A stretch of DNA of 64,000 nt from Camelus ferus (lineage: Eukaryota). Location of the stretch: assembly GCF_009834535.1 (NCBI RefSeq), contig NC_045696.1:62001-126000 (forward strand). The letters are read 5' to 3'. The position numbers and the translations under genes were made by a program. Of this stretch, positions 1-64,000 are shown piece by piece (positions within the stretch are counted from its first letter, which is position 1; each line of letters opens with the position of its first letter). The notes beneath the pieces were generated by a model. The model was given only the letters and a program-made list of their open reading frames with translations. It was not told the DNA's origin and did not search any database.

Positions 1-1570
1 TCAATTAGACTCTGAGTTATCATAGCGTAAGTAACATTAGCCATAAGATTAACAACTCGAGCTTTATAGATTGATTTGCTAAGGGACACTGCTGCTACTG
101 AAACAGTAGCAAGAATAACAATGGCTGAAATGATAAAAGCAGTCATCCAACCAGTAAAGCGTTTTGGTCTCCACTTTGAAATGCATGATTAATTTAACAA
201 AACCATTTTCAACCTTCCAGGGGTGGGTTAAATTAACACGTAGCCAAACCTGTGGTTGTCACTTTAGGATGAGAACCTGTGAGATATTGAGGAAGTTGTT
301 TATTGGGCCAATACAAGAAGTATACCAGGCCAGAGGCTGGGCATGGGTAATATAAAGTCCATCTTCTAATGTAACATTAAGAATAGAAGATATCATACAA
401 AAAACATAAGTGTGAGTAGCACACAATAATACATGATCAGAGACATGAGAGTCTAAACCAATACAATAAAACTGAGTATTAATAACTGTATTAGTAACAT
501 ATGTGCCATGTGATAGAGTTCTGGGAAAGAAAGGCAAAGCCATGGGCTAGAGATTAATGTGCCAGGGACTATAAGCATGAGAGTCAGAGAGGTGTAAAAC
601 AGGTCCAGAAAGTCCCCCATCCATCCAGGTTACTTGGGAGGGGGCTGGAAGGCCAAAACCAATACAAGTATGATTAGCAGAAAGATATGTTTGTGGGCCC
701 TGATCACAGGCTGTATAGTTAATAAGTGGGGCTCCAAGGGGATTGGACACCCATCAAAGGACCCAAGAGATGGATTACTACAAGGACTTCACTCTTTACA
801 TATATGACAATGAGCAACAGGTGGAAGAAAGGCTGCAGAGGTTGTTTGATTAATGTCAAAATCTGCAGCAAAAATGAAAGTTTAATTGGCAGGTTTTGTG
901 CCAGTCTTTAGGTAAATAATACAAAAGTATGGGTCTTAGCACATAAGCAAAAGGATGAAGGGATATTAGACACAAAAATTGGGGTGGGAGAGGTGATCAA
1001 AGAAGCAGTTTCATTTAACATCATCCAATCACTATTTTCTAACAGATGACTTTGAGGAGGGAGCCAGACTCCTTCAGTTCATTGAGTATCATTAGTGCTG
1101 AGTGGGGGGTCTGCATCCCACCAAGTGACTGGCTGGAAAATCAGAAGGTCAATAATGTGAGCCCAGTACAGATGGGCCCCTGTACTTAAAGGAAGTGACA
1201 GAAATAGTAAAAGTAGCAACAATACCTGACTTAGTGCATGAGAAATTACTGCTAGATATGCCAGAAATCTGTATTTTGGAGTGTAAGGCAGTTTTGCCTC
1301 CCTCAGGACCTTAGTGGCCTGAGAATCTAATTTCTTTATCTGGCCCCAAGAGATGTTAATTGCTTCCCGGGTGGAGGCTGCTATCCGGGGTGTTGCAGAG
1401 TCAATCTGACATTTCTGTTTAAGAGGGCTTTGTCCTGTTGGCTTCATTGGCTTTGATATTTGCCGTCCTTTCAGAATTAGATTTTTAATTCCCTTTGCAA
1501 GCTGCAGGTCTAGAGTTGGGTGCCTCTGGTTGCTCCAATCCATGGGACGGCTTGATAAAGGGTTTGACAT
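1..1570 (-). pseudogene. env: env pseudogene, beta-type, with long signal peptide; cut by the window edge within TM
   Basis: ORF 1079-1570 has SWGQIKKL, a hydrophobic signal anchor ending LPLSTGA, then YWAHII...PVTWWD...NDT as in beta-type SU. Furin site RPKR at 159-170 is followed by a hydrophobic fusion peptide FTGWMTAFIISAIVILATVSVAAVSL. Confidence 0.92.
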
Positions 1571-4060
1571 GATGAACAGGTAGCCACCTGGCTAGCAATT
1601 CATAACGGCCCTCCCAGTTTGGTGACTCTAGGGCTGTATCTTTGATAAGAACTTTAGCTTTTGAGATATCCTCTGAATGCTGCATAAAGTTCTTTTCTGC
1701 TACTGCTAAACCTTGGGTATCACAGCTAAGAAAATTAAGGGTGTACAATGTTTTATTCAAACAATCTGCTGGTGGTGTCCCCGATGGGTTCCCCCTTTTT
1801 TGTTTTAACATTTGTTTTAAGGTATGATGGGATTGTTCAATAAGTGTCTGACCTGTGAGATTATAAGGAATTCCAGTAATATGTTGAACTTCACAATCTT
1901 AACAGAATAGTTTAAATTTTTGAGATATATAAGCCAGGGCCATTGTCCATCTTAGTCTGTTGAGGCTTACCCATATATGCAAAAGAGAGATGTTTGAAAA
2001 AATGTTTAGTTTGTTTCCTGGTATGCAGGGAGGATGAGACAAAATGAGAAAAAGTATCAATGGAGACATATAGATATTTCAATTTCCCAAAGGATGGGCA
2101 TGTATGTGATGTCCATTTGCCATACCTGATTAGGGGATAAGCTTCTGAGGTTGACACCCCTTGATTGTTGACTCTTGGCTATTCATTGACAGTCAGGACA
2201 GGCAGCAATGATTTGCTTAGTCTGTGCCTTGGTGAGATGAAACTGTTTGATGAGGGATTTATAATTTTGGTGAAAAAACTCATGAGAATGTTGTGCAGCC
2301 TTAAAGTCCTAGCTAAAGCCAACAAATTGATCAGCAGTTTCAATTCCTAATGTCAAAAGGCCAGGCAGATTACTGTAAGAGTGAATATGGGTGATGAATA
2401 AAGGTTGTTGTAATTTATCAAAGAAGGATTGAAGAGAAAGGAAAAGAGAGAATAGGTTTTAAGTATTTAAGTCTTTTACAATAGCTTTCTCTATATGCTG
2501 CACTACATAAAGAAAATACTGAGAGTCTGCAACCATATTGAAGGATTGGGAAGAAAAGTGTTGTAAAGCCATAATGGCAGCTTTCAGTATAGCTCTCTGG
2601 GTAGAGAGCCAACCTGAAGTAATCAAGTTTTTCCAGATTTTTTATAAAACCATACAATGGCCAATTTAGTAGTTTTTCCAGAACCATCAATAAAGTCTGT
2701 AAGAGCACCTGGAATAGGGAAATGTATTTCCTTAGAAAGTAAAGTGGCTTTAAGTAAAGATAATTTTTGTAATAATTTGTCTGAGAGAAAAGAGTAAATA
2801 AATTGTCCCATGAAGTCAGCCAAAGCTGTCTGAAATTTCAAAGACTGTGAGAATAAACAGCTTAAGCTCCCAGTGAAATTTCAGGGAAGATAACATCAGA
2901 GTCATAACCAATTAGTTGTTGACAGCAAAGTCGTCCTTTGAAGAGCAAATTTGTAAGCTGTTGAGTATAAGCCATTAAAGTTTTTCTAAAGGAATGAGGA
3001 AGGAAAAGCCATTCAAGGCACCTTCATCCATTAATCAGCTGTCCTAAGAGACCTGTGGGAGAGCGAAGGGTTGGAAGAAGAAATAGATAAACAGGATTTC
3101 CAATTTGTCAATGAGAAAGCTGCTTTTGCAAAAAACTTGCTCCACAAGGGCTACTTCTTGCAAAGCTTCCAGAGTTAGTGCTCTTGGGGAGTCTAAATCA
3201 GGGTTCTCTTTTAAAGTATTAAACAAGTTAGACAACTGACCTGTAGGGATGCCAAGAACTGGACGGATCTAGTTAATGGCCCTGAGAAATTTTTGAAAAT
3301 CATTGAGTTTGTAGGTTTTCTGTCATTAAATGAATAGGTTGAGACCAGACAGGTGCTAAAACAATTTAACCTAGATATTTTCAAGGTTGCTAAATTTGCA
3401 CTATCTGGAGCTATCTTTAAACCAAAAGAAGCCAAGAAGGGTTGTAGAAATTCATAAGCAGAGATTAGTTGTGTCTTTGAAGGAGCTGCTAAAAGAATGT
3501 CATCCATACACTGATAGATCAGACAAGCAGGATGTCAAGAGTGAGTTGGAAGCAGAGCTTGATGAATGAAATATTGACAGATGGTTTGGCTATTAATCAT
3601 CCCTTGCAGAACAACTCTCCACTGGAAACGTGAAAGAGGATCTTGATTATTTACAGTAGGTAGAGAAAAGGCAAAACTTTCTCTGTCTTGTTCAGCTAAA
3701 GGAATGGTTAAAAAAAAAAAAGCAGTGTTTTAAGTCAATTACAATTAAGGGCCAATCAGAAGGAAGCATGGAAAGATTAGGGAGACATGGCTGTAAGGCC
3801 CCCATCAGGTGAATGGTTGCATTATTAGCTCTTAAGTCATCTATTAATCACTATTTGCCCAACTTTTTTGGAATGATGAATATAGACGTATTCCATGGAC
3901 TTGTAGAGGATTTAATATGTCCAGCAGCCAATTGTTTCTGAATTAATAAATTTGCTTGAGAGAGACAGTCCCCTTTTAGGGGCCACTGCTCAATCCAAAT
4001 GGGTGTGGACGAAGTCCAGACCAGTGGAAGGGGAGCTATCTTAACAGTGGCCCCTACTCA
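1485..4060 (-). pseudogene. pol: pol pseudogene (RT, RNase H, integrase)
   Basis: RT motifs [36 protein letters not shown] and CMDDILL (YMDD equivalent, 3499-3510). RNase H FIDGSG in ORF 2623-2841. Integrase H-H-C-C (HEFFH...CPDC, ~2185-2290), core VSIDTFS, KMDNGPG and GIPYN. Many stops and frameshifts, including a T-run at ~3709-3721. Confidence 0.95.
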
Positions 4061-4751
4061 AAAGACTCTATAATGACTTTCCATTGTTTTAAAATGTCTC
4101 TGCCCCATGGGAAGACCAGAATGGGTAAAATAAATGGTTGGATATAAATGACTTGCCCCTCAGGGCCTACATATTTGAGAGAATTTTACTTTGCATTGAC
4201 AATTTGTTCCACTAACACCAGTAATGATTGATTGGCCTACAGACTTTTCCCATTTAGGAGGCCTTTTGTGTTGCATGATAACAGAAATTTCTGCCCCTGT
4301 ATCTAATAAACCGTGAATAGTTATGCCATTTAGATTTACCAGTAAAAGAGGCTGTTGAGACTCAATTCTTTCTGCCCAGTAAAGGGCTGTTATAGCTAAA
4401 GGAGGACATGAAGTCAGGAGGATTGTAAAAGCACTTTTACTTTACCAGCAATGTTAGAATCAAGTAATTGAGGTAAAACCAGAATGCCTTGCTGTGATTT
4501 GCCTGAGCAGCCTATGATTAGACCTGGATCACTTAAGGGAAAGGGCCAGAGATTCCAGTAGAGGCAGAGTATATACAATCTTGTTCCTTAAGAATTATAT
4601 CTGAGGTATAACATAAGTCCACTGTGGAGACATAGCTGAAGGGGTTTCCATAGGACAAGACTGAGGATTCTGGGTCATAAAGACCTCTGTTTGAGCTGAC
4701 CAGGCAGGATTGTTCCACTTGGGGTTTGGGATGTGGGAGCTTGCACCCCAC
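4054..4751 (-). pseudogene. pro: pro pseudogene: truncated dUTPase followed by retroviral aspartic protease
   Basis: dUTPase-like remnants STVDLC...TGISGPFP and GLIIGCSG...LLDSNIAGKVKVLL. Protease YWAERI...GLLDTGAEISVI with DTG at 4295-4303 and C-terminal PWGRDIL at ~4091-4110. Confidence 0.9.
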
Positions 4752-6158
4752 TTCACATTTTGTGAAAACAGGTTGCCATCCTTATCAAATTTAGAATGAC
4801 ATTGGTTTGCCCAATGTCTTCTTTTGTCACACTTGGGGCAGTCTTTGTTAGGTAATTTTTGAGGTTGACCTCCTTGCCCTCCCTTATTGGATTGGTGGCA
4901 TTCCCTTTAAACATGGCCATGTTTACCACACTTAAAGCAGGTCACAGCATAAGGAATTTCATTAAAGATGCAAGGACCTGGGCACTATAGGTTTCAGTTC
5001 CCACATATTGGCAAGCTCTTACATAGTCAGCAATAGTTTTGTTTTGAGTTTGAATACTGGCAGGAGATGCCTGGCAATCTGCATTAGCATTTTAATAAGC
5101 CATCTGTTGTAAGAGCACTTTCACTGCCTCCAGGTTATCTACTTGGTGAGAGATGCTCTGTTCTAAGTGATTAATAAAATCAACATAAGATTTTTCAGTG
5201 CCTTGTTGAATGGTAATAAAGGAGCCAGTAGCAGTTTTGGTATTAGGAAATTTACACCATGCCATGATGGCAATATCAGTACATTGCTGAAAAGTCATCC
5301 CATCCATATGGATCTGTGGCTGAGTATCAGCATAGTGACCTGCTCTTTCAAGTATTTCTATAGATATGTCTTACCAGCTTTAGCATCATGAGCAGCTTGT
5401 AAGAGACAATCTTCATGATATTCAGAAGACCAAACAGCAAACTGAGCAGGAGTTAAGACAGTTTTTATAAGAGCTGTAAAATCCCAAGGAGTCATAACAT
5501 TTGCATTTTCAACTATATAAAGAATACCTTTAGTAAATTAACTTTGAATCCCATTTTCTATAATACTAGCTTTTAGGTCCTTGAATACTAAGAAATATCT
5601 TCATACTTAGCCTCATACTTAACACCTTGCCCATGCCCTGTAATCACCAGGTAAGCATGTGGTTGTTCTAAATAGTAAGCCTTCTTTAAAACATTTTTCC
5701 ATAGCTTACAAACATGTTTGCTTACAAACATACTCTTCAGGAGTGGAAGGAGGAGGCAGTAGTAGTAGCAGATGTCCTGTGAAAGAGAGGCAGACGGTGT
5801 AGAAAGGACTGGAGGAGAAGAAGTAGGAGGAGAGGAAGGGGGAGAATGAGATTCAGGTTTAGAATAATTATTCTGCAAGGAAGGAAACAAGGGATATAAA
5901 GCAGTGTGTATCAAAGTCCAAGTAGTTAAAATGAAAGTGGGGATTTTCTCCCCTTGCTGATGTCTATATTTTAATTTCTTACCAATGAGTTCCCAAGGTT
6001 TTAAATCAATTGTTCCATGATTTGGAAACCAGGGACAAGTCTCCTGTACCATTCTTAACAATTTAATAAGTTGCTCTTCTGACAGAGCAATGAGATGCTT
6101 TCAGCAGCTGCTGCAATGTACGTAGGTACATCATCTGTTTCTTGGATAGTTGACCCAT
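4595..6158 (-). pseudogene. gag: gag polyprotein pseudogene (MA-CA-NC)
   Basis: ATG at 6158 gives MGQLSKKQ (Gly2 myristoylation site). ORF 5588-6061 has the beta-type matrix motif CPWFPNHGTIDLKPWELIG. ORF 5092-5307 has the major homology region IQQGTEKSYVDFINHL. Zinc knuckles CFKCGKHGHV*REC (~4897-4940) and CPKCDKRRHWANQCHSKFDKDG (~4775-4840). Probable stop TAA at 4595-4597. Confidence 0.92.
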
Positions 6159-6320
6159 AATAAGAAAGTGAAAGGAAAACAAGGATCTCACTGAAATCTA
6201 GGCAAGTTGGCAACTATCTCAAACGGGCTTTGCTTTTTCCTTACCAGGATGAAATTTATAGGGATCTGGATGCAGTTTCTCTATCTTGCTATAAAGTTTC
6301 ATTCCATCTCTGTGTAGTCA

Positions 6321-6338
6321 ATCATGTCAGGGTCACCA
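6321..6338 (-). promoter_or_regulatory. Primer-binding site complementary to the 3' end of tRNA-Trp
   Basis: Minus strand reads TGGTGACCCTGACATGAT, a 16/18 match to the tRNA-Trp PBS TGGTGACCCCGACGTGAT used by avian sarcoma/leukosis viruses. Both mismatches are CpG transitions. It lies between the LTR end and the gag ATG. Confidence 0.88.
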
Positions 6339-6340
6339 GT

Positions 6341-6926
6341 TGTGGGTTCTGGCCTGCAGAACCCCCACCAAGATGAAATGAATTACTTGAGATTCTGTGG
6401 AAAAACTTCAGAGAGTGAAAGGGAGTTGGAAGCCAACTCCACGAGCCCACCAAATGCTCCCACATTTATTGTGTATAATCAAAGGAAAAAATCATTAACA
6501 GCTGTGTGATGTATGCAGGAATTTAGGGAAAGATAGCATGAGATGGAAAGTGTAGAATCCACAATGAGCATAAAGGCTTAATTTATCATTAGGGAAGTCA
6601 TGGGGAGATGGAAAAAGATAGATTCTTTAGATATATTAATTAGAAAGCAGACCACCAGATGAGCCAGTTCTTGTTTTGGGGATAACAGACTATCTAACAG
6701 CAGGCAGGCCAGCCATATATAGCTGAGGGCATGGGTCATTGCTTTGCAACGAGCACAGTGATATCTAAAATCTCAACTATGCAAGAAAGGCATTGTCACA
6801 GCTTTTAAAGATAGGAGACAGGAGTGCTGATGCACAGGCCCCAGCTTGCAAAGCAGCTACTGAGCACACGTGTTCTTCTTCAAGGTGAGAGGCAGCTGGG
6901 TTCTGTTACAATTTGATTCCCAATCA
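6341..6926 (-). repeat. 5' LTR of the class II ERV (~0.59 kb)
   Basis: Ends ...CCCACA two bases before the PBS. Minus-strand AATAAA at 6465-6470. Outer end is either TGATTGGG (6926), where satellite similarity begins, or TGTAAC (6910). No second LTR is in the window to confirm the boundary. Confidence 0.75.
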
Positions 6927-9900
6927 TGGGCTTTCATTCTGGGAACAGAACAGATGTGGAAAATTTCCTTCCTCTGAATTATTGGCAATGCAGGGATTTT
7001 AATATTTGTCCTGTAACCTACCTACATGTTATGGAGGAACATCTGTCCAACTCAAATTTAGACAACTCCATTAAGCTAACCAAATATTGCTTCTTTGGAA
7101 AGATATGAGGAATGTTGAAATATTGGTGAAGAAACCCTCTTCAGCATTAGTCAAAGTGCAATTAATTCTCTGGACCTTCCCCATTTTAAGGAATGAGATA
7201 TGTGGAAATTTTGCTTCCTCTCTTTTTGGGGACACATCAAATTTCAGTTTGAGGGACTAGCCTATCTGCATATTTGGAAAGGCATTTGTTCATAATCAAA
7301 TCATTAATTCACCTCTCATGAACATTTTTCTAGGAAGAATAGCAAGAAAGTGGAAATATTTGATTTTGAAATCTCTCCTACAGATGAGATACATCATATA
7401 ACACATCTTAATTCTGGAGAAGGAACGTTTGTGGGAAATTCATTCAATCTGCTTGGTTGGAAGTCAATTAATTTTTGCATTTGGGAAACACTTCTGTTTC
7501 AATGTTCTACAAGGCCATCACATCAACGCCACATGGAATCACGACTTTCTCGAATGTTGAATCATCTTTAGGAAACAAAAAGAAAATGTTAAAAGATATT
7601 TGTAGGAAAGCCTCTATTACCTTAGGTTACATGCACAGAATCTTGAAGACATGTTCTTTTCTGGAAATCTAATGGGTAAGGATAAGATCTTTGTCAGGCC
7701 TTATTTGAAGGAACGGTTTCTGTGTCTGGGGAAGAAGCCTATATCCATGTTCTGAAAGATGTTCACTCAAACTTGTCTTGAGATATCAAATTTAACCCAC
7801 CTTGAAAATGTTTCTAGAGAGCAAACCAAGAAAAGTGATAAATGGGGAGAATAACTTATGCCAGGAAAGCTATTGTGCCGAATCTTATACAAAGATGCAA
7901 CCCTGGGAATCAAACAGAAAAAGTTAAGCTACATAAAGTGCTTCATTGGGAGTATGGAGTTCTGTGGTTTCCAAAAGTAGTCTATGTGCCTGTTTTGGAT
8001 GGCTTTCACTCCAACTCATCTTAGGAAAACCAACAGCTGCTCACTTGATGATGCTTGTAGGATGCATACTAAGAAAGGTGAAAAGATTACTGCTTGAAAG
8101 GGTCTTTTAATTTAGGCCAGATGCACCCAAGTGTTGACAAACATTTCATCCTGGGAACATAGTGAATGCAGAAAATGTCCTCATCTATATGGGGTAATAG
8201 AGTTTTTGTGTTTGGGAAGTAGGCCTAACTGTAAATTCCTAGAGGCCTTTTCATATACCCGCATTAAGGCCACTCACTTAAACTCTTATTTGATTGTCTT
8301 TTGGAAAGAAAACCAGAAAGTTGGAAATATTGCAGATAGAATGTCTCTTGAGCATTAGACCAGCTGCATTGCATCTTGCTGATATTTTTTAGGAGTGGAA
8401 AGGTTGTGTGTGGGAAAATTCCTTCATCTGCCTTGTTGTGATCACAAAGGTTGTGGGATTGAGAAACCATCCTATTTGTGTGTTCTGAATGGCCTGAATT
8501 AAAACTCTCTGTGAAGTTATGAACTTTCCCTCACTGAAGCTCTCTACTGAGCAAACATCGTGATGAAAAGAACTACTTGGACAGGTTGAAGAAATTTATG
8601 TTACATGCACCCAGTCTTGGAAACATTTTTCCATCATGGAAACTAACACATTTGGATGTTTTCCCACTTCTGCCTTTTTTCAAAGACATGGATTTTGTTT
8701 TTGGCATATAGGCCTATCTCCATATTCTGTAAGATTTCACTGCAACTTGACTTTAGTTTCTCAGCTTCTCCAATCTTGAAATCCCACTAGGTAGCATTAA
8801 GTCCAAGGTGAAAAAAAATAATGGGAGAATAACTCCTCAATATTATGGTCTATGAAACATCTTATAAAATTGGATAAATCTGTGACACACTGGGATTTGG
8901 AAGTTGACTTCATCCAAACTTTCTGGAGCACAGAGCTTTGCATGTGGGCTAGAACTCTCTGTTCATACTCTGAAAGGCCTTCACTCAATCTCATTTTTAG
9001 AACACCAAATTCCCCAGACTCTATTAAGTCCATAGAAAGCATACAAGGAAATGTGCAAAGTAGGTTGTTAGAAAGTCTCTTGATATTCATGCTAGCTGCA
9101 AACAAAATATTCACATAGGTCTAGTAACAGAATTGCTGTGGAAAATTTCCTTCCTCTGAATTGTTGGAAATTCAGGGATTTTTACTTGGCCTATAGCCTA
9201 CCTAACATATTTTGAGGAAACACCTTGCCAACTCATATTTAAACACCTCATTTCAGCTAACCTAATATTCCCTTTTTGGAAAGATATGAGGAATGTTGAA
9301 ATACTGGTTCAGAGAAATCCTCTTCAGCATTAGTGTAGGTGCAATTCATCTTCTGGACCTTCCCCATTCTGAGGAACAAGATGTGTGGAAATTTTCCTTC
9401 CTCTGCCTTCTAGGGAACACATCAATTTCCAGTTGGAGAGACTAGCCTCTCTGCATATTCTGAAAGCCTTTGTTCATCATCCAACATAGATCATTTACTT
9501 CAGCTCTCATGAACATTTCTCTAGGAAGAATAGCAAGAAAGAAGAATGATTTGAGTTTGTAATCTCTCCTAAACATGACGTTGTATTCAATATATCATAT
9601 AACACTTCTCAATTCTGGGGAAGAAATGTTTGTGGGTAATTCACTCCATCTGCCTGATTGGAAATCAAATACATTTTGCATTTGGGCATCTCTAGTTCAA
9701 ATTTCCAAAAGGCCTTCACATCAACTTCACATGGAATCACAGTTTTCTTTTATGTAGAACTCTCTATATGAGAAAACAAAAAAAAATGTGGAAAGACATT
9801 GGTAGGAAAGTCTCTACTAACTATGTCTACATTCACAAAATCTGGATGACATGTTATTTCTGGAAATTGAATGGGTAAGGATAATTTCTTTGTTGTGCCT

Positions 9901-12900
9901 TCTTTGGAAGTAATGGTTCCTGTGTCTGGGAAAGAAGACTATATGTAGGTTCTGAAGGAAGTTCACTCAAATTCGCCTTGAGATGTCGAATTTAACAAAT
10001 CTTGAAAAAGTTTCTGAAGAGCATGCCAAGAAAGGTGATAAAAGTGGGAGAATATCTCTTTCCAGGAAGACTATTGTGCCAAATCTTAGTCATCACACCC
10101 TGGGAATCAAGTGGAAAATGTATATCTACTTCCCGAGCCTCTTTGGGAGCACAGATTTCTGTGGTTTCCAAAATTAGTCTATATACCTGTTCTGAAGGGC
10201 TTTCACTCAAACTCATCTTAGGAACACCAATAGCCTTTCACTTGACACTGCCATTAGGAAGTATACTAATGAAGGTGAAAAGAGTATTGTTTGAATGGGA
10301 CTTCTAATTTAGGCCAGGTGCACTCAAACTATGACAAGCGTTTCATCCTGGGAACATGAGAGTGAAAAATCTTCTTCTTCTGCATTATAGGGATCACAAA
10401 GTTTTGTGTTTGTGAAGAAAGCCTAATAGCAAGTTTTGATAGGCCTTTTCACACATTCACATTAAGGCCACTCACTTCATCTATTCTTTGATTATCTTTT
10501 GGAAAGACAGCTGGAAATTTGTAAACATTGCCAATATAATGTCTCTTGAGCATTAGGTTATCTACACTGCACCTTGTAGATATTTTTCATTAAAGGAAAT
10601 ATTTTATGTGGGAATATAGTTTGTCTGCTTTCCTGTGATTACAAAGGTTGTGGGATTGAGAAACTATCCTATCTCTAAGTTCTGAATACCCTGCTTTAAA
10701 TCTCCCTCTTAAATCATGAATTTCCCCTTGTTGAATCTCTATCAAGCAAACTTCAAAATGGTGTAAAGAACTACTTAGACAAGATGAAGCACTTTGTGTT
10801 AGATGTACCCAGTCTTGTAAACATGTTCCAATCTTGGAATCTAACACATTTGGATGCTTTCCCCATTGTGTCTTTTTTCAAAGACATGGCTTTTGTCTTT
10901 GGAATACAAGCCTATCACCATGTTCCCTAATATTTTATTGCAACTTGATTTTAGATCCTGAAATTCACCCATCTCAAATGCCTTCTATGTAGCATGAAAT
11001 CAAAAGTGAAAAAAATAATGTGATAATAACTCCTCAATATTATGGTCTTTTTGTCTTATACAATTGGATTAACCTGGGACACACTTGGGAGTAAGCTGAA
11101 TTCATCCAATGTTTCAGTAGCACAGAACTTTGTGTGTGGGTGAGAAGTCTCTGTGCATAGCCTGAAAGGCCCTCACTCAAACTCACCTTTAGAACACCAA
11201 CTTCCCTTCATTTTACTTTGTCCATAGAAAGAATACAAGGAAAGATGGAAAGCTGTTGCTAGAAAGTCTCTTCCAATTCACAGTTAGGTGCACACAAAAC
11301 CTTGACATAGGTTTCATTCTGAGAACAGAATGACTATGGAAAATACCCTTCCTCTGTATTGTTGGGAATGCAAGGATTTTGATTTTCAGAGGGTAACAAA
11401 TCTGCATACTATGAGGGAATTTCTGGCCAACTCACATTTAGACAATTCATTTCAGACAACCTAAAATTGCCTCCTTGTGAAGATCAGAGGAATTTTGATA
11501 ACTTGGTGGATAGTAAATCTCTTCAGCATTAGTCTAGGTGTAAATCAACTTGTAGATCTCCATTCTCAGGGAGAACTTGCATGAAAAGTTTCCTTCCTCT
11601 GCCTTGTTGAGGACACATTGACTTTCAGTTAGGGTGACTAGCATGTCTGCATATTTCTAAAGGCCTTTGTTCATAATCACCCATAGACAATTCACTTTAT
11701 TGCTCCTGAATCTTTTTGTAAGAAGAATATCAAGAAAGTAGATAAATTTGATTCTAGAAACTCTCTTAGCATGACATTAGGTTCAAAATATCACATTTCC
11801 CTTCTATTTCCAGGGTATGAATATGTGTAGGAAATTCACTCCATCTGCTTGATTGGACTCACATAGTTATTATATTAGAGAAACAGCCTTATTTCAAAGT
11901 TCTCAAAAGCCTTCATTTCTACTCCCCAAGAAATCAGTGGATTTCTCCTATGTTCAACTCTTTTTGTGAAACAAATAACTGTGAAAACACCATTGTAGGA
12001 ATGTCTCCACCACCTAAGTCTACATGCATGAAATCTTGAACATATGTTCCATCCTGGGAATCTAATGGGTAATGATAATTCTTTATTGTGCTTTCCTCTT
12101 AAGAAATGTTTTATTGGGAAACAAGCTTATTTCCAGGTTCTGAAAGAAGTTCAGTCGAACTTGTCTTGAGATATCTATATTCACCCACCTAGAAAATGTT
12201 ACTGGAAAGCATGCCAGAAAAGGTGATAAAACTGGGAGTATATCTCTTCTGAGAGAGGCTATGTGTTCTGAATCTTATACAAACATACGACCCTGAGTAT
12301 CAAACAGAAAAAGTATAGCACCTTCACGTACCTCATTGGGAGCACAGAATTCTATGGTTTTTGAAATTAGTCTATGTGCCTGTTCTGAATGGCTTTCATT
12401 CAAGCTCATCTTAGGAACACCAACAGCCCCTCACTTTCACTCTTTGTAGGAAGCATACTAAGGAAAGTGAGAACAGTACTGTTTACATGGGTTTTCTAAT
12501 TTAGGCCAGATATACCCAAAGGTTGACAGACATTTCATCCTGGGAACACAATGAGTGTGGAAAATTTCCTTCTTCTGCATTGTAGGGATCACATAGATTT
12601 TGTGTTTGGAAAGCAAGCCCAGCTGCAATTTCTGATAGGCCTTCTCACACACTCACATGAAGACCACTCAGTTCATCTATTCTTTGTCTTTTGTAAAGAC
12701 AACTGGAAAGTTGAAAACACTGCTGATAGAAACTCTCTTGAGCATTAGGCTATCTGCATTTTATCTTGTAGATATTTTTCATTAAAGGAAAGTTTCTGTG
12801 TTGGAAATTTCTTCCTCTGCTTTGCTGGGCTCACAAAAGCTGTGGGATTGAAAAACCATCTTATCCCTATGTTCTAAGTGGCCTGCATTAAAACACTTGT

Positions 12901-14234
12901 TTATAACATAAATTTCCCTTCATTGAAACTCTTTATCGAGCAAATTTTGAAATGGTGAAAAGAACTTCTCTGACAAGATGAAGCACGTTGTGTTGGATGA
13001 ACCTAGTCTGCTAAACTTTTCCCAATCTTGGAATCCAGCACATTTGGAATTTTTCCCTCTTCTGCCTTTTTTTAAAGACATGGCTCTTGTCTTTGGGAAA
13101 CAAGCCTATCTCTATGCTCTGTAAGACATTCTCTACAATTTGACTTTTTATATTTAACTTCACCTATGCTGAAGTGTCTTCTACATACATGCAGTCAAAG
13201 GTGAAATGAAACATGGTGAGTATATCTTCTCAATATAATGCTGTGTGCTTTATCATATACAATTGGATAACCCTCAGACACACGGGTGGGAAATTGACTT
13301 CATTCAAACTTTCAGGAGCAAATAGTTTTGCATGTTGGGGAGAAATCTCTGTGTATACTCTGAAAGCCCTTCACTCATAGTCACCATTAGAACATCAATT
13401 TCCCTTCATTCTACACTGTCCATAGGAAGCATCCTAGGAAAGTTGCAAAGAATGTTCTTAGAAATTGTCTTCCAATTCACACTAAGTGCACAAAAATCCT
13501 ACACAGAGGTTTCATTCTGGGAACAGGATGACTGGAAAATTTCCTTCCTCTGCATTTTTGAGAATGCATGGATTTTGATTTTCAGAGGGTAGCCTAAATA
13601 CTTATTATGAAATAACTTCTGTCCAACTCTCATTTAGATAACTTATTAGAGATAACCTAAAATTTTCTCTGGAAATATAAAAGGAATGTTTTAAAATTGG
13701 TGGGTAGAAACCCTCTTCAGCATTAGTCTATGTACACTTCACCTTCTACATATTCTCCATTCCTTGGAAGAAAATGTGTGGAAATATTCCTTCCACTGCC
13801 TTCTTGGGGACACATCAATTTTCAGTTTGCAATACAAGCCAATCTGCATAATCTTAAAGGCCTTTTTTCAAAATCACCCATAGATTATCCACTACACCAC
13901 TCTTGAATCTTTTTCTAGGAAAATACAAATAAAGTAGAAAGGTGTGATTTTCTAAACTCTCTTAAGCATGTGGTTAAGTTCAACATATCACATGTCCTTC
14001 CTCTATTCTAGGGAATGAAACTTTGTGGGAAATTCACTTGATCTGCTTGTTTGGAATCACATAGTTTTGCATTTGGGAAACAGCCCTATTTCAATGTTCT
14101 GAAAAGCCTTTTCTTCCACTCCCAATGAAATCACAGATTTCATATATGTTGAACTCTCCTTATGAAACAAACTAAAAGATGAAAAGACACTTGCAGGAAA
14201 GTATATGCCACATTAGGCTCTATGCACGGAATCT
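6927..14234 (+). repeat. Satellite array 1: ~3.3 diverged tandem copies of a ~2.19 kb monomer (strand label arbitrary)
   Basis: The marker GGAAAAT(T/A)(T/C)CCTTCCTCTG with the same flanks recurs at ~6958, 9140, 11338 and 13534 (spacings ~2182, 2198, 2196). Colinear similarity runs through each copy. Confidence 0.93.
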
Positions 14235-14698
14235 ATCTAAAGCTGCCTCCAAGAAATGAAGTCCTCAGAAATTCTGCCAAATAAACATAATTATCAATTT
14301 TAGGATGTGCTTTTTCTTCTTTTGTTCAGAGTTTTATTGACCAGGAAGTAACCCAGAGCAGGCTTCTCTCCCTTGCCTGAAATCTAGAAGGCAACAGAGA
14401 CTCATACCAGTAGAGTCCTTTGGGACCATCAGGCAACTGAGAGTCTTGGGAAAGTGGTAGAGGCAAATCCTAACACCATACCTGTCCCTATAGGGAAAGA
14501 TCTGCTCATTTTAATTAACAAATATTTTCTGTGATGGACACAAATAAGAATTGGCCACCCAAGGACCTCAGCACCCATGGTGGTCCTTACACTACCAGAA
14601 GGAGAACCCAAGACACTTAACAGATAATGAAAGAAATCTAGTTTAAAAAGCTATACAAATTAAAGTCACAAGGAGCCCACTGGCCCAACATGTAATTT

Positions 14699-15192
14699 TA
14701 TTACCAAAACAAATTTGGATCCATCTGTTCATGCACAGTAAAGATAATCTACTGACACCAGGCTGTGGTGAAGGATAGGGAAATGTTTATTTTAAAGGTC
14801 TCAGTACAAGGAGAATGGGTGGCTTGTGCTCTAAACTCCAAACTCATGATTGGGTTTCAGTAAAACATTTCTAGAGGCCAGATGAAGGAAGTGTGTCACA
14901 GGGTCTGTGATCAGCTCCTAAACAATTCTCTGATTGGTTGATGGTTAGGTAACATGGCAGTGTCACTTGGGTTAAGATTAATCCTCAATCTTCTGGTAGG
15001 CCAGGGAGCTACATGCTTATGGTCATCATATAGTTAAGTTCTTCCTTTTGCTGGGAATTTTATCATCTGGAAATCTACAAAGGAAATGTGCATCAGATAC
15101 AATTATCTAGGTACTTCAAAGAGGAGCTAAACAGAGGATTGGGGGAGGGGTCTTTCCAGAGAAGTCTCCATAGGGTCCTGCTCTCTTAAACA
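14699..15192 (-). mobile_element. ERV1-type solo LTR, antisense
   Basis: Minus-strand AATAAA-like signal (TTTATT ~14786-14791) and CCAAT-type motif (GATTGGTTG ~14932). Its left end is the approximate reverse complement of the U5 of the LTR ending at 20132. No clear target-site duplication. Confidence 0.65.
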
Positions 15193-16190
15193 CCCCAGGT
15201 TTAATTAGTTAAACCTGGAAAAAAATGGGTATGGGGAGAGGTCTTTTTAGAATCAAGTGTGTTAACCTATTTCAACTGTTATATAAACTAAAAAGTTCTA
15301 CATTAAAATACCTGATTCATGACTAAGTGTTAAAGTTATGAGATCTCTGATTTTATAAAAAAAAAAAAAGGAATTTGTAAATGAGCTCTATTCAACTGTC
15401 TTAAAGGAAAGTAAATTCTGATCAATCAAATGCCCAAATGATTTTCAGTTTCATCTGATCTGGGTCATATTTAGTATTAAATTAAGATCTAGTATTAAAG
15501 CTACTTTAAGCCTATTAATTTAATGAATACAGATGTGTTTAGCATCACATATGCATCAACTATAAATTTTTTATAGCTATGTTTACTGAAATTCTGTAAG
15601 TTCATATTTTATCTGCTTCAAAATTTGTCAACAAGGAAAAAGTTAACTTGGCATGATAATATTGTCATAAGGAATGAAATAGAAATAACTCAGATACAAT
15701 CTTTTAGGTAAACTCTTTGGAAATAATTATGTTTTATCTATGTCTATCTAAATAGTTTCTCCAGATTTTTGGTAACTTGAAACCTAGGGTTACACTAAAT
15801 TAAGTTAAATGATGTGAATTAATTGAAGGTCTCTATCATTTTTAAATAAGATAAAACACTGGAAATTGGATTGTTAGACAAGTTTAAATTTAAATATTTT
15901 TGCATGTTTCTGAATGAAAATTTAAAGATGTTTATGTTTATTGGATACATGCTTTGCAATATATTGAGGAAATAAATTTTACTGTGAGAAAGTATAATTT
16001 TTGAAGACTATAGAATATGCAGGTTAGTTTGCCAATTACAAAATACTAGTATGACAAAAAGTTCACAATTGCTTGCTACTTCTTTTTTGCTACAGATTAA
16101 AGATTTTAAAGGTTAAAAATGATAATATATATGTATTTCAAGCTACTAGAAAAAATAAGGAAATATTCCAGTATGTAAAGAAAGTAGGAT

Positions 16191-16760
16191 ACATCCCCAA
16201 TATTCATAACAGCATTATTTACAATAGCCAAGACATAGAAGCAACCTAAATGCCCATGGACAGATAAATGGACAAAGAAGTTGATATATGCAACACACAC
16301 ACACACACATTACCACATATATAATGGAATATTAACCAAGCATAGAAAGAATAAAATAATGCCATTTGCAGCAATGTGGCTGGACTTAGAGATCATCATA
16401 CTAAGTGAAATTAGTCAAAGAAAGGCAAATATCATATGATATCACTTATGTGTGGATTCTAGAAAAAGACACAGATACATCTATCTAGAAAACAGCAATA
16501 GTCTCACATACATAGAAAACAAACTTATGGTTTCCAAAGAGGGGAAGGGATGTAGAGGAATATATTTAGAATTTGGGGTTCATAGATACACACTGCTATA
16601 TATAAAATAGATAAACAACAAGGACCTACCATATGGCACAGAGAGAAATATTCAATATCTCACAATATCCTATAATTGAAAAGAATCTGGAAAGGAACAT
16701 ATATACATATATGTCTGTATGTATTATGTATGTATGTATGTATTTATAGATTTGCTGTAA
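16191..16760 (+). mobile_element. LINE-1 3' fragment (end of ORF2 and 3' UTR, cetartiodactyl type)
   Basis: Hallmark L1 strings CAGCATTATTTACAATAGCCAAGACA, GCAACCTAAATGCCCA, ATGCCATTTGCAGCAA and AAAATAGATAAACAACAAGGACCTAC. Internal (CA)n at ~16293-16309. Confidence 0.9.
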
Positions 16761-17908
16761 GTATAAAGAATGAAGATATTTTTCTAAGGGAAAATAAATT
16801 TTGTCCTACAGCTGATTGATTCTGAGCAGAAAATAAAGTAAGGGACAAACGATGTGGATAGGGAAATTTGTGGAAATCTTGCATAAAGGGAAGCCTGAGA
16901 AATTTTGTGCATATTCAAGACTGGCTAAGATTAGATTAAATTTAACTAAATAAATAATTTTGTTATTAAAATAACCTTTCACAAGACTGGAGTTTGCTTT
17001 TCTCTATTAAGACCACAAAGTTTTCTTGGAGTATTGTCTTGTTTTACATCAAATTCTAAATAAATATTTTTGACCTCTGGCTAATTCTGGGGGCATTTCA
17101 AAGGGCCCCTGAAGCATCTCAGAAAGAAATATTAAAATAATTAGGATTCCTTGGTGTATTAAATGACTTACTTATGAGTACGTGTCATTAACATAGATGT
17201 CCTAGAAATTATGACCTTCCTGGAATTTAAATATATCCTAGTATAATTGTTATCAGTCATAATTCTAGTTATTATCTTGAAATGTTACCTGTCACAGTAA
17301 CTTGGCTAAGCTTCTTTATCAACTAATTATAATCAGATCATAAATCATGACTTTTTAAGACATTTGTCTTTTATAGACAGTTATTGTTTCTCTCTGATTT
17401 TTTTCAAAAATGCTTCATCTTCAGGAAGATTATAAAACTTTACTGACAAGTGCCTATTTCTGACAACTTTCAGATTATATCACTGAACTGGGTAAGATAT
17501 TGAAGAATTCTAATAGAATCCCTTACTGTCTGATAAAATTGTTTAGCAGATGTTTGACTCTCCATCAAAGTGAAGGGAAAATTCCCCAATGAAGTTGTCA
17601 CAGAGTATATCTCATGACATGTACGCCTGCTTGCTTTAAGTCCACTGTTTGAGGCACCTGTACAATATTTGTGTAAAGACTTGGTGTAACTGATAAAACA
17701 TATAACCTATAAAATATTTCCCCTTTAACATACTTCTGAGCTTATTCATTGTTACTGATTAGATTTCCCTTAAGTTGCATAACTAGGCAGACATATATAT
17801 ATATATGAGGCCTCTCACTAAGGGCTTAGGGTAGGCAGCAACAACCCTGGCATCAACAGACATATCATCAATCCTTTCTATAAAAGAATTACAATCAAAA
17901 GGGGAAAA

Positions 17909-18365
17909 TGATGTAGGAAAATTTCATATATTGATCTATGAGAAAGTCTTCCAGCTTATATATGTTTTAACATGAACTTTAGGCTAAGCCAAACAGCATG
18001 CCTGTGGTCTTTTAGACATACATTGTACATCATCTTTAACCATGAAAGAAAAGGAATGTATTTTTTAAAAGTCAAAATGGAGTAACTGTGAGTCAGCTTT
18101 CAAACTGGAGCCATGTGATTACTATGGATATTGTTTCAGACAAGTTCCTGAATTACTGAGAATTTGAATTTTCTGAACTGTAGCTGACTCAAGGACATCA
18201 CCAAGCAGTCTGAAAACAATGCCTGATAGCACCTCCCACTACAATGTTATGATCTGTTATGGTCTCAGGGTCTCTTCTTGGAACAATTCTCTTAGTTTAG
18301 GAAGAGTAGTGATAAACAAGATAGCTTAAAGCCATAGCCTCCAGCAGAAGGCTCCAGATACTCTA
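17909..18365 (+). mobile_element. Probable 3' LTR (partial) of the ERV1-like element
   Basis: Begins TG directly after the polypurine tract. The right boundary is uncertain. Confidence 0.5.
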
Positions 18366-18844
18366 TACAAAATAGTACTAAACAAACAAACAAAAAATGC
18401 TTTAAATTATATTTCAGCAAAAAAAAAAAAAAACACATATATGTAGTGGCTAATAGCCCTGTTATGTATATATTAACACCCCTGGAATACATGAAACTCA
18501 ACATATAGGCTAACTCAAAAGACTACTTGGCTACCAAACATACATAAAGGGGATCAAAATACAAAATTTATTTTCCTGGTTGCTATTCAGAATAGAAAGA
18601 CTTTTAGGGAAATACTATAGGGTGCATTTTCATCATTATCCTCACTGTATTATATCTACTAATTTTCGAAAGCTTGTTCAGGTGCTGTGGCAAAGCAATC
18701 AAAGAAAGAGGTAATGTTTTCATAGTATAATAGTGTTGATACTAAGCCTGTGGCTCAAGAATTCTTTAAAATGAAAGTTAATGACTCTTTCTTTTCTCTA
18801 ATCTTGAGAAAGTGATTTTGCCCCCTTTCAGCAGAAAGTAGCCA

Positions 18845-19166
18845 GAAAACAGAGGAGAAGGAGGAGAAGGATGAGGAAGACAGGGATGAGGAGGAAGAGG
18901 AGGAGAAGAAGGAGAAGAAGAGAGAAGAAGAAGAAGAAGAAGAAGAAGAAGAAGAAGAAGAAAGAAGAGAAGGAAAGGAGGAGCTGAGGGGCAGGAGTGG
19001 GAAGGAAGTGCAGGAGGAGAAGGAGAGGAGAAGAGAGGAGAGAGGAGGAGAAGGAGGAGGAGAAGGAGGAGAGAAAAGAATTAAAGTTGATAAATACTTT
19101 GTTGGGTCTTCCTGGGGACATTTGGTTCCCTGTCATTGGTTGTAAAAAAAAGAAAGAAGAAAGAAA

Positions 19167-19223
<57 letters not shown>

Positions 19224-19433
19224 AGAAAGAAAGAAAGAAAGAAAGAAAGAAGAAAGAAAGAAAGAAAGAAGAAGAAAGAAAGAAAGAAAGAAAGAAGAAA
19301 GAAGAGAAGAGGAAGGAAGAAAGAAAGAAGGAGAAGAAAGAAAGAAAGAAAGAAAGAAAAAGAAAGGAAGAAGGAAGAAGGAAGGAAGAAGGAAGGAAGA
19401 AGGAAAGAAAGAGAAAGAGGAAAGAAGAAAGAA

Positions 19434-19469
<36 letters not shown>

Positions 19470-19516
19470 AAAGAAAGAAAGAAAGAAAGAAAGAAAGAAG
19501 AAGAAAGGAAGAAGGA
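18845..19516 (+). repeat. Purine-rich simple repeats, (AGG/AAG)n and (AAAG)n, in two blocks split by ~60 bp of mixed sequence
   Basis: Directly visible: blocks ~18845-19080 and ~19144-19516. Confidence 0.95.
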
Positions 19517-20132
19517 ACGACACGGCCTCCAGCTGAAGCCCTCAAGATAAACGCCGAAGAAAGAACAAAGCTTAGCCTCCCTAGGCTCGTCCCCTGAGAT
19601 CCAAGGAGAAGAGAAGTAAGAATTGCAGAAGACAGAGAAAAAAGAGTCCAACACCCCTGGCCATAATAGTACTAAATTAGGCATTAAATAATGTCAAGCC
19701 CTTTAGTTCCTCTTCAAGGGCTATTACAGTAATATCCTGAACCTATATCTTTGAGTTGCTTTGAAAATAATTTCCAACCGGAAGAAAGACTTAACTGCAT
19801 GCTGACCACCAGCATGTGGACCCCCGATCAGTTGTGAACCAGAAAGTTGTATGAACTATCATTCTCAAAGTATCACCCAGTTACCTCATCACTATCCAAT
19901 CAGATAAATATCCCTGAGGGTGATCATGCCCCCGTAATCCTCTCCCTCACCTGCCTTTAAAAACCCTTCCCTGAAAGTCATCAGGGAGTATGTATCTTTT
20001 GAGCATGAGTTCCCTGGTCTCCTTGCTCAGTGCCCTGCGATAAATATTGCAATTTCCTTCACTATAACCCAGTGTCAATGGATTGGTTTTGCTTTGAATT
20101 GAGAAAGTGGACTCACATTCAGCTTGGTAACA
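19137..20132 (+). mobile_element. ERV1-type solo LTR whose 5' end appears to contain the (AAAG)n expansion
   Basis: LTR body is clear from ~19637: CCAATCAG ~19897, TTTAAAA TATA-like ~19956, GATAAA ~20039, ending GGTAACA at 20132. A candidate 4 bp TSD, TCAT, lies at 19133-19136 and 20133-20136, so the 5' boundary is tentative. Confidence 0.65.
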
Positions 20133-20690
20133 TCATTAACTCTGCTCTGATGTGTTTAAATACATTGAAAGGAAATAGATCAATTAGGCTAAGAGCTTGG
20201 TGATGGAAATATAAATGAAGTTACAAGTCACACATGGAAATCAAAAATACAAGAAAACAAAATATCACAATTTTTGAATATATCAGTATTGCAGAGTATA
20301 TCAGTAATATATTTGTAATCATGTAAAAACTGTGATTGATGTGTTTCTTAGGTTTTTAAAATGCAATTTGCCTTTTCCCATCTCAATGAACACTTACTTT
20401 TATGAGTATTTCTGTATTTTGTAATTTCATCTCTCCCTTAGAGAGGGGTCCATATTCAGAAACCAAAAAATCTGGATGCATTTCTGCCAGTGGGCCAAAA
20501 GATAATTTCTATAGAAGAATATCAGAAGGAAGGGGATGATTCATGTAGAAGACAGAGATAGCTGACAAAAAAGAAGAGGGCTTAATTTTGGAGGAATGAA
20601 ACACTTTAGGCTGACGTTGGAAGAAAAGAAGAGGAGAATAATGGGGGAAAAGAGAAAATTAAGATGTAAGCTGGAATTTAAAGCTATTTA

Positions 20691-21158
20691 TGTATTGAAG
20701 CAGGAACTTGGGCCATCCCAGGAGAGACCCCTGCCCAAAAACCTCTGCTGTAGGTTCTCTCTGATAATAGTGTCTCATGTATATTTCCTGAGTTTTTCAG
20801 ACGCTAAAAACCATCACCAAAGGGAAGAAAATTAACTACTTGATGATCAAGAGCCCATGAACCCCAGACCTTCTGGCGTCAACTGGTTGATGGTGTTTAC
20901 TACCCTGTTTCCTTTATATTAAGTAATCAGAGAATTGTATATGAGCTGATCATGTAACCTGAGATGTATCCACTCCCTTTCTTGGCCTTTAAATATGCTT
21001 TGCTTAAACCCTTCTGGGAGTTCAGGGTGTCCTTGAGAATGAACCATCCCATTTTCCTTGATCAGCCCTGTAATAAAAATTTTTTTAACCCAAACTCTGA
21101 GGTTTCAGTTTGTTTGACCTCATGATGCACAGGACACAGGATCTTGCCTTTGGTGACA
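20691..21158 (+). mobile_element. ERV1-type solo LTR with 4 bp target-site duplication
   Basis: Starts TGTATTG and ends GGTGACA, flanked by TTTA on both sides (20687-20690 and 21159-21162). AATAAA at 21072-21077. Internal similarity to the LTR at 19637-20132. Confidence 0.85.
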
Positions 21159-21371
21159 TTTAGATAATATAAAGTTACAAAAGCTGTGGTGTTAGTTTGT
21201 ATAGAGGGGTCTGGAAATATTTGAAGTAGAATCCAAACAGGAAGTTCTGTGGAACAGTATTATAATGATGGAAAAGGAGAGAATATTTATAAATCCTATT
21301 TGAGCTCCCACATAACAAAATAACTGTGAAAATCAACTTATTACTTTCCTAGTCATGTTCAATAGCCAACC

Positions 21372-21552
21372 AGAAGAAAGGAAGGGAGGGGGTGGAGGGA
21401 GTGAGAAAGAAGGAAAGAAAGAAAAAAGAGTACATAAATAGAAGGAAAAGAAAGAGAGAAAGAAGAAAATAAAAAAGAAGAGAGAAAGAAGGATGTAAGG
21501 AAAAAGGAAAGAAAGAAAAAGAAAGAAAGGAGGGAGGGAGGGAAGGAGAGGC
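21372..21552 (+). repeat. Low-complexity GA-rich tract
   Basis: Directly visible purine-rich degenerate repeat. Confidence 0.85.
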
Positions 21553-21739
21553 TAAATAAACACACAAACAAATCTATTGTTTTCATAATTATTAACATGA
21601 TAATGTTTGCCAGGAAGATACAAATAATGAAAACTGTTCATCCAGTGCTACAATTCCAAGGCCCTGAGCAATAGTAGATTATAACATAAGTGTTTATTGT
21701 CCCATTACTTCTTTTTCTGAGAAAGAGGTTAGTGTTTTA

Positions 21740-22868
21740 TTATGTGAATCTTTCCTTTCTATTGAGCTAAAATTCCCATGACATAAAATTAACCATTTTA
21801 AAAGATATACCAGTGATGTCTAGTACATTCACAAAGTTATACAGCCAATCACTCCTCACTAAGCCTTTCTTCCTGGTGGGTGAAAACCATCAGTTAGCTT
21901 CCTGTCTCTATGCATTAACATATTCCAGATATTTTCACATAATTGGAATCATACATTGAGTGACCTCTTGTGTCAGGCTTCTTTCATCTAGCATAATGTT
22001 TTCAAGTTTCATCCGTGTTATAGCATGTATTGATACTCATTTCTTTATGGTTAAATAGCATTCCACTGCATGGACACATTCTATGCAGTGTAATTAAGAT
22101 AAGATCAAGATAAAAGTTACAAAATGAAAGGTCAACCATTACCTATTTTAAAGTAGATAATTTTAATGGTATTTCACTAATAAGTAATGACATTGAGCAT
22201 ATTTCCATATGTTTTTTTGGCCATTTGTGTGTCTTTGCAGAAATATGTAATCCAGTCCTTTGTCCACTTGGTAACTGGGTTGTTTTCTTATTTTGTCGTT
22301 GACTTTTAGAAATCATTAAAAGATTATAGCTTGTCTTTCACATTTTATATGAAATTGTTCATTGCTAGTATAGAGCAACTGCACTAATTTTTGCCTCTCC
22401 ATTTGATGCTGCCAAAATTTGGTAGGTTAGTTTATTAGTTCTAATAGCCTTTTTGGTTGGATTTTTAAGATGGCCAATATGTATATAAATAGGCCTGCCA
22501 TCTGTGAATAGAGATAATTTTCCCTCTTACTTTCAATTTGAATTCTTTTCACTTAATTTCTTAGCTAATTACTCTGGCTGGAACTCCCAGTATAATGTGA
22601 AGAAGTAATATAAACAGGCATTTGTTTTTTTCCTATTCTTAGCAGAAAACTTTCAGTCTTCCACGATCAAGTACAGTCTTACCTGTGAGTTTTTCATAAT
22701 TCCCTCTCTCAGGTTGAGAAAGTTTCCTCATTACTTGTTTGATTAATGTTTCTGTTGTTATTAATCATGAAAACCTATAGTTTGATAAGTATTTTTTCTG
22801 CATCATTTAAGATCATCCCATAATTTTTCACTTCTTTATATTGTTAGTGTGGCGTATTACATTGATTA
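21740..22868 (-). mobile_element. Old LINE-1 (L1M-like) fragments, antisense
   Basis: Antisense L1 3' end strings (CATAAAATTAACCATTTTAAA, GGAATCATAC, CTAGCATAATGTTTTCAAGTTTCATCC) and ORF2-derived strings (TCTGTGAATAGAGATAATTT, CAGGTTGAGAAAGTTTCC). Confidence 0.75.
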
Positions 22869-23251
22869 TTATTAGTTATTTTTATACAATTTAAAGATTA
22901 CTTTTCATTTACAGTAATCACAAAATATTGTTATATATTCCTCCTGTGGTACAACATATCCTCAAGCCTATCTCACACCAAAAAGTGTGTACATCCTACT
23001 CCCCACCCATACATTGCCCTTCCCCACCTCCACACAGGTTTGTTCTATTTGCCATTTGCTTCTTTTTGTTATATTCACTAGTTTGTTGTGTTTTTAGATT
23101 CCACATATAAATAGTGATGTCATAAAATATTTGTCTCTTATTTCACTCAGATATAAGGGCCTCCAAGTCTACCATGTTGCTACAAATGTCAAATTGTCAT
23201 GTTTTTATGGTTGAGTAATATCCTATTATGTCTATAGATAATCTGTCTATC

Positions 23252-23300
<49 letters not shown>

Positions 23301-24437
23301 CCTAAATGTCCTTTATCCATTCATTAGTTGATGGACACTTAGGTTGCTTTTATATCTTCGCAATTGTAAATAATGCTTCCAGAACACTAGCATGCATGTA
23401 TAATTTCAAGTTACTATTTAAGTTTCTTCAGATATATATATGCCCAGGAATGGAATTGCTGGGTCACATGGAAGTTTAATTTTCAGTTTTTTGAGAAAAC
23501 TTCATACTGTTTTTCACAATGGCACCACCAATTTACATTACCATCAACAGTGCAGAAGTTTCCCCTCATCTTCCCACCCTCATTAACATTTTTTATTTTT
23601 GTCCTTTTTGATGATAGGGATTCCAACAGATGTGAGGTTTATCTTATTGTGGTTCAAATATACATTGCCCTGATGACTAGAAATGCCAAGCAAAGTTTCA
23701 CTTGGTTGTGAAGTGAAACCTTCTCCACTTCCTCTTTGTAAAAATGTCTACTTAATTCTTTTGCCTAATTTTTAATTAGTTTTTCTTTTCTTTTTTTAAT
23801 GCTGAGATATATGGTGGTTTATACATGCTGGGAATTAATATCATATTGGCATTTTATTTGCAAATATTTTGTCGAATTCAGTGGATGTGTTTTTGTTTTA
23901 TGGATGGCTTCCTTTGCTGTGCAGTTATTAATTAGGTCACATTTGCTTACTTTTACTTTTATTTCCTTTACTTAATAGGGAGCTTCAAAAATATTGCTTT
24001 AATTTATGTCAAAAAAATTGTTCTGCCTACATTTTGCTCTAGGTGTTTCACACTATTCCATCATATACTGAAGTCTTTAAACCATTTGGAGCTTAATTTG
24101 TATATGGTGTCAGAGAGTGTTCTAATTTCATTCTTTTACATGTATTTGTTTAATTTTCCCAACACTCCTTACTGAGAGATTGTCTTCTCTTCTGGTGTAT
24201 TCTTGTCTCTTTGTCATAGATTAATTGACAATAACTGTATGAGTTTACTTTTGGGCTTTCTTCCCTGTTCCATTGGTCTATGTATCTTTTATTGTGTCAG
24301 TATCATACTACTTTAATTATTGTAGATTTGCAGTATTACTATATTAAAGGAGTGAGATTTCTCCAGCTCTGTTCTTTCTCAAGATTGTTTTGGATATTCT
24401 GAGTTGTTGTAATTACATAAAATTGAAAATTATTGTT
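22869..24437 (-). mobile_element. Second LINE-1 (3' UTR and ORF2 3' part), antisense, cut by the gap
   Basis: TTTTTAGATTCCACATATAA, GTTGATGGACACTTAGGTTGCTT, GGAATTGCTGGGTCACATGG, CTTCCTTTGCTGTGCAG, CTCCAGCTCTGTTCTTTCTCAAGATTG. Confidence 0.88.
23240..23298 (+). repeat. (TATC)n tetranucleotide microsatellite within L1
   Basis: Directly visible. Confidence 0.95.
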
Positions 24438-24537
24438 NNNNNNNNNNNNNNNNNNNNNNNNNNNNNNNNNNNNNNNNNNNNNNNNNNNNNNNNNNNNNNN
24501 NNNNNNNNNNNNNNNNNNNNNNNNNNNNNNNNNNNNN
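24438..24537. other. Assembly gap, 100 N (typical placeholder for unknown size)
   Basis: Exactly 100 N. Confidence 0.99.
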
Positions 24538-27500
24538 TTCTGTGCTCTACCAAAATCTAGGATGATGTCAACTCACCCAACACATATTGATTCCCAAGAG
24601 TGAAGATCATGAAACATATGGAACACCTGGCGTCCTACCTAGGAGACAGCCTAACAGGAATGTTTATCTCAACATAAATTCATGCCAGGTAGAAATCATT
24701 TCAAGATGGCTGAAATTGCAGAAGGAAATTCAGGTTGCAGTGAAAACTTATGGAACATGAAAACAGGCTCAGATGCCAAAGAAAAACAGCCTCAATTTTG
24801 AAAACTGGCAGAAGAATAAAAACCCAAACATGTGCTCACAGGTTTCCAAGACTGGGTACAGCTAACACAATGTGCTTCATTCTGACCAAGTAGCATTTTC
24901 TGCATATGGAAATTTGCTTGATCAAGATGTTCAGTGTGAGGGAATTTTGGAATTCATAGGGGGTTAAGTTTCAAGACCTCACTCAGTTCTTAGAAATAGG
25001 ATGGGCACTCAATCCCACCACATGCATGATCCCATCAGAGCAGAAAGGTTTCCCACACACTCTTTCCTCTAGTGACAACTACAAGATGCATTGCACAACC
25101 CCTCAGTTTCAAGAGATATTCTGTTGACAAAGTTTCAGAGATTGCATGTAACTTTCCTAAATAAAGTAAAAGAAGAGATGAAGGGGGAAGACTTAATGTG
25201 ATTGTGTGAAAAGGCTTATCACAACATGGATTTTTGTTTGTTTCCCCAACACAAATATTTCCTTAGCCCGACAACACAGATGAAGTTAATTTTTTCAATC
25301 TCATTTTATTCCCAATATGTGTCACCTGGGAACGTTATGGCTGATCAGACGGAAATTAGAAGACCCGTTCAAACAATCCTCTTTCCATTTTGCTTACTAT
25401 GCTTCATAACAGCTGGGTCTTCTGAGTGGCTGTTTGTGTTTCTAAGATGAGTTGTGGCAAGGCCTTTAGGACAGGAAGTCAGGTCACTTAGCGATACTGT
25501 GGAAACTCAGGGCTCCCCTGAGTCATGCAAATTATCTCCACTTTTTCCATTTGGTTCCAAGAGTGCAATGATTGTCTAAGATTTGGCACAAGAAGCTGGG
25601 TAGGGAGAGATATTGTCCCACATCTATCATCTCTCATGGCATGCTGTCCCGGAATATTTTCAAGCTGGGTTCAATTTGATGTCTAGGACAGAGTTGAGAA
25701 AAATTGTTTCAGAACCCATACATAGGCTTCTTTCCAAGTCAGAGAAACCATTTTCCCCCATGATGGCATAAGGAAGAATTCATCCTTACCAGTTTAATTT
25801 CCATAAGGGAACAGGTTGAAAGATTCCATGCATGTAAGCCAAGAGTCACAGATGTTTTCCAGCAAATGGATTTCCACAGTTTTCTTCACTTTTGAAAAGA
25901 CATTTCAAAATCTGAGAAAACGGTGATTCCATTTGCAGTAGGGGCCAATGATTAGTGGAACAATGAAATAGACACAGGTTCTCAAATACCTAAATAATGT
26001 CTTGCAAAGAAGTAGATAGGGTGAATTATCATCAATCATGTCTTCTACACAATTCAGAATTGTTACAGTTTATAATGAACAGAAGCACGACTCGGTTAGG
26101 AGAGAGTACTCTAAGCTGTCTTCTTTTGTGCTATTCTACCTAAACAAAGTTCATGAGAGCTGAAGTAAATTATCTGATTTTGATGAATAACAGGGACCTA
26201 TAAGAATATGCAGAAAGGCTCACTTCTGTCCCTGATAATTAATGTGTCCCTGAAGAGACAGTGCCGTGAAAATGGGCCAACATCATGTTCCTTACAAACA
26301 GGGATGTTTTTCAAACCAAAATTCACCTAAACTAACTGCTGAAGAGGGATTCTTGGCACCAATAATTCAGCATTTCTAATAGCTATACAAAGAGCTGCTT
26401 TTGGCTGAGCTGAAATAGGGTCCTTAATATCACCTACTGAGAAGTACATTCATAACACTCAGGGAACCTCAGGCAAAACATGGAATGACTGCTTTTATCA
26501 TCAATTCCCTTCTCTTCCCAAAAGAACCATATTTTGAACATTTGTGTGCTGCTGATATGAACTTAAGATGACTTTCTAAAGACCATTCTTTGCACCTTTC
26601 CTTGGATTCTCTCAGTGGACATTGAAGATCATGGAAAAGCTGCTGTACTAAAGATGATCTTGAGTAGCAAGCCCCTCAGAATACCGATGGGCCATTCTTC
26701 CTCTTAGGCTAAACTCTGCGATTCCAATGTATGGGATAAAGTCAACTTCAGCTCCCCCCAAATGTATCCAGATTTACAAGTTTTTAAATCTTGAGGCATA
26801 CAGAGCGTCCTATCTAGGAGGTATTTTACCATGATTCTTGATCTTGCGGTCAACTTATGCTAATAAGAATGCTTACGAAGATGGCTGAAGTTGAGGAATG
26901 AAACGCAGGTAGCAGTGAAATATTTCAGAACATGGTGATAGGCTCGTTTGTTAAAGAGAGAATCCACATATACAAAAAGTGGAAGAAGACGGAAAACTTC
27001 CTCTTGTTTTTCAGCCTAATATGGGCAAAGAAGGGCTGTGGGAAATTCCCTTCTTGTGAAGTAGTGGCAAAAGTAAGACTGGGTTCATCTGACATGAAGT
27101 ACTTCCTCCTGGCCAAATAGTCCTCTCAGCAGGGGAAAATTGCTCTATCAACACACTCAGTGAGGTAAACATTGAGATTTCACTGGGTGTTTGAATGCCC
27201 AGTCCCAATCACAAGTAAGACATATGTTAGTTTCTGAATCACTCATACTTGGAGATCCCAACAAGGTAGAAGGAAATTTCTCACACACAATCTTTTCTCA
27301 AGTGACCTAAACCAGCAAGATCCATTGTACAGCATCTTTTCCTCAGGAGATATCCTGCCAGGCAAATTTTCCCACTTAGCTGGTAATTGCCTAAAGGCAC
27401 CCAAAGCAGAGGTGAAGTGAGCTAACTTATTGTGAAAGTGTGAGAAGGCCTATCAGAGCTCATAGTGAAACTTGATTCCCAACAACACAAACACTCCATT

Positions 27501-30500
27501 ATCACAACAGCACAGATGAGGAATTTTTTCTGCCCTCATTATACTCCCAGTATGAGTCAAGTGCCAAATTTTGGTGGATGTGATCTAAAATACAAGGCCC
27601 ATTCAAACAATCTTCTTTGCACCTTCATTCGGATGCTTCCAGTAAGCAATGTCAAGTGTTGGTCTGTTGTTGTCCCAAAGAGGAGCTGGGGCCAAGGTTG
27701 CTGAAGGCAAGAGCATAGAATAATTGGGAAGTTATAATTGCAACTCAGTGCTCATGACAAGTCCCATGTAGTTTCTGCACATTTTCCACTCATTCCCAGG
27801 GTTGGATGATTGCCTAAGATTTGGAAAAATATGCTGTGTAGGAAGAGATATTCTCCCAATTCTGCCACCATTGTTGCAATGCTCTCAAGGAACTCTATCA
27901 GACTGGGTTCAATTTGATATCTCAAGACCATGTTCAGAGAAACTGTTTCAGAACTGAGGCAAAGGCTTGTTTCCCATTCACAAAAAACCATTTTCCTCCA
28001 AAAGGCACAAGACAGAATTCATTCCTTACCCATTTCATTTCGAGCAAATAACCTGTTGGAAAGTCCCATGCATGCAGATGGAGGGAGTAGAGACTCTCCT
28101 ACAAATGAAATACCGCATTCTCCCTCTGTTTCATAAAGGTTGTTCAACATAAGAGAAAACTGTGATTCCTTGTGGAATACAAGCCAAGACCAAATGGGAC
28201 AAGGACACACAGCCATTTCACAACTCCCAGAATTCTCTGACTTGCAAATTAGATGATGGAGAGAATTTCCTTCAAAAATGCCTTATCCCTAATTGATATT
28301 GAACCGAAGCACTCATTTAGGGGTTATTTCCTTTCAATCTATTTTCTTTCTTCCTATTCTTCCTACAGAAATCTTCATAAGAGCTGAAGAAAATTGTCTA
28401 CTTTGGATGATGAACAGAGGCCTTTTGGAATGTGCAAATGGACTCACTTCTGTCCTTGAAAATTAATGTGTCCCAATCAAGGCAGTGAAATGAAAACTGG
28501 CCCACTTCGTACTCCTCCAAATAGGGAAGTTTCAGAAAGTGAATATCATGTGAACTAATGCTGAAGAGGATTTCTCTGCATGAAAATTTCAGAATTCCTC
28601 ATAGATTTCAAAATAGCTGCTATTGGCTCTGCTGAAATGAGGTATTTTGATGTCACTTCACCAGATAACACTTCACAACTTGGAGGGATAGCTCTGGCCA
28701 AACATGAAAATCCCTGCTTTTGCAATCAATTCCCTAGAAGAGAGTATACCACGGCCTTCTATTCCTGAAGTGCAAAACGGGGCGAGCATTTGCTGGAGGA
28801 GAAAATGAATTGCAAGAAGATTGCAAGCAGTATACTTTGCTTCTTCACTTCAATGCCCTATGTGGACATGGCCAGATCTGGAGAAGCTGGGGTAAAGAGG
28901 CCAAACTTGTGAAAAGGCCTTCCCACATATGCACAGACAGTTCTTGCCAGAGTGCTGTGCTCTACTGAAATCTTGGATCATGTCAACTCTCATAACCACA
29001 TATAGATTCCCAAGTGTGAAAGATCGTAAAACGTACCCTACCTAGGAGGCATTCTAATAAGAAATTTTGTCTCACCATAATTTCATGCCAGTTAGAATGC
29101 ATTTCATGATGGCTGAAGTTGTGTAGGGAACTCAGGTTGCAGTGAAAATTCATGGAGTATGTAGACAGGCTTGTACACTAAAAAGAGAATCCTGACATTT
29201 GGAAAATGGCAGAAGACCGACACCCCCAACATGTGCTCAACGGTTTCCAAAACTAGGTGCAGATAACACAATGTGCTTCATTCTTTCCAAGTAGTCCTTT
29301 AAACATGTGGAAATTTCTTGATTGAGACTTTCAGTGGGGGGAAATTGGAGAATTCACAGTGGGTTTTAATGCATGGCCTCACTCACAAGCTAGATATAGG
29401 ATGGTTCTTCAATCTTACCACTTACATAATCCCAACAAGGCAGAAGGAGGTTTCATACATACACTATTTTTCTAGTGACAAGTACCTAAAAGCTGCATTT
29501 CACAGCCCCTCATTTTCAAGAGACATTGTCTCAACAAATTTTCCAAATTAGAAGGTGACAATCCTAACAGCACACAAATAGGAGATGAAGGGAATGGATT
29601 CAATGTGAGTGTGTGAGAAAGCCTATCAGAACTTGGATATTGGATGTCTTTCCCAACACAAAAATTCTCTTATTCCTACAATTCAGAAGAAGGAAAATTT
29701 TTCACATTCAATGAATTCCCAAGATGTGTCACCTATGAAAATTAGGGTTCTTTTTATGGAAATTAGAAAACCCATTCAAACAATCCTCTTTCCAGCTTTC
29801 TTAGAATGGTTTGTAACAGCTAGGTCTGCTGAGGGGATGTTAGTGTTTCTATGATAATTTTGGGCCAAGGACATTCAGGACAGGCAAACAGGCTACTTAG
29901 GGAAACTGTGGAAACTCAGTGCTTCCTTGAACCTGTGATGATTCTTCACCTATTAGGTTCCATTCCTAGAGTCGGATGATTGTCTAAGATTCGGCACATG
30001 AAGCTGCATAGGGACAGAACTTCTCCCAATTATATCACTTCTCTTGGCATGTTGTTCAGGAAAATTTTCAAGCTGGGTCCTATTTGACATCTCAAGATAA
30101 AGTTGAGAGAAATTATTTCAGAAACGGGATATAGGTTTCTTTCCATATCACAGAAACCATTTCTCCCCATGTCAGCACAAGGTAGAAATCATCCTTACCA
30201 GTTTAATTTCCATAAGGGAACATGTTGTAAGATTCCATTCATGTAAACAAAGGTCACAAACACATTCCTGCAAATGGCATGCCACAGTGTTACTCACTTT
30301 TGTAAAAAGAGTTCAACATTTGTGAGTACCATGATTCCTATACCATTTGGGGACAAGCTTTTGAAGAACACTGAAATAGAGACGTTTTCCAAATGCCTAA
30401 ATACTGTGTCTTGCTAGGAAATGATGGGGCGAGTTTTCTTCAAATGTGAGATCTCAAAAATTGAGGATCATTACAGGATATATTGAACAGAAGCAAGAAT

Positions 30501-33500
30501 CATTCAGGAGAGAGTACCCCCAAAGCTATCTTCTTTTGTGCTATTCTTCCTACAGAAAACTTCATGAGAGCTGAAGTAAATTATCTGAGTTTGAAGAAAT
30601 TGAGATATATGAGAATGTGCAGATGGGCTGATTCCTGTCTCTGTAATAAAAGTTTCCCCAAAAACACAGAGCAGTGAAAATAAGCTAATGTCATATTCCT
30701 CCAAATAAGGGATGTTTCTGAAGAAGAATTTTCACAAAAGATACCCTGAAGAGGGTATAATGCACCAATAAAACAGCTTACATAATAGCTGACTTTGGCT
30801 GAGATGCAATACACTACTTAATGTCACCTTCCCAGATGTACCTTCATAACATGCAGGGAAACCCATGCCAAACATGGAAATCCCAGTTCTTATCTACAAT
30901 TCCAAATAAGGGATTATACTATCTCCCTTCTGTTCCCTTAAAGAAATATATGAGATGCATTTGTTTGCAGATGATAGGACTAAAGTTGAATTTGTAAAGA
31001 GCATCCTTTGCAAATTTCCTTTGATTCACTCTATAAAATGTGAAGATAAAGGAGTAGCAGATGTAGTAAGAATGAACTTGAACAGAAACCTATGAGATTA
31101 CGGATGGACTGTTCTCTCTATTAGGCAATACCCTGCACTTAAAAAATTCTGGGATAAAGTCAGCTTAACATCACCCAAGTGTATCCAAGATTTGCAAAAT
31201 TTTAAAATCTGAGAGGCACAGAGTCTCCTAGCTACAGGAGTTTTCACAGGAATCTTGAACTCGCCATCAAATGACACTAATGAGAATGAATTCAGAAAAT
31301 GCTGAAGTGGATGAAAGAAAGGCAGGATGCAGTATTTTCTTACAGAACATGGTTATAGGATCATGTGCAAAATGAAGAAGACAAATATTCAAAAAGTGGC
31401 AGAAGACTGAAAACTTCCTCAATTGTTTGAACCTGTGATGGGAAAAGAAGGGTTGTGGGATATTAACAACTTCAGAATTAGTGGGAAAATAAAGACTGGG
31501 TTCATCTAACACGAATTGCTTTCTTCTGTCCACGTAGTCCTTTCAGCAAGTGGACGTTTGCTTGATTGACACGTTCTGTGAGGTGAACATTGAGATTATA
31601 CTGGGGGTTTGAATGCACGAACTCTATCTCAAGTAAGACATAGGAATTTTACTCCATGCCTCAAACGTTGGTGATTCGACAAAGGCAGAAGGAATTTTCC
31701 AACACAATCTTTACTGCAGTAACTAAAACAAAAAAGATGCATTGCACAGCAACTCTTCCTTTAGAGACACAGTGTCAGCAATGTTTCTAGCTTCATGGGA
31801 AAATGCCTAAATTCAACTGAAGCAGAGATGAAGTGAGATATCTCACTTTGAGTGTGTGAGAAAGCCAAACACAACTCGTAGATATGCTTGCTTCCCAACA
31901 ACAAAAAAACTTTATCATGACAGCACAGGTCAGGGATATTTTCCATATTCATGGTATTCCTAACATGTGTAAAGTGTCAAGGTTTGGGTTGATGTGAGCA
32001 GAATTACAACACCCATTCAAATAATCTTCTTTGCCCCTTCATTTGAATGCTTCAAGTTAGCAGTGTCAAGTGAGGGTCTGTTGCTGATCCAAGGAGGAGT
32101 GGGTGCCCAGGTTGTTCAGAAGAGGAACATAGAATAATTTTATATAACATGGAAATAATTGCTCACAAAGTGTCCACAATTTTGCTGAACATTATCGCAT
32201 TGATTCACAGGATACAATGAATACTAAGATTTGGAACAATAAGCTGGGTAGGAAGAGATCTTCTCCCACTTCTGCTACCATTGTTGTCATGCTCTCCAGG
32301 AACTGTTTCAAACTGGGTTCAATTTGACATCTCAAGTTCAGGTTGAGAGAAACAGTTTCAGAACCGAGACATAGGATTCTTTCCAATTCACAGTAACCCA
32401 TTTTTCCCAGAACGGCACAAGACTGAAATCACGCATGCCCATTTCATTTCATAGATCGAACATGCTGGAAGTTCCCGTGCATGGAGCTAAATATCATAGA
32501 CACAATCCTACAAATGGTTTTCCGCATTCACTCTCTCTTTCATAGAGTTAGTTCCACATAAGCGAAAAACTGCGATTCCATTTGAAATAGGAGCCAAGTC
32601 CTTGTGCAACACTGTCACTAGCCGTTTCCCGACTGCCAAACTTTCCTTACTTGCAAACCAATCGTCAATGTGAATTTCCTTCAAACATGTCTTATCCAAA
32701 ATTGAGAATTGTTAAAGCATACATTGAAGAAAAGCACTCACTTAGGAGAGCTTAACCTACAAGCTGTCTTATTCCTTAGTATTCTTCCTACAGAAATCTT
32801 CATAACGGGTGAAGTAAAATATCTACATTGGATGATGAATGTATGCTTCTGAATGTGCAAATGTGCTCGCTCCCATCCTTGAAAACCAATGTGTCCCCAA
32901 AAATGAAGCGCAATGAAAACTGGCCCATGTCGTGTTCCTCCAAATAGCGAAGTTACAGAAGATGAATTTCACATGAACTAATGCTGAAAAATGTTTCTCT
33001 GCACAAAACACTCAGCATTAATGTTAGATTTTGAATGATTTGCTGTTGACTCAGGTTGGATGAGGTGTCTTAATGTCACTTTGCCAGATGTACCTTCAAA
33101 ATATGGAGGGACAGCTCAGGCCAAACATGAAAATCCCAGATTTTGCCATCAATTCCCAAGAAGACAGTATCTCTCAGCTTTTCTGTTCCCAAAATGAAAC
33201 ACAGGGCAACCATTTGTAACAAATGGACAAAAATTGCAAGGGGAATCTATCCTGTTCTTGGCTTCTTACCTTGGATGCCTTCTGTAGACATTGCAAGATC
33301 CAGAGAAGCTGGGGTACTGAGGCCAAACTAGTGAAATGGCAGTTCCAATTACACATGGGAAGTAATTTAGTGTGCTGTGCTCTACCAAAATCTTGGATCA
33401 GGTCAGCTCACACAACCGCAGATTGATCCCAGGAATGAAAGGTTCATAAACGTGAGGAACACTGGGCGACTTACCTAGGAGATAGTCTCACAAGAATCTT

Positions 33501-36500
33501 TGTCTCACCATAACTTCATGATAGCTAAAATGCTTTTCAAGATGACTGAAGATGAGGAAGAATGGCAGGATGCAGTGAAATCTTATGGAACATGAAGACA
33601 GGCTCGTATGCCAAAGATGAATGCCTCACATTTTAAAATTGCCAGAAGACTGAAAAATTCCTCATTTTCATAGTTCCAAGATGGGAACAGATTCCAAGAT
33701 GGTGAAGTTAACTCAATATGCTTCATACTGTCCACGTAGTCCTTCCAGCATGTTAAATTATCCTAGATCGAAATATTCAGTTGGGGGAACTTGGAGAAAT
33801 CACAGTGAGTTTAATTGCATGGCCTCACTCACAAGCTAGATATAGGCTGGGTCCTCAATTGCACCACTTACATAATCCCAACAAGGCAGAAGGAGTTTTT
33901 CACAATATATGTTTTGTCTAGTGACAAAAACCTAAAAGCTGCATTTCACAGCCCCTCATTTTCAAGAGATATTGTGTCAACAAATTTTCCAAATTGCAGG
34001 TGGCATTCCTAATGGCACAAAACTCTTGTATGAATGGAATGGACTCAATGTGAGTGTGTGAGAAAGCCTATCAGAACTTGGATTGTGGATGGCTTCCCCA
34101 ACACCAAAATTCTCTTATTCTTACAATGCAGAAAGAGAAGATTTTTTCACATTCATTGTACTCCCAAGATGCATCACCTATGAACGTTAGGGTTGATCTT
34201 ATGGAAATTAGAAATCCCTTCAAACAATCCTCTTTCCACCTTGCTTAGAGTGGTTTGTAAAAGATGGGTCTGCTGATGGGCTGTTAGTGTGACTATGATG
34301 AGTTTTGGCCAAGGACCTTCAGGACAGGAACACAGTCTACTTACAGAAACGGAGGAAACCCATGGCTCCCTTAAACCTTCGATGTTATTTCACATTTTCC
34401 ATTCCATTCCTACAATGGAATGATTGTCTAAGATTCGGCACCAGAAGCTGCATAGGGAGAAATCATCTCACAAGTATATCACTTCACTTGGCATGCTGAT
34501 CGGGAACATTTTTAATCTGGGTTCAATTTGGTATCTTGAGACAAATTTGAGAGAAATTATTTCAGAACCTGTATATAGGTCTCTTTCCAAATCAAGGAAA
34601 CCATTTTCTCCCCATGATGACACAAGTCAAAAATTATCCTTACACGTTTTATTCCCTTAAGGGAACATGTTGCAAGACTCTTTGCATGTAGACCAGGGTC
34701 ACAAACACATTCCTGAAAATGGCTTGCCACAGTGTATCTCAATTATGTTTAGACAGTTCAACATTTGAGAAAACTGTGATTCCTAATGCATTAGGGGACA
34801 AGGTTTTGTGGAACACTGAAATAGATGCATTTTTCAAATGCATAAATACTCTGTCTTGCTAGGAAGTGATGGAGTGAATTTTTTTCAAACATGAGTTCTT
34901 GGAAATTGAGGATCGTTACAGGATATATTGAACCGTAGTACAAAATTACCAGGAGAGAGTACCCTCAAAGCTGTCTTCTTTTGTGCTATTTTTCCTACAG
35001 AAATTTCATGAAAGCTGAAGTAAATTATGTGAGTTCAAAGAAGAATTGAGGCCTATGAGAATGTGCAGATTGGCTACTTCCATCCTTGTAAATCAGTGTG
35101 TCCTGAAAAATGCAGTGCAGTGAAAACTGGCCCAAGTCATATTCCTCCAAATAGGGACATTTCTGAAGGAGAATTTTGCCTAAGGATCCGCTGAACAGAG
35201 TTTATTGCACCAATAAAACAGCATTCCTAATAGCTTTCCTATGAGTTACTTTTGGGTGAACTTAAATGCACTACTTAATGTCACCTTCCCAGATGTACCT
35301 TCATAACATACAGGGAACCTCATGTCAAACATGGAAACCCCGGTTATTATCATCAATTCCCTGTTAGGGATTTTCCCAAGTCCCTTCTGTTCTCCTAAAG
35401 AACCAATTCAGAAATATTTGTGTGCAGATGATATGGATAAAGATGACTTTCTAAAGAGCATCTTTTGCATATTTCCTTAGATTCAGCCTGTGGAATGTGA
35501 AGATCAAGGAGAAGCTGATGTAGTAAAGATGAACTTCAACAGAAACCTCTCAGATTTTGGATGGACAGTCTTCTCCTTTCAACAAAACACTGAACTTCCA
35601 AATTCTGGGGAAAATTCAACATAAACTCTCCTCAATTTAATCCCAGATTTGCAAGATTTTAAAATCTGAGGGGCATACAGGCTCCTATCTACAAGTTGTT
35701 TTCACATGAATCTTGATCTCACCATCAACTGACAGTAACTGGAATGCATTCAAAAAATGCTGAAGTTGAGGAAGTAAAGGCAGGTTGCATTGAATTCTTA
35801 AGAACAAGGTGATAGGAGCATGTGCCAAATGGAGAAGCCACATATTCGAAAAGTGGACAAGACTGAAAACTTCCTCAATTGTTTGAACCTGAGGTGAGAA
35901 AAGAAGGGCTTTGAGATATGAACTACTTTGGAATTAGTGGCAAAAGAAAGACTGGGTGCATCTAACATGAAGTGCTTTCTCCTATCCACATAGTCCTTAC
36001 AGCAAGTGGACTTCTGCTCGATCGAAACGTTCTGTGAGGTGAACATTGAGATTACGCTGGGGGTTTCAATGCACGGTCTCTATCTCAAATAAGACATAGG
36101 AAATTTTCTCAATGCCTCAAAATTGGTGATTCAAGTAAGGCAGAAGGGAGTATTCCAAACAATCTTTCCTGCAGTGACTAAAACCAACAAGATGCATTTC
36201 ACAGCACCTCTTCCTTTAGAGACACTCTGTCCACAATGCTTCCAACTTCGTGGGAAATTGCCTAAATTCAGCTGAAGCAGAGATGAAGTGAGCTATCTCG
36301 ATGTGAGTGTGTGAGAAAACCGATCACTACTCGTAGATATGCTTGCTTTCCAAAACAAAAAACGTCCTTTATTCATGACAGCACAGGTGAGGTATATTTT
36401 CCACACACCTTATGTTCCCAATATGTGTAAAGTGTCAAGGTTTGGGTTGATGTGAGTGGAATTACAACACCCATTCAAATAATCTTTGCTCCTTCATTTG

Positions 36501-39500
36501 AATGCTTCAAGTAAGCAGTGTCAAATGAGGGGCTATGGCTGATCCAAAGAGGAGCTAGTGCCCAGGTCATTCAGCGCAGGAACATAGAATAATTTCAAAT
36601 ATCGTGGAAATCATTGCTCACGAATTGTCCCACGAATTTGCTGAAAGTTTTCCCATTGATTCCCAGGATACAATGAATTTTACGATTTGGAACAATAAGC
36701 TGGGTAGGAAGAGATCTTCTCCCACTTCTGCTACCATTGTTGTCATGCTCCCCAGGAATGGTTTCAAATTGGGTTCAATTTGACATCTCAAGTTCAGGTT
36801 GAGAGAAACAGTTTCAGAACCGAGACATAGGCTTCTTTCCCATTCACAGTAACCCATTTTTCCCAGAATGGCACAAGACTGAAATCACGCATGCCCATTT
36901 CATTTCATAGAGCGAACATGCTGGAAGGTCCCGTGCATAAAGCTAAATGTCATAGAGACAATCCTACAAATGGCCTTCTGCATTCATTCTATCTTTCATA
37001 GAATTAGTTACACATAAGTGAAAAACTGTGATTCCATTTGGAATAGGAGCCAAGAACTTGTGAACTCTCACACACAGCCATTTCCCAACTGCCAAAGTTT
37101 CCTTACTTGCAAACCAATCATTAGTGTGAATTTCCTTCAAACATACCTTATCCAAAATTGAGAATTGTTAAAGCATACATTGAAGAAAAGCACTCATTTA
37201 GGAGAGAATACCCTCCAAGCTGTCTTCTTCCTTAGTATTCTTCCTACAGAAATCTTCATAACGTGTGAAGTAAAATATCTACATAGGATGATGAACGTAT
37301 ACTTGTGAATGCACAAATGGGCTCACTTCCATCCTTGGAAACCAATGTGTCCCCAACAATGAAGCACAAAGAAAACTGGCCCATGTTTCATTTCTAGAAA
37401 TAGGGAAATTACAGAAGATGAATTTCATGTGAACTAATGCTGAAGAATGTTTCTCTGCATAAAACATTCAAAATTCCTGATAGGTTTCAACTGAGGTATT
37501 GTTGACTCAGCTGGGATGAGGCATCTTAATGTCACTTTGCCAGATGTACCTTCAAAATATGGAGGGACAGCTCAGGCCACTCATGAAAATCCCAGATTTT
37601 GACATCAGTTCCCAAGAAGGGAGTATCCCTCAGCTGTTCTGTTCCCAAAATGAAACACAGGGCAAACATTTGTATCAAGCAGACAATAATTGCATGAGGA
37701 TTGCTAGCTGTATTCTTTGCTTCTTCCCTTGGATGCCTTCTGTGGACATTGCAAGATCTGGGGAACCTGGGGTACTGAGGCTGAACTACTGAAATGGCCA
37801 TTCCAACTACTCACAGGCAGTAATAGACAGCATGCTATGATCTACCAAAATCTTGGACCAGGTCAGCTCACACAACCGCAGATTGATCCCAAGAATGAAA
37901 GGTACAAAAACTTGAGGAACCCAGGACAATCTATCTAGGAGATAGTCTCACAAGAATCTTTGTCTCACCATAACTTCATGACAGCTAGAGGCCTTTTCAG
38001 GATGGCTGAATTTGAGGAAGAAAGGCAGGATGCAGTGAAATCTTATGGAACATGAAGAAGGGCTTGTACACCAAAGGTGAATCCTCACATTATAAATGGG
38101 CCAGAAGACCGAAAACTTCCTCATTTTCTTAGTTCCAAGATGGGAACAGGTTTACAAGACTGGGTGAAGCTAACAAAATGTGCTACATACTGTCCAAGTA
38201 GTCCTTCCAGTTTGTGAAAATATGCTCGATCGAGACATTCAGTTGGGGGAACATGGAGAATTCACAGTGGGTTTTAATGCATGGACTCACTCACAAGCTA
38301 CATATAGGCTGAGTCCTCATTTGCACCACTTACATGATCCCAACTAAGCAGAAGGAGGTTTTCACAATACATTTTGTGTCTAGTGACAAGTACCTAAATG
38401 TTGCATTTCACAGCCCCTCATTTTCAAGAGATATTCTGTCAACAAATTTTCCTAAATAGCAGGTGACATTCCTAATGGCATAAAAGTCGTGGATGAATGG
38501 AATGGACTCAATCTGAGTGTGTGAGAAAGCCTATCAGAACTTGGATAGTGGATGGCTTCCCCAACACCAAAATTCTCTTATTTTATAATGCAAAAGAGAA
38601 TATTTTTTCACATTCATTGTAATCCCAAGATGCATCACCTATGAACGTTAGGGTTGATCTTATGGAAATTAGAAATCCCATTCAAACAATCCTCTTTCCA
38701 CCTTGCTTAGAGTGGTTTGTAAAAGATGGGTCTGCTGAGGGTCTGTTAGTGTGACTATGATGAATTTGGGACAAGGACCTTCAGGACAGGAACAAAGTCT
38801 ACTTACAGAAACGGAGGAAACCCATGGCTCCCTTTAATCTTCGATGTTATTTCACCTATTCCATTCCATTCCTACACTGGAATGTTTGTCTAAGTTTCGG
38901 CATAAAAAGCTGCATACGGAGAGATCATCTCCCAATTATATCACGTCATCTGGCATGCTGATCGGGAACATTATCCATTTGGATTCAATTTGATATCTCA
39001 AGTTCAGGTTGAGAGAAAAAGTATCAGAACCGAGATATAGGCTTCTTTCCCATTCAATGTAACCCATAATTCCCACATTGGCACAAGGCTGAAATCATCC
39101 TTACCATTTTCACTTCATGTTGCAAATGTTTACAAAGGTCAGTGCATGAAGCTAAATGGCGCAGAAAACCTCCTTCAAATGGCTTTCCGCATTCACTCTG
39201 TATTTCATATAGTTAGTTCAACATAAGAGAAAAACTGTAATTCAGTTTCAATTAGGAGATACTGTGGAACAATAACACACAGCCAATTCCTGACTGCCAA
39301 AATTCTGTCTTGCATACAATCAGACGGTGTGAATTTCTTTCAGAAACCTTATCCAAAGTTGAGAACTGTTATTGCATATATTGAATAAAAGCACTCATTT
39401 AGGGAAGATTACCCTCCAAGCTGTCTTCTTCCTCAGTATAATTCTGACAGAAATCTTCATAACGGCTGAAGTACATTATCTACATTGGATGATGAACGTA

Positions 39501-42500
39501 TGCTTCTGAATGTGCAAATGGGCTCACTACCATCCTTGAAAGCCAATGTGTCCTCAAAAGTGAAGAGCAATGAAAACTGGCCCATGTTGTATTCCTCTAA
39601 ATAGCGAAGTTACAGAAGATGAATTTCAACTTAACTAATGCTGAAGAATGTTTCTCTGCACAAAACACTCAGCATTCCTGATAGATTTTGAGTGAGCTGC
39701 TGTTGACTCAGCTGGGATGAGGTGTCTTAATGTCACTTTGCCAGATGTACCTTCAAAACATGGAAGGACAGCTCAGGCCAAACATGAAAATCCCAAATTT
39801 TGCCATCAACATACAAGAAGGGACTATACCTCAGGATGTCTGTTCTCAAAATGAATAAACAGGTCAAGCATTAGTTCCAAGTGGACAAGAGTTGCAAGAC
39901 AATTCCTAGCAGTATTCTTTGCTTCTTCCTTTGGATGAATTCTGTGGACATTGCAAGATCTGGAGAAGCTGGGGTACTGAGGCCGAACTTGTGAAATGGC
40001 CTTTCCAAGTACTCACGGGCAGTAATTGAAAGCATGCTGTGCTCTACAGAAATCTTGGATCATGTCATCTCACCCAACCACAGACTGTTTCTCAAGAATG
40101 TAAGGTTCTAAAACCTGTGGAACACAGCACGACCTATCTAGGATTTAGTCTCACAAGAATCTTTGTCTCACCATAACTTCATGCCAGCTAGAATGCTTTT
40201 CAAGATAGGTGAATTTGAGGAAAGAATTTCAGGATGCAGTGAAATCTTATGGAACATGAAGACCAGCTCAAAAGCCTAAGACAAACACCTCACATTTTAA
40301 AACTGCCAGAAGACCAAAAGTTTCCCCATGTGCTTAGTTCCAAGATGGGAACAATTTCCAAGACTGGGTGAAGCTAACACAATGTGCTTCAAACTGCCCA
40401 AGTAGTCCTTCCAGCGTGAGAAAATATGTTCGATCGAGACATTCAGTGGGGTGATCTAGGAGAATTCACAGTGTGTTTTAATGCATTGCCTCATCACAAA
40501 CTAGATATAGGATGGGTACTCAATCGCATCAATTATATGATCACAACAAGGCAAAAGAGATTTCACACAGAGAGTTTTTGTCTAGAGACAACTATCTAGA
40601 AGCTGCATTTCACAGCCCCTCATTTTCAAGAGATATTGTGTCAACAAATTTTCCAGCTTAGCAGGTGACGTTCCTAATGGCACATAAATAGGGGATGAAG
40701 GAAATGGACTCAATGTGAGTATGTGAGAAAGAATACCAGAACTTGGATATTGGATGGCTCCCCCAACACCAAAATTCTCTTATTCCTACAATGCAGAAGA
40801 AGCAAATTTTTTCACATTCTTTGTAGTCCCAAGATATGTCACCTATGAACATTAGGGTTTATCTTATGGAAATTAGAAGATGCATTCAAACAATCCTCTT
40901 TCCACCATGCTTAGAATGTTTTCTAACAGCTGGGTCTTCTGAGGGGCTATCAGTGTATCTATGATGAGTTTTGGCCAAGGACATTCAGGACAGGAACAAA
41001 AGCTTCTTAGGGAAACCGTGGAAACTCAGGGCTCCCTTTAAAGTGCGATGTTTCTTCATCAATTCCGTTCCATTCCTAGAGTGGAATGATTGTCTAAGAT
41101 TTGGCACAGGAAGCTGCATGAAGAGAGATCTTCTCCCAATATTATCACTTCTCCTGGTATGCTGTTCGGGGGCATTTTCAAGCTGAGTTCAATTTGAAAA
41201 CTCGATACAAAGTTGAGAGAAATTATTTCATAAAAAGTTTATAGGTTCCTTTCTAAATCACAGAAAGCCTTTCTTCCCATGGTGGCACCAGGCAGAAATC
41301 ATTCTTACCCATTTCATTCCCACAAGGGATCATGTTGGAAGATTCTGTGCATGTAGATCAATGTCATGAACACATTCCTGCAAATGGCTTGCCACAGTGT
41401 TTCTCCTTTTGTAAATACAGTTCAATATTTGAGAAAACCACGATTCCTTGTGCATTATGGGACAATGTTTTGTGGAAAACTGAAGTAGAACCTTTTCCCA
41501 AATGCCTAAATACTCTGTGTTGCAAGGAAATGATTGGGCGAATTTTCTACAAATGTGAGATCTCCAAAATTCAGAATCATTACAGGACATATTGAAGTGA
41601 AGCACAAATTATTCAGGAGAGAGTACCCACAAAGCTGTCTTCTTTTGTGCTATTCTTCTTACAGAAAAATTCATTACAGCTAAAGTAAATTATCTGAGTT
41701 CAAAAAGAATTGTGGCCTATGAGAATGTGCAGATTGGCTGACTTTCGTCCGTGTAAATCAATGTGTCCTCAAAAATGCAGTGCAGTGAAAACTGGCCAAC
41801 ATCATATTCCTCCAAATAGGGATGTTTCTGAAGGAGAATGTTGCCTATAGATCCACTAAAAAGGGTTTATTGCACCATTAAATCAGCTTTCCTAATAGGA
41901 CCTTGGGAAGGTCCACCTTCCCAAATGGACCTTCATAACATGCAGGGAACCTAATCCCAAACACGGAAATCCTGGTTTTTATCATCAATTCCCCTTTAAG
42001 GGATTTTCCCAAGGCACTTATATTCCCCTAAATACCATATGAGAATAATTTCTGTGCAGATGATGTGACTACAGATGACATTTAAATAGCATCCTTTGCA
42101 CATACCCTTTGATTCACTCTGTGGGAAGTGAAGAGCAAGGAGAAACAGAAGTAGTAAGGATGAACTTGAACAGAATCCTCACAGATAATGGACTTACTGT
42201 TCTCTACTTTAGGCAAAACTCTGCACTTCCAATTTCTGGGAAAAAGTCAAATTAACATCTCCACAAGTGTATCCCAGATTTACAAGATTTTAAAATCTAA
42301 AGGTCACAGAGACTCCTATCTACAATAACTTTTCACACGAATCTTGATCTTGCCATCAACTGACGCTAATGACAATGTTTCAAATGAAGCTGAATTGGAG
42401 GAAGGAAAGGCAGGTTTCAGTGAAATCTTACAGAACATGGTGATAGAATCGTGTGCCAAATGGAGTAGCCACATATAAGAAAATTAGCAGAATGAAAACT

Positions 42501-45500
42501 TCCTCAATTGTTTGAATCAAAGGTGGGAAGAGAAGGGCTGTGGGAGATTAACTAATTTGGAATTAGTGGCAAAAGTAACACTGGGTGCATCTAACATGAA
42601 GTGCTTTCTCCTGCCCACGTAGTCCTTTCAGCAAGCAGACATTTCCTCGATCGACACATTTTGTGAGGTGAAGAATGATATTACCATGGGGGTTTTAATG
42701 CACGGCCTAAATCACAAGGAAGACATAGGATTATTTCTCAATGCCTCAAATCTGAATAAGGCAGAAGGAAGTTTCCCACACAATCTTTCTTTTATTGACT
42801 AAAATGAACAAGATGCATTGCACAGACCTCTACCTTTAGAGACACACTTTCAGCAAAGTATCCAAGTATGCGGAAAATTGCCTAAATTCAACCGAAGCAG
42901 AGATGAAGCAAGCTAACTCGCTGTTTGTGTGTGAGAAAGCCTATCACAGCTCGTACATATGCTTGCTTCCCAACAACAGAAAAACACCATCATCATGACA
43001 GCATAGGTGAGAGATATTGTCAGCACTCTTTCTATACCCAATATGTGTAAAGTGTCAAATTTTGGGTTGATGTGACTGAAATTACAAGACCCATTCTAAC
43101 AATCTGCTTTGCACTTTCATTTGGATGTTATCAGTAAGCAGTGTCAAGTGAGGGGCTGTGGCTGATCCAAAGAGGATCTTGTGCCCAGGTCATTCAGGGC
43201 AGGAACATAGAATATTTTCAGATACCATGGAAATCAGTGCTCATGAAGTGTCCCACGAATTGGCTGAACCTTCTCCCATTGATTCCTAGGGTATGATGAA
43301 TATAAAGATTCTGTACGGTAAGCTGGGTAAGAAATATCTTCTCCCACTTCTGCTATCATTGTTGTCATGCTTTCCAGGAACAGTTTCAATCTGGGTTCAA
43401 TTTGACATCTCAAGTTCACGTTGAGAGAAACAGTGTCAGAACCGAGATATAGGCTTCTTTCCCATTCACAGTAATTCCCACAGTGGCACAAGGCTGAAAT
43501 CATCCTTACAAGTATCATTTCATGAAGCGAATGTGTAGAAAGTTCCGTGCATGAAGCTAAATGTCTTAGAGACTCTGCTTCAAATGGCTTTCCACATTCA
43601 CTCGGTATTTCATAAAGTTAGTTAAACATAAAGGAAAAACAGTGATTCAATTTCAATTAGGAGACTTTGTGGAACAATGACACACAGCCATTTCTCAACT
43701 GCCAAAATTCTCTGACTTCAAACAACGTGATGGTTTGAATTTCTTTCAAAAACCTTATCCAAAATTGAGAACTGTTATTGTATATATTGAATAAAAGTAC
43801 TCATTTAGGAGAGATCACCCCCCAAGTTGTCGTCTTCCTCAGTATACTTCTGACAGAAATCTTCATAACGGCTGAAGTACATTATCTACATTTGATGATG
43901 AACGTACGCTTCTGAATGTGCAAATGGGCTCACTACCATCCTTGAAAGCCAATGTGTCCTCAAAAATGAAGAGCAATGAAAACTGGCCCATGTTGTATTC
44001 TCCAAATAGCGAAGTTACAGAAGATGAATTTCACCTGAACTAATGCTGAAGAATGTTTATCTGCACAAAACACTCAGCATTCCTGAGAGATTTTGAGTGA
44101 GCTGCTGTTAACTCAGCTGGGATGAGGTGTCTTAATGTCACTTTGCCAGATGTACCTACAAAGCATGGAAGGACAGCTCAGGCCAAACATGAAAATCCCA
44201 AATTTTGCCATCAACTCCCAAAAAGGGACTATACCTCAGGATGTCTGCTCCCGAAATGAAACAAAGGGGAAGCATTGGTTACAAGCAGAGAAGAATTGCA
44301 AGGGAATTGCTAGCAATATTCTTTACTTCGTCTTTTGGATGAATTCTGTGGACATTGCAAGATCTGGAGAAGCTGGGGTACTGAGCCTGAACTTGTGAAA
44401 TGGCCTTTCCAAGTACTCACAGGCAGTAACTGAAAGCGTGCTGTGCTCTACCAAAATCTTGGTTCATGACAGCTCACCCGACTACAGATTTTTTCCCAAG
44501 AATGAAAGGTTCTAAAACCTGTGTAACACAGGGCGACCTATCTAGGATTTAGTCTCACAAGAATCTTTGTCTCGCCATAACTTAATGTCAGCTAGAATGG
44601 TTTTAAAGATGTCTGAAATTGAGGAAAGAAAGTCAGGATTCAGTGGAATCTTATGGAACATGAGACAGGCACATAAGCCTAAGACAAAAGCCTCACGTAT
44701 TAATACAGCCAGAAGAGTGAAAAATTCCCCATGTACTTAGTTCCAAGATGGGAACAGTTTTCCAAGACTGGGCGAAGCTAACACAATGTGTTTCAAACAG
44801 TCAAAGTAATCCATCCAGCTGTGATATTATGACCAATCGAGACATTCGATTGGAGGGGGAAATTGGAGAATTCAAAGTGGGTTTTAATGCAAGGCTTCAT
44901 CACAAGCTAGATATAGGATGGGTCCTCCATTGCACCACTTACATGATCACAACAAGGCAAGAGGCATTTTCACACATAGTTTTTTGTCTAGTGACAAGTA
45001 CCTAAAAGCTGCATTTCACAGGCCCTCATTTTCAAGAGACATTCTGTCAACAAATTTTCCAGCTTAGCAGGTGACGTTCCTAATGGCACATAAATAAGAG
45101 ATGAAGGGAATGGGCTCAATGTGAGTGAGTGAGAAAGCCTATCAGAACTTGGATATTGGATGGCTTCCCCAACATCGAAATTCTCTTATTCCTACAATGC
45201 AGAAGAAGGAAACTTTTTCACATTCATTGTACTCCCAAGATGAGTCACATATGAACATTAGGGTTGATCTTACAGAAATTAGAAGGCGCGTTCAAACAAT
45301 CCTCTTTCCACCTTGCTTAGAATGGTTTGTAACAGCTGGGTCTGCTGAGGGTCTGTCAGTGTATCTATGATGAGTTTGGGCCAAGGACCTTTAGGACAGG
45401 AAGAGGATTCTTAGGGAAACCATGGAAATTAAGGGCTCCTTTGAACCTGCGATGTTTTTTCATCAATTATGTTCCATTCCTAGAGTGGAATGATTGTCTA

Positions 45501-48500
45501 AGACTCGGCACAAGAATCTGCGTGAAGAGAGACCTTTTTCCAATTTTTTCACTTCTCTTGTCATACTGTTAGGGAGCACTTTCAAGCTGGGTACAATTTG
45601 ACATCTCGAGACAAAGTTGAGAGAAATTATTTCACCACAGGTTATAGGTTCCTTTCCAAATCACGGGAATAATTTCTCCCCATGGTAGCACCAGGCAGAA
45701 ATCATTGTTACCCGTTTAATTCCCATAAGGGAACATGTTGTAAGATTCCGTGCATGTATATCAAGGTCACGAACACATTCCGGCAAATGGCTTGACACAG
45801 TGTAACACATGTTTGTTAATAAAGTTCAGAGTTTGAGAAAACCGTGATTCCTTGTGCATTATGGGACCAGGTTTTTTGGAAAACTGAAATAGAGCCGATT
45901 GTGAAAGTCCTAATTACTCTCTGTTCCAAGGAAATGATGGGGGGAATTTTCTTCAAACATGAGATCTCCAAAATTCAGAATTGTTACAGGACATATTGAA
46001 GTGAAGCACGAATTATTCAGGAGAGAGTACCAACAAAGCTGTCTTCTTTTGTGCTATTCTTCTTACAGAAAACTTCATGAGAGCTGAAGTAAATTATCTG
46101 AATTCAAAGAATAAGAGACGCCTATGAGAATATGCAGATGGGCTAAATTCCGTCCATGTAATTCAATGTGTCCTGAAAAATGTAGTGCAGTGAAATATGT
46201 CCAAAGTCATATTACTACAAATAGGAACGTTTCTGAAGGAGAATGTTGCCTATAGATTCACTAAAAAGGGTTTTTTGCACCATTAAATCAGCTTTCTTAA
46301 TAGCTTTCTTAAGAGCTGCTTTTGGCTGAGCTGAAATGCACCACTTAATGTCAACTTCCCAGATGGACCTTCACAACATGCAGGTAACATCATCCCAAAC
46401 ATGGAAATCCTGGTTTTTATCATCAATTCCCAAAGAGGCATTTTCCCAATCACTTCTGTTCCCCTAAAAACCATTATGAGAATCATTTGTGTGCAGATGA
46501 TATGACTACAGATGACTTTTAAAGAGCATTCTTTGCACATATCCTTTGATTCACTCTGTGGAATGTGAAGATCAAGGAGAAGCTGATTTATTAAGGACAA
46601 ACTTGAAAGAAGCTTCATAGATTATAGACTTACCATTCTCTATAATAGGCAAAACCCTGCAATTCCAATTTCTGGGAACAGGTCAACTTAACATCTCCCC
46701 AAGTGTATCCCAGATTTAAAAGATTTTAAAATCTAATGGGCACAGAGACTCCTATCTACAATAGGTTTTCACATGAATATTGATCTTGCTGTCAACAGAC
46801 GCTAACAAGAATGCATTCAAATAAAGTTGAAGTGGAGCAAGGAAAGGCAGGTTGCATTGAAATCTTACAGAACATGATGATAGAATCATATGCCAAATGG
46901 AGTAACCCCATATTTGAAAAGTGGCAGAAGACTGAAAGCTTCCACAATTGCTTGAACCTAAGGTGGGTAAAGAAGGGCTGTGGGAGATTAACTAATTTGG
47001 AATTAGTGGCAAAAGTAAGACTGGGTGCATCTGACACGAAGTGTTTTCTCCTGTCCACGAAGTCCTTTCAGCAAGTGAACGTTTGCTCGATGACACGTTC
47101 TGTGAGTTTAAGATTGATATTACTGTGGGGGTTTTAATGCACGGCCTCAATCACGAGGAAGACATAGGATTTTTTCTCAATGCCTCAAATCCGAACAAGG
47201 CAGAAGGAAGTTTCCCACACAACCTTTCTTTTATTGACTAAAATGAACAAGATGCATTGCACATACCTCTACATCTAGAGACAATCTTTCGGCAAAGTTT
47301 CCTAGTATGCGGGAAATTGCCTAAATTCAACCAAAGCAGAAATGAAGTGAGCTAACTTGCTGTTAGTGTGTGAGAAAGCCTATCACAGCTCATAGATACG
47401 CTTACTTCCCAACAAGAGAAAAACACCTTTATCATGACAGAGCAGGTGAGGGATATTGTCCACACTCATTGTATTCACAAAATGTGTAAAGTTTCAAAGC
47501 TTGGGTTGCTGTGACTGAAATTACAAGACCCATTCTAACAATCTGCTTTGCACTTTCATTTGGATGCTACCAGTAAGCAATGTCAAGTGTGGGGCTGTGG
47601 CTGATCCAAAGAGGATCTTGTGCCCAGGTCATTCAGGGCAGGAACATAGAATATTTTCGGATACCATGGAAATCAGTGCTCACGAAGTGTCCCACGAATT
47701 GGCTGAACTTTCTCCCATTGATTCCTAGGATTCGATGAATATAAAGATTCGGAATGGTAAGCTGGGTAGGAAGAGATCATCTCTGACTTCTGTTACCGTT
47801 GTTGTCATGCTCTCCAGAAATGGTTTCAATCTGGGTTCAATTAGACATGTCAAGTTCAGGTTGAGAGAAACACTATCAGAACTGAGATATATGCTTCTTT
47901 CCCATTCACAGTAACCCATATTTCCCACAATGGCACAAGGCTGAAATCATCATACTAGTTTCATTTCATGCAGCAAACGTTTTGAAAAGTCCCGTGCATG
48001 TAGCTAAGTGTCGTAGAGACTCTGTTTCAAATGGCTTTCCGCATTCACTCTGTATTTCATAAAGTTAGTTCAACATAAGAGAAAAACTGTGATTCCATTT
48101 CAAATAGGAGAGCTTCTGGAACAATAACACACAGCCATTTCCCGACTACCAAAATTCTCTGACTTGCAAACAACATGATGATGTGAATTTCTTTCAAACA
48201 GCTTATCCAAAATTGAGAACTGTTATTGCATATATTGAATAAAAGCACTCATTTAGGAGAGCTTACCCTCCAAGCTGTCTTATTCCACAGTATATTTCCC
48301 ACAGATATCTTCATAATGGCTGAAATAAATTATCTACGTTGGATGATGAACGTATGATTCTGAATGCTCAAATTGTCTCACTTCCATCCTTGAAAGCCAA
48401 TGTGTCCCCAAAAATGAAGCACAATGAAAACTGGCCCCGTCATATTCCTCCAAGTAGCGAAGTTACAGAAGATGAATTTCACCTGAACTAACGCTGAAGA

Positions 48501-51500
48501 CTGGTTCTCTGCACAAAATACTCAGCATTCCCTATAGGTTTCAAATGAGCTGCTGTTGACTCAGCTGGGATGAGGTGTCTTAATGTCACTTTGCCAGATG
48601 TACCTTCAAAACATGGAAGGACAGCTTAGGCCAAACATGAAAATCCCAAATTTTCCCATCAAATCCTAAGAAGGGAGTGTACCTCAGGTTGACTGTTACC
48701 AAAATGAAACACAGGGAAGCATTTGTTTCAAGTGGAAAGAAATGCAATAGGATTGCTAGCATTATACTTTGCTTCTTCTTTTGGATGAATTCTGTGGACA
48801 TTGCAAGATCTGGAGAAGCTGGGGTACTGAGGCCGAACTTATGAAATGGCCTTTCCAAGTACTCACGGGCAGTAATTGAAAGCATTCTGTGCTCTACCAA
48901 AAATTTTAATTCACGTCAGCTCTCCTGTTTGCAGATTGTTTCCCAGGAATGAGAGGTTCTAAAACCTGTGGAACACAGGTCGACTTATCTAGGCTTTAGT
49001 CTCACAAGAATCTTTCTCTCACCATAACTTCTTGTCAGCTAGAATGCTTTTCAGTATGTCTGAATTTGAGAAAAGAAAGTCAGGATGCAGTGAAATCTAA
49101 TGTAATATGAAGACAAGCTTGTAATCCTAAGAGCGAAGCCTCATGTTTTAAAACTGCCAGAAGACCAAAAATTTCCCATGTGTTTAGTTCCAAGATGGGA
49201 ACAATTTCCCAAGACTTGGTGAAGCTAACACAATGTGCTTCAAACTGTCAAAGTAGTCCTTCCAGTGTGAAAATATGCTCGATCAAGATATTCAGTGGGG
49301 GGAAATTGGAGAATTCACATTGGGTTTCAATGCATGGCCTCATCAAAGCAAGATGTACGATGGGTCCTAAATTGCACAACTTACATGATCACTACAAGGC
49401 AGAAGGGGGTTTCACACATACATTTTTTGTCTAGTGACAAGTACCTAAAAGCTGAATTTCACAGCCCCTCATTTGCAAGAGACATTCTGTCAACAAATTT
49501 TCGAACTTAGCAGGTGACTTTCCTAATGGCACATAAATAGGATATGAAGGGAATGGGCTCAATGTGAGTGTGTGAGAAAGCCTATGAGAACTTGGATATT
49601 TGATGGCTTCCCCAACACCAAAATTCTCTTATTCCTACAATGCAGAAGAAGGAAATTGTTTCACATTAATTATACTCCAAAGATGCATCACCTATGAACG
49701 TTACAGTTATCTAATGGAAATTAGAAGATGTGTTCAAACAACCATCATTCCACCTTGCTTACAATGGTTTGCAACAGCTGGGTCTGCTGAGGGGCTGTCA
49801 GTGTAATTATGATGAGTTCAGGACAAGGACCATCAGGACAGCACAGAGGCTTCTTAGGGAAACCGTGGAAAATCAGGTCTCCCTTGAACCTGCGATATTT
49901 TTTCATCAATTCTGTTCCATTCAAACAGTGGAAAGATTGTATAACATTTGGCACAAGAAGCTGCATGTGAGAGAACTTCTCCCAATTTTATCACTTCCCT
50001 TGGCATGCTCTTCAGGAGCATTTTCAAGCTGGGTCCAATTTGATATATTGAGACAAAGTTGAGAGAAATAATTTCACAACAAGTATATTGGTTCTTTACA
50101 AATCATGGAAACCACTTCTCCCTATGGTGGCACCAGGCAGAAATCATTCTTACCCATTTAATTCCCATAAGGGAACTTGTTGGAAGATTCTGTGCATGTA
50201 GATCAAGGTCACGAACACATTCCTGCAAATGGCTTGCCACAGTGTATCTCACTTTTGTAATTACAGTCCAACATTTGAGTAAACAGTGATTTCTGTTGCA
50301 TTATGGGACATGGTTTTGTGGAAAACTGAAATAGAGCCGTTTCCCGAATGCCTAAATATCCTATGTTGCAAGGAGGTGATTGGGCGAATTCTATTCAAAC
50401 ATGAGACCTCCAAAATTCAGAACCGTTAAAGGGCATATTGAAGTGATGCACGAATTATTCAGGAGAGTGTACCAACAAAGCTGTCTTCTTTTGTGCTATT
50501 CTTCTTACAGAAAACTTCATGAGAGCTGAAGTAAATAATCTGAATTCGAAGAAAAAGGGAGTCTTATGAGAATGTGCAGATGGGCTGACTTCTGTCCGTG
50601 TATTTCAATGTGTCTTCAAAAATCCAATGCAGTGAATACTGAGTAATGTCATATTACTCAAAATACGGACATTTCTGAAGGAGAATGTTGCCTATAGATC
50701 CACTAAAAAGGGTTTATAGCACCATTAAATCAGCTTTCCTAATAGCTTTCCTAAGAGCTTCTTGTGGCTGAGCTGAAATACACCACTTAATGTCACCTTC
50801 CCTGATGTACCTTCATAATATGGAGGGAACATTATGCCATACATGGTAATCACGTTTTTTATCATCAATTTCCAATAAGGGATTTTGCCTAGTCCCTTTT
50901 GTCCCCCTAAGGAACCACATGACAAACATATTTGTGCAGATGTTATGGCTAAAGATGACTATGTAAAGAGAATCCTTTACACATTTCCTTAAATTCACTC
51001 TGTGGAATGTGAAGATCAAGGAGAAGCTGATGTATTAAAGACAAACTTGTACAGAAACCTCTCAGATTACAGATGGACCTTTCTCTCTATTAGGCAAAAC
51101 CCTGCAATTTCAAATTCTGGGAAAAAGTCAAATTAACATCTCCCCAAGTGTATTCCAGATTTTCACAATTTTAAAATCTGAGGGGCACAGAGGATCCTAT
51201 CTATAAGGCATTGTAACACGACTCTTTATATGCCATCAACTATGCAAATGAGAATGATTTCAAAAAATGCTGACTTGGAGGAAGGAAAGGCCATTTGTAG
51301 TGAAATCTTTCAGAACATGGTGAAAGGACGGTGTGCCAAATGGAAAAGCCCCATATTCAAAAAGAGGCAGAGGACTAAAATCTTCCACTAATGTTTGATC
51401 TTTAGGAGGGAAATTAATGGCTGTGGGAGAATAACTATTTTGGAATTAGTGGCAAAATTCAGACTGGGTGCATCTAACATGAAGTACTCACTCCTCTCTA

Positions 51501-54500
51501 TGTAGTCCTTTCAGCAAGTGCACGTTTGCTCGATCAACCTGTTCTGTGAGGTGAACATTGGGATTAAACTTGGGGTTTGAATGCATGGGCTCAATCACAT
51601 GTAAGACAAAGTGATTTTTCTCAATGCCTCAATATTTGTGATCCAAACAATTCAGAAGAAAATTCCCCACACAATCTTTCCTGTAGTAACTGAAACCAAC
51701 AAGATGAATTGCACAACACCTAGAGACACTCTGCCGCCAATGTTTACAACTTCATGGTAAATTGACTAAATTCAACTGAAGTAGAGATGAAGGGTGCTAT
51801 CTCTCTGTGAATTTGTGAGAAATCTTATCATAGCTCGTATATACGCTTAATACCCAACAACAGCAGTACTCCTTTATCATGACAAAACAGGTGAGGGATA
51901 CTGTCCTCAAACATTGTATTCCCATCATGTGTAAAGTGTCAAGGTTTGGGTTGATGTGAGCGAAATTACAAGACCCATTCAAATAAATTTTGCAAATTCA
52001 TTGGGATGCTCATAATAAACAATGAAAAGTGAAGGGCTGTGGCTAATCCAAAGAGGAGCTGGTGCACAGGTACTTAAGGGAAGGAATATAAAATAACTTC
52101 AGATAACGTGGAAATTACTGCTCATGAAATGTCCTGTGTATTTGCTGAAATATTTGGCATTGATTCCCAGGATAAGATGAATACAAAGATTCAGAAAAAT
52201 AACCTGGGTAGGAAGAGATCTTCTCCCACATCTCTTAATATTGTTGTCCTGCTCTACGAGAACAGTTTCAAACTGGGTTCAATTTGACATCTCAAGTTCA
52301 GGTTGAGAGAAACATTTTCAGAACCAAGACATAGGCTTCTTTCCCGTTCACAGTACCCATATTTCCCAGAATGGCACAAGACTGTAATCATCCTTACCAG
52401 TTTCATTTCATGCAGTGAACATGTTGCAAGGTCCTGTGCAAGAATCTAAATGTCGTAGAGACACTCCAACAAATGGATTTCCGCATTCAGTCTCTCTTTA
52501 AATAAGTTAGTTAAACATAAGAGAAAAACTGTGATTCCTTCTGGAATAGGAGCCAAGATCGTGTGGAATATTGACACACAGCCATTTCCTGCCTGCCAAA
52601 GTTCTGTGACTTGCAAACAAAGCACTGATTTGAATTTCCTTCAAAAATGCATTTTCCAAAATTGAGATGTGTGAAAGCACTCATTGAAGAAAAGCACTCC
52701 TTTAGGACAGATTACCCTCCAAGCTATCTTCTTTCTTAGTATACTTCTTACAAAAATCTTCGAAATGGGTAATGTAAAATATCAACATTGGATGATGAAC
52801 ATATGCTTCTGAATGTGCAAATGGGCTCACATCCATCCTTGAAAACCAATGTTTCCCCAATAACTAAGTGCAAAGAAAACTATCCCATGTCGTATTCCTC
52901 CAAACAGGGAAGTTACAGAAGATGAATTTCACCTGAACTAACGCTGAAGAATGTTCCTCTGCACAAAATACACAGCATTCCTGATAGATTTTGAATGGTC
53001 AGCTGTTGACTCAGCTGGGATGAGGTGTCTTAATGTCACTTTGCCAGATGAGCGTTCAAAACATGGAGAGACAGCTCAGGCCAAACAGGAAAATCCCAGA
53101 TTTTACCATCAAATCCCAAGAAGGGAGTGTACCTCAGGTTGTCTGTTTCTGAAATGAAACACAGGGAAGAATTTGATTCAAGCAGACAAGAATTGCAAGA
53201 GGATTACTAGCGGTAGTTTTTGCTTCTTCCCTTGGATGCCTTCTGTGGATATGGCAAGAACTGGAGAAGCTGGGGTACTGAGGATGAACTTGTTAAATGG
53301 CCTTTCCAAGTAATCACAGGCAGTAATTAACAGTGTGCTGTGCTCTATCAAAAACTTGGATGACGACAACTCAGCCAGCTGCAGATTGTTTCCCACGAGT
53401 GAAATGTTCTCAAACCTGTGTAACACAGGGCGACCTATCTAGGAGTAAGTCTTACAAGAATGTTTGTCTCGCCATAACTTCATGCCAGCAAGAAGGCTTT
53501 TCAAGATGGCTGAAGTTCAGGAAAGAAACTCAGGATGCAGTGAAATCTTACGGAACAAGAAGAGAGGCTCATATGCCAAAGACAAAGTCTCACGTTTTAA
53601 AACTGCCAGAAGACCGAAAAATTCCTCATGTGCGTAGTTCTAAGGAGGGAACAGTTTTCAAGACTGGGTGAAGCTAACACAGTGAGCTTCATACTGTACA
53701 AGTAGTCCTTCCAGCGTGTGAAAATATGTTCGATCGAGACATTCAGTTGGGGGAACTTGCAGAACTCACAGTAGGTTTTAATGCATGGCCTCACTCACAA
53801 GTTAGATATAGGATGGGTACTCAATCGCACTACTTACATGATCCCAAAAAGGCAGAAGGAGGTTTCAGACATAAACTGTTTTGTCTACTGACAAGCACCT
53901 AAAAGCTGCATTTCACAGCCCCTCCTTTTCAAGAAACATTTTGTCAACAAATTTTCCAACTTAGAAGGTGCTGTTCCTAATGGAAAATAAATAGGATATT
54001 AAAGGAATGGACTCAAGGTGAGTGTGTGAGAAAGCCTATCAGAACTTGGATATTGGATTGCTTCTCCAACACAAAATTTCTCTTATTCCTACAATGCAGA
54101 AGAAGGAAATTTTTTCACATTCATTGCACTCCCAAGATGCGTCTCTTAAGAACATGAGCGTTGATCTTATAGAAATCAGGAAACCCAATCAAACAATCCT
54201 CTTTACACTTTCCTTAGAACGGGTTGTAACAGCTGGGTCTGCTCAGGGGATGTCATTGTATCTATGATGAGTTTCGGGCAAGGACCTTCAGGACAGGAAC
54301 CCAGGCTACATAGGGAAACAGTGGAAACTCAGGGATCCATTGAACCTGTGATGCTGCTTCATCTATACCATTTCATTCCTAGAGTGGGAGGATTGCCTGG
54401 GATTCGGCACAAGAACCTGTGTAAAGAGAGATCATCTCTCAATTTCTCACATCTATTGGCATGCTGTTCAGGAACATTTTCAAGCTGGGTTCATTTTGAA

Positions 54501-57500
54501 CCCTTGAAACCAACTGGAGAGAAATAACTTCAGAAACGGTATATAGATTTCTTTCCAAGTCATGGAAACCGTTTCTTCCCATGAAGGCATGAGGCAGAAA
54601 ACATCCTTACCCGTTTCATTTTGAGAAGGGTACATATTGCAAGATTCCATGCATGTAGAACAAGGCCACAAACACATTTCTGCAAATGGCTTGCCACAGT
54701 GTATCTCAATTATGTAGAGCAGCTCACCATTTGTGAAAATCCTGAATTGTAGTGCATTAGGGGACACTGTTTTGTGTAACACAATAATAGATCCGTTTCA
54801 TAAATGACTAAATACTCTGTCTTGCTAAGAATAGATGGGTCGAATTTATTTCAAACGTGAGTTCTGCAGCTTGTGAATCGTTACAGGTTTTATTGAACCG
54901 AAGCACAAACTGTTCTAGAGAGTACCCTCAAAGCTGACTTCTTTTTGCTATTCTTCCTATAGAAAATTTAATGAGAGCTGAAGTAAATTATCTGAGTTTG
55001 AGGAAGTACAGAGGCCTATAACATTGTGCAGATGGGCTGAATCCGGTCCTTGTAAATCAATGTGTCCCCAAAAATGCAGTGCAGTGAACACTGGCCCACG
55101 TCATATTCCTCCAAATAGAGATGTTTCTGAAGAAGTATTTTGCCTTAAAATCCACTGAAGTTGGTTTAATACACCAAAAAATCAGCTTTCCTTATTCAAT
55201 TTCTGCCAGCTGCATTTGGCTGAGCTGAAATGCTCTTCTTAACATCAACTTCCCAGATGTATCTTCATAACATGCAGGCAACATCATGCCATACATGAAA
55301 ATCACGGATTTTATCATCAATACCCAATAAGGGATTTTGCCTTGTCCCTTCTCTTCTCCTAAAGAACCACATGACAAACATATTTGTGCAGATGATATGG
55401 CTAAAGATGACTATTTAAAGAGCACCCTTTACAAATTTCCTTAAATTCACTCTGTGGAATGTGAAGATAAAGGAGAAGCTCATGTATTAAGGACAAACTT
55501 GCACAGAAACCTCTCACATTATGGATGGACCGTTCTCTCGAATAGGTAAAAGACTGCACTTTCAACTTCTGGGAAAAAGTCAAACTAACATTTCCCCAAG
55601 AGTATTCCAGATTTTCAAGATTTTAAAATCTGAGAGGCACAGGCTCTCTTATTTAAAAGGTATACTCCTACGAATATTTATACGCTGTAAACTATGCAAA
55701 TGGAAATCATTTCAGAAAATAATGAAGTGGAGGAAAGAAACGCAGTTTGTAGTGAAATCTGAGAGAATATGGTGAAAGGGCCGTGTGCCAAAAGGAGAAG
55801 ACACATATTCAAAAAGTGGCAGAAGACTTAAAATTTCTTCAATTGTTTGATCCTAAGCATGGAAATGATGGTCTTTGGGAGATTTACTACTTTGGAATTA
55901 GTGGCAAATTTAAGACTGGGTGCATCAAACATGAAGTGCTTTCTCCTTTCCACGTAGTCCTTTCACCAAGTGGACGTTTGCTCGATCGACCTGTTCTATG
56001 AAGTGAACATTGGGATTACCCTGGTGGTTTGAATGCATGGCCTCAATCACATGTAAGACATAGGGTTTACTCTTAATGCCTCAAACCTGGTGATCCCAAC
56101 AAGGCAGAAGGAAGTTTCCCACACAATATTTCCTGTAGTAAATAAAACCTAAAGAAGCATTGCACAGCACCTAGAGACACTCTGTCGGCAATGTTTCCAA
56201 CTTCGCCGTCAATTGCCTAAATTCAACTGAAGTAGAGATGAAGGGAACTATCTCGCTGTGAGTGTGTGAGAAAGCCTATCACAGCTCGTAGTTATGCTTG
56301 GTTCCCAACAACAAAATACTCATTTATCATGACAGCGCAGGTGAGGTATATTGTAAACACTCATTTTATTCCCACTATGTGTAAGGTCTGAAGGTTTGGG
56401 TTGATGTGAGCGAAATTACAAGACCCATTCAAATAATCTTCTTTGCACCTTCATTCAGATGCTTCCAGTAAGCAGTGTCATGTGAGGGGCTGTGGCCGAT
56501 CCAAAGAGTAGCTGGTGCCCAGGTCGTTCAAGCAGGAACATACAATAATTTCGGATATGGTGGAAATTAATACTCATGAAGTTTCCCGAGTATTTTCTGA
56601 ACATTTTGCCATTGATTCCCAGGTTATGACGAATACAAAGATTCGGCATAATAAGCTGGGTAGGAAGAGATCTTTTCCCAATTCTGCTACCGTAGGTTTC
56701 CTGCTCTTCGGGAACACATTCAAACTGGGTTCAATTTGAAATCTGAAGTTCAGGTTGAGAGAAACATTTTTAGAACCGAGTCATAGGCTTATTTCCCTTT
56801 CAGAGTAACCATTTTCCCCAGAACCGCACAAGAATGAAATCATCAATACCCGATTCATTTAATGCAGTGAATGTGTTGCAAGGTCCCATGCATGAAGCTA
56901 AATATCGTAGAGACACCCTTACAAATGGTTTTCTGCATTCATTCTCTCTTTCAATAAGTTAGTACAACATAAGGGAAAAACTGATTCCTTCTGGAATAGG
57001 TGACAGTATCTTTTGGAACACTGACACACAGCCGTTTCCTGACTACCAAAGTTCTGTGACTTGCAAATAAACTGTCGGTGTGAATTCCCTTCAAACATGT
57101 GTTTTCCAAAACTGAGATGTGTTAAAGCACTGATTGAAGAAAAGCACTCATTTAGGAGACATTACCCTCCAAGCTGTCTTCTTTCTTATTATACTTCCTA
57201 CAGAAATCTTCACAACGGGTTATGTATAAAGTCTACAATGGATGATGAATGTTTGCTTCCAAACGTGCAAATGGGCTTACTTCCACCCTTGAAAACCAAA
57301 GTGTTCCTAAAAACCAAGTGCAATGAAAACTTGCCCATGATGTATTCATCCAAACATGGAAGTTACTGAAGATGATTTTCACCTGATCTAATGCTGAAGA
57401 ATGTTTCTCTGCACAAAACAGTCAGCATTCCTGATACATTTTGAATGAGCTGCTGATGACTCAGATGGGATGAGGTGTCTTAATGTCACTTTGCAAGATG

Positions 57501-60500
57501 TGCCTTCAAAACATGTAGGGACAGCTCAGGCCAAACATGAAAATCCCAGATTTTGCCTTCAAATCCCAAGAAGGTAGTGTATTTCAGGTTGTCTGTTTCT
57601 GAAATGAAAAACAGGGAAGCATTTGTTTCAAGTGGACAAGAATTGCAAGAGGATTGCTTGTGGCATTCATTGTTTCTTCACTTGGATATCTTCTGTGGAC
57701 ACGGCAAGTACTGGAGAAGCTGGTTACTGAGGCTGAACTTGTGAAATGGCCTTTCCAAGTACTCACAGGCAGTAATTGACAGTGTGCTGTGTTCTACCAA
57801 AATCGTGAATCATGTCAACTCACTCGGGTGCAGATTGATTCCCAAGAATGAAATGTTCTAAAACCTGTGGAACACAGGTCGACTTATCTAGCAGTTAGTC
57901 TCACAAGAATGTTTGACTCGCCATAACTTCATGCCAGCTAGAAGGCTTTTCAAGATGGCTGAATTTGAGGAAAGAAAGTCAGGAAGCAGTGAAATCTTAC
58001 AGAACATGAAGAGAGGCTCATATGCCAAAGACAAATTATTCACGTTTTAAAACTGCCAGAAGACTGAAATATTCCCCTTGTGCTTAGTTCCAAGATGAGA
58101 ATAGTTTTCCAAGACTGGGTGAAGCTAACACAGTGAGCTTCATTCTGTCCAAGTATTCCTTCCAGCGTGTGAAAATATGGTCGATTGAGACATTCAGTTG
58201 GGAGAACTTGCCAATTTCATAGTGGGATTTAATGCATGGCCTCACTCATGACCTAGAGATAGGACGGGTCCTCAATCACACTACTTACATGATCCCAACA
58301 AGGCAGAAGGAGGTTTCACACATACACTTTTTTGTCTAGTGACAAGCACCTAAAAGATGCATTTCATAGCCCCTCATTTTCAAGAGACATTCTGTCAACA
58401 AATTTTGCATCTTAGCAGGTGATGAACCTAATTTCACATAAATAGGAGATGAAACGAATGGACTCAATGTGAGTGTGTGAGAAAGCCTATCAGAACTTGG
58501 ATATTAGATGGCTTCCCCAACACCAAATTTCTCTTATTCCTACAATGCCAAAGAAGGAATTTTTTTCACATTCATTTTATTCCCAAGTTGCATCACTTAT
58601 GAACGTTAGGGTTGATCTTATAGAAATTAGAATACCCTTTCAAACAATCCTCTTTCTACCTTGCTTAGAATGGTTTGTAGCACCTTGGTCTGCTGGGGGG
58701 CTGTCAGTGTATATATTATGAGTTTGGTTCAAGGACCTTCAGGACAGGAACCCAGGCTACTTAGGGAAACCGTGGAAACTCAGGGCTCCCTTGAACCTGT
58801 GATGTTGCTTCATTTATTCCTTTCCATTCCTAGAGTGGAATGATTGACTGAGTTTCAGCCTAAGAAGATGCATAAAGAGAGTTCTCCCAATTTTCTCACT
58901 TCTCTTGTCATGCTGTTCGGAAACATTTTCAAGCTGGTTTCTATGTGACACCTCAAAACAAATTTGAGAGGAATTATTTCAGAACAAGTATATAGATTTC
59001 TTTCCAAATCACAGAAATCATTTGTCCCCATGATGGCACGAGGCAGAAATCATCTTTACCTGTTTCATATTGATAAGGGAACTTGTTGCAAGATTTCATG
59101 CATGAAGACAAAAGTCACAAACCCATTCCTGCAAAAGGATTGTCAGTGTATCTCAATTATGTAGAGCAGTTCAACATTTGTGAAAACCCTGATACCTAGT
59201 ACATTAGGGGACAAATTTTTGTGGAACTCTAAAATAGATCCGTTTCATAAATGAATAAATACTGTGTCTTGCTAGGAATAGATGGGGCGAATTTTCTTCA
59301 AACGTGAGTTCTACAAATTGTGAATCATTACAGGATTTATTGAACTGAAGCACGAATCATTTAAGAGACTGTACCCTCAAAGCTGTCTTCTTTTTGCTAT
59401 TCTTCCCATAGAATACTTCATGAGATCTGAAGTAAATTATCTGAGTTCATGGAAGTACAGGGACCAATAAGAATGTGCAGATGGGCTGAACCCCATCCCT
59501 GAAAATCAATGTGTCCCCCAAAATGCAGTGCAATGAACACTGGCCCATGTCATATTCCTCCAAATAGGGATGTTTCTGTAGATGAATTTTGCCTAAAGAT
59601 CCTCTGATGATGGTTTAATGCACCAAAAAATCAGCTTTCCTTACAGCTTTCATGAGAGCTGCATTTGGTTGAGCTGAAATGCTCTTCTTAACATCACCTT
59701 CCCAGATGTACCTTCATAACATGCAGGCAACCTCATGCCATACATGGAAATCACGGTTTTTATCATCAATTCCCAATAAGGAATTTTTCCTAGTCCCTTC
59801 TGTTCTCCTAAAGAACCACCTGACAAACATAGTTGTGCAGATGATATGGCTAAAGATGACTATGTAAAGAGCATTGTTCACACATTTCCTTAAATTCACT
59901 CTGTGGAATGTGAAGATCAAGGAGAAGCTCATGTATTAAGGACAAACTTGAACAGAAACTTCTCAGATTACAGATGGTCTGTTCTCCCTATTAGGGAAAA
60001 CTCAGCACTTTCAAATTCTGGGAAAATGTGAAATAAACATCCCCCAAGTGTATTCAAGATTTTCAGGATTTCAAGTTCTGATGGACACAGACTCTCCTAT
60101 CTATAATATATTTTCACATGAATCTTCATATGCTCTCAACTATGCAAAAGAGAGTGATTTCAGAATATCCTGAAGTGGAGGATGGAAAGTCAGTTTGTAG
60201 TGAAATCTGACAGAAAATGTTGACAGGACTGTGTGCCAGAAGGAGAAGCCACATATTCGAAAAGTGGCAGAAGACTTAAAACTTCTTCAATTGTTTGATC
60301 CTAAGGAGGGAAATGAAGCTCTGTGGGAGATTAACTACTTTGGAATTAGTGGCAAATGTAAGTCTGTGTGCATCTAACATGAAGTGCTTCCTCCTGTCCA
60401 CATAGTCCTTTCACCAATTAGACGTTTGTTCAATCGAGCTGTACTGTGAGTTGAACAATAGGATTAAAATGGGGGATGGAATGCATGGCCTCAATCACAT

Positions 60501-63500
60501 GTAAGACATAGGGTATTTTCTCAATGCCTCAAAATTGGTGATCCTAATATGGCAAAAGGATGTTTCCCACACAATCTATCCTGTAGTAACTAAAACCAAC
60601 AAGATGTATTGCACAGCACCTAGAGACACTCTGTCGGCAATCTTTCCAACTTCGCGATCTATTGCATAAATTCAACCGAAGTAGAGATGAAGGGAGCTAT
60701 CTCGCTGTGAGTGTGTGAGAAAGCCTATCACAGATCATAGTAATGCATGTTTCCCAACAACAGAAATACTCCTTTATCACGACAGCGCAGGTGAGGGATA
60801 TTGTTCACACACACTGAATTTCCTATATGGGTAAAGTGTCAAGATTTGGGTTGATGTGAGCAAAATTACAAGACCCATTCAAATAATCTTCTTTGCACCT
60901 TCATTCAGATGCTTCCAGTAAGTCTTGTCAAGTGAGGGGCTGTGGCTGATGCAAAGATGAGCTGGTGCCCAGGTCGTTCAGTGCAGAAACATACAATAAT
61001 TTCAGATACGGTGGAAATCAGTGCTCATAAAGTGGCCCACGAATCTTCTGAAGTTTTTGACATTGATTCCCAGGATACGACGAATTCTAAGATTCGGAGC
61101 AATAAGCTGGGTAGGAAGAGATCTTCTCCCACATCTGCAACTGTTGTTGTCCTGCTCTCTGGGAATGGTTTCAGCCTGGGTTCAATTTGACATCTCAAGA
61201 TCAGGTTGAGAGAAACATTTTGAGAACCGAGACATAGGTTTTTTCCCATATACTGTACCCATATTTCACAGAATGGCACAAGACTGAAATCATCCTTATC
61301 CATTTCATTTCATGCAGTGAACGTGTTGCAATTTCCCGTGTATGAAGCTAAATGTCATAGAGACACTGCTACAAATGGCTTTCTGCATTCACTCTCAATT
61401 TCAATAAGTTAGTTCAACATTAGAAAAAAACTGTGATTCCTTCGGGAATAGGAGACAAATCTTGTGGAACACTGAAACACAGTCGTTCCCTGACTGCCAA
61501 AATTCTGTGACTTGCAAACAAATCTTTGGTGTGAATTTCCTTCAAATATGCGTTTTCCAAAATTGAGATATTTTAAAGCATTCATTGAAGAAAAGCACTC
61601 ATTTAGGAGAGATTACCGTCCAAGCTGTCTTTTTCTTAATATTCTTCCTACAGAAATCTTCATAATGCTTGATGTAAATTGCCTACATTGGATGATGAAT
61701 GCATGCTTCTCAACATGCAAATGGTCTCGTTTCCAAATTTGAAAACCAATGTGTCCCCAGAAAAGAAGCGCAAAGAAAACTGGCCCATGTCATTTTCCTC
61801 CAAACAGGGAAGTTACAGAAGATGAATTTCACATGACCTAACTCTAAAAATTGTTTCTCTTCACAAAACACTCATCATTCCTGGTAGATTTTGAATGAGC
61901 TGCTGTCAAATTTGCTGGGGTGAGTTGACTTAAATCATTTTGATTGATGTGCTTTCAAAACATGGAGGGACATTCCAGGCCAAATATGGAAAGCCCAGAT
62001 TTTGCCTTCAAATCCCAAGAAGGGAGTGGACTTCAGGTTGTCTGTTTCCAAAATGAAACACAGGGAAACATTTGTTTCAAGTGGACATGAATTGCAGTAG
62101 GATTGCTAGCAGTATTCTTTGCTTCTTCCCTTGGATGCCTTCTGTGGACATGGCAAGTTCTGGAAAAGCTGGGGTACTGAGGCTGAACTTGTGAAATGGC
62201 CTATCCAAGTACTCACAGGCAGTAATTGACAGTGCACTGTGCTCTACCAAAATCGTGGATCACGTCAACTCACACAGCTGCAGATTGTTTCCCAAGAATG
62301 AAAGGTTCTATGTCCTGTGGAAAACAGGTCGACTTATCTAGGTGTTAGTCTCACAAGAATGTTTTTCTCGCCATAAATTCATGCCAGCAAGAAGGCTTTT
62401 CAAGATGGCTGAATTTGAGGAAAAATGTCAGGAAGCAGTGAAATCTTACAGAACATGAAGAGAGGCTCTTACGCCAAAGACAAAAGCCTCAAGTTTTAAA
62501 ACTGCCAGAAGACCGAAAATTTCCTCATGTGCTTATTTGAAAGATGGAACAGTTTTCCAAGACTGGGTGAAGCTAACACAGTTAGCTTCATACTGTCCAA
62601 TAGTCCTTCCAGCGTGTGAAAATATGCTCGATTGAGGCTTTCAGTGGGGGGAAATTGCAGATTTCACAGTGGGTTCAAATGCATGGCCTCACTCACCAGC
62701 TAGAGATAGGACGGGTCCTCAATCACACTATTTACATGATCACAAAAGGCAGATGGAGGCTTCACACATACACTTTTTTCTCTAGTGACAAGTACCTAAA
62801 AGCTGCATTTCACAGCCCCTCATTTTCAAGAGACATTCTGTCAACAAATTTTCCAACTTAGCAGGTGCCATTCCTAATGGCACATAATTAGGAGATGAAA
62901 GGAATAAATTCAATGTGAGTGTGGGAGAAAGCCTATCAGCAGTTGGATATTGGATGGCTTCCCCAACACCAAATTTCTCTTATTCCTACAATGTAGTAGA
63001 AGGAAATTTATTCACATTTATTGTACTCCCATCATGGGTCTCCTATGAACGTTAGGGATGATATTATCGAAATTAGAAGACCCATTCAAACAATCCTCTT
63101 TCCACCTTGCTTAGAATGGTTTGTAACACCTTGGTCTGCTGGGGTGCTGTCAGTGTATCTATGATGAGTTTGAGCCAAGGAACTTCAGGACAGGAACCCA
63201 GGCTACTTAGAGAAACCGTGGAAAATCAAGGCTCTTTCATGTGCGATTTTTCTTCATCTATTCCGTTCCAGTCCTAGAGTGGAAAGATTGTATTAAGTTT
63301 GGCAGAAGAAGCTGCATAAAGAGAGTTCTTCTCCCAATTGTCTCACTTCTCTTTGCACGCTGTTTTGGAAAACTTTCAAGCTGGATAATATGTGACACAT
63401 CAAACCAAAGGGGAGCGATATTATTTCAGAAACATTATACAGATTTCTTTCCAAATCATAGTATCCGTTTTTCCCCATAATGGCATTAGGCAGAAATCTT

Positions 63501-64000
63501 CCTTACCTGTTTCATTTTGAAAAGGGAATCTGTTGCAAGATTCCATGCATGTAGACCAAAGTCACAAACACATTCCTGCAAGTAGCTTATCACAGTCTAT
63601 CTCAATTATGAAGAGCAGTTCAACAATTGTGAAAACCCTGATTCCTAGTGCATTAGGGGACAAGGTTTTGTGCAACACTGAAATAGATACATTTCAAAAA
63701 TGACTAAATATTCTATCTTGCTTAGAATTGATGGGGCGAAGTTTCTTCAAACTTGAGTTCTACAAACTGTGAATCGTTACAGGATTTATTGAACCGAAGC
63801 ATGAATCGTTCAAGAGAGAGTACCCTCAAAGCTGTCTTCTTTGTGCTATTCTTCCTATAGAAAATTTCATGAGAGCTGAAGTACAATATCTGAGTTCAAG
63901 GAACTACATAAGCTTATAAGAATGTGCAGATGGGCTGACTCCCGTCCCTGTAAATCAATGTGTCCCCAAAAATGCAGTGTAATTAACACTGGCCCATGTC
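24538..64000 (-). repeat. Satellite array 2: ~17.8 tandem ~2.22 kb monomers arranged as an A/B dimer of ~4.44 kb, reverse complement of array 1
   Basis: A-type marker (TTTGTGCTATTCTTC...TTCATGAGAGCTGAAGTAAATTATCTG) at 26131, 30541, 34986, 41650, 46054, 50496, 54948, 59397, 63846. B-type marker (CTTAGTATTCTTCCTACAGAAATCTTCATAACG) at ~28354, 32779, 37235, 39436, 43842, 48290, 52739, 57189, 61639. The reverse complement of the marker matches array 1 at ~9488-9533. Confidence 0.96.

What the first reader, a model, noticed from the sequence alone, without database searches (positions are those of the whole stretch)
6927..64000. Three-tier higher-order satellite: ~245 bp unit x9 = ~2.2 kb monomer, x2 = ~4.44 kb dimer
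Seen: within a monomer a degenerate motif (GGAAAATTTCCTTC-TCTGCC...AGCCTATCT-CAT-TTCTGAAAGG) recurs at ~6958, 7203, 7435, 7680, 7920, 8168, 8411, 8655, 8900 and 9140, giving nine steps of ~243 bp. The same spacing is seen in array 2 (~29166, 29396, 29637, 29888, 30131...). Monomers in array 2 alternate A/B, and same-type copies are visibly more alike than neighbours. Known: nested higher-order repeats are the architecture of primate alpha satellite. Inference: an 18-mer higher-order repeat built by successive amplification rounds, possibly centromeric or pericentromeric. I do not recognise the family. This is the best candidate for an undescribed system in the window.
Basis: partly seen in the sequence, partly recalled or inferred. 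Interest (0 to 1): 0.75.

Follow-up and report, generated by a model that had tools for sequence, protein, structure and literature searches.

The report
Fossil nested layers of camelid satellite
The nested repeat is real: it is an old, worn relative of the main 248-base satellite of camels and llamas, built up in steps of 1, 4, 9 and 18 units, and it looks like leftover DNA beside a centromere rather than a working centromere or a new repeat family.

Summary
Observation confirmed, with corrections. Array 1 (6911-14234) holds 3.3 copies of a 9-unit, 2.2-kb repeat. Array 2 (24538-64000, opposite strand, beyond a 100-N gap) holds 18 monomers of types A and B forming a 4.44-kb 18-mer. Only array 2 has the dimer tier, and its alternation slips once, at a B/A recombinant monomer. 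A fourth tier was missed: the 9-mer is one unit plus a duplicated tetramer (permutation p 0.009).

The monomer is not an unknown family. The 248-column unit consensus matches the published llama 248-nt candidate centromere repeat at 46 of 68 ungapped positions (hand alignment; random maximum 39). That paper found no higher-order structure.

Repeat copies are only 73-88% alike and related DNA seems to total under 1 Mb, so this is a dead layer, not an active centromere core. Array 1 lies about three times closer to the ancestral 9-mer than array 2, and changes are transversion-rich. It works like the defunct alpha-satellite layers beside primate centromeres, but keeps a higher-order structure. 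New variant of a known kind.

The parts
6911..14234 (+). Array 1: 3.3 copies of the 2.2-kb 9-mer (type C; monomers start at about 6927, 9109, 11307, 13505), 30 units of about 244 bp, no A/B dimer. Closest to the ancestral 9-mer.
   Evidence: left end abuts an ERV LTR; the monomer profile extends to 14260
24538..64000 (-). Array 2: 18 monomers (first and last partial), 9 type A (about 2205 bp), 8 type B (about 2245 bp), 1 recombinant; about 160 units; 4.44-kb A+B dimer. Runs off the window end. Strand is relative to array 1.
24538..28780 (-). Most diverged A/B dimer (m01, m02): 72-75% to other copies of its type, lowest CpG content of array 2
37661..39861 (-). Recombinant monomer m07: B-type head (90.7% to m09), A-type tail (88.0% to m05); switch at about 38971-39003; shifts the A/B phase by one monomer
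   Evidence: 374 diagnostic columns; split identities
7209..9146 (+). Example of the hidden tier: units U2-U5 and U6-U9 are two copies of an older tetramer of about 980 bp; U1 is an extra unit of the U2/U6 class
   Evidence: the top four star-model residuals of 36 pairs are U4-U8, U5-U9, U2-U6, U3-U7, permutation p 0.009; lag peaks 970 and 1220 exceed 240, 480 and 730 in array 1
24438..24537 (.). 100-N scaffold gap: the distance and relative orientation of the two arrays are not proven by this sequence
14235..24437 (.). Spacer of LTR-like, L1-like and simple-repeat DNA; not satellite
   Evidence: no unit or monomer hits beyond 14260; simple repeats; LTR and L1 labels read by eye from recall
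1..6910 (-). Decayed betaretrovirus-like endogenous provirus whose 5' LTR (about 6341-6910) abuts array 1; neighbour, not part of the satellite
   Evidence: Pfam Gag_p10, Gag_p24, zf-CCHC_5, RVP, RVT_1, HERV-K_REC on short open frames; sequence

Best explanation
The arrays are dead layers of the camelid 248-bp satellite family. History read from the sequence: a monomer of about 245-248 bp diversified into a tetramer; the tetramer was duplicated and gained one more unit, giving the 2.2-kb 9-mer. Array 1 is a short stretch of that 9-mer that stopped being homogenised early. In another part of the array the 9-mer lineage kept turning over, two neighbouring copies drifted apart into A and B (B gained 38 bp in unit 7), and the A+B pair was amplified as a 4.44-kb 18-mer by local unequal exchange. 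One out-of-register exchange made the recombinant monomer. Homogenisation then stopped there too, and transposons entered at the edges. SHOWN: all four tiers, the recombinant, decay of identity with distance, the threefold longer path of A/B from the root. SHOWN BY HAND ONLY: homology with the llama monomer. INFERRED: the host is a camelid; the arrays flank a centromere; they were once part of the functional centromere and are now passive pericentromeric heterochromatin; the faster, transversion-rich change reflects error-prone copying.
For: Tiers. Homology: llama repeat 248 nt, 45% GC, 2.9% of the genome, higher-order structure 'not found' (PMC4053949 supplement); my consensus has 248 columns; 46 of 68 ungapped matches, then colinear blocks of 17/26 and 12/18 (by hand); best 68-nt block in 5000 random 248-mers: mean 32.7, maximum 39. 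One 15-nt llama motif: 10 hits, 3.74 expected, 0 of 100 shuffles reach 10; 8 of 10 in the arrays, all 8 on the expected strand, 5 of 8 in exact unit register. Dead state: same-type identity 79.7% (A) and 79.6% (B), falling from 82% for neighbours to 73% at the far end; a provirus abuts array 1. Local unequal exchange. Rate asymmetry: root-to-tip 0.155-0.162 for array 1 against 0.48-0.54 for A and B, in both tetramer blocks. Model in primates: PMC2729386 abstract and passages.
Against: The llama comparison was counted by hand, and the 15-nt motif was chosen after seeing the match. The llama repeat is only a candidate centromere repeat (most abundant tandem repeat); I saw no CENP-A data for camelids. 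No genome was held, so position and neighbours come from unchecked notes. Array 2 has no transposon insertion in 39.5 kb (monomer lengths 2171-2253), unlike typical dead layers, and old alpha layers are described as free of higher-order repeats. Identity and CpG rise towards the right, away from the chromosome start implied by the notes, which fits only if the contig beyond the gap is flipped or the history is more complex. The root hangs on a long stem (0.41) and only 3 array-1 monomers. Thousands of contigs at 90-99% likeness suggest some blocks were copied recently, so the family is not wholly inert.
Confidence: 0.68

Rival explanations
1. Same ancestry, but never centromeric: a patch of the 248-bp family that was displaced early and grew as a local macrosatellite by unequal exchange and segmental duplication.
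For: Modest abundance: summed contig depth averages about 406 in X1, against single contigs at 6-38, an order of 10-40 copies per position (the tool warns this is no copy number). No CENP-B box. Short contigs, with 720 at 99%+ and 1271 at 95-99% of 7058 laid, fit duplicated blocks.
Confidence: 0.22
2. An active centromeric higher-order repeat carrying the kinetochore of this chromosome.
For: Nested architecture; kinship with the most abundant llama repeat; no insertions in array 2; CpG better kept in array 2 (observed/expected 0.27-0.28 against 0.08 elsewhere).
Against: The best same-type neighbours are only 84-88% alike; low abundance; 0 exact CENP-B boxes on either strand (pattern recalled).
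Confidence: 0.05
3. A decayed coding or RNA array, such as zinc-finger repeats (3 x 84 = 252 bp) or hairpin RNA genes, that only looks like a satellite.
For: Unit length is near 252; a C.K.[FY]-like word is over-represented in translations of array 2 (58 against 12.7 in shuffles).
Against: No 84 or 168 bp lag; 1 linker-like word in 18 consensus frames, 26-44 stops per frame; the word count is a few motifs repeated in every monomer; no Rfam match; mean folding z 0.13 to -0.56; no sub-period in the unit.
Confidence: 0.02
4. The arrangement is an assembly artefact.
For: A 100-N gap separates the arrays; no listed contig bridges the gap or the recombinant junction.
Against: Copies 60-90% alike cannot arise by collapse or false duplication; 17 of 24 listed runs hold 0.81-0.85 of the words of array 1; contigs of two organism labels cover 30 of 30 bins of array 2; both halves of the recombinant differ by 9-12% from their closest copies. 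Only the join and the inversion stay in doubt.
Confidence: 0.03

Closest known systems
Lama glama 248-nt candidate centromere tandem repeat (Melters et al. 2013, PMC4053949, supplementary files 1 and 3)
   Same: Monomer length 248; colinear sequence similarity, 46 of 68 in the best ungapped block (hand alignment; null).
   Different: The published repeat is a simple monomer, 45% GC, 2.9% of the genome, higher-order structure 'not found'. Here units are 38-49% alike, 37-40% GC, arranged as 4-, 9- and 18-mers, and far rarer.
Defunct alpha-satellite layers flanking human centromeres (Shepelev et al. 2009, PMC2729386)
   Same: Old relatives of the living satellite, 71-85% alike within a layer, homogenisation stopped, transposons inserted, divergence 2-3 times above the normal rate.
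   Different: Unrelated 171-bp monomer; those layers are described as monomeric or dimeric, while this one keeps a four-tier structure. Layer symmetry and sharing between chromosomes are untested here.
Active primate alpha-satellite higher-order repeats
   Same: Diverged monomers nested in a larger unit whose copies are more alike than its parts.
   Different: Active repeats are nearly identical and very abundant; these are 73-88% alike, with no CENP-B box.
Alpaca satellite catalogue VpaSat01-20 (PMC13751797)
   Same: Camelid tandem repeats with kilobase units, many near centromeres; the paper mentions uncharacterised 'diffuse' arrays at centromeric regions.
   Different: No listed unit is 2.2 or 4.4 kb and about 60% AT; no resemblance by eye in the first 400 nt of the consensus sequences shown; the paper left centromeric satellites aside and has no occurrence of 'higher-order'.

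Membership tests
Camelid 248-bp satellite (llama candidate centromere repeat) | Monomer of about 248 bp | tested here: met
   consensus 248 columns; lags 242-249
Camelid 248-bp satellite (llama candidate centromere repeat) | Sequence homology with the published monomer | tested here: met
   hand alignment with the sequence: 46/68 ungapped, plus 17/26 and 12/18 colinear; null maximum 39 of 68 in 5000 trials; motif scan 10 against 3.74. No machine alignment of the whole monomer.
Camelid 248-bp satellite (llama candidate centromere repeat) | Simple, homogeneous, very abundant tandem monomer (2.9% of the genome) | tested here: not met
   units of different position 38-49% alike; order of 10-40 related copies per position. 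So an old relative, not the modern array.
Camelid 248-bp satellite (llama candidate centromere repeat) | Centromeric location or CENP-A binding | not testable with these tools
   no genome held; not shown for the llama repeat either
Active alpha-type higher-order repeat | Multimer copies more alike than neighbouring monomers | tested here: met
   same position and type 80%, A against B 61%, different position 38%
Active alpha-type higher-order repeat | Nearly identical repeat copies | tested here: not met
   72-88% between same-type monomers
Active alpha-type higher-order repeat | CENP-B boxes | tested here: not met
   0 exact matches, 5 with one mismatch on both strands of 64 kb (pattern recalled)
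Dead pericentromeric satellite layer (Shepelev type) | Within-array identity of about 70-85%, homogenisation stopped | tested here: met
   73-79% in array 1, mean 80% in array 2
Dead pericentromeric satellite layer (Shepelev type) | Transposon insertions | tested here: inconclusive
   a provirus and LTR/L1 DNA bound array 1; none inside 39.5 kb of array 2
Dead pericentromeric satellite layer (Shepelev type) | Flanks a younger array of the same family, with an age gradient and symmetry | tested here: inconclusive
   gradient inside array 2; younger neighbour only from an unchecked note; symmetry not testable
Dead pericentromeric satellite layer (Shepelev type) | Free of higher-order repeats | tested here: not met
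   4-, 9- and 18-mer tiers
Alpaca VpaSat catalogue | Match to a listed consensus | tested here: inconclusive
   only the first 400 nt of each consensus were visible, no resemblance by eye; 1 of 26 primers scanned, 0 hits
Zinc-finger-derived satellite | 84-bp period and C2H2 linker motifs | tested here: not met

The most novel reading that the evidence does not exclude
Camelids keep a layered fossil record of former centromeres like that of primates, but with whole higher-order repeats preserved: a frozen ancestral 9-mer beside an 18-mer descendant that changed three times as much, with a transversion-rich spectrum. That would be an internal, same-locus measure of satellite hypermutation outside primates, and shared layers would date camelid centromere turnover.
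Probability: 0.3. Interest if true: 0.65.

Novelty: new variant of a known kind. Interest (0 to 1): 0.42.

Why it matters
Camelid centromeric satellites are barely characterised: the 2026 alpaca survey left them aside, and the 2013 survey found no higher-order structure in the llama repeat. These arrays show that the family once formed 4-, 9- and 18-unit repeats, and they give a worked sequence history that complete camelid assemblies can test. Shepelev et al. proposed that layer analysis could extend to non-primate satellites; this is a ready candidate. The threefold rate difference between two arrays of one ancestry bears on whether satellites mutate faster while they are being amplified. 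No new biological function is indicated.

Tried and rejected
No whole genome was held, so no genome-wide mapping. Rfam: 0 matches. tRNA genes: 0. Tandem Repeats Finder sees only simple repeats, not the 245-bp unit. Zinc-finger origin, hairpin-RNA array, 10-bp AA/TT phasing and a shorter sub-repeat: rejected; 3 of 108 folding windows had z below -3, all in the array-1 consensus, not followed up. Pfam on 5 open frames inside the arrays: one sub-threshold hit. Metagenome scans for relatives in other mammals: 0 hits with one pattern; 48 hits with another, none extending beyond the pattern under the monomer profile, so chance. Earlier-findings look-ups by sequence, relatives and near: nothing. Sequencing runs: no RNA holder listed; the two runs guessed to be RNA gave 92 and 65 short contigs, which says nothing on expression. 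Strict A/B parity labelling failed and was replaced after the recombinant was found. A block-level identity test of the tetramer was uninformative (57-59% for all offsets, shuffled 55%), and the nine-consensus tree supports the tetramer pairs only weakly (80-88%, U3-U7 unresolved); the claim rests on alignment-score residuals and lag peaks. Deer satellite III and mouse MurSatRep1 were considered from recall; search listings only, no sequence comparison. The VicPac3.1 paper has no occurrence of 'satellite'.

Full report
Layout. The window is mammalian repeat DNA, 31-41% GC and CpG-poor, with one 100-N gap at 24438-24537. Self-comparison shows two arrays of one family on opposite strands, 6911-14234 and 24538 to the window end. 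To the left lies a decayed betaretrovirus-like provirus on the minus strand (Pfam gag, protease, reverse transcriptase and Rec fragments), whose LTR ends at 6910 against array 1. Between the arrays lie 10 kb of LTR-like, L1-like and simple-repeat DNA (labels from recall).

The three reported tiers are real. Lag spectra peak at multiples of about 244 and at 2190 and 4390 in array 1, and at 240, 2200/2240 and 4400/4440 in array 2, with no peak in the left control. Of 190 units cut from 22 monomers, every nearest neighbour has the same position in the monomer, and 9 of 9 positions are clades. Mean identities are 38-49% between positions, 61% between A and B at one position, and 80% within A or B.

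Two corrections and one addition. First, array 1 has no dimer; its monomers are 73-79% alike and about 61% to both A and B. Second, alternation in array 2 slips once. With parity labels no position split into A and B. Monomer 37661-39861 is B-like up to about 38971-39003 and A-like after it (374 diagnostic columns); its head is 90.7% like the B copy two places on, and its tail 88.0% like the A copy two places back. This is the product expected of out-of-register unequal exchange. With its 9 units dropped, 9 of 9 positions split into A and B, and 181 of 181 neighbours agree. Third, the 9-mer hides a tetramer: the four largest residuals among 36 position pairs are U4-U8, U5-U9, U2-U6 and U3-U7, with U1-U6 next (p 0.009), and lags 970 and 1220 exceed 240, 480 and 730 in array 1. 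The tree of nine consensuses supports these pairs only weakly, and the signal is weaker in B alone.

What family it is. That led me to the supplement of PMC4053949, which lists the llama candidate centromere repeat: 248 nt, 45% GC, 2.9% of the genome, higher-order structure 'not found'. My class-balanced unit consensus has 248 columns. Aligned by hand to the reverse complement of the llama sequence it matches at 46 of 68 positions without gaps (counted twice, once per strand), and colinear blocks of 17/26 and 12/18 follow with offsets of 2-3. In 5000 random 248-mers of the same GC, over all offsets and both strands, the best 68-nt block reached 39 at most. One 15-nt llama motif, chosen after the fact, gives 10 hits against 3.74 expected; 8 are in the arrays on the expected strand, 5 of them in exact register and 3 at an internal look-alike 24 bases upstream. 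I rate the homology as very likely (about 0.95), but there is no machine alignment of the whole monomer. The llama repeat is itself only assumed to be centromeric.

State of the arrays. Same-type identity falls with distance, from 82% to 73%, as local exchange followed by long decay would give. Rooted on the paralogous tetramer, array 1 monomers lie 0.155-0.162 changes per site from the ancestral 9-mer, and A and B lie 0.48-0.54 (19 of 22 monomers used, long stem, only 3 from array 1). Private changes are transversion-rich: Ts/Tv 0.66 in A (n 417), 0.72 in B (n 448) and 1.0 in array 1 (n 541), against 53/44 in four short transposon pairs of the window, a weak control; about 2 is usual in mammals (recalled). 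PMC2729386 reports two- to threefold excess divergence in dead alpha layers and suggests error-prone synthesis. With its primate rates (0.4-0.6% per million years in arrays, 0.2% normal), within-type distances of 0.24-0.28 give roughly 20-35 or 60-70 million years. This is a rough inference; either range is near or before the camel/llama split of 11-25 million years.

Abundance and reality in other samples. 17 of 24 listed runs hold 0.81-0.85 of the sampled words of array 1, under two organism labels. On 24538-44500 at 80% likeness, 7058 and 7380 short contigs were laid from X1 and X14, covering 30 of 30 bins. Summed depth in X1 averages about 406, against single contigs at 6-38. The tool warns that this is no copy number; as an order of magnitude it suggests 10-40 related copies per position, 0.2-0.8 Mb, against about 94 Mb for the llama monomer (2.9% of 3.25 Gb). 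Many contigs at 90-99% likeness point to closer copies outside the window. No listed piece bridges the gap or the recombinant junction.

Mechanism and rivals. Most likely these are passive remains of successive amplification rounds of the camelid satellite, displaced beside the centromere (0.68). The main rival is a displaced patch that grew locally and was never centromeric (0.22). An active centromere (0.05), a decayed coding or RNA array (0.02) and an artefact (0.03) are unlikely. Against the best reading: array 2 has no insertions, its youngest part points away from the chromosome start implied by the notes, and position could not be checked. Notes placing SON 10 Mb and KRTAP genes 14 Mb beyond the window (unchecked) suggest the start of the chromosome that carries human 21 and 3 homology.

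Literature seen. PMC13751797: parts 1-4 of 8 of the text and the spreadsheet supplement, with consensus cells cut at 400 characters; the slide supplement could not be read and may bear on whether this array was seen. PMC4053949: passages and supplement hits. PMC2729386: abstract and passages. PMC6598621 and PMC13477059: passages. Ten searches showed no description of a 2.2- or 4.4-kb higher-order repeat of this family. The library lacks most subscription papers; Vidal-Rioja 1987/1994 and the VicPac4 paper were not read, and Dfam, Repbase and GenBank were not available.

Verdict. A real and well-resolved structure, a new variant of a known kind: a fossil higher-order layer of a published camelid satellite, already noticed once in this scan. 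Interest 0.42.

Noticed in passing
window 1-6910 (-): Decayed betaretrovirus-like provirus with a Rec-like fragment; its LTR (about 6341-6910) abuts the satellite, and the primer-binding-site-like stretch at 6321-6338 resembles the tRNA-Trp type rather than tRNA-Lys (comparison from recall).
   Followed up: partly
window 24538-64000: Private changes in array 2 are transversion-rich (Ts/Tv 0.66-0.72; T>A outnumbers T>C); array 1 gives 1.0.
   Followed up: partly
window 24538-64000: CpG observed/expected rises along array 2 (0.15, 0.22, 0.27, 0.28) against 0.08 in array 1, the spacer and the provirus.
   Followed up: no
unit 7 of all type-B monomers, e.g. near 27075: A 38-bp insertion marks all 8 B monomers and explains the 2205/2245 length difference; origin not traced.
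   Followed up: partly
window 26539-27029: Contigs of two runs join these places on opposite strands, hinting at an inversion somewhere in the family.
   Followed up: no
window 27838-34712: Near-identical contigs have about three times the depth of diverged ones (38 against 6-25 in X1; 49-57 against 7-19 in X14) and are short, which may mean this block has a few very recent copies.
   Followed up: no
unit 4 of the monomer: By eye, a 15-nt stretch resembles the reverse complement of the horse 221-nt repeat printed in the same supplement; the flanks do not obviously agree; probably chance, untested.
   Followed up: no
window 18852-19517: About 670 bp of purine-rich simple repeats (GAG/GAA and AAAG) inside LTR-like DNA; they cause the long spurious open frames there.
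   Followed up: no
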